Shown: positions 1 to 64,000, counted from the stretch's first letter. The stretch is DNA of 64,000 bases from Gammaproteobacteria bacterium (GCA_965221955.1 CBDCTA010000018.1:192001-256000), one strand, 5' to 3'. The notes: generated from the letters alone by a model not told the origin. Made by a program: numbers and translations.

Positions 1-220
1 CAACATGATTCCCTAACTTACCCAAACCTGCTGGGTTAACTAAAATTGTTGAGGTATCAACAGGTAATGCCCCATTTGCACCCCCCATTGCTCTATTTCT
101 TGGACCAACGCCATAAAAAATTAAACCATTAATAGCCATTGCATCGGTTGCAATAATTGAAACAAAAACCACAAGGCCAATAAGATATTTATAAATATTA
201 TTTTTTATATAGTTCTTCAT
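1..220 (-). CDS. FadL/TodX-family outer-membrane transport protein (5' part, runs off the window)
   Basis: Manual translation MKNYIKNNIYKYLIGLVVFVSIIATDAMAINGLIFYGVGPRNRAMGGANGALPVDTSTILVNPAGLGKLG...: signal peptide, then the G-x-G-x-R-x-x-AMGGA...D-x-S...NPAGL motif of FadL-family hatch domains. GGGAGG RBS upstream. Confidence 0.75.
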   Translation of the reverse strand, partial: MKNYIKNNIYKYLIGLVVFVSIIATDAMAINGLIFYGVGPRNRAMGGANGALPVDTSTILVNPAGLGKLGNHV

Positions 221-389
221 ACTTCCTCCCTACTTGTTAGGAAGGTATTAAACCTTTACGAAGATGCTATTTATATACGGGCAATTACTTCATGTAATTG
301 TGTTAATACGATTTAAATTAAGTGATGATATAGAAATATATTGTAGTTAGTACGTACTTTGAACGTAAAAGTACGTATAAATATAGTAT

Positions 390-1019
390 TTATACGCTTA
401 AATCGTTTTGACTTTTTTCAATTTGCAATAAATTAACTAAAAGTTCTTGCGATGTTTTTGCATTCATCTTTTTTAAGATACTTGAGCGATGTCCCTCAAT
501 AGTGCGATGACTAACATTCATTTTTTTAGCAATTTCTTTTGAACGCAAACCTTCTACAATATAATTACATACTTCTTTCTCTCGATCTGTTAGTTCATCA
601 TAGAGCGTGTTGAACTTTGATTGCTCAGAAAAGGATTTTCTAGCCTGTATATCTAGTTTAATTGCTTTACTAATACGGTCCAGAAGTGTTTGGTTTCGAA
701 ATGGCTTTTCAATAAAATCGATTGCACCTTTTTGAATTACTTCAACAGCCATGGGAATATCACCATGTCCAGAAATTATGATAACTGGTAATTGTATATT
801 TCTATCAATCAACCATTCCTGCAGCTCTAAACCGCCCATTCCATTCATACGAACATCTAAAATTAGTATAGATGGTATTTTTGCATCAAAAGTTGATATG
901 AATGACTCTGCAGATTGATGACTAACTGGGTTAAGCCCAATAGACTCTACTAATTTAGCCACAGCATCACGTACCGCAGCATCATCGTCAATTATATGTA
1001 TTATGTAATCTTCATGCAT
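390..1019 (-). CDS. FixJ-family response regulator (REC + LuxR HTH)
   Basis: IIDDD, LDVRM phosphoacceptor region, ISGHGDIPMAV, FIEKPF, then LTDREKEV...SKEIA...SHRTIEGHR helix-turn-helix. Confidence 0.92.
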   Translation of the reverse strand: MHEDYIIHIIDDDAAVRDAVAKLVESIGLNPVSHQSAESFISTFDAKIPSILILDVRMNGMGGLELQEWLIDRNIQLPVIIISGHGDIPMAVEVIQKGAIDFIEKPFRNQTLLDRISKAIKLDIQARKSFSEQSKFNTLYDELTDREKEVCNYIVEGLRSKEIAKKMNVSHRTIEGHRSSILKKMNAKTSQELLVNLLQIEKSQNDLSV

Positions 1020-2232
1020 ATTGCTTTTCTAGGTTTGAAACGCTATTTACATTGCTTAGCGAAAAGATAAATTCTGTTCCTAAGTTATTGCTTTCTTTAA
1101 TCCAAATATTTCCTTTATGAGCTTTAATTATAGACCTACAGATAGAAAGACCCATACCCAGTCCATCGCGCTTAGTTGTAAAGTAAGGATTAAGAACTTG
1201 AGATCTGTTTTGCTCAGAAATGCCTCCACCATTATCTTTTACACTTACTAAGACATTGTTATCAGAATTACTTTGAGCATTTATATAAATCTCTCGCCTT
1301 CTGAAATCATTTGGCATCGCTTCAGTTGCGTTTTTAATTAAATTAATGAAAACGTGCTCTAACTGTACTCGATCACCAATCACTAATGGTAGGTTTTTGT
1401 CTGTTTGAAGTATCAGATTGGTTTTATGTTGTTCAAGGAAATAATTAATCATTAATTTAACATCAACAAGCAGTTCATTAAGATCAACTTCAGTGAAATT
1501 CATATCCCGTTTGCTTGCCAAACTTCTAATCCAAGATACAATTTGACTAGCTCTCTGTGCTTGTTCTGATATCAAGTTCAATGTTTCTGATATAGACTCT
1601 GAACCGGAATCATTTGTCTTAAGCAATGTATTACACGTTTCTGCATAGCTTGAGATAGCACATAATGGTTGATTCAATTCATGGGCAATTCCAGATGCGA
1701 CCTCACCCATCGTGCTAACTTTGCATACATGGTCAAGCTCAAGTTGACGTTTTTGTAGCTTTCGCTCAAGTTGCATCCTTTCTGTTACGTCGCGTGTTAT
1801 TGCCAGTAGAGCAGTTATTTGTTTGTTTTGGTCACGCAAAGGAACAGCATTTGACTCCAACCAACGTTCAGTACCTTTTTGACCACGTATTTTAAATGTC
1901 ATGCTTTGATGCATACCATTAAATACATTTTCAGTTAATTGTTTATATTGCGGATGATGCTCACTACTAATAAACTCATATACCGTTTTACCTAATACAT
2001 CTGTAGCATTTTCTACTTCAAGTAAATTAAGCCCTGCCTGATTCATTTCAAGCACATAACCATCTTTATCTTGAAGTTTTACGCACTCAGGTTGCGACTC
2101 GATAACTGTCGTCAATCTTATTTCTTTTTCTTTTAATTTTTTTCTTATATTAAGAAGAATGATCAAGAGTATTGATAACGTTGCTATCAATAAAAAAATA
2201 GCTCCAAAGTAAACGAAGGGAACACTGGCCAT
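1012..2232 (-). CDS. PAS-domain sensor histidine kinase (FixL/TtrS/NodV-like)
   Basis: One N-terminal TM helix, PAS/PAC, H-box AHELNQPL, N-box NLIKNA, DNGGG, FTTK, GLGMGLSIC. Overlaps the response regulator start. Confidence 0.92.
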   Translation of the reverse strand: MASVPFVYFGAIFLLIATLSILLIILLNIRKKLKEKEIRLTTVIESQPECVKLQDKDGYVLEMNQAGLNLLEVENATDVLGKTVYEFISSEHHPQYKQLTENVFNGMHQSMTFKIRGQKGTERWLESNAVPLRDQNKQITALLAITRDVTERMQLERKLQKRQLELDHVCKVSTMGEVASGIAHELNQPLCAISSYAETCNTLLKTNDSGSESISETLNLISEQAQRASQIVSWIRSLASKRDMNFTEVDLNELLVDVKLMINYFLEQHKTNLILQTDKNLPLVIGDRVQLEHVFINLIKNATEAMPNDFRRREIYINAQSNSDNNVLVSVKDNGGGISEQNRSQVLNPYFTTKRDGLGMGLSICRSIIKAHKGNIWIKESNNLGTEFIFSLSNVNSVSNLEKQYA

Positions 2233-2709
2233 GTAACACCTCTAAACAATATAAATGCTTAAATATATTGTATACCCACACGCAAAAAATGCTCGGAATT
2301 AGCACATGAAATCTTGATAAATCTGAAAATATTTTTACTTATGCACGTAGAACTACGCATTTCTCATAGTATAAATACGCACATGCAAACTGAAAATCAA
2401 TTAAACCCATATAAAAGTAGTGATTAAATAAGACTGCTTTCGACAAAGTGAAATGTCGTTTTTTAAGCTTTATTCTTACTATATACGAATCAATGCATAC
2501 GCTTTATAGAAATGAGAAAAATAATTGTATTAAGATATTTAAATACAATTTACGGACTCGTTGCGCTTCGTTGAGCACAAAAAATAAATTAAGCATTGAT
2601 TGTAAGAAACCAATACAAGAACTTAGTAAGCAAAATATGCTTATTGAATTTCACAATAAAGTATCTAAAATTAATTAATTACTTTAAGTTTTTAAAACTC
2701 GATTAATAG

Positions 2710-3222
2710 TCAGCACTTTCTCCACAAATTAAATAACTGTGAAATAATTATGATTATTAAAACGTTTATCAATATTGGAGTTATAAGCAATTGGTATCCG
2801 AACTGATGCACTGCGGGGCCTCCTATTACTGCAAATAAAGTAGTAGCGCCAGCAGGAGGGTGTGTGCAACGAGCGTAGTACATGGCAGTAATTGAAACGC
2901 CTACTGCTGCACCAGCCGCAATCAAGTCAACACTAATATATTTCGCACAAGTAATACCAATAAATCCTGAAATTAAATGGCCGCCAAGCACATTCCATGG
3001 TTGTGTCAAAGAACTATATGGTGCTGCAAAAAGCAAGACTGCTGACGAGCCCATTGACGCAATAATGAATAGAGCAGTCATCTCGTTATAAATATAGATA
3101 TTACAAATAAAATAAATGCTCGCGATCCCAATAAAGCCTCCGAGACCGGACATGAATCCTTCAATATGATTGAGCGACTGTGTATGTACGCCCAACACTT
3201 TGAGTAATTTATTTTCCTTCAT
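2710..3222 (-). CDS. HPP family membrane protein
   Basis: ASMGSSAVLLFAAP...QPWNVLGGH...CTHPPAGAT signature; hydrophobic. Confidence 0.88.
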   Translation of the reverse strand: MKENKLLKVLGVHTQSLNHIEGFMSGLGGFIGIASIYFICNIYIYNEMTALFIIASMGSSAVLLFAAPYSSLTQPWNVLGGHLISGFIGITCAKYISVDLIAAGAAVGVSITAMYYARCTHPPAGATTLFAVIGGPAVHQFGYQLLITPILINVLIIIIISQLFNLWRKC

Positions 3223-3260
3223 TATGGTTATTTATTTTATTAATTTGTATTATTTTTAAA

Positions 3261-3893
3261 TTACTTAAATATTTTGATAATCAAAAATAAAGAAAATATT
3301 CCTGCGACATATAAAATACTTTCACCTAATATTTTTTGTTCATCTATCAAGTAATAATTGCATAACCGAACAGGTGCCTCGATATACAACCATGCGAGCA
3401 CAAACAACATACTTATTAAGTTTGTACAAATAAATGATTTGGTTATTTCACCAGAGCTTTTCCAACCTAAAACAAATGTCGCGCCCAATAATAATGGCAA
3501 TGAAATAAATTTAAGCGCCTCAAATGAACCATGTTCCAGTGAAGCATCTAAGTTACGTGGCAACATCCAGAACATTGCAGTAGTCAGTGCGATAATGAGC
3601 AATGGCAATGCAAAATGATATGCAATGCGTAGTTGAAATTTATTTATAAAGTGGTTTATCATCCATGCACCACATAACACTAATAGTGGAATTTGCACCA
3701 ACATATGTGAAAGCATGGACTGTTCTAGGAAACTTCTTGCCACAGGTGTTGCTAGCAGCAAATAAATCACCAACACAAACCACAAGCAATATTTATTGAA
3801 CATAATAAAAACAGATGTGGATTTGGCTTTAACTAATGATGCATCTGCGTCATAGGCACTTGGTGATGTATAGAGTGTAGATTTAACTTGCAT
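3261..3893 (-). CDS. membrane protein accessory to the oxidase/NOR cluster (CtaG/DUF1404-like; start may be 3803)
   Basis: Multi-TM; LEQSMLSHMLVQIPLL and FWMLPR motifs; directly follows the SCO gene. Confidence 0.6.
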   Translation of the reverse strand: MQVKSTLYTSPSAYDADASLVKAKSTSVFIMFNKYCLWFVLVIYLLLATPVARSFLEQSMLSHMLVQIPLLVLCGAWMINHFINKFQLRIAYHFALPLLIIALTTAMFWMLPRNLDASLEHGSFEALKFISLPLLLGATFVLGWKSSGEITKSFICTNLISMLFVLAWLYIEAPVRLCNYYLIDEQKILGESILYVAGIFSLFLIIKIFK

Positions 3894-3899
3894 GTTACT

Positions 3900-4523
3900 T
3901 TACATCTGATGTGTAACATCTAAAGAAATGAAACTTAAGTCTTTCGCAATTGGATCGATCAATTCGTAATCATAAATTTTGGCAAGCTTTCCATATTGAT
4001 TTACTAAGTGTATGGCGCCATTGTGCTCAAACTGATTGTTGGGTGCAGGAATGACAACAATACCAAACACATCTAACAGCTCTTGTAAATCATGTTGTTT
4101 TTTTACAGTTGCAAATTTCCAGAATGTTGAATCAGCCTTCACAGATTCAGCGTACTTGGATAACTTTTTTGTGGTATCTCGTTCAGGATCAAAGCTTACC
4201 GTAAGCAGTACAACTTGATCTTGTAGATTTTTTTGTACTAATTTTTCTTGTATTTTAATAAAGCTTTGCGTCATCATCGGACAAATACCAACGCAATTAG
4301 TAAAAATAAAATCTACTAATACATGTTTTCCTTTCAAATCTTGAAAATAGATAACTTCATTACTTGAACTCATTAATGGAATATTTGGTATATCTACAGG
4401 GCTCTTCATTATTTGATGGCGTCGAAGACCCTCAGAGGTAAATACCGTTAAGCCATTAGTCGAATAAAATAGAAACACGACACATAAGGTCAGTGTTAGT
4501 GCCGTGTTAACTATTGCTTTCAT
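3900..4523 (-). CDS. senC: SCO1/SenC family copper chaperone
   Basis: DFIFTNCVGICP (CxxxC), SFDPERDT, conserved His in FEHNG. Confidence 0.9.
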   Translation of the reverse strand: MKAIVNTALTLTLCVVFLFYSTNGLTVFTSEGLRRHQIMKSPVDIPNIPLMSSSNEVIYFQDLKGKHVLVDFIFTNCVGICPMMTQSFIKIQEKLVQKNLQDQVVLLTVSFDPERDTTKKLSKYAESVKADSTFWKFATVKKQHDLQELLDVFGIVVIPAPNNQFEHNGAIHLVNQYGKLAKIYDYELIDPIAKDLSFISLDVTHQM

Positions 4524-4543
4524 ACAAATGTACTTATTTGCTA

Positions 4544-5995
4544 TTACGCAGGCTTAGATTTTAAACGAAAGATAAATCGTATGGTGAAGATAGTGGCTCC
4601 TAGTAAAACAAATATTGCAATGATCGATGCAATATTTGAATAGCTTTGCCACTCCGGGAAATGCACTGCAAATCTTCTAGCTACACCTTCTTTACCAGAA
4701 ACAAGAAACATGAATACAAATGCTGTGCCTGCAATGGCATACATCCAGAAACCACCGCGATCAAGAGCATTATCCTGTTGTTGTTTTTCGGCTTTTATTA
4801 AGTAATACATAAAACCAAATACCATCGCTACCATTCCAAGTATCAGATAGAAATGGAAATGGCCCGGCACCCACATAGTGTTGTGCATGACATGATTAAT
4901 CGCAATGGTTCCATCAATTACGGCTGGAACAACTCCACCGGCCCAGCCGAAGATTGATAAGAATAATAATCCAGACGCCATGTCCCATTTAATTCCGGAA
5001 CGATGCACAATAGCTAAAGTTCCCAACGTAGTCACTAGTAACACTGGGAATCCACTTGCATAAGAAATGACTTGACCCATCACCAACATCCAAGTAGGCA
5101 TAACAAAATCCATAAATAAATGATGAGGGTAAACGATCAACACCATAATCGTAGATGCTGTCCAAGCTGCTAAGAATACTTTATTCGATTTCCATGGGCG
5201 ATTTGTATAACGAGGCATAATTTCGTATACAGAAATGATCGCCATGTAGATAGTGGCGTTTATAAAAGTATGTCCAAAAAAGTAAATTAAGTTTTTGGCA
5301 AGTAGCGGATTAATGTTAAATGAAGGCACCAATATATTGATAATCATCATGATTAATATTGAAGCACCTGCAACTAATGCCAAGGTATTTACTATAGTAA
5401 CCATAGTACTAGCTACGACGGTAGGGGGCGGTGCATTTCCATCGTCATTACCAAACAACTGCGGCCAGCCTAATGACTTACCAAAACCACCGTATTTGGA
5501 AATAATTGCGCGCGCAGAATCCAAATAAAACAATAAGAAACCAACCCCAACTAACAACACGCCTGTAAGAAAAAGTACTGCCGAACCAGGTGACCATGCA
5601 CCTGCAGATTTTCCAGGTAAAGGATATAAGAATGTCCAAGCACCACCAAATTTTCCAAGAAAAATTGACGCTAAGATACAAACTACACCCGCAAGAAACA
5701 GCAATAAGTTAGTAACTAAAATACCGGTAGATAATTCAACATATTGTCGTAGGAAGTACCACATAATTGCAGCACCTCCTAAGCCGGCAATTCCCACCAT
5801 ACCCACACCATGTGCGGTCATTATTTGGTAAAACAAATCAGGGCCAAGGTTAACTGACCCACCCTGTGCAGCGCGCATGATTAAACCAAGCAACATCATT
5901 AGTACAACTACTGCTCCAAAGATTGCAATGTAAGCATAGATCGTACGCTTACCGCCTTCCGGAATGGTTAATGTATTCATTATTTTTTCCTCCAT
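4544..5995 (-). CDS. norY: heme-copper oxidase superfamily subunit I, probable sNOR-type nitric oxide reductase catalytic subunit
   Basis: About 12 TM helices. His ligands TAHG, FFGHTFIN, PHHL, GHFHF. The His+4 cross-linking Tyr is replaced by Asn. Context is CuA subunit, SCO and NsrR-like regulator. Confidence 0.75.
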   Translation of the reverse strand: MEEKIMNTLTIPEGGKRTIYAYIAIFGAVVVLMMLLGLIMRAAQGGSVNLGPDLFYQIMTAHGVGMVGIAGLGGAAIMWYFLRQYVELSTGILVTNLLLFLAGVVCILASIFLGKFGGAWTFLYPLPGKSAGAWSPGSAVLFLTGVLLVGVGFLLFYLDSARAIISKYGGFGKSLGWPQLFGNDDGNAPPPTVVASTMVTIVNTLALVAGASILIMMIINILVPSFNINPLLAKNLIYFFGHTFINATIYMAIISVYEIMPRYTNRPWKSNKVFLAAWTASTIMVLIVYPHHLFMDFVMPTWMLVMGQVISYASGFPVLLVTTLGTLAIVHRSGIKWDMASGLLFLSIFGWAGGVVPAVIDGTIAINHVMHNTMWVPGHFHFYLILGMVAMVFGFMYYLIKAEKQQQDNALDRGGFWMYAIAGTAFVFMFLVSGKEGVARRFAVHFPEWQSYSNIASIIAIFVLLGATIFTIRFIFRLKSKPA

Positions 5996-5998
5996 TAA

Positions 5999-6514
5999 TT
6001 ATTCACTTACAGTAATTTCAGCTACCATGGCATGGTGCGCGAGACCACAATATTCAAGACACAGAACTTTATAAGTCCCCGCCTTGGGGAAATTCACGAG
6101 TAAATTATTTTCGTAATCAGGCATCGCTTGAGTTTGCGCTAAAACATTCATATCTGGGTCATAAATTGCAAACCCATGATTTACGTCTGCTGAAGTCACT
6201 TTATATAAAACATGTTCACCTACCTTCGCTGTCATATCATCAATTTTCCAATACCATTGATAACCTATAGCGTTAACTGTTTTTGATGCGACAGGATCAC
6301 TAACATATGGCACTTTTGTTAAGGTAAACCCAATGACAGGAATCACTACTAATAAAAATAAAATAAACAACTTTTTTCTTAGACTGTATGCATTTTTTTG
6401 AATGGGCGCATATTCAGCAGAGCTACTTGATGCGCTCAATGCATATTTGATAAAAATTAACGCTAACAGTCCTACTAATATAATTGTCGTTATCCAGGAA
6501 ATATTTTGGTACAT
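5999..6514 (-). CDS. norS: CuA-containing subunit II (NorS-like)
   Basis: Two TM helices, GYQWYW, DVNHGF, CLEYCGLAHHAM CuA motif. Start moved to ATG 6514 (AGGAG RBS). Confidence 0.8.
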   Translation of the reverse strand: MYQNISWITTIILVGLLALIFIKYALSASSSSAEYAPIQKNAYSLRKKLFILFLLVVIPVIGFTLTKVPYVSDPVASKTVNAIGYQWYWKIDDMTAKVGEHVLYKVTSADVNHGFAIYDPDMNVLAQTQAMPDYENNLLVNFPKAGTYKVLCLEYCGLAHHAMVAEITVSE

Positions 6515-6524
6515 AATCTCTCTC

Positions 6525-6848
6525 CTATTCGCATGACAGGCTGGCATAGAATGCCGCCAAGTTTTGAATATCTTCTTCTGATAATGAAGCAACAATTGGA
6601 GCCATCATTGCATTTGTGCGACTACCATTTTTATAAGCCGTGATCGCACTCATTAAATACTGTTCTTTTTGGCCTGCTAAATTAGGGTAAATTGGTATTG
6701 GACTAATGCCCTCCGGCCCATGACATGCGGCACATACTGCAGATTTTTCTTTGCCTACTTGTACATCTTCAGCTTTAGATGGGGAAAAATTCACTGAAAA
6801 AATTACAAATAAAATAAATAAAGTTATTGTTTTATAAGGAAATATCAT
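6525..6848 (-). CDS. periplasmic monoheme cytochrome c (c553/c554-like)
   Basis: Signal peptide, CAACH, PNLAGQ, distal Met in NAMM. Confidence 0.92.
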
Positions 6849-6860
6849 AATATTTACTCC

Positions 6861-6939
6861 TTATCCCATAAGATCTATTTAAAATAAATGGTTAAGCTAT
6901 ACATTATTCAATCTAAATTAAATAGATCTTATGGGATAA
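6861..6939. promoter_or_regulatory. perfect 22-bp inverted repeat (35-bp spacer) in the divergent promoter; arms overlap NsrR-like operators
   Basis: TTATCCCATAAGATCTATTTAA (6861-6882) is the exact reverse complement of 6918-6939. AAGATCTATTTAAAAT resembles the NsrR consensus AAGATGCATTTNAAATGCATCTT. Confidence 0.7.
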
Positions 6940-6994
6940 AATTATAGAACTTAAAACTGATAGAGTGATTGAAACGTATATAAAGGATTTATTT

Positions 6995-7429
6995 ATGAGA
7001 GTGACAAAATTTTCAGATTATGCATTGCGAGTATTGATATATCTCGCAAGCAAACCTGACGATGAATTAACTACCATTTCACAACTTGCTGATGCTTATT
7101 CTATATCTGTGCATCATGTGCGAATGGTTGTTCATAAATTAGGCCAATTAGGCTATATCAATTGTGTTCAAGGTAAAGGTGGTGGAATTGAACTTGCGTA
7201 TGAACCCCGTGAGATTTCGATAGGTGATGTTATAAGTAATACAGAATCAGATTTTTACTTGGTTGAATGCTATAACCCTGAAGGTAATTGTTCCATTGTT
7301 AATGCTTGTAAGTTGCAGCATATATTAAATGATGCACTGAAAGCATTTTTAGAAACTTTAAATAAATATACATTGGAAGATATTACTAATAACAAAAAAA
7401 GTATTATGAGATTGTTGCCAGTAGCGTAA
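6995..7429 (+). CDS. nsrR: Rrf2-family NO-sensing repressor NsrR
   Basis: MRVTKFSDYALRVLIYLA, GKGGGIEL, three Cys in VECY-x5-CSIVNACKL; divergent from the NOR-like cluster. Confidence 0.8.
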   Translation: MRVTKFSDYALRVLIYLASKPDDELTTISQLADAYSISVHHVRMVVHKLGQLGYINCVQGKGGGIELAYEPREISIGDVISNTESDFYLVECYNPEGNCSIVNACKLQHILNDALKAFLETLNKYTLEDITNNKKSIMRLLPVA

Positions 7430-7629
7430 CTAAATATTTCAGCATACTTATTTTGAGCTTTTTAAAAGATAACGAAAGGTATGCGAGTCGATACATAGTA
7501 GGTAATAACAATAGCGTGTTCTTGGGAATTTAAACAATTACCAAAAGAATATTCTGGCAAGCCGCTAAAAATTAGCGAACTGATTAACTATGGTCATATA
7601 CTTTGGGCGCAATAAAAAACAAATTCAAA

Positions 7630-7657
7630 ATGTCTGCTAACGACCCAAAGCGGACAT
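7630..7657. repeat. 28-bp imperfect palindrome (dispersed family, copy 1)
   Basis: ATGTCTGCTAACGACCCAAAGCGGACAT; its reverse complement differs from 49351-49378 at 5 of 28 positions. Confidence 0.7.
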
Positions 7658-7726
7658 GCTTATATTATTTTAGTAGCTGCGACATTTATGCAACATTGCT
7701 ATGGATTAAGATACTAGGAGTATTTC

Positions 7727-8407
7727 ATGCAATCCTATTCAGAGTTAATAGCAAAGGCTCTTGACAATCTTAAGCACATTAAATTTTATCGAAGAAATAT
7801 ATACCAGCTCTACATGGTGTGTTTATACTGCACGATACTAGAGCTTTCTGAAACACTAATTTTTCTTACAAAGAATAAGAAAGGTGTGGGAATACCAATT
7901 TTGAGCCGTACATTACTTGAAGCGTATGTGGACTTAAAAAATTTAGAGCTAAATCCAGATTATTGCTACAGCATGGACGCAAGCAATATCAAAGAGTGGT
8001 TGAGAATAGCAACAGAAGCCGGAACTCTTGAAAATGATTATCTAAGAAAGTTAGCGGATCATGAAGATTTAAATGATCAAATCACTGAGTGGAAGAAAGA
8101 ACTAGAGCAACTAAGTCAAAATGGCCATCAAGTTTTAAATCAACTTGAAAAATTTCGTAATGTCGAGATGCAGGAGGAATATCGATCTATTTATAATTTT
8201 TTGTGCTGCGAAACTCACAACAATATTAGGTCGTTACAAAAACGACACATACAATTCATCAATGATGAGGCTGATTTTAAAGTGGTCGCATTTACTGAAT
8301 TTATAAGTAACGAAGATGATAGTTATTTAAATATATGCCAAGAGCTCCTTGAAGAAGCGTGCAAGGCAATCCATAGTACTTTCAAAACTGGCAGATGGAA
8401 TGATTAA
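7727..8407 (+). CDS. hypothetical protein, DUF5677-like helical island protein
   Basis: AGGAG RBS, 226 aa, motifs RTLLEAYVDL and YRSIYNFLCCETHN; adjacent to the tRNA 3' end. Confidence 0.55.
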   Translation: MQSYSELIAKALDNLKHIKFYRRNIYQLYMVCLYCTILELSETLIFLTKNKKGVGIPILSRTLLEAYVDLKNLELNPDYCYSMDASNIKEWLRIATEAGTLENDYLRKLADHEDLNDQITEWKKELEQLSQNGHQVLNQLEKFRNVEMQEEYRSIYNFLCCETHNNIRSLQKRHIQFINDEADFKVVAFTEFISNEDDSYLNICQELLEEACKAIHSTFKTGRWND

Positions 8408-8530
8408 TAAATAGTAAAAAGCAGACATATATAAGTGTTAAAGTACTAAATAGCTTCTAAACGATAATATATGCAGGAATTGTGCAGGAACATAAGTTTC
8501 CACACCCTAAAAATTAGTCTAATAATTATA

Positions 8531-8543
8531 TAACTTATTGATT
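8531..8543 (-). promoter_or_regulatory. IHF-consensus site beside the tRNA-Met 3' end (att-like)
   Basis: Minus strand AATCAATAAGTTA matches WATCAANNNNTTR. Confidence 0.5.
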
Positions 8544-8547
8544 ATTA

Positions 8548-8624
8548 TGGTGGCTATGGTTGGACTTGAACCAACGACCCCAGCATTATGAATGCTGTGC
8601 TCTAACCAGCTGAGCTACATAGCC
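8548..8624 (-). tRNA. tRNA-Met (CAT), elongator type
   Basis: GGCTATGTAGCTCAGCTGGTTAGAGCACAGCATTCATAATGCTGGGGTCGTTGGTTCAAGTCCAACCATAGCCACCA: cloverleaf, CAT anticodon, paired G1-C72, encoded CCA. Confidence 0.95.
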
Positions 8625-8691
8625 ATACATTAAGAACCGGATGGCGGACCTTATAAAACGACCCGCAAACTGTCAATTCTACCCAAAAGCT

Positions 8692-9783
8692 CTATACATT
8701 AAACCTAAAATGAACTACATCCGCTTCCTGCATCACATAATCTTTGCCCTCTAGTCGCCATTTGCCGACTTCTTTGGCACCTGCTTCTCCACCAGCGTCT
8801 ACATAATCCTGATATGCCACAACTTCAGCGCGTATAAATCCTTTTTCAAAGTCGGTGTGAATTTTACCAGCTGCTTGCGGCGCCGTAGCACCTTTTGAAA
8901 CCGTCCACGCACGCGCCTCTTTCGGCCCTGCAGTAAAAAAGGTTTGTAATCCCAATAATTCATAGCCGGCACGAATGACCCGATTCAATCCAGGCTCTTC
9001 TAAACCTAATTCGGCTAAATACTCTTTTTGTTCAGCATTATCCAATTGTGCAAGTTCTGCTTCAATTTGCGCGCAAACTGGAATGACTTGAACTGATCTC
9101 TTGCTAGCAAGCTCTTGTAATTTTGCAAGATGTTTATTATTTTCAAATCCATCTTCTGCAACATTTGCAATATAAAACGCAGGTTTAGCGGTTATTAAAT
9201 GCAGCTCGCGTAGTAGTGGTGCTTGTTCTTTACTAATTTCAAAACTAAATGCAACTTCTTCGTTTTCTAAATGCGCCTTTAACTTTTTATATAACTCTAC
9301 TTGTGCAATTGCCTCTTTATTTCCAGATTTTGCAACACGCTCTACTCTTGCAATGGCTTTTTCAACCGATTCTAAGTCAGCCAAAATAAGTTCTGTATAT
9401 ATCGTTTCAAGATCAGACAGTGGATCGATCTTTCCATCTACATGAATGATATTTTCGTCATCAAAACAACGTACTACATGCGCGATAGCATCCGTTTCAC
9501 GTATATGTCCTAAAAACTGGTTACCTAAACCTTCGCCTTTTGATGCACCAGCCACTAAACCTGCAATGTCTACGAACTCTATTGTTGTAGGGATAACCTC
9601 AGCAGAATTTGCGATTTTTGCTAATGTATCTAAACGCGGATCAGGAACAGGTACGATTCCCACATTAGGATCGATGGTGCAGAACGGGTAATTTTCTGCT
9701 GCGATTTCAGTTGCAGTTAATGCGTTAAATAAAGTCGATTTTCCAACGTTGGGTAAACCTACAATGCCACATTTAAACCCCAT
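8692..9783 (-). CDS. ychF: redox-regulated ATPase YchF
   Basis: [35 protein letters not shown]-terminal FRFNV. Confidence 0.97.
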
Positions 9784-9787
9784 TGCA

Positions 9788-10372
9788 TCAACCTTTTGTA
9801 TGCAGCTTCTTCATAGCAGATTCTAAGTTGCCTTCTACACATTCTTCTATACAGTTCATGGCATCAATGATCGCATTATCAATTTCAGCACGATCTTGTT
9901 GATTCACTCTTTTAAGCACGTAATTAACAACTTGGTCTTTATGCCCAGGATGCCCAACACCAATACGTAGGCGCCAAAAGTTTTTATTTATATGTGAAAA
10001 TATGCTGCGCAGACCATTGTGCCCTCCATGGCCACCCGACCATTTGATTTTGATTTCACCATTGGGAAGATCAATTTCGTCATGTGCAACTAATATTTGT
10101 TCGCTGGGAATTTTATAAAAATCACAAAATGGACGTAGCGACTCACCACTATCATTCATATAGGTCTGAGGTTTCAATAACCAGATTTTTTCACCCTGAC
10201 AAGTGAAATGCGCAACTTCACCTTTAAATTTAGCTTCGTGTTTAAATGTTGCGTGTTCTCTTTGAGCGAGTGTATCCACAAACCAAAACCCGGCGTTATG
10301 CCGGGTTTGTTCGTGTTTTTCACCTGGATTGCCTAGACCGACAATCAGGCGTATGCCTTTATGATTAGACAC
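9788..10372 (-). CDS. pth: peptidyl-tRNA hydrolase
   Basis: [25 protein letters not shown]. Confidence 0.97.
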
Positions 10373-10400
10373 CTAGGACATTAAAAAATAGGGGGATAAA

Positions 10401-11114
10401 TTACGAATCATCTCCTGATGATTTATCTTCAGCTTTATCGTCACCTTCTGCTTTAGTCTCTGCTTCGCCCTCTGCAGCTTCTTCACCTTCCGCAGCAGCA
10501 ACAGGCTCTTCTTCTTCAACCGCACGTTTAACATGCACAGAAACTACAACATGGTCATGACCTTCACCATGAGATAGTTCAACGATGGTTACACCTTCTG
10601 GTACTTTAACATCGCTTAAGTGAAGTGCTTCATTTAATTTTAGATCAGCAGTATCAACCTCGATAAATTCTGGTAAATCTTTTGGTAAACATGATATTTC
10701 AATCTCAACAATGTTGTGACTGATCGCACCACCTTCCATTTTCACACCGTGACAAGTGTCTTCATTTAAGAAGTGTAATGGCACGTGAACATTAATTGCA
10801 GTGTCTTCACGAACACGCAATAAATCCATATGCAAAACAGATGGCTTATAAGGGTGGCGCTGTAAGTCACGTAAAATTGCGCGCTGCGACTTACCTTCAA
10901 CATCTACATTTAAAATATGAGAATAAAATGCCTCTTGCTCCAAGCTGTGCATTAACGAGTCATGATCAAATGTAACCGAAACTGGATCTTCGCCACCGCC
11001 ATAAATAACAGCGGGCACTTTGCCCATACGGCGTAGTCGGCGACTTGCGCCCTTGCCTAACTGCGACCCGTCTCGCACTTCTGCATTTAATGTAAAATCG
11101 ACACTCATATTCAT
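10401..11114 (-). CDS. rplY: 50S ribosomal protein L25/Ctc
   Basis: [23 protein letters not shown]; lies between prs and pth. Confidence 0.96.
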
Positions 11115-11169
11115 CTACTCCAAACTTTCCCTAATTCTGTGCTATTTGCTACCCCTTAGCCCATATACC

Positions 11170-12144
11170 TTAATCCATATATAGGGTGCTCACAGATTCT
11201 TCTTGATTGATTCGACGCATGGATTCAGCCACCAAACCCGAGACTTCCACTTGACGGATCCGAGTGCAGTGTGCGGCTTCTTCGTGGAGCGGGATTGTAT
11301 CAGTTACCACCAATTCATCCAGCACAGAATTCTCAATATTTTCTACCGCCTTACCTGAAAGTACAGGGTGAGTGGCATAGGCTCTAACACTCTTTGCCCC
11401 ATGCTCTTTAAGCGCTCTAGCAGCTGCACATAAGGTACCCGCCGTATCGACTAAGTCATCAATGATGTAGCAGGATTTACCCTCAACCTCACCGATGATA
11501 TGCATGACTTCTGACTTATTCGCCTCAGGACGACGTTTATCGATAATCGCAAGATCTGCATCGTCTAATCGTTTTGCCAATGCACGAGCACGTACTACAC
11601 CACCCACATCCGGGGACACCACAATTAAGTCAGGGTCTTTACGTTTATACACATCACCCAACAAAATGGGTGAGGCGTAGATATTGTCAACAGGAATATC
11701 AAAAAAGCCTTGGATTTGATCAGCATGCAAATCAACCGTCAGCACGCGATCCGCTCCTGCAACCTGCAGCAGGTTGGCTATCACTTTGGCGGAGATGGGT
11801 ACTCTAATTGAGCGCACTCGACGATCTTGTCGCGAATAACCAAAATAAGGCATAACGGCTGTAATACGCTCCGCAGAAGAACGTTTTAACGCATCGATCA
11901 TAATCAACAATTCCATGACATTGTCATTAGTAGGCATACATGTAGGCTGCACCACAAAAACATCTTTGCCGCGTACATTTTCTTGAATCTCTACTTGCAC
12001 TTCGCCATCACTAAATTGACTAATAAATGCTTTACCAATTGGAATGTTTAAGTCATCGCAAATATTTTGCGCAAGTGTTGGATGCGCATTTCCAGAAAAC
12101 ACCATTAAGTTACTATCAGCAGGTAAGGTTCTTTGACCAATCAT
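11170..12144 (-). CDS. prs: ribose-phosphate pyrophosphokinase
   Basis: [35 protein letters not shown]. Confidence 0.97.
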
Positions 12145-12192
12145 AGTGTGTGCTGCCTTAACATTAAAAAGTCGAAAAGATAATTAATAATT

Positions 12193-12206
12193 TGGCTGGG
12201 CCGGCA
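12193..12206 (-). repeat. 14-bp direct repeat of the tRNA-Gln 3' end (att junction)
   Basis: Identical to 14253-14266. Confidence 0.85.
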
Positions 12207-12445
12207 TGCCTCATGCTATACCGGGACCTAGCTTTTTCAATTAGTTATCGGAAGCTCCAAGTCTGTTAACTGCTTCCTGATCCCATAAGTGTATTTTAAG
12301 TATTGTTAATAAAGTTGTGTATAGTATATCAGCGCTATTCTTTATTAAAACCAAACATTAAAAATTAAGCTAAATTCATTTCATTAGTAGTACCAAAAAT
12401 TGAAGAAATATTTTTCAGAAAAAGACTAGTGAACTATGAGATAAA

Positions 12446-13579
12446 TTATTGGAAAGGCTCACCAGCTTTTTCAAGCACTGCTTTTACAGCATCTACTATT
12501 TGTTCACAGTATCTTGAATTTAGATGAAAATATGTTGGCAGTAAACCTTCGCCTTCATACCGAAAAGTAATTGGTTTATCCGTTGTCCTATACTCTTGTA
12601 ATGTTACGCAATGAGGATCAATGTCTGGTTGTGTAGTATTTACACGAATGTGGGTAGCAAAGTGTGAAGCATTCATGTCTGGTATTTCGGCTAAAACTTC
12701 TTCCTTACTTGGTTGTGGCGAGTTATTCCAATTATGATCAACAGGCGGAATTAAATAGACTGCAGAGCGCTTATATTCTGCATCTGCATTTGGAGTTGCT
12801 GGAGGATCAGAGAAATCAAGTATCCTAATTACTAAGAAATCATTCCAATAATCTACTTTCTTAAAAATTGGTACTAATCCAATACCTTCTTCTGGTCTAT
12901 AAACATGATTAACATAAAGAATGTCAGTAATTTTTGTAATACGATTATTTTGCCTTATTGCTAATTCATATCCACCGCCAAATGCAAGCTGAGGTCCAAT
13001 GCCACTAATATCATAAAACCACATTCTTGCAGCAGTGGTAATTAAACGACTATACGACTTATTCCATTTATCCTCAGAAGTAAAACTAGATTCTATTTCT
13101 AATGTCTCCATTATAAAATCTTCTCCAGTTCCAGCAGCTACAGCATTTTCACCCCAAGGTGTAATGAATTTTTTTGAAGCACTTCCGAAATGTTTCAAGC
13201 TCCACCTATCATCATTTGCAATAACAGCAATTAATGAAACATCTTTTAAACCAAGATTATCAACACAAAGTAGTACAGAACTTAACTGCTCAAAATCTGT
13301 AGGATCAATTTCATTGTATTTTTTGCGAATAGCTTTAATTGCAGTTTTCGCTTCAATCAAACTTCCTGCCCATCCGATCATCATATGTGGGCCAATACTA
13401 TTTAGCTTCTGCTGGAAATCAGTAAAGTAGTGTGTATCCCATCTTATTGGTGTATCTACCGATTGTTGTCCTGAGACAGGTAAAGTTACATTTTTATTTG
13501 GTGGAATAGTTGAAGAGATCATAATATCCCCTAGAAGACAGGGAATATCATTATCAAGATAACCAACCACTACTGTCAT
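12446..13579 (-). CDS. proteasome-beta/HslV-like Ntn-hydrolase fold protein with C-terminal extension
   Basis: Met-Thr N-terminus; Asp at mature position 17; K58...G72 spacing equals proteasome K33-G47; AAGTG matches GSG; D...GGG-Y-E matches the D166/GG loop. Confidence 0.6.
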   Translation of the reverse strand: MTVVVGYLDNDIPCLLGDIMISSTIPPNKNVTLPVSGQQSVDTPIRWDTHYFTDFQQKLNSIGPHMMIGWAGSLIEAKTAIKAIRKKYNEIDPTDFEQLSSVLLCVDNLGLKDVSLIAVIANDDRWSLKHFGSASKKFITPWGENAVAAGTGEDFIMETLEIESSFTSEDKWNKSYSRLITTAARMWFYDISGIGPQLAFGGGYELAIRQNNRITKITDILYVNHVYRPEEGIGLVPIFKKVDYWNDFLVIRILDFSDPPATPNADAEYKRSAVYLIPPVDHNWNNSPQPSKEEVLAEIPDMNASHFATHIRVNTTQPDIDPHCVTLQEYRTTDKPITFRYEGEGLLPTYFHLNSRYCEQIVDAVKAVLEKAGEPFQ

Positions 13580-13601
13580 TTATATTAGAAGCCCTACTAA
13601 T

Positions 13602-14147
13602 CTAGCCAATTTTTATATCCCAACCAAACTCATAAACAGGATTATCGTTTTCATGAACACTTACAATCATTTGTCTTTTGAATTTTCCAGTTCCTTCATC
13701 AGCTTCCATTGCTGATGTTGTTTGTTTTACATCGAATTTTGGAAATCTATCTAGCATATTTAAATTAGACAGTTCTCTAAATATAGCTTCAAGACATAAA
13801 TCTAATTCGTCCCATGTAAATGTTTCTGATATTTCATGACCTACATCATTTCTTCGATCTCTCCATTTATCAATATCATCATAATCTTTTAGCAGGCTTT
13901 GATTATTTAATTCTTGAAGTCGATGAAATAATTTTGGGTTAGGATTTTCAATTGTTATGTTTTGATTTTTTATGTATTCAACCAATACTTTATCTAAAAA
14001 CGAAACACTTCTAATTAAAAGTCCAGATACAATTGCACTATCAAGTTCCGCGATTCTCATTCCATGGTTGTTATGCCCTATCCAGTAATAATTGCGGGCT
14101 ATAACCACATCTATTAGTAAATTGTTCCATTCTTTAGGAATATTCAT
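13602..14147 (-). CDS. HEPN-like protein (RX4H)
   Basis: Helical protein with R99-N-D-V-G-H104 after an amphipathic L-x-x-R-L-x-x-L helix; C-terminal beta-rich tail. Confidence 0.6.
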   Translation of the reverse strand: MNIPKEWNNLLIDVVIARNYYWIGHNNHGMRIAELDSAIVSGLLIRSVSFLDKVLVEYIKNQNITIENPNPKLFHRLQELNNQSLLKDYDDIDKWRDRRNDVGHEISETFTWDELDLCLEAIFRELSNLNMLDRFPKFDVKQTTSAMEADEGTGKFKRQMIVSVHENDNPVYEFGWDIKIG

Positions 14148-14252
14148 GCAGAATTTATGGAGTCTGCAGGGTGGGTATCACTGAATCCTGCGTTTCTTGC
14201 AGACTTCACTGTGGATAAGTCTAAAATCTTCAATAAAATCAATGAGTTATAG

Positions 14253-14327
14253 TGGCTGGGCCGGCAGGATTCGAACCTGCGAATGCCGGGATCAAAACCC
14301 GGTGCCTTACCACTTGGCGACGGCCCA
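14253..14327 (-). tRNA. tRNA-Gln (TTG)
   Basis: TGGGCCGTCGCCAAGTGGTAAGGCACCGGGTTTTGATCCCGGCATTCGCAGGTTCGAATCCTGCCGGCCCAGCCA; usual position after ispE. Confidence 0.97.
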
Positions 14328-14381
14328 ACGATTTGTTGCCCACAGAAATTTCCAAGGAGAAAATTTCTAAAAAGAAAAATC

Positions 14382-15251
14382 CTATGCGCAATTATACTCA
14401 CTTGGCAAAAAAGCAGGCGACTGATTTAAGCCTTTTACAACATAAGCCGCAAACTCTTTTGTACATTCTTTAGCGATATTGTCTGCTTGCTGTTTTGATG
14501 AACAACGTGCAAATAATGCACTCCCCGATCCTGTCAAACGCGGCGAAGCATACTGCATTAGCCATTGAAATGCTCGTTCCACTTCTGGCTGGCGACGCGC
14601 GATAGGCTCAAATACATTCTGAGTTTGATCCAAATCGGATAGCTTCTCACCTCTTAACGGCAAGAAGTCGCGTATTTTGAGCGGCGCGCAATTACGTGTC
14701 AAATCTGGATCAGCAAACATTTGCTGAGTATTCAAATGTACATTTGGATACACCACAATAAACCAAGATTCTTCTGTAGAAGCCGGTGTAAGCTGCTCGC
14801 CTATGCCTTCCACCCAACAAGACTGCCCGCGTATAAATACAGGCACATCCGCACCTAAGCACTCACCTATTTGCTCAAGCTCTGCTTGCTCTAGCCCACA
14901 ATTCCACATTTTATTAAGTGCCAATAAAGTAGTCGCAGCGTCTGAGCTACCCCCTCCCAATCCTGCACCGAGAGGAATGTTTTTCCTCACTTGTATCTCT
15001 ACACCTTGTTTTACTTCTAACTGATCTTGTAGCAGTAATGCTGCTTTTACACATAAATCATCTTGTGGCTGAATCGTTGCATTAGAGTTTTCACAACTTA
15101 TATTGGAATCCGAACGCAAACAAAACGTGAGCTGATCACATAGGTCTATCAGCTGAATTACACTTTGCAATAAATGGTAACCATCCTCTCGCTGCCCAAC
15201 GATGTGCAAAAAAAGATTTAACTTTGCAGGTGCAAGCCAGGTTTGCATCAC
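14382..15251 (-). CDS. ispE: 4-diphosphocytidyl-2-C-methyl-D-erythritol kinase
   Basis: APAKLNLFLHIVG, KNIPLGAGLGGGSSDAA, LTGSGS. Confidence 0.96.
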   Translation of the reverse strand: MMQTWLAPAKLNLFLHIVGQREDGYHLLQSVIQLIDLCDQLTFCLRSDSNISCENSNATIQPQDDLCVKAALLLQDQLEVKQGVEIQVRKNIPLGAGLGGGSSDAATTLLALNKMWNCGLEQAELEQIGECLGADVPVFIRGQSCWVEGIGEQLTPASTEESWFIVVYPNVHLNTQQMFADPDLTRNCAPLKIRDFLPLRGEKLSDLDQTQNVFEPIARRQPEVERAFQWLMQYASPRLTGSGSALFARCSSKQQADNIAKECTKEFAAYVVKGLNQSPAFLPSEYNCA

Positions 15252-15283
15252 AACATCAACTTTTCAAACTTATAGATTTAAAC

Positions 15284-15925
15284 TTATTGATCAAGAGCCC
15301 AACGATCGATCTTTATGTTGGCATGTAGACTCGGATTCGAAATCTGCATCAGTGCCGGCAAAGATGGTGTACTTTCATGATAACGTTTGTAGTCAATTAA
15401 CCACCCTGCCTGATTAAGCTGCATTAAACGCCCCTGCTCATCCAGCTCTAAAGACACGTGTGGTTGTTTGGGGTCAGGAATTCCCAACAACCAATGCCGC
15501 AAACCGTTCACCGGTAATGAATACCCAAACAAAGTTTGCATTAACTCTTCTGGGTCAGTGGCCTCAAAACTTTCGCCCTTAGAAGTTTTTAATTGCACAT
15601 TGCCTTGCCTACCGGTAATAACTGCGACTTTGCGGCCCAACGGTCCATGCAAATCGATTACAAATTGTTGTTGCTGTTGCATCCAACTGACTCCAGCACG
15701 AAAACCTTCATCATTAGACTTTCCTGCCACGCGCCCTTTTAATTTCCAAGTTTGTAAAGTTTGAATATTGGCTTTGTGTGTTTCCCAAAGCGCTTGCTTG
15801 TTAATTTCTGAATCTGCAGGAAGTGGATGCTTTTCAACTGTGACACAGGCGCTGAGCATGAGTAGCAGAAAAAAAAGAAATCCCATTTTGCAAAATGCAT
15901 ATGGGTAAAGTGCGGAACACTTCAT
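15284..15925 (-). CDS. lolB: outer-membrane lipoprotein insertase LolB
   Basis: Lipobox LSAC, W-x-L-x-GRV, LPVNGLRHWLLG, GWLIDY; upstream of ispE. Confidence 0.9.
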   Translation of the reverse strand: MKCSALYPYAFCKMGFLFFLLLMLSACVTVEKHPLPADSEINKQALWETHKANIQTLQTWKLKGRVAGKSNDEGFRAGVSWMQQQQQFVIDLHGPLGRKVAVITGRQGNVQLKTSKGESFEATDPEELMQTLFGYSLPVNGLRHWLLGIPDPKQPHVSLELDEQGRLMQLNQAGWLIDYKRYHESTPSLPALMQISNPSLHANIKIDRWALDQ

Positions 15926-17748
15926 TACTGAAGTCTTTGTTTTAACTCTAGTATGTACTCGTCATCAGGATAGCGCTCTAGCATGTCATCCATGACTTTT
16001 TTCGCTTCGTCATAATTGCCTTGTGCCCATAATAATTCTACAAGATGGCCTGCAATTTCAGCGTCTTCTAACAAGCCAAAAGCTTTACGTAGATAGGTTT
16101 CGGCTTCAGCCAAGTTGCCAAGACGAAACTGCACCCAACCCATACTATCAATCACAGCAGGATCATCCGGGCGAATTTCTAGCGCTTTTTTAATATAACC
16201 AAGTGCTTCATTGATTCTAAAATTATGATCTGCCAGAGTGTAGCCCAAAGCATTTAATGCCGATGCATTTTCAGGGTCTTCATTAAGTATAGCTTTTAAA
16301 TCTTGCTCCAATAAATCAATACGATCAATTTCCTCTGCCATCAAGGCACGCGCATAGAGCAAATCACTATGGCCAGGAAATTCTTGTAAGCCTTCACTGT
16401 ATAAATCCATTGCTGCAACGTATAACTTTTCATCATGCAACAACTGCCCTTCAATCAAATACACTTCAACAATCGCTTCAGGTGCACTCAGCGAGCGTCG
16501 TAAATCTTTTAAATAATTTTGAGCTTTAGTGATATTGTCTCGCACTGCATAAATCGACGCGATCCTAGCTTTTGCATCAATGTAATATTGACCTTGAGGA
16601 ACTTTTTCAAATTCTGCAATGGCTTCTACATATTTTTTTTGCTCTTCGTTTGCACGACCAATGTAATAATGCGCTTCATCCGTGCGCTGCTTACGTTCAA
16701 CTAATCTTTGGAATTTAAGTTTTGCTTTAGCGTAATCTTCTTTTTGCAAATATAGTAAACCTAAGCGATAAATGAGCTCGGCATCGTTTGGATTTTCTCG
16801 CAATAACAATTCAAATTCGTCTATCGCTTCATCGTAACGCTCAGCATTGATCAACATTCGTGAATACGCCATGCGCATTTCACGATTACCTGGCTTTTCT
16901 TCAACGATGTGCTTCATTTCTGACAAGGCTTTGTCAGTTTCATCAAGATTCATCAACGCTTGCGCACGCATTGCACGCGCTTCAATTAAATCCGGTTTAA
17001 AACCTAATGCAATTTCACTTTCGTCTATAGTGCGTTGAAAATCTTGTGCCTGAAAAGCAAGGCTTGCCATTGTTAAGTGACCATAAGGATTTTCAAAATG
17101 TTTATTAACTAATATCTCAAGCAGTCTAAGTGAAGATTCTGAGTCAGGTTCACGCGCCAACACCGCGCCGATGATACTGAAACCTTTGGCTGGTGAATCA
17201 TCAGCAGCCAACATAATTTTTTCAAAATGTGGAACAGCTCCATCGACATTGCCATTACGAAGCTCCATCACACCAAGAATTTGGCTGATCTCTAAATTAT
17301 CACCTACCAATTCTTGCCATCGAGACGCAGCTTGCAATCCAGATGCCCAGTCTTTGGCAAACATCGCGATACGCGTAGCACGCTCAGCCACCGCAGGGTC
17401 ATCTGTTAGTTGTGCAGCATTTACATAATGCGCTAATGCTTGCTCGACATCGCCAAATTGACCGGATAGCTCACCGACCAGTACCTCATACATGAGATCA
17501 GATTGGGCATCGTATTTTTCGGTCTGAGGTTCACGGATTTGGATGGCCTGATCAGGGTCCGCAGTGGATCTACTTTGCATACTGGCGCAGCTGGCTAGCA
17601 AAATAGCCAAAATAGCTGCTAAAGACAGCCTAAGTGGGTAGGGAATCCGTGGAATTGTGGCGTTGATCTTCAATATACTATGTTGTGTTATTAGCTCGAT
17701 TAAACTATACCTAATTTTACTGCAGTTATCTGAGCAATTGGTACGCAT
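15925..17748 (-). CDS. TPR-repeat (lipo)protein of the hemA-lolB locus (true start probably downstream)
   Basis: LLASC lipobox, many TPR repeats, ALNALGYTLAD, DSMGWV. Confidence 0.85.
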   Translation of the reverse strand: MRTNCSDNCSKIRYSLIELITQHSILKINATIPRIPYPLRLSLAAILAILLASCASMQSRSTADPDQAIQIREPQTEKYDAQSDLMYEVLVGELSGQFGDVEQALAHYVNAAQLTDDPAVAERATRIAMFAKDWASGLQAASRWQELVGDNLEISQILGVMELRNGNVDGAVPHFEKIMLAADDSPAKGFSIIGAVLAREPDSESSLRLLEILVNKHFENPYGHLTMASLAFQAQDFQRTIDESEIALGFKPDLIEARAMRAQALMNLDETDKALSEMKHIVEEKPGNREMRMAYSRMLINAERYDEAIDEFELLLRENPNDAELIYRLGLLYLQKEDYAKAKLKFQRLVERKQRTDEAHYYIGRANEEQKKYVEAIAEFEKVPQGQYYIDAKARIASIYAVRDNITKAQNYLKDLRRSLSAPEAIVEVYLIEGQLLHDEKLYVAAMDLYSEGLQEFPGHSDLLYARALMAEEIDRIDLLEQDLKAILNEDPENASALNALGYTLADHNFRINEALGYIKKALEIRPDDPAVIDSMGWVQFRLGNLAEAETYLRKAFGLLEDAEIAGHLVELLWAQGNYDEAKKVMDDMLERYPDDEYILELKQRLQ

Positions 17749-17839
17749 TTTGACAGAAAATACGTGTACTTAGGCAATATTGGCTAAGCTTAGATACCCA
17801 CATTTTTACTCATATAAAACACGCAAACCTTACACATTC

Positions 17840-19105
17840 ATGTCCTTACTCACACTTGGCATCAACCATACTACCGCCCCAGTCGAGGTACGCGAGCGCG
17901 TAGCAATTGATGAACAAAATTTAGGACATGCACTAAAAAAATTAATCAACGTGCCACAAGTAGATGAGGCCGCCATTATTTCTACCTGTAATCGCACTGA
18001 ACTTTACTGTGAAGTCAACCATATTGACCAAGGAAAGAATGAAATTCTTAGTTGGTTAAATAGTTTTCACAATCTAAGCTCTGATGACACACAGCCTTAT
18101 ATCTATGACCATCTTGATCACTCCGTAGTTCGACATATTTTTCGTGTAGCGTGTGGACTTGATTCTATGGTATTGGGTGAACCACAAATTTTGGGACAGT
18201 TGAAATCCGCTTATCAAGATGCCGTACAAGCCGACACGTTAGGTAGAAATTTAAATCAACTGTTTCAACGCGCATTTAGTGTCGCAAAAAAAGTGCGCAC
18301 ACATACTGAAATCGGGGCAAACCCTGTTTCGGTTGCATCGGCTGCAGTTTCTTTGTCGAAAAAAATATTTGGAGACTTTCAAGATCATTCTGCATTGCTA
18401 TTGGGTGCAGGCGAAACCATAGAGCTTGCGGCTGAACATTTAAAAAGCGCCGGCATTGGCAACATCGTGGTGGCAAATCGTAGTGTAGAACGTGCACAAA
18501 ACATTGCCGATAAGGTCGGCGGTCATGGTGTAAGTTTAAGCTATGTTGGTGAAGCACTACCAAAATCAGAAATCGTCATTACTGCAACGGCAAGCACCTT
18601 GCCGATCTTAGGTAAAGGTTTAGTAGAAAGCGCATTAAAACAGCGCAAACACAAACCAATATTCATGGTCGACCTTGCCGTTCCAAGAGACATCGAACCT
18701 GAAGTAGCTAAATTATCTGATATTTATCTTTACACTATAGATGATTTACAAAACGTGATTGAGCATAATCTAAAATCCCGCAAAGAAGCGGCAGACGAAG
18801 CAGAAAGTATCATTGACCATGAAGTACAAGAGTTTGCACTGTGGTTACGTGGTCAGGGCGTAGTGGATACAGTACGTGCGTTTCGCACTAAAGCAGAGTT
18901 TCAGCGCGATACAGTATTAGAAAAAGCGCAGAAAATGCTCGAACAAGGCAAACCTGTGGACGAAGTTTTACAGTTTTTGGCTCACACACTCACCAACAAA
19001 CTTACTCATGAACCAACCGAAGCATTACATATGGCGGGCAAAGAAGGTAAAAATGAGTTGATTGATGCAGCAAGAATCCTGTTAAATATCCCTCCTAATG
19101 AATAA
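17840..19105 (+). CDS. hemA: glutamyl-tRNA reductase
   Basis: GINHTTAPVEVRE, STCNRTE, GLDSMVLGEPQILGQ. Confidence 0.97.
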   Translation: MSLLTLGINHTTAPVEVRERVAIDEQNLGHALKKLINVPQVDEAAIISTCNRTELYCEVNHIDQGKNEILSWLNSFHNLSSDDTQPYIYDHLDHSVVRHIFRVACGLDSMVLGEPQILGQLKSAYQDAVQADTLGRNLNQLFQRAFSVAKKVRTHTEIGANPVSVASAAVSLSKKIFGDFQDHSALLLGAGETIELAAEHLKSAGIGNIVVANRSVERAQNIADKVGGHGVSLSYVGEALPKSEIVITATASTLPILGKGLVESALKQRKHKPIFMVDLAVPRDIEPEVAKLSDIYLYTIDDLQNVIEHNLKSRKEAADEAESIIDHEVQEFALWLRGQGVVDTVRAFRTKAEFQRDTVLEKAQKMLEQGKPVDEVLQFLAHTLTNKLTHEPTEALHMAGKEGKNELIDAARILLNIPPNE

Positions 19106-19248
19106 GCAGCAATCACAATCTCTAAATAGCGTGACCTCACGAGTCACCTGCACACTACAATTTCATTAGCTATTCAGCAATAGCCTTATCACTGTGTGCT
19201 CTTAGACAATAGGGCATACAAACAATTAATTATTTTCCTTAACAGCTA

Positions 19249-20331
19249 ATGAAAGACTCGATTTTAAAAAAACTTGAAAACTTGAAAGAACGGCATGAAG
19301 AAATTGCAGCTGAGCTTTCGGATGCAGATGTAATTAATAACCAACAAGAATTTACTAAACTCTCTAAAGAATATGCTCAGCTTGAACCTATCGTTGCGAA
19401 ATTCAACCAACATTTGCAAGCCGTAGACGATCTAGAAACTGCCAAGGAAATGGCTAACGACTCTGACAAAGATATGAAAACCATGGCGCAAGAAGAAATT
19501 AAAAGCGCTGAACAAATCTTAGAGCAACTGGAAACTGAGCTGCAAACCTTACTACTCCCCAAAGACCCTCATGATGAAAGTAATGTATTTTTAGAAATCC
19601 GCGCAGGTACCGGTGGCGATGAAGCCGCCATATTTGCGGGCGATTTATTTCGCATGTATTCACGTTATGCCGAAAATAAAGGTTGGAAAGTAGAAGTCAT
19701 TAATGAAAATGAAGGCGATCACGGCGGTTATAAAGAAATCATCGCCAAAATTAATGGCAAAGAAGTATTTTCAAATTTAAAATTTGAATCAGGTGCACAC
19801 CGAGTACAGCGTGTACCCGAAACAGAATCTCAAGGTCGTGTACACACCTCAGCGGCAACTGTTGCCATCATGCCGGAAGTAGATGAAATTGATGAAGTAG
19901 AAATTGATAACTCTGATTTGCGTATCGACACCTTTCGTGCTTCAGGCGCCGGCGGACAACATGTCAACAAAACTGATTCCGCAATTCGCATTACCCATAT
20001 TCCAACTGGTATTGTGGTGGAATGCCAAGATGAGCGTTCACAACATAAAAATAAAGCACGCGCGATGTCTTTACTGAGTGCACGTATGCTCGATCAAGAA
20101 CGCAAAAAACAAATGGATGAGCAAGCTGCCACCAGGCGCAACTTAGTCGGTAGTGGTGATCGCTCTGAACGCATCCGCACTTATAATTTTCCCCAAGGAC
20201 GCGTAACTGATCACCGCATCAATCTCACACTGTATAAATTAGACGAGATGATGCAAGGCAATGTAGATCAAATCGTGCAGCCTTTACGTAATGAGCATCA
20301 AGCAGACCTACTCGCTTCGATGTCAGAGTAA
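19249..20331 (+). CDS. prfA: peptide chain release factor 1
   Basis: GAGGQHVN (GGQ), VPETE (PxT). Confidence 0.97.
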
Positions 20332-20333
20332 AA

Positions 20334-21164
20334 ATGACTTTTCAACAAGCGGTTGAATTTGCCACCGCTAAACTTTCTGCTATCAGCGAGAGCGCAAAAC
20401 TTGATGCACAACTCCTCATCTGCCACGCATGTAATATCGAACAGACTCAACTCATTGCACATCCTGAGCAAGAGTTAAATGAACAACAGATAGAAGAATT
20501 TAAACTATTCTTAAATCGACGTGTAAAGGGCGAACCACTTGCTTATATAACGGGTACAAAAGAATTTTGGTCATTAGACTTTAAAGTGAATGAGCATGTG
20601 CTTATCCCTCGCCCAGAAACAGAATTATTAGTTGAACAAACACTCCTCGCAATACAGGATAAGCCATCCGCACGAATTTTAGATTTAGGTACAGGTTCGG
20701 GCACGATTGCGATATCAGTTGCCAAGCATCACCCTGACTGCCATATCGTAGCCACAGACGTTTCCCGCTCTGCCTTAGTAATCGCAAAACAAAATGCACA
20801 AATACATGAAACTATGATCAATTTCATATGTAGCAATTGGTTTGAAAATATTGAAGAAAATGAATTTGATGTGATTGTATCTAATCCTCCTTATATCGCT
20901 AAAAATGATTCTAATCTTGATAAATTCGTTTCATTTTATGAACCCGATGAGGCCTTAATAAGCAAACATGATGGCCTTTCTGATTTAAACCTAATCATCA
21001 CACAGGCTAGAAAATTTTTATCTCCTTTTGGCGCATTAATTGTCGAGCATGGATATCAACAGGGAGAATCTGTGCGTAATTTATTTACGAATGCAAAATT
21101 TTGTAACGTAAAAACACATCTAGATATAGCCGGTCTTGAACGCTGTACCAGTGGCAGCACTTAA
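20334..21164 (+). CDS. prmC: release factor glutamine methyltransferase
   Basis: LIPRPETE, LDLGTGSG, SNPPY. Confidence 0.96.
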   Translation: MTFQQAVEFATAKLSAISESAKLDAQLLICHACNIEQTQLIAHPEQELNEQQIEEFKLFLNRRVKGEPLAYITGTKEFWSLDFKVNEHVLIPRPETELLVEQTLLAIQDKPSARILDLGTGSGTIAISVAKHHPDCHIVATDVSRSALVIAKQNAQIHETMINFICSNWFENIEENEFDVIVSNPPYIAKNDSNLDKFVSFYEPDEALISKHDGLSDLNLIITQARKFLSPFGALIVEHGYQQGESVRNLFTNAKFCNVKTHLDIAGLERCTSGST

Positions 21165-21309
21165 AGACGTTTTCAACAATATACATTTACAACTTATTTT
21201 TTGCTAACTAATAATAAGTATTCATTTCAAAAAATTGTTTAATTAATTTCAACATGTAAAACAGCTTGATAAAACAAGTGTTTTTTTAAACACCTATTTG
21301 CGCAATACA

Positions 21310-21582
21310 ATGACCTCAATTGCAACACATGATAGAACGCTAATTACAAAAAATTATTTACATTCAGTAATTAATTGCATAGAAACCAATGGTTATGATC
21401 TTAAAGATTTCGAAATTTCAACGGAGCGCGTGCAAGGCTACACAAAGGGTAAACTGACCCCTAAAGCAATAATTTATGTGTTTCGTGCCAGCACAGAAAT
21501 TGAAAAAAACTATGTGTTAGAAGGCGATATGAGCTTTTCAGATGCACTTTGCAAAGATTTAGAAACACAAGTATTTGACTGA
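21310..21582 (+). CDS. hypothetical protein
   Basis: About 90-aa ORF filling the gap; no motif recognised. Confidence 0.5.
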   Translation: MTSIATHDRTLITKNYLHSVINCIETNGYDLKDFEISTERVQGYTKGKLTPKAIIYVFRASTEIEKNYVLEGDMSFSDALCKDLETQVFD

Positions 21583-21613
21583 TCTTTATTTAGATTGAAT
21601 CATCACACAGAAA

Positions 21614-21979
21614 CTATTGACCGAAATCTAAAAAAGGCTTAATTGAAAAATAAAGAACGATCGCTGCAATCGCGGTGTAAATAATAGCTTGAATGGGACT
21701 TTCTATAAGACTTGAAATTAAACCCTGCGAGCTGCCTTCTTCTTTTGCCCTTTCTCGCTCAAGTTTTGCATTTTTGAAACGCTGTTGTTGATATTCTTCG
21801 ATTAATGCTTTTGCTCGTTCAAGTTGATCGTCTTCTTGTAACCAGATAGCCGGCATAGAAATACCCCAATTCCCTGCTGGAGTCTCATAAAAATCGATAT
21901 GATGGTTTGTTAATAGATTACGAATGTCTTCAGCTTCATCATCCGGAACATTCCTTAATCTAAATAATTGGACGGCCAT
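21614..21979 (-). CDS. DUF6164-like membrane-anchored protein
   Basis: LFRLRNVPDDEAEDIR...FYETPAGNWGIS; C-terminal TM helix. Confidence 0.7.
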   Translation of the reverse strand: MAVQLFRLRNVPDDEAEDIRNLLTNHHIDFYETPAGNWGISMPAIWLQEDDQLERAKALIEEYQQQRFKNAKLERERAKEEGSSQGLISSLIESPIQAIIYTAIAAIVLYFSIKPFLDFGQ

Positions 21980-21996
21980 TGACCTCGTCAAAAAAA

Positions 21997-23430
21997 TTAT
22001 TTTAGCTTTTCTTTTAAAAGTACGTTCACTTGTTGCGGATTGGCTTTCCCTTTCGAAAGCTTCATCACTTGCCCAACAAAAAAGCCGAACACCTTATCCT
22101 TTCCAGACTTATATTGTTCAACTTGACCAGGGTTATCCGCAATCACTTGATCAACCAAACCCTCAATTTCACCACTGTCTGTAATTTGCTTTAAGCCTTT
22201 TGCTTCAATAATTTCATCGACATTTCCCTCACCCGCCCACATCGCCTGAAAAACTTCTTTGGCAATTTTGTTAGAGATCGTGTTGTCTTCAATACGCCCT
22301 AATAGCTCCGACAACATTTTTGCAGACACTGGACTATCCGCAATTTCAGTTTCATGTTGATTTAATGCTGCTGTGAGCTCACCCAATACCCAGTTGGCTG
22401 CTAACTTCGCTTTGCCAGCACCAGCATTTACGACTTGTTCAAAATACTCAGCCATGTCTTTATCCATCACTAGGCTTTCTGCATCATAATCGCTCAACTC
22501 ATAGTCTTGCTTAAAGCGCACAATCTTTGCGGCAGGAAGTTCAGGCAGCTCTTTCTTAAAAGCTTCCAACTCTTCACTTGTAATAATTACAGGCAATAAG
22601 TCAGGATCAGGAAAATAGCGGTAATCATTAGCTTCTTCTTTGCTACGCATGGAACGCGTTTCATCTTTATTGGCATCATAAAGACGGGTTTCTTGCACCA
22701 CTTCTCCGCCGTCTTCTAGCACATCTATTTGACGCTCGATTTCATGGTTAATCGCACGTTCTACAAATCTAAACGAATTAAGATTTTTAGTTTCTGTACG
22801 CGTACCAAATTCTTCTTGCCCTTTAGGACGCATCGAAACATTCGCATCACAACGAAAAGAACCTTCTTGCATATTGCCATCAGAAATTCCTAGATAGCGC
22901 ACAATAGAATGGATCTTTTTCATGTACGCCACCGCTTCTTCTGCAGAGCGCATATCAGGTTCCGATACAATTTCAATTAGAGGCGTGCCACAGCGGTTTA
23001 AATCAATACCGGTCGAATCAGGAAATTCTTCATGCAAAGATTTCCCTGCATCTTCTTCTAAATGTGCACGTGTAATACCTATGGTTTTACGTTCACCATC
23101 ACTTAGCACAATTTCTAATTTACCGTGTTCAACAATCGGCAATTCAAACTGACTGATTTGATACCCTTTAGGCGAGTCCGGGTAAAAATAATTTTTCCGC
23201 GCAAACACTGAACGTTCAGCAACTGTAGCACCCACCGCAAAGCCAAACATGGCAGCCATCTTCACCGCTTCTTTATTTAATACCGGCAATACGCCTGGCA
23301 AGCCTAAATCGACTGCACAGGCTTGTGTATTGGGTTCAGCCCCATACGCTGTAGAAGCAGCAGAAAAGATCTTACTTTGTGTCGCAAGCTGCACATGTAT
23401 TTCTAAACCGATGACTGTTTCCCACTGCAT
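21997..23430 (-). CDS. gatB: Asp/Glu-tRNA amidotransferase subunit B
   Basis: [27 protein letters not shown]. Confidence 0.97.
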
Positions 23431-23432
23431 GA

Positions 23433-24884
23433 CTATTCGAACCCTTTAGGAACTTGCTGATGCCAATCTGTATCTTGCTGATATTGGTGCGCAAAATTAA
23501 GCAAGGTTTCTTCAGCAAAATAATTGCCGATTAATTGCATACCAATAGGTAGTCCATCTTTGAACCCACAAGGAACAGACATTGCGGGCAGTCCGGCTAA
23601 GTTAATTGAAATAGTGTAGATGTCTGATAAATACATCGTGACGGGATCATCGGTTTTCTCACCAATTTTAAAAGCAGGCGAAGGTGTTGTGGGCCCTAAA
23701 ATTACATCCACTTCTTCAAACGCTTTTTTAAAGTCATCGCTGATTAAACGTCGTATCTGTTGTGCTTTTAAATAATAGGCATCGTAATACCCCGCGGACA
23801 ATGCATAGGTGCCAATCATAATGCGACGTTTCACTTCATCACCAAACGCTTCACTTCGACTGCGATCATAAAGATCTCGCAAATCTTTTGGATCCTCACA
23901 ACGATAGCCAAATCGCACACCATCATAACGCGACAAGTTAGAGGAACATTCTGCTGGCGCAATTACATAATAAGCAGGGATAGCTAAATTCGTATTTGGC
24001 AAACTAATACTTCTTATTTCACAGCCTTGTTGTTCATACCATGTAAGCGCATCTTCAATGATTTCCTTAACACCAGCATCCAAACCTTCACTAAAATATT
24101 CTTCTGGTACACCAATCACTTTATCTTTGATTGAATCGTTTAGGCTTTGTGAATAATCCGGAACTTCTCTGTCTAAACTTGTAGAGTCTTTTTCATCAAA
24201 CCCCGCCATGGTTTGCAATAACAATGCACAGTCTTGTGCAGAAACACCAAATGGCCCACCTTGATCTAAGCTGGAAGCATAGGCAATCATTCCATATCGT
24301 GACACGCGCCCATAGGTGGGTTTAATTCCAGTAACACCACACAGTGCGGCGGGTTGGCGAATCGATCCACCTGTATCGGTGCCGGTTGCCAAAGGTGCAA
24401 TACGCGCCGCAACCGCTGCTGCTGAACCACCCGATGATCCACCTGGTACACATTCTGTATTCCAAGGATTTTTAACGGGACCGTAGAAACTGGTTTCATT
24501 AGATGAGCCCATCGCAAATTCATCCATGTTTGTTCTACCAATCGTAATACAACCTGCTTGATCAAGTTTATGTGTAACGGTTGCATCGTAGGGTGCATAA
24601 AAATTATCTAACATCTTTGAACCACAAGATGTCTTCACGCCGTACATACAAAAAATATCTTTTGATGCAATAGGAATTCCGGTTAATGGACCATTCTTTT
24701 TTTGTTTAATAAGTTTGTCCGCATGATCCGCTTGCAGTATGGCACGCTCACCGAGCTCAGTAATAAAAGCATTAAGCTCACTAAATTTTTGCATGCGTTC
24801 CACATAGTGTTTGGTTAATTCAACACTAGAGAATTCGCCATTGCATAAACCTTCAGCAAGTTGTGAAACAGAACGATCGTGCAT
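23433..24884 (-). CDS. gatA: Asp/Glu-tRNA amidotransferase subunit A
   Basis: Amidase signature [24 protein letters not shown]. Confidence 0.97.
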
Positions 24885-24913
24885 GTTATTTTTATTTTCT
24901 TGAAATAAGCGAG

Positions 24914-25201
24914 CTATTCAATCACTTTAGGTACTAAATAAAGTCCTTTTTCTGCAGCAGGTGCAACGGTTTGGAATTTATCGCGTTGGTTATCTTCTTT
25001 CACAACATCTTCACGTAATCTCTGTGTGGCGTCTAAAGGATGCGCCATAGGTAAAATATCTTTGGTATCCACCGCATTCATTTGCTCAACCAAATTGATA
25101 ATGTTGGAAAGGTCTTTTGCATATTGCTCAACCTCGTCAGACTGAATTTCCAGTCTTGCCAGGTTTGCAATTTTTAGAACTTCTTCAGGTGTAATCGACA
25201 T
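24914..25201 (-). CDS. gatC: Asp/Glu-tRNA amidotransferase subunit C
   Basis: [21 protein letters not shown]; start at 25201. Confidence 0.95.
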
Positions 25202-25278
25202 GGTGTATATATATAAATGAACGAACGGCAAACTACCACACTTATGCGGCACATATAATGGCTTGCCGAAAATTTTAG

Positions 25279-26379
<1,101 letters not shown>

Positions 26380-26472
26380 GCCTTAAACACTCTTCACTGA
26401 CGGATAGCGAGTAATTCGTTATCATAGCCTCGCCTTTATGAATGTTTACAATTTTATTGAGGAGAATTTGCT

Positions 26473-27387
26473 ATAAAACCGCTGTTCAGCCTCGGCCCTT
26501 CTGTTTCTACTAAATTATTACTCCTCATTATTGCGTCTATCGTCATGATGACGGTCGACCATCACTTTAATCACTTACGAAAAGTACGCCAAACCATTAG
26601 TGTGGCGATGTATCCAATCGAATATTTGGCCGGCTTACCTTCTAAAGTGTACAACTGGAGTTCTGAATCCTTTGCTTCACGCAATAAATTATTACGCGAC
26701 AACGCAGGACTGCGTGCTGAACAAATACGTTTAGAATTACGACTACAAAAACTTGAAACCTTAGAAGAGGAAAACCAACGTCTGCGTGAAATGCTGTCTT
26801 CTGCACAATATTTCACAGAAGAACGTGTGTTGATTGGTGAATTGTTATCAGTGGACTTAGATCCCTACCGACAACGCATTGTGGTAAACAAAGGTACACG
26901 TGATGGTATTTATGATGGCCAACCTCTTTTAGGCGCAAAAGGCATTATTGGACAAATTGATAAAGCCGGACCGTTTAATTCCATCGCAATTTTAATGACC
27001 GATCCTAATCATGCATTATTAGGTGAAGTGGCACGCAGCAGACAACGAAGTTTAGTGGTCGGCACAGGTAACATTCAAAAATTAGAACTTCTACATTTAA
27101 CCAACACCGCTGATATTCAAATTGGTGATTTAGTCATTACATCTGGGCTCGATGGTCGCTACCCGAGTGATTATCCGATAGCTGAAATCACCAGCATCCA
27201 ACAAATCTCGGGGGATGCATTTGTAAAAGTAGAAGCCAAACCGCTTGTTGATCTAAACAGTATTCGTGAAGTATTACTCATTTGGACGGGCGAACAAGAA
27301 TCAGAACTCAATACTGCAGAGAGTCTTCAAAGCAAGGCTGAAGACAATCTAACAAACCAAGAAGTTATATCTACTAGCAATGAATAA
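26473..27387 (+). CDS. mreC: rod shape-determining protein MreC (probable ATA start at 26473; first ATG at 26545)
   Basis: IKPLFSLGPS resembles the MreC N-terminus MKPIFSRGPS; GAGGAG RBS; coiled coil; TSGLDGRYP. Confidence 0.92.
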   Translation: MKPLFSLGPSVSTKLLLLIIASIVMMTVDHHFNHLRKVRQTISVAMYPIEYLAGLPSKVYNWSSESFASRNKLLRDNAGLRAEQIRLELRLQKLETLEEENQRLREMLSSAQYFTEERVLIGELLSVDLDPYRQRIVVNKGTRDGIYDGQPLLGAKGIIGQIDKAGPFNSIAILMTDPNHALLGEVARSRQRSLVVGTGNIQKLELLHLTNTADIQIGDLVITSGLDGRYPSDYPIAEITSIQQISGDAFVKVEAKPLVDLNSIREVLLIWTGEQESELNTAESLQSKAEDNLTNQEVISTSNE

Positions 27388-27862
27388 CGGCCCTAAATTT
27401 CTAACCATTTTCGCATCGTTCATTATTGCGATGATGCTGATGCTCATGCCCTTGCCAGACTGGGCGCGACCCTATCGTCCCGAGTGGCTTGTGCTTGCAC
27501 TCATCTATTGGAACATAACCTTTCCTAAAAAAGTTGGTGTAGGCATAGCTTGGATATTAGGTTTATGTGTAGATGTCATCCAAGGCGCACTACTTGGCCA
27601 ACATGCACTAGGTTTTGCCATTACTGCATTCATTGCGATTCGTTTTCACCAACGTGTTAGGGTGTATCCATTGCACCAGCAAGCCATGTTTGTGGGAATG
27701 ATCTTATTACCTTATATGAGCTTATCGTTATGGATTTTAGGCATTCTAGGCGAAGACCCTAAAACTTGGGTCTACTGGGCACCGGTTGTTACCAGTGTTC
27801 TTGTTTGGCCATGGATTTATTTAGTAATGCGCGCAGTTAGCAAAAAAGCTTCAATATATTAA
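27380..27862 (+). CDS. mreD: rod shape-determining protein MreD
   Basis: RPEWLVLALIYW, G-x-LLGQHAL; follows mreC. Confidence 0.95.
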   Translation: MNNGPKFLTIFASFIIAMMLMLMPLPDWARPYRPEWLVLALIYWNITFPKKVGVGIAWILGLCVDVIQGALLGQHALGFAITAFIAIRFHQRVRVYPLHQQAMFVGMILLPYMSLSLWILGILGEDPKTWVYWAPVVTSVLVWPWIYLVMRAVSKKASIY

Positions 27863-27900
27863 ATTTCAGTTTTGGCTAATTAATTATTGCTTGACTCGAT

Positions 27901-29310
27901 TTAATTCTGGCCTGAAGGATTGGTGTACTCATCGTTTAATGTTTGTACGAATCGATCCGCTGCTTCGCGAATTTGCATGAGTTTTGTACGTGCGTGTTTA
28001 TTCCAACCCACAATGAAAGGGCGCCATAATGGTTGCCAGCATTTTGTATTTCGCAAAAAACCGCCTTTTACACTTCCGGTTAATTCCCTTTCAGGTAAAG
28101 ACTTAGCCACCCATTTACTGACTACGTTTCTAATTAAGTGGTGAATAACTAATAACAACAATAAGGCCAAAATTATGGCGGCCCACATACCTGTTGCGCC
28201 ATACTGATCAAACGCAGTGCCTGAACCAAAATGTTTAATAAAGTAAATTAACATGGCTAAGAAAACGGGTACTAACACAAGAACATCGATCATCAGTACG
28301 CGTTTGGCCCATTTGTGCGTGGCTTCTTGCACTTGAGGCACAATGTTATTTTCGATTTGATTTGCAGTATTTTCGAGTGAACCAATAATGCGATATACAC
28401 GTTCGACACTGACTTCTGAAATACGCTGGTAGATTTCTCCTAAATCATTATCGCGTTTACGTTTGTAGCGCTCTTGTAAGGCTTTATCTTCTATTTGTAC
28501 TGCGGCCTCTTCATTATAGGTTGCGTAAAAACGCCCACTCACTAGCCCACCAGATGCTAAAGCACGCTGCCAAGCAGCAACCACTTCTTCGGCATTATCT
28601 TCTGCTGCAGTGGTATCAATTTGGTTGAGAATAAACAACACCTTGTTTGAATCATTGCGGCGCACTGTTCCAGCAACCAAGTGCTCCAAAGTATCGCGCA
28701 TTGCACCGGGCTCTGGATGGCGGGCATCAAACAACACCAACACTAAGTCTGAAAGATTTATAATGTGATCGGTAATTCGCAAGGTTGAAGTACGCTGCGC
28801 ATCGGCATCAAACCCTGGAGAGTCAATAAAAATTTTGCCTTTAATTAAATCAGATGGGCAGGTTTTTAATTGTAAGTAGGTATCAATGCGCGAGCCTTCG
28901 CCGGCAGATACTTTTTCAATTTCTTCGCTAATTTGATAAAACGGAAAACGTGGATCTGCATCTAGGGCTAATCCTGGCAAGACTCTTACTTTGTCATCAC
29001 TGCTAAAACATATCACAGTAAATTTATCATCTACCGCTTGATTGCCCGTTTTTTGTAGATCGGTTTGCACATAGTGATTGATAAAGGTCGATTTCCCTGC
29101 CGAAAATGTCCCCAATACAGAGATGAGCGGCCACCATGATATGTCAGTGGTGTAAGACTCTTTGCTGGTGAGAATACCGAGCTTGTAGGCAAGTTTATCC
29201 AGCTCACAAAAATGATCCACTACATCTACTAGTAGCGGGTTTTCATTTGAAATATGGCTGCGAAGACTTTTTATTCTTGCTTTAAGATTAGCATCGGGCC
29301 CGATGAGCAT
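27901..29310 (-). CDS. dynamin-like GTPase/ATPase with C-terminal TM hairpin
   Basis: GTFSAGKST, DSPG, LNQID; two hydrophobic segments near the C-terminus. Confidence 0.8.
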   Translation of the reverse strand: MLIGPDANLKARIKSLRSHISNENPLLVDVVDHFCELDKLAYKLGILTSKESYTTDISWWPLISVLGTFSAGKSTFINHYVQTDLQKTGNQAVDDKFTVICFSSDDKVRVLPGLALDADPRFPFYQISEEIEKVSAGEGSRIDTYLQLKTCPSDLIKGKIFIDSPGFDADAQRTSTLRITDHIINLSDLVLVLFDARHPEPGAMRDTLEHLVAGTVRRNDSNKVLFILNQIDTTAAEDNAEEVVAAWQRALASGGLVSGRFYATYNEEAAVQIEDKALQERYKRKRDNDLGEIYQRISEVSVERVYRIIGSLENTANQIENNIVPQVQEATHKWAKRVLMIDVLVLVPVFLAMLIYFIKHFGSGTAFDQYGATGMWAAIILALLLLLVIHHLIRNVVSKWVAKSLPERELTGSVKGGFLRNTKCWQPLWRPFIVGWNKHARTKLMQIREAADRFVQTLNDEYTNPSGQN

Positions 29311-29404
29311 TTAATGTCCTATTAAATGTAAGCTGTGTAAATATCTGTTGGGCATTGTCGCATATACCTTTCTGCCTGCAAACAAGCTAAAAGGTATTAG
29401 ATTC

Positions 29405-30358
29405 TCATGGAGTTTGCCTATGCTGCATACTTTTCAATTGTTTTCGAAATTTCACACAGGGATCTTCGTTGGTATGACTGGGCGTGAAATACAGTACGTC
29501 ATATAAATGATGACGATCTTGAAAATATTCTTGTGGTTCTTGTAACTCTTCTTGTACGGATATATAGGACACTGACAAATAGGAGGTTTGGTTATATTTT
29601 CTTCTAAGTTGCATTGGTACTGCATAGTCATTTCTGACATGACCACTGCCGGCAATAAAAACGACTGGCAATGGTTTATTTAAAAGTGCATTAGCCATTA
29701 CATGATCTCGATGCATTTGTGCACGTGACATAAATTTCACAAAGCCTTCATTCGCATGACCACAATGAGAGTCAATTATATTTTTGTTTAAAAGATTAAT
29801 TTCATCTTGAGTATATGAATATTCACTCTTCGCCAAATTATCATCTTCAAACTTCTGATCATTTGCCCACTGATGCAACTCTTCACTTCCAATATTACCC
29901 GCATGTAAACGTAGTTGATGCTGCACAACTGAATTCAATACCGGTGTATATAACTCCCAAGGCCAGCCTTCGTTTATCATAGCTACCAGTTCTAACAGCT
30001 CAGGAAGTTTTTTCCAAGTTAATGGCTGCTCTTTCCAACCCTCAATCGATAACATTTCCATCACAACTGTTGGTTGTGCGCCTGATTTCACCAAAGACTC
30101 TAAAACCTTGGATTGCAAATAATGGTGATCCGGGTGATTATGAACTTCGCCCAATAAAATATAATCGTAATAAAGTAATTCTTTATAAAACTGATGATCA
30201 GTAAGCCATGTTTGTTTATGCGTATCCCATATTTTGCCTACCAGTACATGATCTTTATAAAAATCTGCTTGCCAGTCATTAGCTGCTACACTACTTAGGT
30301 GAAAAAACCCTGCAAACAACAAAATTGTTAAAATAAATTTTACGACTTTAATTAGCAT
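29405..30358 (-). CDS. ChaN-family exported protein
   Basis: LLGEVHNHPDHH, MEML, IAGSGH; signal peptide. Confidence 0.75.
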   Translation of the reverse strand: MLIKVVKFILTILLFAGFFHLSSVAANDWQADFYKDHVLVGKIWDTHKQTWLTDHQFYKELLYYDYILLGEVHNHPDHHYLQSKVLESLVKSGAQPTVVMEMLSIEGWKEQPLTWKKLPELLELVAMINEGWPWELYTPVLNSVVQHQLRLHAGNIGSEELHQWANDQKFEDDNLAKSEYSYTQDEINLLNKNIIDSHCGHANEGFVKFMSRAQMHRDHVMANALLNKPLPVVFIAGSGHVRNDYAVPMQLRRKYNQTSYLSVSYISVQEELQEPQEYFQDRHHLYDVLYFTPSHTNEDPCVKFRKQLKSMQHRQTP

Positions 30359-30371
30359 TTACGCGATCAAA

Positions 30372-31481
30372 ATGGACTTTAGATTACTCACCTCTATCAA
30401 AGAATTAGATGCGTTTTGCAACGCATCTTCTACTATGCAGTGGTTAGCACTTGATACTGAGTTTATACGTGAAAAGACCTACTATCCAAACCTATGTTTA
30501 GTGCAAATTGCATCTGAAAATGAAGTTGTCTGCATTGACCCTATTGCAATTAGTGACTTATCGTCATTAAAAAATTTAATCTACCAAAATACCATTACCA
30601 AAATTTTTCATTCTGCCAGCCAAGATCTCGAAATTTTTGTCAATCTTTTCGATGAGGTACCTACCCCCATGTTTGATACTCAGATTGCGGCCAGCCTACT
30701 GGGCTATGGTGAACAAGTAAGTTATGCGCATTTAGTAAATGAGATTTGTGATATTGAACTTGATAAATCACTCTCTCGCACCAATTGGGAACGTCGACCA
30801 CTTTCAACTGAAGAGCTTAAATACGCAGCAGATGATGTGAAGTATTTAGCAAACGTTTACCAATTTTTAAAACAAGAATTAGATAAACATGAGCGGAATC
30901 ATTGGGCGGAATTCGAATGCAACAACTTATCCTCAATCGATAAATATAAAATTGATACCAACAAAATCTGGGAAACTATAAAAGGTGCTGGAAAACTAGA
31001 TTCCAATCAACTAAATGTTTTACAGCAACTTGCGAAGTGGCGTGAGCTACAAGCCATTGCTGAAAACAAACCACGCCGCTGGATCGTTAGCGATAAATTA
31101 TTACTTCAACTCGCTATTGCACAACCCACTGATCTTAACGCTTTAGGTTCTATAGAAGGCATTCAACAAGAACATATTGGTTATGCAGATGTTCTCATCG
31201 AAGAAATAATCTCTGCTCAAAAAATTCCTGAAAGTGACTGGCCGCCTGCTTACAATGTTGGACCCCTAAGCACCGAACAACGCAAGCTAGTGAAACAAGC
31301 GCAAAGCTTCATTCGTGATCGCGCAGAGGAATTGAATATTGCGCCAAGCTTGTTAGCCACGCGGAATGTAGTAGAGAAACTCGTTCGAGGGAAACGTGAA
31401 CTCGAAGTCCTTTCTAGCTGGAAAAAAGATTTAGTGGGCGATGAACTTGTCGCCTTAATTGAGGCAAACAATCCTTTCTAA
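30372..31481 (+). CDS. rnd: ribonuclease D
   Basis: ALDTEFIREKTYYP, FDTQIAA, YAADDV, HRDC region. Confidence 0.95.
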   Translation: MDFRLLTSIKELDAFCNASSTMQWLALDTEFIREKTYYPNLCLVQIASENEVVCIDPIAISDLSSLKNLIYQNTITKIFHSASQDLEIFVNLFDEVPTPMFDTQIAASLLGYGEQVSYAHLVNEICDIELDKSLSRTNWERRPLSTEELKYAADDVKYLANVYQFLKQELDKHERNHWAEFECNNLSSIDKYKIDTNKIWETIKGAGKLDSNQLNVLQQLAKWRELQAIAENKPRRWIVSDKLLLQLAIAQPTDLNALGSIEGIQQEHIGYADVLIEEIISAQKIPESDWPPAYNVGPLSTEQRKLVKQAQSFIRDRAEELNIAPSLLATRNVVEKLVRGKRELEVLSSWKKDLVGDELVALIEANNPF

Positions 31482-31543
31482 TTATCACTTTATATGGCCT
31501 ATGCGATATAGCCTGTCAAGGCGCTTAGTAGATAATTGTTGAC

Positions 31544-31792
31544 ATGACAACCGATGAAATAGAAAAACTTATTGAAGCCGGAGTACCCAACTCTAAAGCC
31601 ATAGTGAGTGGTGGCGAAGGCAAATATGAAGCAATCGTAATTAGCGATAGCTTTGCTGATTTAAGTATGGTGAAAGAACACCAAATGGTATACGCAACGG
31701 TGAAACCACAAATCGCGAGTGGCGAATTACATGCTTTAAGTATAAAAGCGTTTACTCCCGAAGAATGGGAGCAACAGAAAAATAATTTTTAG
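31544..31792 (+). CDS. BolA/IbaG family protein
   Basis: HQMVY...GELHALSIKAFTPEEW. Confidence 0.9.
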   Translation: MTTDEIEKLIEAGVPNSKAIVSGGEGKYEAIVISDSFADLSMVKEHQMVYATVKPQIASGELHALSIKAFTPEEWEQQKNNF

Positions 31793-31807
31793 GTTTTCGT
31801 TTTAATT

Positions 31808-32185
31808 CTAGTGGCTAGAATCATCATCGATATTCACGACACTCAGTCCGCCACCCAGGTTTGCATAATAAGCTGAAACATTCTTCATTTCTTCTTCACT
31901 TAATGCAGTCACGATGCCTGCCATAATGGCATTCTTGCGATCACCATTCTTATAAGCTTTTAATGAATGAAACATATAATCCGCATGCTGACCTGCTAAA
32001 CGTGGAAAATTCGGCGCAATACTGTTGCCATCTTCACCATGACATGACACACATTGTTTAGCAACTTCTTCACCACTCTTAGCAACAGCTTTTGGCTCGT
32101 CATGACTACCTTCGTCAGATGCAAAACAAGGTGTTAATGAAAGAATAAATAAAATGGAAACTGCTTTAATAATTAAATTTTTCAT
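31808..32185 (-). CDS. monoheme cytochrome c (c4 half-like)
   Basis: CVSCH, PRLAGQ, NAIM. Confidence 0.9.
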   Translation of the reverse strand: MKNLIIKAVSILFILSLTPCFASDEGSHDEPKAVAKSGEEVAKQCVSCHGEDGNSIAPNFPRLAGQHADYMFHSLKAYKNGDRKNAIMAGIVTALSEEEMKNVSAYYANLGGGLSVVNIDDDSSH

Positions 32186-32236
32186 GCCTATTAAATCTAT
32201 TTTGGTAAATCTACTTTGATGTTTTAAACGTAATGT

Positions 32237-32560
32237 TTATTGTAAAGACTGAAAATATGCACCGATATCTGCCATATCTTCTTCACTTAATCCTGTAGCA
32301 TGTGCTTGCATCGTAGGATGACTACGCCCTCCTGATTGATAACCTTTTAGCGCCGCAATAATGTATTCTGCGTGTTGCCCTCCTAAACGTGGCACATGAT
32401 AGGTTGGATATACATTAGTGTAGCTCGGTACACCATGACAACCCAAACAAGTATCTGCTTTCACTTTGCCTGCTTCGGCACTACCACCGGCAAAGCTTAC
32501 AGGTGTAACAAAAAAACATAAGGTTATAATGAGTAATGATTTGCGTAAAACACAACGCAT
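32237..32560 (-). CDS. monoheme cytochrome c (c4 half-like)
   Basis: CLGCH, YPTYHVPRLGGQ, HPTM; start at 32560 (GGAGAG RBS). Confidence 0.9.
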   Translation of the reverse strand: MRCVLRKSLLIITLCFFVTPVSFAGGSAEAGKVKADTCLGCHGVPSYTNVYPTYHVPRLGGQHAEYIIAALKGYQSGGRSHPTMQAHATGLSEEDMADIGAYFQSLQ

Positions 32561-32731
32561 GACAGTTTCTCTCCGTAGAACGATAAGTGAACTAAATTTT
32601 GCGAGATGAGTATACCTAGTTTTCATACAAGATGGATCTCTCCTTTTGGACAAGTAGCAACGATAAACATATCTATAGATATCGGCACAGCTCATAGATA
32701 TTTAAATTTAAATGGCCCATAACTGACACTA

Positions 32732-33214
32732 ATGGTGTATTACAAAGATTTAAGCTCGGAATCGATTAAGCATTTACTCGGCCACTATGGAATACGTTTA
32801 CATTGTCTACAATTTGACATGGATATCCCGTATAGCTTTTGGGGCGAACCTGAAGCCGGTCGGCTAGGTGAAAATCTTTATTTGCGAGACGATACACCTA
32901 TTCACTCGATTCTGCATGAGAGCGCTCATTATGTCTGCATGCCTGAACAGCAACGCCATAATGCTGAAGTCGATGCTAAAGGTTCTGCCATGGAAGAAAA
33001 TGCGACGTGCTATCTACAAGTCCTATTATCAAATCATATTCATGGTTACAGCCGTAAACAGTTGATGAAGGATATGGACGATTGGGGTTATAGTTTTCGT
33101 TTTGGCTCTACCCATGACTGGTTCACGAAAGATGCAAAGGAAGTGAAAGATTGGCTCATCAGCCATAACCTTATTACTGATCGTAACGAAGTGACTTGGC
33201 AGCTAAGAGCCTAA
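32732..33214 (+). CDS. conserved hypothetical protein with HExxH motif
   Basis: ILHESAHYVC, EENATCYLQ, MDDWGYSFR. Confidence 0.7.
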   Translation: MVYYKDLSSESIKHLLGHYGIRLHCLQFDMDIPYSFWGEPEAGRLGENLYLRDDTPIHSILHESAHYVCMPEQQRHNAEVDAKGSAMEENATCYLQVLLSNHIHGYSRKQLMKDMDDWGYSFRFGSTHDWFTKDAKEVKDWLISHNLITDRNEVTWQLRA

Positions 33215-33235
33215 GCCACTTCTAGTCTCGCGCCA

Positions 33236-33290
33236 TTGACATTCGACCCAAATACCCCTAGCATTTTCTTCATATAACCAAATTTGGTTA
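33236..33290 (+). promoter_or_regulatory. sigma70 promoter and palindromic operator upstream of the metY leader
   Basis: TTGACA (33236-33241), 17 bp, TAGCAT (33259-33264); perfect palindrome TAACCAAATTTGGTTA at 33275-33290. Confidence 0.6.
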
Positions 33291-33291
33291 A

Positions 33292-33347
33292 GTCGCTGAT
33301 TTAATTCAACAACTTGCAGGGCGACATAAATATTTCTGCTAAAGCGA
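33292..33347 (+). ncRNA. SAM-II/SAM-V-class riboswitch
   Basis: GTCGC-TGATTTAA...TTGCA-GGGCGAC-ATAAAT...GCTAAA follows the SAM-II pseudoknot pattern; upstream of metY. Confidence 0.75.
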
Positions 33348-33537
33348 TGACCGTCCTCTAAAAGCTTCTAGGTCGAGTCAACGCCTAATTAACTTGAAGC
33401 GAATATTATTTAATGAGGAACGGATTTCATGCTGACACAATCCTATTTTCTCCCATGTAATTTTGCATTAAGTTGTACTCTTACGGCAGAGCCTACGTAC
33501 TTATGTCCACCTCATTATCACATAGAGGTTTAGAACT

Positions 33538-34812
33538 ATGAAAATTGAAACTCAAGCCATACACAGCGGTTATTCGCCTGATCCCAGCACAAAAGCAGTT
33601 GCGGTACCCATTTATCAAACCACTTCGTACGCATTTGACGATACACAACATGGTGCAGATTTATTTGATTTAAAAGTCGAAGGCAATATCTACACCCGTA
33701 TCATGAACCCAACCACTGCGGTGCTGGAGCAACGTGTTGCAGAAATGGAAGGTGGCGTGGGGGCACTTGCGTTATCGTCTGGTATGGCAGCCATTTCCTA
33801 TGCCATTTTTGCTTTAGCCGAACAAGGCGACAATATTGTTTCAGTAGCTACTTTGTATGGCGGTACGTACAACTTTTTTGCACACACTTTGCCAAAACTT
33901 GGTATTGAGGTTCGGTTTGTAGACTATCGCGATATCGATGCCATGGCTGCAGCCATTGATGATAATACTAAGGCTGTTTTCTGTGAGTCCTTAGGTAACC
34001 CCGCTGGTAATGTGATTAATCTTGAATCATTAACTAAAATTGCCCATGACGCTGGCGTTCCAGTCATGGTGGACAATACAGTACCTACACCTTACTTGTG
34101 CAGACCCTTCGAGTTTGGTGCGGACATAAGCATTCATTCGTTAACCAAATATATGGGTGGGCATGGTACTTCTATTGGAGGTGTTATTGTCGACTCAGGA
34201 AACTTCCCTTGGGAAAAACATAAAAAACGTTTTGCAGTACTGAACGAACCAGATCCATCCTATCACGGCGTTGTGTATACCGAAGCCTTTGGACAAGCTG
34301 CATATATTGGGCGTGTACGCGTCGTGCCTTTGCGCAATATGGGCTCTGCGATTTCTCCAATGAACAGTTTTTTAATCCTACAAGGAATCGAAAGTCTTCC
34401 AGTACGTATGGATCGTCATTGTGAAAATGCATTGGCGGTTGCGCAATATTTAGAAAAACATAAGTCAGTCAATTGGGTAAGCTACGCAGGCTTATCTTCA
34501 CACGAAGACCATAAACTTGCACAAAAGTATTTTGGTGGACGTGCATCAGGTATTTTGAGCTTTGGCATTAAAGGTGGCATTGAAGCCGGTACTAAATTTA
34601 TTGATGCACTTCAGCTGATTGTTCGTTTGGTTAATATAGGCGATGCAAAATCTTTGGCTTGCCACCCAGCGACCACAACACATCGTCAGTTATCTAAAGA
34701 AGAACAAGCTACTGCTGGAGTAAGCGAAGATTTAGTGCGACTTTCTATTGGTATCGAACATATTGACGATATTTTGGAAGATATCGAGCAAGCATTAAAC
34801 AAAGCTCAATAA
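33538..34812 (+). CDS. metY: O-acetylhomoserine aminocarboxypropyltransferase (sulfhydrylase)
   Basis: PIYQTTSY, YTRIMNPT, HSLTKYMGGHG (PLP Lys), NIGDAKSL. Confidence 0.92.
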   Translation: MKIETQAIHSGYSPDPSTKAVAVPIYQTTSYAFDDTQHGADLFDLKVEGNIYTRIMNPTTAVLEQRVAEMEGGVGALALSSGMAAISYAIFALAEQGDNIVSVATLYGGTYNFFAHTLPKLGIEVRFVDYRDIDAMAAAIDDNTKAVFCESLGNPAGNVINLESLTKIAHDAGVPVMVDNTVPTPYLCRPFEFGADISIHSLTKYMGGHGTSIGGVIVDSGNFPWEKHKKRFAVLNEPDPSYHGVVYTEAFGQAAYIGRVRVVPLRNMGSAISPMNSFLILQGIESLPVRMDRHCENALAVAQYLEKHKSVNWVSYAGLSSHEDHKLAQKYFGGRASGILSFGIKGGIEAGTKFIDALQLIVRLVNIGDAKSLACHPATTTHRQLSKEEQATAGVSEDLVRLSIGIEHIDDILEDIEQALNKAQ

Positions 34813-34836
34813 CCATAAAAGAGTTTAGCTTTAGCC

Positions 34837-35808
34837 TTGAGTGATTACCGCCCGTCTTGGCTTTACCGAAATGGGCATGCTAACACAATTGCTGCCTCTT
34901 CCCTTTTACGCAAAGCTTTTGCTTGGCGCATCAGTCAGCAGTTTCGCAAACAAAGCCAGTCGAAAATATTGTCATTAGATAATGATGTCCGCTTACAAGG
35001 CTTTTTCAACACACAAACAAACTCTGCAAATAAACCTTTAGCTTTAATACTGCATGGCTGGTTGGGTTGTGCGGGATCACTCTATTTATTACCTATTGCA
35101 AACCAACTATACGCAAAAGGCTTTAACGTCGTTCGCTTAAACTTTAGAGACCATGGTGGCACGCAACATTTAAATAAGGAGCTATTCCACTCTTGCCGCT
35201 TAGAAGAGGTATTGAATGCTACACAAACTATCCAACTTCAAGTGCCTCATTCAACTTTTTACATTATTGGATTTTCCTTAGGTGGTAACTTTGCGTTGCG
35301 GATTGGTACAGAAGCAGATAACAAGGGCCTAAATATTAATAAAATAATTTCTATCTGCCCTGTCATGAATGCCGCAAACGCATTGGCTGAAACTCAATCC
35401 ATGCCAAGTATTTATACAGAATATTATTTAAGACGTTGGAAAAATATGCTCAAAACTAAACACAAACTTTTCCCTGATGCTTACGACTTGGCTACTATCC
35501 AAAAACAATCCTCACTTACCAGCATGACTGAGCATCTGTTATTGCAATATACAAAATTTGATTCCGTTGCTCATTATTTACATGGCTACTCGATTACAGG
35601 AGAGCGCTTAAAAACGTTAAGCATTCATAGTGATGTCTATATTGCTGAAGATGACCCCGTAATTCCTTTCCATGATCATGAGAATCTATATGCTTCAGAA
35701 TTTCTTAACATTCATCTCACACAATTTGGTGGCCACTGTGGATATTTAGATGGACTATTTGATATGAATTGGATAGATAAACAAATCATCAAAAATCTAC
35801 AGGCATAA
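34837..35808 (+). CDS. YheT-family alpha/beta hydrolase
   Basis: LHGWLG, NFRDHG, GFSLGG nucleophile elbow, DDPVI, GGHCGY. Confidence 0.85.
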   Translation: MSDYRPSWLYRNGHANTIAASSLLRKAFAWRISQQFRKQSQSKILSLDNDVRLQGFFNTQTNSANKPLALILHGWLGCAGSLYLLPIANQLYAKGFNVVRLNFRDHGGTQHLNKELFHSCRLEEVLNATQTIQLQVPHSTFYIIGFSLGGNFALRIGTEADNKGLNINKIISICPVMNAANALAETQSMPSIYTEYYLRRWKNMLKTKHKLFPDAYDLATIQKQSSLTSMTEHLLLQYTKFDSVAHYLHGYSITGERLKTLSIHSDVYIAEDDPVIPFHDHENLYASEFLNIHLTQFGGHCGYLDGLFDMNWIDKQIIKNLQA

Positions 35809-35844
35809 AAAAACCTACTGCATCCAAAGACACAGTAGGTTTTT
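35809..35844. terminator. bidirectional intrinsic terminator
   Basis: AAAACCTACTG...CAGTAGGTTTT stem with A and T tails between convergent genes. Confidence 0.75.
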
Positions 35845-35870
35845 AAGGAAGTCCCAATTAAATAGATTTA

Positions 35871-38138
35871 CTAAGGTATAGGTAACGGAAGTGTATTGTT
35901 TTCACAATCCGTTGTATTCGCACCATAGAAGTTCAGGAACATGTAGTTCAAGATCCTAGTTGAGCATGTTGCATCACAATTAGCTTCAAAGCCAATTGGC
36001 ATTGTATCAGTAATTAAACCTACTAGACCTGCCGTTCCGTTAAAAGTAACACAAAGATCATTCTTATTATCTAATCTTGTGATGCCATTACCAATCGGGC
36101 CATGGCATGCTGCATTAGCACAGGTTAACACACCACCAAATGTCTCTGTTTGATACAGATACTCACCCGTTGATGTTGGGTCGATAGTCACTGTTGCGTT
36201 TGCATTGTAATTTTGATTATCTAAACCAACACAATTCAATGTGAATGTAGTGGTATCAAACAATGCTGTTATGGCTTGATTTTGTGTAGCTAAAACAGTT
36301 TTAGCACCTGTCCATTGAGCATTAACCGGGTTTGCAACTGCGGTACACGACTGCATATCGGTTACATTCCAAGTTAAGGTACTCGCTCCACCTTCACCAA
36401 TCATAGTTGGATTTGCAGTCAAGGTTACAGATGGGTTCGGTTGAACAACGGTAACCGTTACATTCGCTACTGTATTCAAAGCTCCAGCATTAGTGCAATC
36501 CAACGTAAATGTATTACTTGCAGCTGTTAGATTTTGTATTAGTTGTGTGCCATTAACAGCTTTATTGGCATTATCCCAAGCTGGATTAGCTGGATTACTC
36601 GTTGCTATACAGCTATCTGCATCCGTGGTTGACCAGGTAAGCGTTGAGTCACCGCCGCCAACACCTAACATTGTTGGATCAGCAGATAAATTAACTACTG
36701 GCGCTCCAGGTTGAGCCATCACAGTTACATCAACAGACGCAACCGCGGAATTAATTCCACCCTTAGTACATACTAGCGTAAAGGTATTTACACCTGCAGT
36801 GGTTAAATTAGTGAGCGTTTGCATTGAGGTTGGTAATAATGTACCTGTCCATTGATTATTCGCAGTAGCACCGCCTGCTGTACATGTATCACCGTCAGAA
36901 GCCCAATTTAGGGTCACCATGCCATTGTATGGAATAGGTGCACCGGCATTTGAAACTGGATCTGCTGTAAATGACGCTATTACAGGCTGAACATCATTAT
37001 CAAGATTTGTCACCGAGACATCGGATGCATTTGCTCCGCCGTATGCACGGTCATTACTGATCGCAGCTGCCGTAACAATACTGTAAGCAATGTTGCCATC
37101 AACTGCTGGAGCCGCAACATCATCTACACCAGTAACCGTTACAGTCTGTGCGACATTATAATTACCTGAATTAAACACAACGGATGCAGGTGCTACCGTA
37201 CCTTCCGCAGCATTACTGCTTGAAAGGCCAATCGTTACATCTGCAGTTGGTTGAGTACCTAAAACAATTGTAAAGGTGGCAGAAGTACCATTAGCAACAT
37301 CACTTTCGCTAGTCTCAAGACCTGCAACTGGGTCAACAGTAATCACACCTTGTCCAGGTGCTTCATCATCTCGGTTCACAACCGAAACATCTGTAGGATC
37401 AATACCATTGTATGCAGCATCATTACTCACTGTTGCTGAAAGTTCTATGGTGTATGGGGTATCTAATGCAGCATCTAAAACCGCATCATCGACACCAGAA
37501 ATTGTAATGGTATGTTGCTGGTTCCAATTTCCGGGAGTGATTGTTAGTGAAGCTGGAGCCACTGTTCCTTCAGCAATATTGCTGCTGGTTATATTCATTG
37601 TGACGTCATCTTCAGGCACTGAATTCAATGCAATGGTAAAAGTAGCAGTGCCATTATTTAACTCATTAGTCATAAGACCTGAAGTTGGATTTACTAATAC
37701 AGCAGGATTGTTGTTTGCACCAGGAAGGGCTTTACCCTGAATAAATCCTTCGATAATGAATTGAGAGACATCGCTCGCACATGCACCCACACAGCTATTT
37801 GGATCATAAGTTGGTGCAAGTGGCATGGTGTCTGCGTTAACAGTTATCAAACCATTTAGATCACCACATGAATTACATGCAAGTGGCGATACCTCATTTA
37901 AAGCACCACCCGCAGTAGCGGTGCCTTGACCTTGTGCACCATGACAACTTGAACATGCGTAATTAGGGTCTTGATATATTGCGAGACCTCGTTTTGCAGA
38001 TTCTGATAATAGAGCATCTGAAAGACCTCCACCGAGATCCATAGTGCCTGAACTTTCGCCTGAAGATTCACCACCACAAGCGCTTAAAAAAAACGAGACG
38101 ATCGCAACTACTGCGATACTTTTTAGTATGCCGTTCAT
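35871..38138 (-). CDS. large lipoprotein: N- and C-terminal cytochrome c domains separated by Calx-beta/Ig-like repeats
   Basis: Lipobox LSAC; CSSCH with downstream TMP; two ~115-aa repeats (ATFTI.L...P..DVT...SSN.AEGTVAPAS); three repeats ending TFTL.C; C-terminal CANAACH with TMP. Confidence 0.75.
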   Translation of the reverse strand: MNGILKSIAVVAIVSFFLSACGGESSGESSGTMDLGGGLSDALLSESAKRGLAIYQDPNYACSSCHGAQGQGTATAGGALNEVSPLACNSCGDLNGLITVNADTMPLAPTYDPNSCVGACASDVSQFIIEGFIQGKALPGANNNPAVLVNPTSGLMTNELNNGTATFTIALNSVPEDDVTMNITSSNIAEGTVAPASLTITPGNWNQQHTITISGVDDAVLDAALDTPYTIELSATVSNDAAYNGIDPTDVSVVNRDDEAPGQGVITVDPVAGLETSESDVANGTSATFTIVLGTQPTADVTIGLSSSNAAEGTVAPASVVFNSGNYNVAQTVTVTGVDDVAAPAVDGNIAYSIVTAAAISNDRAYGGANASDVSVTNLDNDVQPVIASFTADPVSNAGAPIPYNGMVTLNWASDGDTCTAGGATANNQWTGTLLPTSMQTLTNLTTAGVNTFTLVCTKGGINSAVASVDVTVMAQPGAPVVNLSADPTMLGVGGGDSTLTWSTTDADSCIATSNPANPAWDNANKAVNGTQLIQNLTAASNTFTLDCTNAGALNTVANVTVTVVQPNPSVTLTANPTMIGEGGASTLTWNVTDMQSCTAVANPVNAQWTGAKTVLATQNQAITALFDTTTFTLNCVGLDNQNYNANATVTIDPTSTGEYLYQTETFGGVLTCANAACHGPIGNGITRLDNKNDLCVTFNGTAGLVGLITDTMPIGFEANCDATCSTRILNYMFLNFYGANTTDCENNTLPLPIP

Positions 38139-38429
38139 TGTTCCAACTCCAATTGAAATCAATTTATTTATGCATCAAAGCAAAGAAATCCTATTCAGTG
38201 CTTCATACAAAATGTAGAAAATAACTATACTTTCGTTAATTTTCCTCTCATATAAATTTACGATATAAGGCCTAACAACTAAGACCTATATCTACGGCAC
38301 CTATGATAGTGACCTAAAAGAATATTTAATAATTTCTAGCCAACCACTGATCCGTTTTTTTTGCCCATTTGTCATGGTCAAAATTACGTAAAAATGTGAA
38401 CTAAAAATTTTGCACTGAGATTCAGTGAA

Positions 38430-40425
38430 TTATGACTTAGGCTCTGGAGAAATTGGTTGTAAATGCACACTTAATCGTGTCGGCTTTTGGTCCAGCTTCC
38501 ACTCAAACATAGCGGTATACGCCAATACTGCGCGTACATATTCACGTGTTTCAGTAAAAGGAATGGTATCTACCCAAACGTCTGCAGGAAGTTCATACTT
38601 TTCTGGCAACCAAGCATTTACACGATGCGGGCCTGCGTTATACGCAGCAGAAGCTAAAGCCCGATGCCCATCAAATTTATTCAGCATGTCGTCTTATATA
38701 ACGACTACCTAAATTTATATTAAAACTTGGCATATATAAGTCATGCCGAGTTGGAGATTTTAGTTTGAGTTTTTTTGAAACTTGCTTTGCTGTTGCTGGC
38801 ATTAACTGCATCAGGCCTCGTGCCCCTACAGGAGAACGCGCTTGAGGATTAAATGCACTTTCACGACGAATAATCCCATAGATAAATGCCGGCTCGAGAC
38901 TTCTTTTGGCAGCATACTTTTCTACATAACTAGTAAATGGAGTTGGAAAACGAATGTTTAAATCATCAAAGTAACGACCTTTAGCAATGGTAAAAATTGC
39001 ATAGTCATACCATTGCCATTGATGAGCTAACGATGCCGCAATTTGATATTGCCTTTCAGAAAAATCTTTTGTTGCATAGTTCCATTCCCTACGTGCATCG
39101 GTAAATTGATCGACTAACAACAACTCTCTTGCACGAATAATACTGGGTGTTTGCTCGATCTTTTCTAGCTCAGACGCATTGTATTGCACAGGTATGCATC
39201 AACAATATTGTATGGCTTAGAAAGTTTGTCTGCGGCCAAAAAACCATAATAACTGCGATCTTCAGCAATTTTTTCGTACAAAGCTTTTGCATCAGACCGC
39301 AAACCTTTTTCTTCTAAAGCACGCGCTTTCCAGTATTGCCATTGTGGTTCAGCTTTTTCTTCTTCATTTAGCATTGCAATTCCGCGTAGCACCAAGTTCC
39401 CAATCCAAACTACGCAAAGCTGAGCGCGTCCTCCACATGCTAGTGGAAGGATCAACTAAATCTTTTGGTAATTGATACATCCAAGTAGTCGCACGTTCAT
39501 CATGGCGATATGCTGCACGCAAAGCTAAATTCCTTTCTACTTCATCATGCAAATCTGAACCAAATGCATAATTATCTTGAATGCTCAACCATCTCTCATA
39601 TGCTTGACTTAAATCTTTCCTTGCTAAGCGTTGCATTCCATGGCGAATAATTTGCCGATTCTGATGGTTATCTTTCTGCAAGGCATTTGATAGTAATTTA
39701 GCTTTAGGATTACGATAGGTTTCTAGCCAGAGTTTAGCTTGCTCTTGCTCACTCGCAGGTAATTTTTTAGCTAGGTATCTCGCTAAACTAAGACGATTAT
39801 TCTCCATAGCCAAAGCAAATCGTTCCCAAATTAGCTCAGTGGTTAAATAACCTTGCTGGTTATACCAATCAAATAATGAATCGCATTGTTTAGGTTGTGA
39901 TTTCCCAACTAACCATAAATCGCGCGCTTGATTAAGATATTGTTTTTTATTTTCTTCGAATTGGTTATGACGAATCTTGGCACGCAAAAAATAACATTGC
40001 AGAGCAATAGCATTATCATTTTGATAATATTTTAAAAAACTTTCGGAACGACCTTTTCTTTGCAATTGATAGAGCCAAGCAACACGCAAACGATCGGCTA
40101 ATGGACTCTCTTTATTTGCAGCAATAAAAACATCTACTTCTTGATTGCTTAAACTTGCAATGCGTAGCTTTAACTCTTCGTAATTCAGATAAGGAAATAA
40201 AGGATATTCAGTCAACCTTGCTGAGTATTGATTAAATTGATTAATCTGTTTTTTAACCAGCGCTTTACGCGCTTTCTTATATAGTTCGCGCTCTTCTTGC
40301 CACTGTGTATTTGCATGAACAACACCAATTGACATGCAAACAACGAACGCAGCTCTTAACAAACTAAAGAGCGAAAAAGATATAAATTGATGGGTAAGGA
40401 TGTGCGGCGCTAAAAACTGCCGCAC
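38430..40425 (-). pseudogene. slt: soluble lytic murein transglycosylase Slt70, split by three frameshifts (pseudogene or sequence errors)
   Basis: Consecutive fragments 39364-40554, 39165-39455, 38677-39189 and 38430-38687 together give YPLFPYL, YWKARAL, SYYGFLAA, IRRESAF, GLMQLMP, AAYNAGP and ETREYV. Confidence 0.85.
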
Positions 40426-40444
40426 ATCCTTTTTAGAATAGCAT

Positions 40445-40906
40445 TTAGAAAGAAGTTGCCTCTTCGAATGATTCTTTGAGGTTGTCTTGAGATTTATCTG
40501 CGGCAATTTTTGTACTTTTAGAATCAGGTTGGTCAATGAGACCACTTCCATCATGGATTTTCATAGTCCCATCTATCATCGCACCCTGTGCTACAGATAC
40601 ACTGGTGCCACTCACATTGCCAAAGATTCTAGCACTTCCTGTAATTTCTAGCTTGCCTCGAGCAAAAACATCACCCTTTACCGTTCCGCCTATAATTACA
40701 TCGTCAGTATGAATATTGCCTTCCCAAACCGCGGTTGAAACCAGTTCAACTAGACCATCGATATCACCATCGCCCTTCACCTGACCGCTGATCACAATAG
40801 AGCCAGTACCTTTGACGTCACCATTAATGACAAAATCTTTCCCTAGAATAGTTGCTGGTGTTGAAACCTTGTCACGTAATTTTCGCATACCCATAGGGGC
40901 CTCCAC
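40445..40906 (-). CDS. bactofilin (polymer-forming cytoskeletal protein)
   Basis: TILGKDFVINGDV...GTVKGDV...GAMIDG beta-helix pattern. Confidence 0.88.
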   Translation of the reverse strand: MEAPMGMRKLRDKVSTPATILGKDFVINGDVKGTGSIVISGQVKGDGDIDGLVELVSTAVWEGNIHTDDVIIGGTVKGDVFARGKLEITGSARIFGNVSGTSVSVAQGAMIDGTMKIHDGSGLIDQPDSKSTKIAADKSQDNLKESFEEATSF

Positions 40907-41065
40907 ACTTATAAGATGAATGTACTAATAATACACCCATGCTAGACACAATGGCTGAGCCCGAGGCTATTGCTCCGACTGATGCGTAAAATAATGCTAT
41001 GAAATGACAATTTGCCTAAAATTGCTGATATTCCAGGCTAAATTCATTCGATGTAAAGTATCAAT

Positions 41066-41320
41066 ATGGAAACAATTGAGACTTTTCTACAAACTTTGTA
41101 CAACTCCCCCCATTATTCATTCGGCTGGCTTGTATTTGCAGGACTAACCCTGCTTCCAGCGATCGTCAGCGCGAATCTAATCCAACATGATTTGAGTAAA
41201 CTTATAAGTGGCAAATTTGAGGTTAAGGAGCTGTTATCGTCGCTACTAAAAAATATAATTATACTAATAGCATGTGTCAGCGTGATTTCATATGCGTTTT
41301 ATTTATACTTTTGGATTTAG
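41066..41320 (+). CDS. small membrane protein
   Basis: 84 aa with two hydrophobic segments. Confidence 0.55.
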   Translation: METIETFLQTLYNSPHYSFGWLVFAGLTLLPAIVSANLIQHDLSKLISGKFEVKELLSSLLKNIIILIACVSVISYAFYLYFWI

Positions 41321-41324
41321 CAAA

Positions 41325-42518
41325 CTAGCTTTTCTCAATCACTTTAAAAACATTCGTCTGCTGTTGCTTTTCTTCACGTAATTTTGTTTCTTGAATCGTT
41401 GAATAGTGACTAATTTCCACTTGTTCTTCAATTTTCGAAGCCACAATCGAAGAGTACGTACTTAATTTACCCATCCCTTTTAACTTACGATGCAAATTAT
41501 CTTGCTGCCACCCTGCTGGCATCGCATCATGAATAATAAGAATACCATTAGGTTTAAGATTGCCCCAAACTTGATCAAGCAAAGCTATTTGTTGAGCTTC
41601 ATCTAAGCTAGATAATGCGTGAATCAGACAAATTACATCTGCTTTGTCACTTGAATTAGCAGTTTCAATAGAACCAAGATGAATCTTATGCTGATCACCT
41701 GTATGTGGGGCAAAATAGCTAGCAAAACTTTTCGTCACCACCTCATCTATCGCTGCAATATGAGTCGTAACCCCTCTATCAACATTAATATAGTTACTTA
41801 ACAACAAATCGGTAACTAACAATCCATAATCATTACTCACGCAATCTACTGACACCGCTTTTTTAGCGCCAAAGTAATCTAAGATAATTCTTTCGATAAC
41901 CGAGCTGTGGGTATAATTCGCCCACGCTCTTATCGCCATTTTTGCATAAACACTGGCTATCTCATCCCGATTACCTGATTGCAATAGTTTGCCAAGTGCA
42001 AGATTTGAACGTTGTTGATAAAACCATTCTGCACTACTTGGAATAGGGTCTGGCCATTTACGTCCTACTCCAAGTGACATGACACCATCATTTTCTGCAC
42101 GCACATTACTAAAGCCTGTCCAACGTTCACGACTTAAGAAAATATTTTCCAAAAAACTTCGTGACCAATAACCTTTTTCCTGCGCCTGACCTTCTGGATA
42201 TACGGGAAGAATGACAACGCCACCGGGTTTAACAATTTTTAAAAGTTCTAATAAAAATGAAGCGCCCCAATTACTTGCAAACAAAGGTATGCTGATACCG
42301 ATATATACTCGATCTAATAAATTAGGCAAAGTTGGATAAAAGAAATTACCAATCTTGTCATCATCTAAATTCACACTCAAATGATTTGCAGTTGGTGTCA
42401 TACTGTAAATATTATCGTCTGGACGAATTTGATTATTTTTATCTCGCTCACCAGAAAAATAATAATCTAAATCTTCACTAATGAATTCTTCCGATAGATG
42501 AAATGCTGCATCTGTCAT
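41325..42518 (-). CDS. class I SAM-methyltransferase-like protein
   Basis: Two L/V-KP-(G/N)-G-x-x-I motifs; ADVICLIHALS; canonical GxGxG absent. Confidence 0.5.
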   Translation of the reverse strand: MTDAAFHLSEEFISEDLDYYFSGERDKNNQIRPDDNIYSMTPTANHLSVNLDDDKIGNFFYPTLPNLLDRVYIGISIPLFASNWGASFLLELLKIVKPGGVVILPVYPEGQAQEKGYWSRSFLENIFLSRERWTGFSNVRAENDGVMSLGVGRKWPDPIPSSAEWFYQQRSNLALGKLLQSGNRDEIASVYAKMAIRAWANYTHSSVIERIILDYFGAKKAVSVDCVSNDYGLLVTDLLLSNYINVDRGVTTHIAAIDEVVTKSFASYFAPHTGDQHKIHLGSIETANSSDKADVICLIHALSSLDEAQQIALLDQVWGNLKPNGILIIHDAMPAGWQQDNLHRKLKGMGKLSTYSSIVASKIEEQVEISHYSTIQETKLREEKQQQTNVFKVIEKS

Positions 42519-42661
42519 AGCTTAGTATTTTTTTATTTTTAATTAGAAAAACGCGAAAGCGAATTCTGCTTAAGCAGAACACTCATTGCAAGATTATTTA
42601 TTAATAAGGTTAAGGAACCAGGTCTGTCCAGATTTACGGATTTTAAAGAGAAGTAATCTTG

Positions 42662-43225
42662 CTAACGGAAAGTTAGCGTTAAACCTGCACTTCCATAACG
42701 AGAATTGCTTCTTCGCGGTAATTTGCAACTTTGCGTTCTCGAGCGATTTGCATTACTCCAGCGCAACTTACCACCTGAGTATTTGCTGTAATGCTTATGA
42801 TGCTTGTTTCTAAAACCATGATGACCATAGCCAAACCGGTAAGCAGGATAGTACACACGGCTGGATCGCTCTTCTTCTTGATTCAAATAGACAACGTGTG
42901 GAACTAGAGCAGCTTGTGCTTGTTTTAACGCAGCTTTTTGTTTGACCTTTTCAAGCTGTAATTTTTTACGCTCTAAACGCTCTTCTCGCATGCGTGCCCA
43001 TTGATTCGTGATCGAATAGTAATTTTCCTTGTAGTCAGAATCAGAATAAACATTTGAAACATCTATTTGATTGGTACTAATAGGATTATTTAATGGCGCT
43101 TGATCTGAATAATGCGTCACGCCATTTTCATCCACCCACTTGTGTATAGTGCCTGCATGTACAACCGATAGCGTTATCCAGAATAACGTTACAAGTAATA
43201 AGGGTATGTACTTAAACATATTCAT
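42662..43225 (-). CDS. DUF4124 domain exported protein
   Basis: Signal peptide, then IHKWVDENGVTHYSDQAP. Confidence 0.85.
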   Translation of the reverse strand: MNMFKYIPLLLVTLFWITLSVVHAGTIHKWVDENGVTHYSDQAPLNNPISTNQIDVSNVYSDSDYKENYYSITNQWARMREERLERKKLQLEKVKQKAALKQAQAALVPHVVYLNQEEERSSRVYYPAYRFGYGHHGFRNKHHKHYSKYSGGKLRWSNANRSRTQSCKLPRRSNSRYGSAGLTLTFR

Positions 43226-43283
43226 ACTTATAGGACTGTAGCGCCTCAGCTTGGTTCTGTCATGTTAGAACCTACGAACAAGC

Positions 43284-43508
43284 TTACTCTTTAATGATTT
43301 GCCACCCGTCAAGATCCATAGGGGCAGAATGAGTCTCTAATTGATCCCAAATCGTATAACCCGTATGCTGCTCATAGACTGCAATTGCCGCTTCTTCAGC
43401 AGTAGAAAATGTTAGAGTAGGCAAATTATCCACCCACAAATCCCATAAACCTAAGGGTTCTTTTTGTATTTCAAATGTAGATGCATCTGTTTCTAATTTA
43501 TACTTCAT
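43284..43508 (-). CDS. hypothetical protein
   Basis: 74-aa Trp-rich ORF in an intergenic slot. Confidence 0.6.
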   Translation of the reverse strand: MKYKLETDASTFEIQKEPLGLWDLWVDNLPTLTFSTAEEAAIAVYEQHTGYTIWDQLETHSAPMDLDGWQIIKE

Positions 43509-43543
43509 AAATAAAGTATAACGTAATTTTTTATTTAAATATT

Positions 43544-43903
43544 ATGTCGACCGCTAACTTTTTCTTTCACGGACTATTCCCAGACTGTATTGAAGCCGAT
43601 GAAGATACAGGTAGACAAATATGTAAAGTTTTATTTGATGTAGATTTTGAAGGTGAATTCCATTCCCATTTGTTAGCCGACCTTTGGCCTATAGAAGAAG
43701 GAGACGGTATACCCACTTTTGAAGTCCGCTACGATCTGCCTTTCAATTGTGACGACTTTTCTAAAACCGCTGTGCAATATTATCAACAAGTGATGGGGCC
43801 ACAATCCACCACCATCAGCCATAGCGGCCCAAAAGGAATGAATCCAAGAAATAATGTATTTCGCGCACAATGGCAAATCGCTCTCGAAGCTAGTAAAAAA
43901 TAA
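43544..43903 (+). CDS. hypothetical protein
   Basis: 119-aa acidic ORF directly upstream of ptrB. Confidence 0.65.
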   Translation: MSTANFFFHGLFPDCIEADEDTGRQICKVLFDVDFEGEFHSHLLADLWPIEEGDGIPTFEVRYDLPFNCDDFSKTAVQYYQQVMGPQSTTISHSGPKGMNPRNNVFRAQWQIALEASKK

Positions 43904-43910
43904 TTCCTCT

Positions 43911-46025
43911 ATGAACTCAAACCTCAAAGCATTATATGCTGAGGCACCGATTGCGCAAAAGAAAAAATCTGCAATTACGCAACACGGATACACACGCATT
44001 GATGATTATGCATGGCTGAAAGACGAGAACTGGCAGCAAGTTATTCAAACTCCCGAGGTGCTCTCACAAGAAATCAAAGACTATCTAGTGGCTGAAAATG
44101 AATATTTAGCACAATGCATGGGCGATACTGAAATTCTACAAAAAAAATTATTTACCGAACTACGAGCAAGAATTAAAGAAGACGATAGCAGCGTTCCTGA
44201 AAAAGATGGTGATTATTTTTATTACGATCGTTACGAGGAAAACCAACAGTATCCAATTTATTGTCGTTATCATAAAGACAATCCTGAACACGAAGAAATT
44301 CTACTAAACGCAAATCTTGCAGCTAAAGGTTTTGACTACTTTGATATTGGCGATGCAGGACACAGCCCAGACCACAAATACTTTGCGTACAGTGCTGATA
44401 TTAAAGGTTCTGAGTTTTACACACTTTATATTATCAATTTAGAAACAGGAGAATTACTCAAAGACCAAATAAGGAATATACAAAGTGTTTTTGTATGGGC
44501 AATGGATAACCGTACGCTTTTTTACACCACACTTGATGACAATCATCGCCCAGACAAAGTTTATCGTCATACACTAGGTGAGAATATTTTTGATGATGAA
44601 ATGTTATACGAGGAGAAAGATTCAGGTTTTTTTGTCTCATTGGATATCACTGAATCCAACCGCTTTATTTTGATCTCTGCACATGATCACGTCACTACTG
44701 AAATACATATCATTGATGCATTTAATCCTAAACAAGCTGCAAAATGTTTTTCCAAACGCCAAGTGGGTGTTGAATACGAAATTACTGATCGTGATGGCAC
44801 ATTTTTTATTGTTACCAATAAGGACGGCGCTGAAGATTACAAAATCATGCAAACCGATCTACAGCAAACCGAACATAGCCATTGGCAAGATGCATATGTT
44901 CCGGAAACTGGAACACTACTACGTGGTATTTACTTATTTAAAGGCTACTTGATCCGTTCAGAGCGCATTAATGGTTTGCCTAGAATCGTAATTGTTCAAT
45001 TTCAAGATAATAAATTTGGTCAAGAATATTGTATTAATTTCGATGAAGAGGCTTATGAATTAAATATCATTCCAGGCTATGAATATGACACGCACATGCT
45101 TAGGTTTTCGTATACCTCAATGACAACACCTACACAAATTTATGACTATGAGATGTCAACGCGTGAGCGAACCTTAAAAAAACAACAAGAAGTTCCTAGT
45201 GGCCATCATCCGGCCGATTACACTACACGCAGACTTTTTGCCACTACAGATGATAATAAAGAAGTACCGATTTCATTACTCTATAAAAATACTACACCAT
45301 TGAATAGCACTGCACCTATGTTGTTATACGCATATGGTTCTTATGGCAGTTCAATGCCCGCTAGTTTTTCAACCAATCGCTTAAGTTTAGTCGATCGCGG
45401 ATTTATTTATGCCATTGCACATGTTCGCGGCGGTATGGAAAAAGGCTATGCATGGTATAAACATGGAAAACTAGAATACAAAACCAATACCTTCAAAGAT
45501 TACATCACTTGCGCAAACTATCTTGTTGAAAACAATTTTACTCAAGCGGGTAATATTGTCGTTCATGGCGGCTCAGCTGGAGGCATGTTGGTCGGGGCGG
45601 TATTAAACATGAATCCCACTTTATTTTATGCGGCAATTGCAGATGTACCTTTTGTAGATGTACTCAACACCATGAGTGACGATAGTCTACCCCTTACTCC
45701 TCCTGAGTGGCCTGAATGGGGCAATCCTATAACGAATAAGTCTGACTACGATAATATTTCTCAATACTCTCCTTACGATAATGTTTCTGAACAAGACTAT
45801 CCCCATATATTAGTGACCGCAGGACTTACAGATCCACGCGTAACGTACTGGGAACCTGCTAAATGGGTGGCTAAACTTCGTGTACATAAAACCGACAATA
45901 ATTTGTTGTTATTAAAAATGAACATGAGTGCAGGACACGCAGGGGCATCAGGACGCTTTGATTACTTAAAAGAGGTTGCATTAATGTATGCATTCATTCT
46001 CAAGGTATTCAATATGACAAGCTAA
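43911..46025 (+). CDS. ptrB: oligopeptidase B (S9 family)
   Basis: DDYAWL, YGSYG, HVRGG, GGSAGG, DPRV, AGHAG. Confidence 0.93.
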   Translation: MNSNLKALYAEAPIAQKKKSAITQHGYTRIDDYAWLKDENWQQVIQTPEVLSQEIKDYLVAENEYLAQCMGDTEILQKKLFTELRARIKEDDSSVPEKDGDYFYYDRYEENQQYPIYCRYHKDNPEHEEILLNANLAAKGFDYFDIGDAGHSPDHKYFAYSADIKGSEFYTLYIINLETGELLKDQIRNIQSVFVWAMDNRTLFYTTLDDNHRPDKVYRHTLGENIFDDEMLYEEKDSGFFVSLDITESNRFILISAHDHVTTEIHIIDAFNPKQAAKCFSKRQVGVEYEITDRDGTFFIVTNKDGAEDYKIMQTDLQQTEHSHWQDAYVPETGTLLRGIYLFKGYLIRSERINGLPRIVIVQFQDNKFGQEYCINFDEEAYELNIIPGYEYDTHMLRFSYTSMTTPTQIYDYEMSTRERTLKKQQEVPSGHHPADYTTRRLFATTDDNKEVPISLLYKNTTPLNSTAPMLLYAYGSYGSSMPASFSTNRLSLVDRGFIYAIAHVRGGMEKGYAWYKHGKLEYKTNTFKDYITCANYLVENNFTQAGNIVVHGGSAGGMLVGAVLNMNPTLFYAAIADVPFVDVLNTMSDDSLPLTPPEWPEWGNPITNKSDYDNISQYSPYDNVSEQDYPHILVTAGLTDPRVTYWEPAKWVAKLRVHKTDNNLLLLKMNMSAGHAGASGRFDYLKEVALMYAFILKVFNMTS

Positions 46026-46053
46026 GGGGTTTTATAGTATCGTTATGGGCTAG

Positions 46054-46078
46054 AGCACCAGATATTGGTGCTTTTTTA
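46054..46078 (+). terminator. intrinsic terminator after ptrB
   Basis: AGCACCA-GATAT-TGGTGCT followed by a T tract. Confidence 0.6.
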
Positions 46079-46136
46079 ATCACACACTGTACAGCCTCTA
46101 CAAAGAACGCTAACCAGAAAACAAGCGGAAATAACA

Positions 46137-46352
46137 ATGGTTGAAGAAAATTTAATTCGACGCGATGAAGACACAGGTTATATCATCGCATGGAAATTAA
46201 AGTATGATTTCGAGACAGGGAAGTTAACAGATAACACCATGACCTATGGCGAAGCTCGTAAAAAGTGTGCTGAACTGAATGCTGAAAACTCTGAAAAAAC
46301 ATTCTGGCCAGAAAAAGTGAAGCCTGCACCAGAGTGGCATATCATTTACTAA
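46137..46352 (+). CDS. hypothetical protein
   Basis: 71-aa ORF with an upstream GGA RBS-like sequence. Confidence 0.6.
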   Translation: MVEENLIRRDEDTGYIIAWKLKYDFETGKLTDNTMTYGEARKKCAELNAENSEKTFWPEKVKPAPEWHIIY

Positions 46353-46353
46353 A

Positions 46354-46405
46354 CGCTCAAGTAAAGTTGAGCGATATCTACTGACTTCTCAAGTAGAGTT
46401 GAGAA
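46354..46405. repeat. two tandem related hairpins (REP-like or terminator)
   Basis: CGCTCAA-GTAAAG-TTGAGCG and TTCTCAA-GTAGAG-TTGAGAA, 32-bp period. Confidence 0.6.
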
Positions 46406-46428
46406 AGACCCAAAAGTATATTGTCGAC

Positions 46429-47076
46429 TTAAGGCGAGAGTCGTTCTATTTTCCAATCCGATGAAATTCTTATGTAGCGCAATCTATCGTGTAGTCGATT
46501 GGGCCTGCCCTGCCAAAATTCAAACAAATTAGGAATGACACGATACCCACCCCAATGCTCGGGATATGGAACTACTGTATTCTCATATTGCTGTTCCAAC
46601 TTCTCATATTCATCTTCAAGTACTTTATAACTATCTATTACAGCACTTTGATGAGAAGCAATTGCACCAATCTGACTCCCCCTTGGTCTTGAATGAAAGT
46701 ATTCTTTTGATTCTTGTTTTGACACTTTTTCTACGTGCCCTTGGATGCGTACTTGCCTATAGAGTTTATCCCACCAAAAAGTTAAAGCGGCTTTATTAGA
46801 GCTCGCTAAATCATGTGCTTTACTACTTTTATAGTTAGTGAAAAACACAAAACCTTGTTCATCATAACTTTTGAGCAATACCATCCGCGCAGAAACATCT
46901 CCCTTTTTATTTACTGTAGCAATATTCACTGCGTTTGGTTCCATTAAATCCGCATCAGATACCTCACTAAACCAGTCCGCAAATAATTTAAATGGGTTCT
47001 TATCTACGTCTTTTTCAGACAAGGTTCTTGATTCATAATGCTGACGCATATTTTTAACATTAGTATCCTGACTCAT
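46429..47076 (-). CDS. pdxH: pyridoxamine 5'-phosphate oxidase
   Basis: RMVLLK, FFTNYKSSK, YFHSRPRGSQ, EFWQGRPNRLHDR. Confidence 0.96.
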   Translation of the reverse strand: MSQDTNVKNMRQHYESRTLSEKDVDKNPFKLFADWFSEVSDADLMEPNAVNIATVNKKGDVSARMVLLKSYDEQGFVFFTNYKSSKAHDLASSNKAALTFWWDKLYRQVRIQGHVEKVSKQESKEYFHSRPRGSQIGAIASHQSAVIDSYKVLEDEYEKLEQQYENTVVPYPEHWGGYRVIPNLFEFWQGRPNRLHDRLRYIRISSDWKIERLSP

Positions 47077-47093
47077 AGCACTTCCTTGTTTAA

Positions 47094-47726
47094 TTAACTA
47101 AACGCAACCCCTATACCCCCTAGCCCACAGTAGCCATTAGGGTTTTTAGCAAGATATTGCTGATGATAATCTTCAGCATAATAAAATTCGGGCGCATCAA
47201 TGATTTCCGTTGTAATCGCCCCATATCCTTGCTTGGTCAATACGTCTTGGTAAGTGTGCTTAGTTTGCTCTGCGATTTGTTTCTGTTCTTCGCTATAGGT
47301 GTAAATACCAGAACGATACTGCGTACCCACATCGTTACCTTGCTGCATTCCTTGTGTAGGGTTATGCGACTCCCAAAACACTTTTAGTAATTCTTTGTAG
47401 CGAATCACCTCAGGATCAAATACCACACGTACCATTTCATTATGCCCAGTCAATCCCGTACACACTTCTTCATAGGTAGCATTTGGCGTGAAGCCCCCTG
47501 CATAGCCCACTGATGTAGAAAACACACCTCGAAGTTGCCAAAACTTGCGCTCCGCTCCCCAAAAGCAACCCATTCCAAACATGGCTATCTCAAGCCCTTC
47601 AGGGAAAGGAGGCAGCAAAGAATTTCGATTGACGTAATGTTGATTTGAAACTTGCATTGCCTCGGCACGGCCTGGCAAAGCATCTTGCCTAGATGGCATT
47701 AACGTTTTTTTATTTGTGAATAACAT
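47094..47726 (-). CDS. msrA: peptide methionine sulfoxide reductase A
   Basis: [27 protein letters not shown]. Confidence 0.97.
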
Positions 47727-47892
47727 AGTGTTAATTTCTCAAACTACCATACATAAACCTTAATCTAAACGGATTGTACAATGCAAAATAGATAACGGCT
47801 TTCAGCAGTCTTAGCGTGAGCAAATTAAGCAAATATTCAGAAAAAGAGATTTAGCAGATATTTAATAAAACGCCAGGACTTCTGGTTTTAAA

Positions 47893-47920
47893 ATGACCGC
47901 TTTCAGCCGAAAACGGTCAT
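47893..47920. repeat. 28-bp imperfect palindrome (copy 2)
   Basis: ATGACCGCTTTCAGCCGAAAACGGTCAT. Confidence 0.6.
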
Positions 47921-47985
47921 AATTCTTTATTGGATACTATAAAATTCGCCATAAATTAATACTTACTTGGGTAAACTTTCTACCG

Positions 47986-48945
47986 TTAGCTATCAATAGT
48001 AATTGGACTTTCAAAGTTATCTGGTTTGATTGCTAAAACAGAGCAATCCAACTGATTAAGAATGTTCTCAGCAGTGTTGCCTATCAATAATCCTGGAACA
48101 CCAGCACGACCTACAGTTCCCATTACTACAAGCTCTGCACCGATTTCTTTTGTAACCTTCGGTACTATTTTTTTTGCATTGCCTTGCACGAGATGAAGCT
48201 GTGGTTTAAGAAAATTCATAGTTTCTTCACCGTATAAATTACAAGACTTCTCAACTACATCCGTTAACCATTGTGTACGAATCGCCTTCTCATGATTAAC
48301 CATTTCATCTACTTCTGAATCTGTGTAAGACATATGCGGACCACGTAGGTAGCTCTCATAAGGTAAATTCCATACATGTATGACATGCAACTCTCCAAAA
48401 TCAGCTAATGCCAGTGATATGGACAGTTCTAATAGTCGCTGATTGAGAGCTTCGTTATCCATATTTTCATGTTGATAATCCAGTGCGACAAGAATCTCTT
48501 TTTCACCTATTTGTTGGGTTGATTTTATTATCCACACTGGGCATGGGCATTTTCGTAGCAGCTTCATTTCTGAAGCACTGAATAAATAACGAACTACAGA
48601 AGAAGTATTTTTGACAGTTTTAATAATCAAATCACCATCATTCCTAATTACTTCACGTATGATCTCAACAAACGGTCTCCCAGTCAGCACCTTGGTATTA
48701 ATTATAACCCCGGAGTTTTTTATTCCTTTCACAAGCAACTCTAGCTGTTCTTGTCTCTGTTTAGTGAGTATAGGTACAAGCTCATTGTTGCGACCACTTT
48801 TCTGATCAACGCTTGACATATACACAGTCCCAATTACAGTAAGCTTCGCTTGATGAACTTTTGCTAAAGCGACAGCTTGTTCAAATGCCGAGGAGTTATC
48901 AAGCTCTTCCTCTAAGACGAAAATAATATTTGAAAATTTAACCAT
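47986..48945 (-). CDS. tandem-domain universal stress protein (UspE-like)
   Basis: LLRKCPCPVW, VMGTVGRAGVPGLLIGNTAE, SVLAIKP. Confidence 0.9.
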   Translation of the reverse strand: MVKFSNIIFVLEEELDNSSAFEQAVALAKVHQAKLTVIGTVYMSSVDQKSGRNNELVPILTKQRQEQLELLVKGIKNSGVIINTKVLTGRPFVEIIREVIRNDGDLIIKTVKNTSSVVRYLFSASEMKLLRKCPCPVWIIKSTQQIGEKEILVALDYQHENMDNEALNQRLLELSISLALADFGELHVIHVWNLPYESYLRGPHMSYTDSEVDEMVNHEKAIRTQWLTDVVEKSCNLYGEETMNFLKPQLHLVQGNAKKIVPKVTKEIGAELVVMGTVGRAGVPGLLIGNTAENILNQLDCSVLAIKPDNFESPITIDS

Positions 48946-49036
48946 TTCACCACCTATCGAAAATATTTTTAATAAAACTTAAAAAAATAAAAATCCAGAT
49001 CACAAAGTCACTGTAATATAGCTAGGACTCCAATAA

Positions 49037-49050
49037 CTGATCTGGCTCAA
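49037..49050 (-). promoter_or_regulatory. candidate FNR/Anr box upstream of the usp gene
   Basis: TTGAG-CCAG-ATCAG has 2 mismatches to TTGAT-N4-ATCAA; a TACAGT -10-like hexamer lies at class II spacing. Confidence 0.4.
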
Positions 49051-49350
49051 GTAAGTAACCGTTTTAATATTCGTTTTTAACTGCGCAAATCTTCAGTTTT
49101 TTCGAATCGTAACTCGCCGTTTTAACGACAAGTAATTAATTAAATTAAATGACTGATTAATAAATAAGACATTTATTGGAAAGTGATTGATTGCTCAAAA
49201 CTTGAAAAGTTATGAAACAAAATGCATTTGAATTGTTGCAAACAACAGTCATCTAAGTGATTGCTGTTTCAGTTGTATTCAAATAAGCAATAGAAGCAAG
49301 TCCGCTTATTTTTTTATTAAGTTTGTTAAGTGTTGTAATACTTAACCCTA

Positions 49351-49378
49351 ATGTCCACTATGGGTTGTAAGCAGATAT
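49351..49378. repeat. 28-bp imperfect palindrome (copy 3)
   Basis: ATGTCCACTATGGGTTGTAAGCAGATAT. Confidence 0.65.
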
Positions 49379-49433
49379 TTTGAATGTTTGAATTGAAGTT
49401 TCCTACCTGATTTTCCCCTCAGTAGTTTGAATT

Positions 49434-49461
49434 ATGGTTGTTTTAGATCAAAAGCGGAAAT
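49434..49461. repeat. degenerate 28-bp palindrome (copy 4)
   Basis: ATGGTTGTTTTAGATCAAAAGCGGAAAT aligns without gaps to the family. Confidence 0.4.
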
Positions 49462-49501
49462 TTTGTTAATCAAATTTTAATTTCCCAACCCATATATTAT
49501 T

Positions 49502-49735
49502 TCAGCTACCTAAGTCTTTGGAATGGGGTCTTTTAGCAAGAAACCTCCAACCTAAAAAGAAAACACTTAATAGCACCCCTACGGTTAGATACCAGTCTTT
49601 ATATAAAAGATGTGCAATCACGGCCAACAAAAAACTTACTGTTACCCAAAACGATTTTTCTAACGTTTCATACTCACTCTTTAGTTTTACAACTTGTTTG
49701 CTCTCTTCTTCATTATTTTGTTGACCTTTATCCAT
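49502..49735 (-). CDS. small membrane protein
   Basis: 77 aa with two TM segments. Confidence 0.55.
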   Translation of the reverse strand: MDKGQQNNEEESKQVVKLKSEYETLEKSFWVTVSFLLAVIAHLLYKDWYLTVGVLLSVFFLGWRFLAKRPHSKDLGS

Positions 49736-49765
49736 ATGAATATTATAAGTCTTAGTTAAATTTTA

Positions 49766-50272
49766 TTAAGTTAACCCATCTATGACCAATTGTTTATACA
49801 AGCTTGATTCACGCTTAAAAAAGCCTTCTGTATGAAAGGAATCTTCTAATTTATAGAGTTCATAATCTAAGTGATGACAGACTTCATGAAACAAAGTGCG
49901 CATATAGGTTTTAAAAGCGACCACTTGTTTTCGCTTAGCGGTTAGCATCCAGACTGAGATTTCCGCCACCTTCGTTTTACGCGAGACAGGTTCATATAAA
50001 CCATGTAACTCCCCATAGTTATTATGAGGTCGACTGGTTAATACTTTCACTTTAATCGGTGGAATTTCCAATTGTAGAGTCAATTGATTTGTTAGCGTTT
50101 GACTCGCGCGCAGCACATGTGCTTTTTGTTTGGTTTGCAGTGCAGACCGAACATCACGCACATAAGGCAATAATTGGTTAGAGTTTTTTAGACTTACGTT
50201 AGAAATTTTATCGCTGGCGCGGTAAATTTTTTTATCTTTTGCAGGTAAACGACGATAATAAGAATACGGCAT
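49766..50272 (-). CDS. basic zincin-like protein (HExxH)
   Basis: ELHGLYE, TLFHEVCHHLDY, SFHTEGF. Confidence 0.65.
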   Translation of the reverse strand: MPYSYYRRLPAKDKKIYRASDKISNVSLKNSNQLLPYVRDVRSALQTKQKAHVLRASQTLTNQLTLQLEIPPIKVKVLTSRPHNNYGELHGLYEPVSRKTKVAEISVWMLTAKRKQVVAFKTYMRTLFHEVCHHLDYELYKLEDSFHTEGFFKRESSLYKQLVIDGLT

Positions 50273-50336
50273 TACTAAAACACTGGCTGTGAAGTCAGTA
50301 TTCTAGCGTTTTGAAAAATTAGAAACTAGCCAGAAA

Positions 50337-50984
50337 TCAATTTGAAACGAATTTATGCTCGTTTTTACCAAGATCTAGTGTGAACTTAATATCACTTGCC
50401 GCAACTGAAATCGAATAATCTTCTAGTCTCACCAAGCCTTGTTCGGTACGGTAAGCACCATAACCACGTAACATCCCTGCAAGCACAAACTCTCCATTTT
50501 CACAGCTCAGTAACCCACCACCCGATTCACCAGAATCTATTCCAGCACTAGTATGAATGGCCTCAGCTTTTTGAGAAACAAAATTTCCTGAAGTAGTAAG
50601 TAAACTTTGCGCACGCGGATATCCTGCTGCCCACACTTCTTGACTTTCATATAAATCAGATTTGCTAAGCGGGATAGGATAAAGATTTTCTGTACGAACT
50701 GAGAGTAATGCAACATCAGATGCTTGATCTACTAATAACACTGATGCTTTATACATAGTATTATTAATCTCAACTGCAGTGTTGTCATAATCTTCTAATA
50801 CATGTGCAGCTGTAATAACTAAATCATTGGATACCACTACACCACTGGCGTGACTATTCTCACCACTTTCGATTGCAACAATTGAATTGAGTATTTGATT
50901 AGTAGGCCAATGACAAGTGAGTTCTTCAGCATTACTCACCGCTGCAAACAAAAGAAGAAAAACAATTTTATTAAGGTGCTTCAT
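50337..50984 (-). CDS. exported trypsin-like serine protease
   Basis: Signal peptide, TAAHV, DVALL, GESGGG catalytic triad motifs. Confidence 0.85.
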   Translation of the reverse strand: MKHLNKIVFLLLFAAVSNAEELTCHWPTNQILNSIVAIESGENSHASGVVVSNDLVITAAHVLEDYDNTAVEINNTMYKASVLLVDQASDVALLSVRTENLYPIPLSKSDLYESQEVWAAGYPRAQSLLTTSGNFVSQKAEAIHTSAGIDSGESGGGLLSCENGEFVLAGMLRGYGAYRTEQGLVRLEDYSISVAASDIKFTLDLGKNEHKFVSN

Positions 50985-51306
50985 CTTACGCTCCTTATAA
51001 TGATGCAAGCATTGCTCGTGTTATTGTCTATAAACTAGTTTATCCACCTATATAGACAACTCTGAATAGCAATGCATGTGTGCGTATCGACCTTTCTGCT
51101 AAACGGTATTTATCCTTTATTTGTTAATAGTTTAGCGTGCAAAAAGCTGAACTGGATCACAGTAACAATACTTATAAGCAATAATTAACAGTATTTATGA
51201 TTAGCCCTCTATTTTAGATCTATCAAAACTCCAGACTACATATAGGAATTACAGATTTAATTTATTTCAAGTGCATTTTTTACAATGACTAAGTTATCGA
51301 AGTACC

Positions 51307-52221
51307 TTAACGCCTAAAACTCCATGATTCTGCTTCTATAAAGACACGTTTTACATTTTTAAATTTTTGCTTAATTTCTTTGTCTATTTTAGAAATTACA
51401 TCTTCCATTTTTTCTGTACGAATTTTGTCATTAAACTCCACGCTCAAATTCACTAATATATAATCTGGACCCATGTGCATGGTCAGTACTTCATTGACCT
51501 GCTCCACACCTGAATATTTATTAGCGATTTTTCCAATACCCTTCACAACCTCCGGTTCGGCTGCTTCACCAATGAGTAAGCCTTTAGTTTCTAAAGCTAA
51601 TAGTGCAGCGATTGTTGCTAATATAATGCCAATACCTACTGAAGCAATACCATCAAATACATAATTTCCGGTCAGTTGACTCACTGCGACCCCTAGCATC
51701 GCAAAAATCAATCCTAACATTGCGGCTGCGTCTTCCAATAGCACAACAAACATTCCTGGGTCTTTACCTTGCCTGATTGCCTGCATGTATGTTTTATTTC
51801 CCTTTGACTTATTGAATTCTTTAAGTGCGATGTAAAAAACAAATGCCTCAATCAAAATGGCAACACCAAGCACAATATAGTTGATATGCGGACTTGTGAT
51901 GACTTCAGGATGCTTTATATGCGCAATCCCTTTAAAAATAGACAACCCCGAGCCTACCGCAAAAATTAAAATCGCTACTACAAAACTCCAAAAATAGATT
52001 TCTTTGCCATGACCATATGGATAATGCTTATCAGCGGGCTTTTTGGCCTGCCTTAATCCAAATAAGAGTAAAACTTGATTACCTGTATCCACTACCGAGT
52101 GAATACCCTCAGAAAACATAGCAGAACTTCCAGTGATTGCGGATGCTATAAATTTAGTTACAGCAATTGCACCATTCCCAAATAGTGCTGCGTAGATTAC
52201 TTTTTTAGATGACCCAGCCAT
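51307..52221 (-). CDS. cation diffusion facilitator family transporter
   Basis: SEGIHSVVD, YPYGHGKE, LLEDAAA, VFIEAE. Confidence 0.9.
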   Translation of the reverse strand: MAGSSKKVIYAALFGNGAIAVTKFIASAITGSSAMFSEGIHSVVDTGNQVLLLFGLRQAKKPADKHYPYGHGKEIYFWSFVVAILIFAVGSGLSIFKGIAHIKHPEVITSPHINYIVLGVAILIEAFVFYIALKEFNKSKGNKTYMQAIRQGKDPGMFVVLLEDAAAMLGLIFAMLGVAVSQLTGNYVFDGIASVGIGIILATIAALLALETKGLLIGEAAEPEVVKGIGKIANKYSGVEQVNEVLTMHMGPDYILVNLSVEFNDKIRTEKMEDVISKIDKEIKQKFKNVKRVFIEAESWSFRR

Positions 52222-52270
52222 TCTAGTAGTAGAACCTCAGAATTTTTTAATTATTAGTTAAAAAGATTCA

Positions 52271-54172
<1,902 letters not shown>

Positions 54173-54224
54173 CTATTTTGAATTATTTTTTAATGTGTAG
54201 CATGGGCGCGTAGCTTATGATGAG

Positions 54225-54330
54225 ACTGTGCTTTCCTCCGCCAGCATTATCTGGTTCAGGTAATCTTAAGAGTGTCTCTCAGCCCATTGCATAAGATTAT
54301 TTTCCATGCAATCAGCACCTCTAGCTCAGT
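54225..54330 (-). ncRNA. TPP riboswitch
   Basis: Minus strand GAGGTGC...GCTGAGA...ACCTGAACCAGATAATGCTGGCGGAGGAA upstream of thiC. Confidence 0.92.
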
Positions 54331-54455
54331 AGCATAATTTTAGTTGAATCAAAGCAGCATTGATATGCTTATAGTTTAAATTTCGGCATAAATAGTTGCT
54401 ACATGGATGCACACCCCGTAGTCTTTTACTACTTATCTATGATTATTTCGTTTAC

Positions 54456-55415
54456 ATGTCTTTAAAAGTCGCCATTGTTGGACCGAGTCGCAGCAAACAA
54501 GGTACTGGCCCATTCATTGCAAGAACATTCAAACAACTAGGCTGCGATGTTCAAGCAGTAGTCAGCAGTTCACTTGCTTCTGCTGAAAAAGCTGTGGAAT
54601 ATTTAAAGAGCGAATATTCAATCAACAGTAAAGCGTACTCATCGCTTGATGAATTATTCCGTCGTCACGATATTGATATTGTCATAATAAGTAGCCCAGT
54701 AGATTCACATTTCCAACACTTGCAATCGGCTATCGAAGCAAGTTGCCATGTGTTTTGCGAAAAACCACTGTGGTGGGATGAAAATGTATTAACGCTAGCT
54801 GATATTGACCGAATGACTTCTACAACTACTGATTTGGTAAATGCCTGTAATGCTAAACAGCTTTTGTTACAACTGAATACACAGTGGCCCTATACTTTGC
54901 CAAGCTATTATGAACTTTACCCTCAATTTGTGGAAAATAATAAAATTGAAACCTTCGAGATGTGGTTGTCTCCACAAAGCGAAGGCAAATCAATGATTGT
55001 TGACACGGTCTCACATGTTTTGAGCATGCTGTATACCTTATGCAGTGCGGGCAAAATCAATAATATTGAATCTAACTTCCATCAGCTTAAAGACAATCAA
55101 GACTTACTAATCAACTTCGATTATTTGCATGCATTTGGAGACACACGGGTTTCCATCGCGCTGACTTCGAGTAATCATTTTCCCAAACCCGCAGCCTATG
55201 CAATAAATGGTTTGCGTGTGGATAGACATGTCGAACTACCTAATTACCTGATATCATTACGTTCAACCGAGAAACAGCTACCTATAGTAGACCCGCTAGA
55301 ATGTTCTATTAAGAACTTTATCAGCTCTATTCACTCTAAAGCCTCTTCAGATGAAGTTGCATTGATTGATGGCATGACGCATCTAGCGCAAATTTATCAA
55401 GCAGTAATTCAATAG
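54456..55415 (+). CDS. Gfo/Idh/MocA-family oxidoreductase
   Basis: KVAIVG, DIVIISSP, HVFCEKPL. Confidence 0.85.
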   Translation: MSLKVAIVGPSRSKQGTGPFIARTFKQLGCDVQAVVSSSLASAEKAVEYLKSEYSINSKAYSSLDELFRRHDIDIVIISSPVDSHFQHLQSAIEASCHVFCEKPLWWDENVLTLADIDRMTSTTTDLVNACNAKQLLLQLNTQWPYTLPSYYELYPQFVENNKIETFEMWLSPQSEGKSMIVDTVSHVLSMLYTLCSAGKINNIESNFHQLKDNQDLLINFDYLHAFGDTRVSIALTSSNHFPKPAAYAINGLRVDRHVELPNYLISLRSTEKQLPIVDPLECSIKNFISSIHSKASSDEVALIDGMTHLAQIYQAVIQ

Positions 55416-55433
55416 TAATATTAAATAGTAATA

Positions 55434-56825
55434 ATGGAAAAGATACACACTGAAAGTGGTGAAGTGTTAATGACGCTCTCGCCCTTAATTGATTTCACTC
55501 AACATAATTTTGAATCTAATGCTAAGAGTGAATTAACTCCTCTGCATGTGAAATCCGCAGCGCGTGAAGTAGAAAAGCAAACCGAGCTATCGCCTATCCA
55601 TGACTTCATGGGAAAACTGCGCCAACCTGAAGTTTTAACTCGATTAAAAGAGTATGTTGCTTGGCAGATCAAATGGCGTAATGGCTATGCCAACAATTCC
55701 ATGACACTTGAAGAAGCATTAGAGAATGCACCCATCCATGCACCGATTTCTATCAATCTAGATGTCACCACTGCATGTAATTATCGCTGTGATCATTGCG
55801 TGGACATGGATATTCTGAATAAGAATATAAATTATGAACACGAAAAGCTTAAAGACTCATTAACTTATTTAGCAGAAAAGGGTCTGCGTTCGGTCATCAT
55901 TATTGGTGGAGGCGAACCCACTGCCTATAAAGGCTTTGAAGATATTGTGCGACATCTCAAAGCCATGAGTATTCAAATTGGTGTAGTCACTAATGGCAGC
56001 ATGATGAAAAAAATCGAAGCGGTTGCAGATGTATTAGAACCACGTGATTGGGTAAGACTGTCTTTAGATTCAGGCACTAATGAAACCTTTCGTGCCATGC
56101 ATAAACCTGGCAGTAAAAAATGTACTTTAGAATGGATCTGTAGTCATATCCCATCCATCAAAAAAATCAATCCGAATTTTCAGATTGGGTTTAGTTTCAT
56201 CATTGTTTGGAAAGACTGTGAAACCAACGACACTAAAATAATCGAGAATGTAGATGAAATGCTAACTGCAGCGAAGTTAGCAAAAGACCATCAATTTAAT
56301 TACATTTCATTTAAGCCTTTCTTAACACGTGCTGAACTCAACAATGCTGAAGTCATTGGCATTGATAAAGAACGCGAATACGTTGAATCGGTGATGAAAA
56401 AAATTCGCGATGCAATTAATGAATCTAAAAAGTTAGATGACGATAACTTCGCCGTGATTGAGAGCACCAATTTACGTGTGTTAGAAAATGGCACCTATAT
56501 GAATTACACCGACCAACCGCACAATTGTCATATGCAGTACTTTAGACAAGTACTAAGCCCTTTAGGTGTATTTAACTGCCCAGTATATCGCCATGTGCCG
56601 CAAGCATTGCTGGGTGAAAAACATGCTTATCACACGCAAGAAGGTGTAGTAGATACTCAAAAAAATACTCTTCGTTTAATAGAAGCCTTTGATGCTACAC
56701 AAGAGTGTAAAGATGTAACCTGTTTATATAACCACGCGAATTGGTTTATTGAAGATCTAATTAATCATCCTGAGAAACTCGATGCCCTAGATTCGAGTTT
56801 TGATCGCGACGATTATTTTTTATAG
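55434..56825 (+). CDS. radical SAM protein with SPASM-like C-terminus
   Basis: CNYRCDHC, GGGEPT, VTNG, RLSLD; C-terminal Cys cluster. Confidence 0.88.
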   Translation: MEKIHTESGEVLMTLSPLIDFTQHNFESNAKSELTPLHVKSAAREVEKQTELSPIHDFMGKLRQPEVLTRLKEYVAWQIKWRNGYANNSMTLEEALENAPIHAPISINLDVTTACNYRCDHCVDMDILNKNINYEHEKLKDSLTYLAEKGLRSVIIIGGGEPTAYKGFEDIVRHLKAMSIQIGVVTNGSMMKKIEAVADVLEPRDWVRLSLDSGTNETFRAMHKPGSKKCTLEWICSHIPSIKKINPNFQIGFSFIIVWKDCETNDTKIIENVDEMLTAAKLAKDHQFNYISFKPFLTRAELNNAEVIGIDKEREYVESVMKKIRDAINESKKLDDDNFAVIESTNLRVLENGTYMNYTDQPHNCHMQYFRQVLSPLGVFNCPVYRHVPQALLGEKHAYHTQEGVVDTQKNTLRLIEAFDATQECKDVTCLYNHANWFIEDLINHPEKLDALDSSFDRDDYFL

Positions 56826-57833
56826 GAATTTTTGTGCGCTCTCAAAAACTTTATCCACTTCAATACCATTCAAACAATTATAGTGCCCAAATGGGCACTG
56901 TTTTTTAAAACAAGGGCTACAATCTAATCCCAAGTAGTGGATTTCTTTTGTTTCTGTTAGTGGCGGGGTATATTTAGGTGTAATCGAACCATAAATTGCA
57001 ACAATTGGCCGCCCTACCGCTGCTGCAATATGCATTAAGCCTGAATCATTTGTAATCGCGACCTTTGCTAACGATAACAAATCAGTTACTTCCTCAAGTG
57101 AAGTTTTTCCACAAAGGTTTATTGCATCGCCTTTTGCAGCTTGTACAATTTCTTCACCCATAGTTTTGTCATTGGGTGAACCAAAAATGTAAACGTTATA
57201 CCCTTGTTGTTTAAAACGTATCGCAAGCTCTCCAAAATATTTAGCTGGCCATTGTTTTGAAGGACCAAACTCAGCACCGGGCATAAATGCAATTGCGGGT
57301 GTCATTTCATCGATGTCCAACTTAACAGCTGCTTGATGACGCTTTTCTTCATCTACTACAAGCTGTGGAAAATGAATTTTAGGTGACTGTGTAAGCTGGG
57401 ACGGTAGCGCGCCTAGTTGTAGATATTTTTCAACCGCTTTATACGTTAATGTTGTATCAAGCCTTCGCATGTCATTAACAATTCCATAACGCATCTCTCC
57501 TCGATACGCTGTACGTTTAGGAATTTTGGCAAAAAATGGAATTAATGCAGATTTAAACGTACGCGGCAAAATAATCGCTCGATCATATTCACCACGCAGG
57601 CTCTTGCCTACACGGTATCGCTCTGCGAATTGTAATTTTCCATGTTGTAGATACACGGTGATAACACTACGAACCTCCGGCATACGTTCTAACACCGGCG
57701 CAGACCATGCGGGCGCGACAACATCAATGATATTATTTGGATCTTGGCACTTCAGTGTGATGAACAAGCTTTGCACCATAACCATATCACCCACCCAAGC
57801 AGGTCCAACTATAAGAATTCTATTTGCGTTCAA
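56820..57833 (-). CDS. waaF: LPS heptosyltransferase II
   Basis: ILIVGPAWVGDMVM, PGAEFGPSKQWP, NDSGLMHIAAA. Confidence 0.93.
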   Translation of the reverse strand: MNANRILIVGPAWVGDMVMVQSLFITLKCQDPNNIIDVVAPAWSAPVLERMPEVRSVITVYLQHGKLQFAERYRVGKSLRGEYDRAIILPRTFKSALIPFFAKIPKRTAYRGEMRYGIVNDMRRLDTTLTYKAVEKYLQLGALPSQLTQSPKIHFPQLVVDEEKRHQAAVKLDIDEMTPAIAFMPGAEFGPSKQWPAKYFGELAIRFKQQGYNVYIFGSPNDKTMGEEIVQAAKGDAINLCGKTSLEEVTDLLSLAKVAITNDSGLMHIAAAVGRPIVAIYGSITPKYTPPLTETKEIHYLGLDCSPCFKKQCPFGHYNCLNGIEVDKVFESAQKFL

Positions 57834-57942
57834 AAGTAGCGTTAAACCATAGATTTTTTAATAAGGCTGTGTTGATTTATTCTGATATTATGATGCGAAT
57901 CAAATCTACAAAACCAGACAAATTAGCTGAGTATAAAAACAT

Positions 57943-58608
57943 ATGGATATCGAGCAAGCAAGATTCAATATGATCGAACAACAGATACGTCCATGGGACG
58001 TGCTGGATGTCGATGTATTAAGAGTCATAGAGGATACGCCACGGGAACTATTTGTACCCATTCAACATCAGAAGCTGGCTTTTTCTGATTTAGAAATTCC
58101 GCTCGAACATGATCAAGTCATGATGGCCCCTAAAATTGAAGCACGTATGTTACAGGCACTACAGATAAAAGCAGATGACAATATTTTAGAGGTAGGTACA
58201 GGCTCAGGCTTTGTTACCGCATGCTTGGCAAAACTTGGTCAACATGTAGATAGTGTTGAATATTTTGAAAGCCTCAGTAATCAGGCCGAAAAGGTTTTAC
58301 AACAACAGCAACTAACAAATTATAACTTGCAAGTTGCAAATGTATTAAGCGATAGTTTTTTAGCCTCTCTTAAAAACAAGAGATATGATGTGATCGCTAT
58401 CACTGCGTCGATGCCTATTTATAGTGAACTTTTTGAAGAATATTTATCAGACAATGGAAGACTTTTTGTGATCGCAGGCAAAGCCCCTGTGATGCAAGCC
58501 AAACTAATCACTAGCATGAATCAACATGGTTGTAATTGCACAAATTTATTTGAAACAAATTTAACTCCATTGATCGGGATGCAAACACCTCGAGAATTTG
58601 AGTTGTAA
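57943..58608 (+). CDS. pcm: protein-L-isoaspartate O-methyltransferase
   Basis: ARFNMIEQQIRPWDV, LEVGTGSGF. Confidence 0.88.
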   Translation: MDIEQARFNMIEQQIRPWDVLDVDVLRVIEDTPRELFVPIQHQKLAFSDLEIPLEHDQVMMAPKIEARMLQALQIKADDNILEVGTGSGFVTACLAKLGQHVDSVEYFESLSNQAEKVLQQQQLTNYNLQVANVLSDSFLASLKNKRYDVIAITASMPIYSELFEEYLSDNGRLFVIAGKAPVMQAKLITSMNQHGCNCTNLFETNLTPLIGMQTPREFEL

Positions 58609-58931
58609 TGTTTAAGGAGTTTAGCCCTCAGCAATTAAAACAACATCTTGATCAAACAACCGAAACACCGGTTTTACTAGATGTAAGAGAACCTTGGGAG
58701 TTCGAACGTTGTCATATTGCTAACTCCAAACTTGTGCCTATGAGGGAGGTGCCAAGTGTATTACAAGAATTTGATCCAGATGATGAAATTGTGGTGATAT
58801 GTCATCATGGTATTCGCAGCCGTGCAGTGGCGAACTATTTGGCTCAGCACGACTACTCTAGAGTGATTAATCTCTCAACAGGCATTGATGGTTGGGCAAG
58901 AGATATTGACCATTCCATGCCCACTTACTAA
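58608..58931 (+). CDS. rhodanese-domain protein
   Basis: LDVREPWE, CHHGIRS, GIDGW. Confidence 0.9.
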   Translation: MFKEFSPQQLKQHLDQTTETPVLLDVREPWEFERCHIANSKLVPMREVPSVLQEFDPDDEIVVICHHGIRSRAVANYLAQHDYSRVINLSTGIDGWARDIDHSMPTY

Positions 58932-58993
58932 TGAATTAGTACCAATCATTCTATATCGGCTTTAAAAATCAACCTAAATACAGATACATAGGC

Positions 58994-60346
58994 ATGATAA
59001 TTTCAACTAACAAAGGCTCTAGATTGTTGATCAAACACCTACTCTGCTACAGCTTTGTTTTAGCCTTTGTAGGGCTTAACACAGCACAAGCGTTCAGTTT
59101 AATGGACATATATATGAGAGCAAAGCAACACGATGCAGATATCTTGATTGCAGAATCTAAATACCATGCAGATGCTCAAGCAAGACCGATTGCACGTGCG
59201 AACATCCTTCCGCAAGCAAACTTGACAGCAAACACAACCGATGTGAGCCAGGAAACAGACGGACAAACATTTGGCGTATCAGGTAGAGAAGTAGACTTTA
59301 ATGATCATGGTTATACTCTTAGCATCACTCAAGCTTTATATCATCACGACTACTATGTGCAATTACGACAAGCCAAAGACTCTGTAGCAAGAGCAAGTGT
59401 TGATTTAGACGCTTCATACCAAGCATTAATGCAACGTACTGCAGAAGCATATTTTAATGTGTTGGCAGAACAAGATAATCTAACCTTTAGACAATCTGAG
59501 ATTGAGGCGATTGAGCGCCAGCTTGAACAAGCTAAAAAACGTTTCGAAGTTGGCTTGATTGCAATTACCGATGTGAAAGAAGCGCAGGCCTCTTATGATT
59601 TAGCAGTTGCCAGTAAAATTGAAGCGCAAAATGCCCTTGAGATTTCTAAAGATGCATTAGAGGTCATCATCGCGGAACGTGCTGAAACACTTAATCCATT
59701 ATCGGATCGTATGCAGCTCATCACTCCTGAACCAAACGATGTTCAAGAGTGGATTAATAAAGCCTTAGATCAAAATTTAAGTTTATTATCTAGTGAATAC
59801 ACCACTAAAATTGCGCAACACGAAATAAAATTACAAAAATCACAACATTACCCAACACTTGATATTGTTGCCTCACATAATGATACCGATACCGGTGGTT
59901 TAACCGGATCGCGCGAATCAGAAGATACGCGCATTGGTTTGGAGCTCAATATTCCAATTGTTGCAGGTGGGCGCACCTATTACCGAACTAAAGAAGCCCG
60001 TTATCGTGCAGAGCAGTCAATTAATGAACACGAAAAGATTCGTAGAGAAACAATCAAAAACACACGAGATGCATTCTTAAATGTCATTTCAGGAATAAGC
60101 CGCGTAAAAGCGCTTGCCAGAGCACTAGAGTCTACTGAGGCAGCTGCGCGAGCAGCTGAAGCGGGCTTTCAAGTAGGCACCAGGACTTCCGTCGATGTCT
60201 TACTCGCTTTACAAGAAACATTCAGAGCCAAGCGTGACTACTCTCGTGCTCGCTATGACTACTTATTGAGTACCTTAAACTTAAAACAAGCCACTGGCGC
60301 ACTCAGTGTGGATGATTTACTTCAGATTGATGGTTGGCTAAATTAG
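58994..60346 (+). CDS. tolC: TolC-family outer-membrane channel
   Basis: RFEVGLIAITDV, YPTLD, VGTRTSVDVL. Confidence 0.9.
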   Translation: MIISTNKGSRLLIKHLLCYSFVLAFVGLNTAQAFSLMDIYMRAKQHDADILIAESKYHADAQARPIARANILPQANLTANTTDVSQETDGQTFGVSGREVDFNDHGYTLSITQALYHHDYYVQLRQAKDSVARASVDLDASYQALMQRTAEAYFNVLAEQDNLTFRQSEIEAIERQLEQAKKRFEVGLIAITDVKEAQASYDLAVASKIEAQNALEISKDALEVIIAERAETLNPLSDRMQLITPEPNDVQEWINKALDQNLSLLSSEYTTKIAQHEIKLQKSQHYPTLDIVASHNDTDTGGLTGSRESEDTRIGLELNIPIVAGGRTYYRTKEARYRAEQSINEHEKIRRETIKNTRDAFLNVISGISRVKALARALESTEAAARAAEAGFQVGTRTSVDVLLALQETFRAKRDYSRARYDYLLSTLNLKQATGALSVDDLLQIDGWLN

Positions 60347-60374
60347 ATCCATTACGGACACCGATGCCTACACA

Positions 60375-61634
60375 TTGCAAACCACAAGCACCCGATACAA
60401 GCTCTTTCTACTAATACTGAGCCCGCTCGCGCTCGCGCATATTGTCTACCGCTCATTTAAAGACGGCGGGCTTCGATACTTTAAACAACGACTTGGCTTT
60501 GGCTATACAAAATTTCAGCCTTCTAGCTGTATTCATTTTCACTGTGCTTCAGTAGGAGAATTCATTACCGCCAAACCGCTGATTAATGCACTACATGCTG
60601 CATTTCCCACAAAACAAATCGTAATCAGCACCAATACCCCTACGTCCGCAAGCTTAGTATCCAAGATGGAGAATAAAGAAATTATCCATCACTACTTCCC
60701 GATTGATTTAGCATTTTGTGTAAAACGTTTCCTAAAAAATGTTCAGCCAATAGCCTGCTTCATTCTAGAAACTGAAATTTGGCCGACCTTCTATTCTTTT
60801 GCAGCAAAAAAATTCATCCCAATTTCTATTATCAACGCAAGACTCTCGAACAAAACACTACACGCAAACAATTTCATTAAAAATGAATATGCGAATGCAC
60901 TAAAAAATGTAAGCCAAGTTTTAGCAAGATCCAAACAAGATCATACTAATTATGTAAATCTAGGGGCTTCACCAAAAGTTATTCAAACACTCGGTAATTT
61001 AAAATATTCCATAAATAATACAAACAATAAATCATTAGCTTGCACAACAATTAAACGCCCATTTTTCTTTGCTGCGTCGACACATGAAGATGAAGAATCA
61101 CAACTTTCAGAGCATATAGAATTATTACGAAGAAAAAATTATCTGTTAGTAATTGCTCCTCGTTATCCAAATCGCTGCAAAAGCCTCGCACAACAGTTTA
61201 GAAGCAAAAACTTACAAGTAGCTTTGCGCAGTCAGCACGATGAAATCAATGATACAACTGATATTTATATTGTCGATACTTTGGGTGAGTTAGACCTTTT
61301 TTACAATGAAGCAGCACTAGTCTTTGTTGGTGGATCACTGATCGAACGCGGCGGGCATAATATTCTTGAACCTGCAAATTTTGGAAAATGCATTATCGTT
61401 GGGCCACATACTGAAAATTTTGAACTAGAAACAAAAGAATTATTACAAGCTGATGCAATCATTCAAATAAAAGATAATCACGCGCTGGGCTTACAATTAG
61501 TATGGTTGCTGAAAAATGATTTGCAACGCGAGGAATATGGGGAAAACGCGATACGTTTCGTTGAACAGCAATCTGGAATTCTAGGCACTTATATAAACTC
61601 TATCCAGCCAATCATACAAGACGCTATTAAATAA
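60375..61634 (+). CDS. waaA: Kdo transferase
   Basis: HCASVGE, ETEIWP, NARLS, ASTH, GGHNILEPA. Confidence 0.93.
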   Translation: MQTTSTRYKLFLLILSPLALAHIVYRSFKDGGLRYFKQRLGFGYTKFQPSSCIHFHCASVGEFITAKPLINALHAAFPTKQIVISTNTPTSASLVSKMENKEIIHHYFPIDLAFCVKRFLKNVQPIACFILETEIWPTFYSFAAKKFIPISIINARLSNKTLHANNFIKNEYANALKNVSQVLARSKQDHTNYVNLGASPKVIQTLGNLKYSINNTNNKSLACTTIKRPFFFAASTHEDEESQLSEHIELLRRKNYLLVIAPRYPNRCKSLAQQFRSKNLQVALRSQHDEINDTTDIYIVDTLGELDLFYNEAALVFVGGSLIERGGHNILEPANFGKCIIVGPHTENFELETKELLQADAIIQIKDNHALGLQLVWLLKNDLQREEYGENAIRFVEQQSGILGTYINSIQPIIQDAIK

Positions 61635-62370
61635 TATAATTATCCTTAGAATAACCCTTGGTTAAATGCGAAAAACACTCTGGAGTAAAATTGAACGTAG
61701 TACTATTTTTCGCTATTTTTTCTAGCGAACGCCGTAAACGCTGAAGATTTTTATCTCTCCATCTGTTTTTTGCGATATCGATCTTGGAACGATCAAAGTC
61801 TATAAGAAACACATTTTCTTGATTGTCGAGCAAGATATTATGCGCATTCAAGTCTGCATGATTACAGTTGTTATTATGAAATTGTTTTATGCTTTTCCCT
61901 ATTTTCATCCAGCACAACTCAGAAATCGCTTTTGATTCCAGGATCGAGCTAAGCGTTTTCGTATTTGGAATTAAGGTGGTAATTATATCTGCCGAATATA
62001 CTCTGCCTTGCTTATGTACGCGTACTGCTACAGGCATTGGCACAGGTAAGTTATTTTCTGATAGCGTGGATAGAACTTGCAACTCTTGAAACGCTCTTGT
62101 TTTTTCTAAGCCTCTCCACAGATAACGATCTTTTACAAATTTTGCTGGAAACCCACCGCGACGATAATGACGTAAAACTAAGTTTTGATCATTATATTTA
62201 AAGCAATGCACCCCACCTCTACCATGATGAGTCTCTATGTCATCAGGTCTCAAAAGAGAGTTCGATATTAAATAATCAGGATCAAATAATGTTAACGGAA
62301 ACGTTTCGAATAGTAATTTATTGTAGGCAACGATATGATTACCTTCATAGCTAACCTCAAAATTTTTCAT
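61627..62370 (-). CDS. kdkA: Kdo kinase
   Basis: GRGG, LRHYRRGG, HADLNAHNIL, IDFD. Confidence 0.92.
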   Translation of the reverse strand: MKNFEVSYEGNHIVAYNKLLFETFPLTLFDPDYLISNSLLRPDDIETHHGRGGVHCFKYNDQNLVLRHYRRGGFPAKFVKDRYLWRGLEKTRAFQELQVLSTLSENNLPVPMPVAVRVHKQGRVYSADIITTLIPNTKTLSSILESKAISELCWMKIGKSIKQFHNNNCNHADLNAHNILLDNQENVFLIDFDRSKIDIAKNRWRDKNLQRLRRSLEKIAKNSTTFNFTPECFSHLTKGYSKDNYII

Positions 62371-62387
62371 TAAATTACTTTTCTGTA

Positions 62388-63461
62388 TTGAATTCCTACC
62401 AATTCACTAAGTTTACTATGAATAGTCCACCGAATTCGATTTGTATACTTCGTTTGTCAGCCATTGGTGACGTTACGCACATGGTTCCAGTCGTGAGAAC
62501 CATACAAAAATATTGGCCCAGCACAAAAATTACTTGGGTAATCGGCAAAAATGAAGCTAATCTCGTCTCGGACTTTCCCAATATTGAGTTCATTCTATTT
62601 GATAAATCTCATACCTTCGCTAGCTATCAATCTATAGCTAAACAAATGAAAAATAAACAACATGATGTATTGCTATGTGCCCAAGTATCTTTGCGTGCTA
62701 ACTTATTAAGCAAATTAATCCCTGCAAAACTCAAACTCGGTTATGACAAACCACGCGCGAAAGACCTACACACTAGTTTCATCGATGAATCCATTCCTTC
62801 AACCCCAGAACAACATGTACTCGATAGCTTTTTTAGTTTCATAGAATATTTAGGTCTAAAGGAACGCGAATTAGACTGGAACTATGAGATTCCAGCAGAA
62901 GCGCATGAATTTGCAAATGAACACATTGACACACAACGACCCAATGTGATTATCAGCCCTTGCTCAAGTCACCCAAAGCGTAACTGGAGTAGTGAACGCT
63001 ATGCTGCAGTTGCTGATTTTGCATCCCAATCATTTAATGCACATGTGATTTTATGTGGTGGCCCATCTGAATTTGAACAAAAAGTAGGCGCAGAAATTGA
63101 GCGCTCTATGCAAATGCATGTCACAAACCTGATAGGAAAAGATAATTTAAAAAAATTTCTTGCTTTGTTAATGCGAGCTGACGTTATCATCACACCTGAT
63201 TCCGGCCCGGCACACATGGCGACTGGATGTCATACACCTGTGCTTGGTTTATACGCCGCGAGCAATTCTAAGCGAAGCGGTCCTTATTTAAGCTTAAATA
63301 ATTGTGTTGATCGATATAACCAAGCGGCACAAAAGTATAAAAATAAATCTGCTAGTGAATTAAAATGGGGTGCAAAATTAGAATACGAGGGTGTAATGGA
63401 TCTAATCAGTATAGAAGATGTAACAAATCAGTTAGAATCCATCTTAAAGAAACCGATCTAA
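62388..63461 (+). CDS. GT9 heptosyltransferase (OpsX/WaaC-like; start may be 62418)
   Basis: ILRLSAIGDVTH, PDSGPAHMA. Confidence 0.88.
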   Translation: MNSYQFTKFTMNSPPNSICILRLSAIGDVTHMVPVVRTIQKYWPSTKITWVIGKNEANLVSDFPNIEFILFDKSHTFASYQSIAKQMKNKQHDVLLCAQVSLRANLLSKLIPAKLKLGYDKPRAKDLHTSFIDESIPSTPEQHVLDSFFSFIEYLGLKERELDWNYEIPAEAHEFANEHIDTQRPNVIISPCSSHPKRNWSSERYAAVADFASQSFNAHVILCGGPSEFEQKVGAEIERSMQMHVTNLIGKDNLKKFLALLMRADVIITPDSGPAHMATGCHTPVLGLYAASNSKRSGPYLSLNNCVDRYNQAAQKYKNKSASELKWGAKLEYEGVMDLISIEDVTNQLESILKKPI

Positions 63462-63482
63462 GGAAATTGATAATAAAATAAT

Positions 63483-63869
63483 ATGGAAACCATAAACGTA
63501 CCTATCTCACCTGGAGAACTTCTAGACAAAATCACTATCTTGGAAATTAAGTCTGAGCATATTGAAGATAAAGAAAAACGAGCCAATGTTGAAACTGAGC
63601 TAGAGCTACTCAGCAATATTTGGGAAAAAACTTCTCCAAGCGACACACTCATCAAGTTGAAACAAGAATTAAAAGAAAATAATAAAGCACTTTGGGATAT
63701 TGAGGACAAAATCCGTATCAAAGAAGCCAACAAAGAGTTCGATCAAGTTTTTATCGAATTGGCACGTTCAGTCTATATTCAAAATGACAAACGAGCAGAG
63801 ACTAAGAAACAAATTAATCTTCAATTAGGCTCTCTAATCATAGAAGAAAAGTCTTATGCAGAATACTAA
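63483..63869 (+). CDS. DUF6165-like protein
   Basis: VPISPGELLDKITILEIK, LWDIED, NDKRA, EEKSY. Confidence 0.8.
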   Translation: METINVPISPGELLDKITILEIKSEHIEDKEKRANVETELELLSNIWEKTSPSDTLIKLKQELKENNKALWDIEDKIRIKEANKEFDQVFIELARSVYIQNDKRAETKKQINLQLGSLIIEEKSYAEY

Positions 63870-64000
63870 TTCCTTTCAGCATTAACATTTTGATTTCTAT
63901 ACCAAACTGACAAGGCATATACCATCATGAATAATGCCAAAAGGCATTCTTTGGTTTCACCTGCGCGTATATCAAGTACTACAGGAATGTTTATATCCAA
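63866..64000 (-). CDS. 3' end of a hypothetical membrane protein (partial)
   Basis: Open frame ...LDINIPVVLDIRAGETKECLLALFMMVYALSVWYRNQNVNAERN* entering from the window edge. Confidence 0.5.
   Translation of the reverse strand: MDINIPVVLDIRAGETKECLLALFMMVYALSVWYRNQNVNAERN

Follow-up and report, generated by a model that had tools for sequence, protein, structure and literature searches.

REP elements, BIMEs and REPINs, for example the BIMEs of E. coli and the REPINs of Pseudomonas, are short, extragenic, high-copy imperfect palindromes of 20–40 bp, and REPINs are defined in the cited parts of two studies as inverted REP doublets (PMC3337134, PMC3116915). In the sections of Di Nocera et al. 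(2013; PMC3733652) drawn on here, the large CGTC super-family of REPs is reported without a dedicated transposase, the GTAG REPs of S. maltophilia and P. syringae are described as confined to core regions, REPs are placed mostly downstream of genes, where they are plausibly transcribed, and the dRS3 repeats of Neisseria are equated with CGTC-1.

Integron arrays and CALINs are rows of small, co-oriented accessory genes with a hairpin-forming site after each gene; the genes are gained, lost and re-ordered at these sites, and arrays occur without an adjoining integrase. The attC sites carry R″ and R′ end boxes of the form RYYYAAC ... GTTRRRY. As reported in the cited sections of Cury et al. (2016; PMC4889954), CALINs are frequent, with IntI missing from the host genome in half of the cases, and Alphaproteobacteria have no integrons.

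The repeat family described here was recognised in a 64,000-nt stretch of a gammaproteobacterial contig (the window). The sequence-only reading had listed four 28-mers, and these are present at 7630, 47893, 49351 and 49434, scoring 41.7, 34.2, 26.7 and 13.8 bits on a strand-symmetric position matrix derived from this genome's own 28-mer copies, where about 0.1 matches per 64 kb are expected by chance. That reading was also correct that five of the 28 positions distinguish copy 1 from copy 3 and that the arms of copy 2 read ATGACCG...CGGTCAT; the consensus it gave recovers only copy 1 when up to three mismatches are allowed. There are no further full copies in the window, where the next best score is 2.3 bits, so the claim that none lies between core operon genes holds there.

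Across the genome, 194 sites score at least 8 bits, against 2–7 for five column-permuted matrices and 3.6 for a Markov null. At 10 bits or more, 189 sites remain in 2.69 Mb and the null gives 0. Although the genome is 88.6% coding, 176 of the 189 are intergenic; 176 have a neighbour within 3 kb (random mean 63, maximum 85, in 200 simulations), and 118 fall in 11 clusters that are arrays of small co-oriented genes. Four of the approximately 189 copies fall in the window. These are peripheral, partly decayed family members, and the arrays and A′-spacer-B doublets that define the family are found on other contigs.

Two types of site can be distinguished by their position relative to genes. B sites, with the consensus ATGWCYGCT-AACGACCCAA-AGCGGACAT, precede start codons, and A sites, which are near reverse complements of B with the core TTCGGCCAAT, follow stop codons. 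A stop and a start flank 76 of 98 B sites, with a median distance of 31 nt to the start, and among 88 A sites, 72 are turned towards a stop, which lies a median of 12 nt away. The two types are often paired as doublets of 87–111 nt in total with gaps of 31, 43–45 or 54–55 nt, and in 30 of 38 cases the order is A′-spacer-B. In arrays, such a doublet pairs the A′ site closing one cassette with the B site opening the following one, and separates the two.

Each 28-mer can be drawn as a 9-bp stem with a 10-nt loop or as 11-bp arms with a 6-nt loop, and the arms are unequally conserved. The doublet may fold as one long imperfect hairpin; for attC sites a single imperfect hairpin of about 57–141 nt is expected. 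In Lysobacter soli the doublet is predicted to form a single hairpin (−24 and −22.6 kcal/mol; z −4.65 and −4.29), and the AT-rich doublets of this family adopt the same predicted fold only weakly (z −1.6 to +0.8). An A:A arm mismatch stands in 52 of 96 B sites and compensatory change is scarce, so the folded form is putative. A run of at least five T in the 8 nt after the hairpin was seen at only 20 of 99 B and 10 of 90 A′ sites, a rarity that rules out simple intrinsic terminators, the alternative raised when the palindromes were first noticed. An Rfam search of three arrays gave no match to the repeats, only a tRNA.

Copy 1 (7630..7657, plus strand; 41.7 bits) is a B-type site, ATGTCTGCT-AACGACCCAA-AGCGGACAT, with a core identical to the B consensus and a predicted DNA hairpin of −5.6 kcal/mol (z −3.96). 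It lies 69 nt upstream of the start of a DUF5677 gene (7727..8407, plus strand; Pfam PF18928, E 8e-18) for which no DNA match at E ≤ 1e-20 was found in five relatives. The half-site AAAGCAGACAT (8418..8428, plus strand; 16.3 bits on the half-site matrix), 10 nt past the DUF5677 stop, is probably what is left of an A-type site's right arm. A tRNA-Met gene predicted by ARAGORN (8548..8624, minus strand) follows, and an island specific to this genome has its right border at the 3′ end of this gene. The window contains the right part of the island (1..8547); the whole measures 15.4 kb (contig C18:185112-200547, by blastn against L050) and encodes a two-component system, HPP, SCO1, COX1/COX2-like proteins, cytochrome c and Rrf2. 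The island is absent from relative G011, where its flanks are 58 bp apart, and the relatives' synteny resumes at window position 8548. A 13-site array in relative G014 begins at the same tRNA-Met end. At the island edge, next to tRNA-Met, copy 1 opens a DUF5677 cassette.

The other three copies lie in a 2,047-bp insert that separates msrA from the next gene (47738..49784), which is missing at the orthologous site in G011 and G014, where the gap is 44 bp. The cargo is a tandem universal stress protein gene, usp (47986..48945, minus strand; Pfam PF00582, E 1.5e-33). Copy 2 (47893..47920, minus strand; 34.2 bits) is an A-type site 65 nt past the usp stop on the coding strand, with a hairpin of −8.4 kcal/mol (z −5.14), and homology to L223 stops exactly at its outer edge. 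Another locus in G014 carries a usp copy that is 78% identical and laid out as B-usp-A′, and copy 2 is homologous to the A′ site there. Upstream of usp is a doublet, of which copy 4 (49434..49461, minus strand; 13.8 bits), a strongly decayed A-type site, is the first member and copy 3 (49351..49378, minus strand; 26.7 bits), a decayed B-type site reading ATATCTGCTTACAACCCATAGTGGACAT on the reverse complement, the second. The 55-nt spacer between them (49379..49433, minus strand) has one of the three standard doublet gaps and carries the family's GG(T)AGGAAAC motif. The best reading of the window is of one cassette, DUF5677 at the tRNA-Met island edge, and one usp unit with an upstream doublet and a downstream A′ site.

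Half-sites scoring at least 13 bits number eight in the window, whereas permuted half-site matrices give 1.9 on average and at most 7. The half or decayed copies that had been proposed fared unevenly: those near 8420 (16.3 bits) and 49298 are recovered, the latter as an orphan half-site TAAGCGGACTT on the minus strand (49298..49308; 13.5 bits, half-site matrix), the one near 47851 falls below threshold, that near 12268 is unsupported, and the one near 2430 is a possible decayed copy recognised by eye (2428..2455), with a 1-nt deletion and without a score on the ungapped matrix. One further half-site, at 34985, is inside a gene and probably arose by chance.

In two pairs of co-assembled strain-variant contigs (C14/C23 and C10/C29) and one duplicated cassette (C5/C11), all 16 internal alignment ends are within 40 nt of a site. 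The variants differ by whole cassettes: C14 carries a site, a 1,034-bp cassette and a second site where C23 has a single hybrid site, and a site-bounded replacement exchanges 11 kb for 1.5 kb. Relatives differ similarly. Between RDD and lptG, site-bounded genes occupy 0 kb in G019, 2.9 kb in G010, 6.1 kb in G014, and about 5 and 13 kb in the two variants of this genome, and the order of two cassettes is swapped between G014 and G011. The hot spots are the tRNA-Met 3′ end, the RDD/lptG gap and the interval between msrA and the next gene. The early suggestions that the palindromes bracket accessory genes and that they coincide with gene presence/absence breakpoints were thus borne out. The array cargo is integron-like, comprising GNAT, glyoxalase, OsmC, SnoaL/DUF4440 and Sel1 proteins and many genes of unknown function.

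Wherever copies of one cassette are compared, their homology continues into both flanking sites, and because all sites are alike, the exact mobile unit cannot be read off. Inferred crossover positions vary between junctions, with no fixed place within the site, a pattern that homologous recombination fits equally well. Some duplicated stretches in the assembly do not end at a site, and no excision product was seen.

The exact 28-mer pattern was found in at least 131 stretches from several proteobacterial classes and others, with carriers including Lysobacter, Noviluteimonas, Dyella, Pseudomonas, Sphingomicrobium, Sphingomonas, Phenylobacterium, Burkholderiales and Nitrospinaceae, and it is constant letter for letter across hosts of 38% to 65% G+C. 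The array design recurs as well in Lysobacter, Dyella, Sphingomicrobium and further Proteobacteria, and the doublet and cassette layout of L. soli (65% G+C) is alike. A Sphingomicrobium MAG has a 31-site array in which all 25 sites of at least 20 bits are co-oriented, and in 12 Sphingomicrobium cases the distance from site to ATG is 24–26 nt. A plasmid of Pantoea vagans carries a related doublet family, placed after genes.

A co-occurring recombinase or RAYT/HUH gene had been suggested, but RAYT, IntI and IS110 do not accompany the repeats, and no recombinase acting on the 28-mers was identified. IntI (TIGR02249) has no match over the cut-off in this genome and exceeds it in 6 of 41 relatives, among which only G015 bears repeats (1 of 20 repeat-bearing genomes); G013 has IntI and 0 repeats, and IntI is present in the only genus member lacking repeats. 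Among cultured or isolate carriers IntI was found in 0 of 5, in a weak search whose control matched nowhere. No site of at least 8 bits was found at the six IntI loci (1.5–20 kb around each), including the G013 and G015 integrons (18–20 kb). RAYT genes (PF01797, Y1_Tnp) were not found in this genome (96.6% complete) or in G010, G014 and G019; Y1_Tnp occurs in 3 of 20 repeat-bearing genomes vs 12 of 21 without repeats, and a repeat adjoins none of six Y1_Tnp loci. For IS110 the count is 0 of 5, and for a large serine recombinase 5 of 20. Integrases adjoining arrays are only 21–25% identical to one another. The complete genome G010 encodes only XerC, XerD and one island integrase, and complete genomes with 63–197 pattern matches (counted on both strands) have only XerC, XerD and unrelated island integrases. 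That xerD lies close by in this genus reflects the RDD/lptG hot spot; no such proximity was seen in G019 or L. soli.

The 28-mers share with REPs not only their general character but also pairing as inverted variants with a conserved spacer (31–55 nt) and the capacity of the doublet to fold as one hairpin, and with the CGTC super-family, as described in the cited sections of PMC3733652, the lack of a linked transposase. They could be an ordinary selfish repeat of the REP/BIME/REPIN kind whose transposase is lost or unrecognised, the doublets gathering in tolerant accessory DNA and serving as passive homology for RecA-dependent or illegitimate rearrangement; the differing crossover points, the Pantoea vagans doublets and the reported inverted doublets and transposase-less CGTC repeats would all agree with this. 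We nevertheless regard it as unlikely. Free insertion would not give such narrow distances to start and stop codons, copies are nearly absent from core intergenic DNA, with all four in the window adjoining variable genes, in contrast to the reported core-restricted GTAG REPs, the 28-mer is unchanged across hosts of very different G+C content and several classes, RAYT is missing from this genome, G010, G014 and G019, and none of six RAYT loci is flanked by the repeat. By comparison with the GTAG and CGTC REPs of the same cited sections, the 28-mers have neither an unpaired tag nor a CCA tail, with the (C/T)GTC letters inside the paired arm. The text and Table 1 of PMC3733652 give CGTC repeats a stem of 8–9 bp, which the 9-bp stem starting with AT seen here fits, and a loop of 4–5 nt, against 10 nt (or 6 nt with 11-bp arms) here. 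What further distinguishes the 28-mers from REPs is their place in accessory arrays, strict codon polarity, identity across classes and the coming and going of whole genes. The dRS3/NIME clusters of Neisseria are likewise bounded by a short conserved inverted repeat, but NIME units are non-coding repeats where the 28-mer arrays contain genes. The dRS3 arm, ATTCCCGC, may resemble the 28-mer arm ATGTCCGC.

The co-oriented, promoter-poor small genes, the hairpin-forming separators and the cargo would also suit true attC sites, left as CALINs by IntI activity, and the reported abundance of CALINs in IntI-less genomes (PMC4889954, cited sections) adds to this. Yet IntI rarely co-occurs with the repeats and no palindromes surround the IntI genes, so the sites are probably distinct from attC, as originally proposed, and a CALIN origin is very improbable. 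Inspection of doublets shows no AAC...GTT end boxes in either orientation: their two termini read ATGTCCGC / GCGGACAT whichever strand is taken, and GTT-like and AAC-like triplets occur in the inner cores only, in the wrong order. Nothing like an attI platform, with its divergent integrase and promoter, was seen at the arrays, and the sites, unlike attC, are conserved in sequence, consist of two 28-bp palindromes also found singly, and are abundant in Alphaproteobacteria, the class reported without integrons (PMC4889954, in the sections cited). Another explanation acts at the RNA level, with the B hairpin as a 5′ stabiliser or translation element and A′ as a 3′ stabiliser or processing site, both travelling with mobile genes. 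The close, fixed spacing to start and stop codons, as in the 12 Sphingomicrobium cases, and the gene-downstream, plausibly transcribed REPs of PMC3733652 (cited sections) speak for it; the lack of T-runs and of Rfam matches in the three arrays speaks against it, and it leaves the structural-variant breaks at sites and the cross-class conservation of the loop unexplained, making it improbable. It is compatible with the cassette reading preferred here. The dif/pdif sites of XerC/XerD on Acinetobacter plasmids have a similar 28-bp 11-6-11 geometry with unequally conserved arms and flank genes in roughly inverted orientation, whereas the 28-mers form chromosomal arrays at many hot spots; we know of no sequence likeness between the 28-mers and dif.

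The 28-mers are therefore best read as having the architecture of REP doublets and the role of attC sites, and they probably act in a mobile gene-cassette system as both cassette boundaries and recombination sites. A cassette would comprise one small accessory gene, sometimes a few, with a B site about 25–30 nt before it and an A site about 12 nt past the stop. Recombination inside the sites or along their edges would insert, delete, replace or re-order cassettes in a small number of chromosomal hot spots. We infer site-specific exchange by a sequence-specific enzyme acting in trans; RecA working on about 28 bp of conserved homology could serve instead. More tentatively, the sites may be the attC-equivalents of a second, integrase-independent cassette system in Proteobacteria. 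Its enzyme would be neither IntI nor RAYT, would be encoded away from the arrays and would recognise the 28-bp site, the core would set compatibility classes A and B, and single-gene cassettes would move in and out of arrays at hot spots and islands, with Alpha-, Beta- and Gammaproteobacteria, including lineages reported as integron-free, sharing one cassette pool.

If the cassette reading is right, a sizeable fraction of the small accessory genes in these marine gammaproteobacteria, and likewise in soil Xanthomonadales-type and sphingomonad genomes, would travel as hairpin-bounded cassettes without an integron, broadening the known modes of single-gene shuffling in bacteria. It would also account for islands of 'orphan' genes at tRNA genes and within housekeeping operons, and a single 28-mer would provide a sequence flag by which such cassette genes could be found in metagenomes.

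The four 28 bp palindromes reported in the sequence-only reading are all present in the window, at 7630–7657, 47893–47920, 49351–49378 and 49434–49461 (copies 1 to 4), and the consensus typed there, with up to three mismatches allowed, finds copy 1 alone. The half-site AAGCGGACAT occurs 95 times in the 2.69 Mb genome from which the window is taken (G000), against about 4 expected. A strand-symmetric position matrix, built from the genome's own 28-mer copies, detected 189 sites genome-wide at 10 bits or more, compared to 0 in a Markov null, and 194 sites at 8 bits or more, compared to 2–7 with column-permuted matrices. Copies 1 to 4 score 41.7, 34.2, 26.7 and 13.8 bits, and the matrix scan found no further full copy in the 64 kb window, all else scoring 2.3 bits or less. 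The additional half copies proposed from the sequence fared unevenly: those at 8418–8428 and 49298 were recovered by a half-site matrix, and the remaining ones were weak or visible by eye only. Site copy counts are slightly inflated, because the assembly combines two co-binned strain variants, seen as contig pairs that are 94–99.8% identical (C14/C23, C10/C29, C1/C25, C3/C19, C6/C24, C8/C18 and C12/C13); the contamination estimate is 4.3%. Self-comparison of the genome also revealed perfect or near-perfect tandem repeats in C22:1–1926 and C29:662144–663592, with periods of about 339 and 294 bp.

Two site types are distinguished by their 10 nt core. Type B, ATG(A/T)C(C/T)GCT-AACGACCCAA-AGCGGACAT, is represented by 99 copies, and type A, ATGTC(C/T)GCT-TTCGGCCAAT-AGCGG(A/T)CAT, which is approximately the reverse complement of type B, by 90 copies. 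The arm AGCGGACAT is far better conserved than the opposite arm, and a recurrent A:A mismatch occupies positions 4/25 of type B (52 of 96 copies). The compensatory arm change is weak, with AT pairs at 4/25 in 6 cases against about 3 expected.

The sites are placed far from randomly with respect to genes. In a genome that is 88.6% coding, 176 of the 189 sites are intergenic, and 176 of 189 have a neighbour within 3 kb (random mean 63, maximum 85); 118 are grouped in 11 clusters. Read on the coding strand, 76 of 98 B sites have a stop before them and a start after them, the start being a median of 31 nt away, and A sites face a stop codon in 72 of 88 cases, at a median distance of 12 nt. Most close pairs (30/38) are arranged as A′-spacer-B doublets, A′ being an A-type site behind a gene stop, and the two sites of a doublet are 31, about 45 or 55 nt apart. 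The resulting arrays are single-strand rows of small genes parted by a doublet or a lone site, as found at L048:3296–7056 in the relative G014 and on contig C23 of G000 (L008:3826–16304). Their cargo includes GNAT, OsmC, globin, Hsp20, M48 and M23 peptidases and Sel1/TPR proteins, as well as many genes to which no family was assigned. In G014, a gene for a 1,707 aa Rhs-repeat protein lies 1.6 kb past the cassette array at tRNA-Met (L048:8693–13816), and the small genes of that array could include some for immunity-type proteins.

Another composite element, about 117 bp long, consists of a full palindrome, then about 60 nt containing GCAACATCCTTGTTGC and TTCGCCCATCCATGG, then a half palindrome. 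It occurs at L008:16277–16392 (contig C23), C10:3651–3768, C29:132262–132378, C29:609583–609697 and C17:16414–16536, and both ends of the C23 array carry it as mutually inverted copies. One of its pieces, CATATTCGCGCAT.C.TG.ACTTAC, occurs in the 44 bp empty msrA site of the relatives G011 and G014, and the composite may represent a landing site.

Copy 1, of type B, lies 69 nt 5′ of a DUF5677 gene, and the right-arm remnant at 8418–8428 lies 10 nt past the stop of the same gene. This unit abuts the 3′ end of tRNA-Met, the same end at which a 13-site cassette array starts in G014. The window left of 8548 is part of a 15.4 kb island (C18:185112–200547) that is absent in G011, which has 58 bp between the two flanks, and that showed no DNA match in five relatives. 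The island genes specify a PAS histidine kinase, a LuxR-type regulator, an HPP protein, SCO1, COX1/COX2-like subunits, cytochrome c and an Rrf2 regulator; together they may form a nitric-oxide or oxygen-reductase module. Copies 2 to 4 are inside a 2,047 bp insert (47738–49784) that separates msrA from the next gene; the corresponding gap in G011 and G014 is 44 bp, and five other relatives have different inserts of 0.9–2.6 kb. The usp gene of this insert and its downstream A′ site are 78% identical to a unit elsewhere in G014, laid out B-usp-A′, and the outer edge of copy 2 is precisely where the homology stops. A decayed A′-spacer-B doublet 5′ of usp is made up of copies 4 and 3 and a 55 nt spacer.

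Several loci are present in the assembly as two strain variants, which are useful for tracing recent structural change. The two variants C14 and C23 are 99% identical over xerD-RDD...lptG, and a stretch of C14 composed of a site, 1,034 bp and another site corresponds to a single site in C23; at position 19 this single site agrees with the left C14 copy, and at positions 25–26 with the right one. Elsewhere, 11 kb of C23 cassettes correspond to 1.5 kb in C14, with both ends of the replacement within sites and, at one end, the 10 nt core inverted between the contigs. Contigs C10 and C29 have 1.4 and 4.0 kb, respectively, between two sites, and a 358 bp cassette is duplicated in C5 and C11, the unlike flanks beginning at the outer edges of its sites. 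In these three contig pairs, all 16 internal alignment ends fall no more than 40 nt from a site. The remaining duplicated stretches in the assembly involve no sites and mostly end at contig ends. The order of two cassettes is swapped between G014 and G011, and the gap between RDD and lptG, a hot spot, holds 0 kb of site-bounded genes in G019, 2.9 kb in G010, 6.1 kb in G014, and about 5 and 13 kb in the two G000 variants. Genes of the C23 array recur singly elsewhere in other genomes, with or without sites. Among assembled contigs aligned to this array, many joints end on palindromes with a shorter side of 22–38 letters, which is no evidence of excision since the short sides may be other repeat copies. 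Behind RDD, about 100 nt of non-coding DNA (CCATGGATGGCGGAAGTGCAG...GTTGCCGAGGAGCAA) is conserved between G000 and G010 (L008:3650–3760 and L230:10400–10500); it has no Rfam match and may encode a small RNA or belong to the hot-spot structure.

Integron attC sites or CALINs were rejected on the absence of IntI, missing end boxes and genuine IntI loci without repeats. IntI exceeded the cut-off in 6 of 41 relatives, of which only G015 bears the repeat, and no sites were found near the IntI genes at the 6 loci. True integron integrases are encoded at G013:C20:40615–41559 (L021, L202) and G015:C29:7056–7997 (L017, L201); G013 has an integron and is the sole genus member without the palindrome family. 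AAC/GTT end boxes are a defining feature of attC, and inspection of the doublet ends found none. In use, the sites behave like the attC sites of integron arrays. Passages of one survey report integrons to be missing from Alphaproteobacteria (PMC4889954), where this repeat, in contrast, is abundant. Terminators were also rejected, as the hairpins are not followed by T-runs, and an Rfam search of three arrays gave no match for the sites, finding only a tRNA.

The cassette idea put forward from the sequence is supported, in that the sites bound variable genes and coincide with structural breakpoints. The support does not extend to its enzyme part; searches of the carriers and of array neighbourhoods found no cognate recombinase. 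A RAYT-driven REP system was rejected: the Y1 transposase (RAYT) occurs in 3 of 20 carriers, Y1_Tnp is absent from the four carriers G000, G010, G014 and G019, and repeats accompany 0 of 6 Y1_Tnp loci. IS110 was discarded at 0 of 5 genomes. A large serine recombinase was rejected on its presence in only 5 of 20 carriers (544–551 aa in G000, G010, G011 and G019; 496 and 528 aa in G038) and its absence from G001, G002, G004, G014, G015 and others; one homologue is encoded some 4 kb away from a Sphingomicrobium array. Island (P4-type) integrases occur near arrays of three genomes, but at only 21–25% identity to each other they do not represent a single cognate enzyme. One array lies close to xerD on account of the genus-specific RDD–lptG hot spot, a site that is empty in G019, and the Lysobacter soli arrays are not adjacent to xerD. 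Genes common to G000 and the array neighbourhoods of Lysobacter, Dyella, Noviluteimonas and Sphingomicrobium are housekeeping genes only, plus the serine recombinase.

In anatomy the doublets are similar to REP doublets, also known as BIMEs or REPINs, which passages of PMC3337134 and PMC3116915 describe as inverted pairs of REPs that flank a spacer. In L. soli, the doublet forms a single long imperfect hairpin (−24 kcal/mol, z −4.65); the AT-rich doublets of the G000 family adopt this fold only weakly. Di Nocera et al. (PMC3733652) describe a CGTC super-family, which has no dedicated transposase, as carrying an unpaired tag and a CCA tail, with 8–9 bp stems beginning with AT and 4–5 nt loops. 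Set against that paper's text and Table 1, the present sites have (C/T)GTC within the stem, a loop of 10 nt and no tail. In the literature searched, no paper prints 13–15-letter pieces of the site, although the catalogue consensus sequences of PMC3733652 may bear on prior listing; 10-mer matches were to unrelated primers, and among the REP, REPIN and integron papers found, none described REP-bounded gene cassette arrays. A passive REP family, the main rival explanation, would share this anatomy but is rather unlikely. In the account of PMC3733652, two species have their abundant GTAG repeats confined to core regions, the reverse of the placement here.

On balance, the 28-mers probably bound cassettes and serve as their recombination sites, in a system built from REP-type doublets. 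They may be acted on in trans by a factor from an unbinned replicon. The complete genome G010, with 129 pattern matches on both strands, has XerD, XerC and one 411 aa integrase as its only integrases. RecA may instead act on the conserved homology, roughly 28 bp for a site and as much as about 100 bp for a doublet; RecA-dependent exchange needs at least roughly 25 bp. The inferred crossover points have no single fixed position within the site, and the data therefore fit site-specific and homologous exchange alike.

Of the other genus members, 13 of 14 bear the pattern, as do 18 of 24 members of the family and, more widely in the class, 1 of 16 other families, and a backward control pattern gave zero matches in the same genome set. 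When one genome per species was scanned, at least 131 stretches bore the pattern. The matches listed include Lysobacter soli, Noviluteimonas, Dyella, Pseudomonas, a Solemya symbiont, Thiotrichales, Sphingomicrobium, Sphingomonas, Allosphingosinicella, Croceibacterium, Phenylobacterium, Caulobacteraceae, Burkholderiales, Nitrospinaceae and one Mycobacterium-labelled MAG. Plasmid and phage collections yielded one Pantoea plasmid match and no phage match. On that Pantoea vagans plasmid (L239; NZ_CP028350.1, 491575–499605), a related palindrome lies 83 nt 5′ of a fosA-like fosfomycin-resistance gene, and three neighbouring genes are each trailed by related doublets with 11–12 nt spacers, which suggests a sister repeat family in Erwiniaceae.

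A half palindrome is directly at the 3′ end of tRNA-Gly, mid-array, in G019 (L208:10531–10628), an L. soli array starts 1 kb after tRNA-Phe, and a Sphingomonas MAG has an array within a tRNA-Ser island, adjoining the island integrase. In L. soli (65% G+C), the same doublets, with a 31 nt spacer, are found between co-oriented genes, most starts being 22–58 nt 3′ of B and A′ lying 5–37 nt past most stops. A Sphingomicrobium MAG carries a 31-site array in 13 kb, in which all 25 sites of at least 20 bits are co-oriented, and at four loci of this MAG an ATG is found 24–26 nt past the site in 12 cases. The cargo of these genomes includes glyoxalase, SnoaL/DUF4440, OmdA and DUFs, and no cassette gene was found in common between them and G000; it is therefore the site that is conserved, not the cargo.
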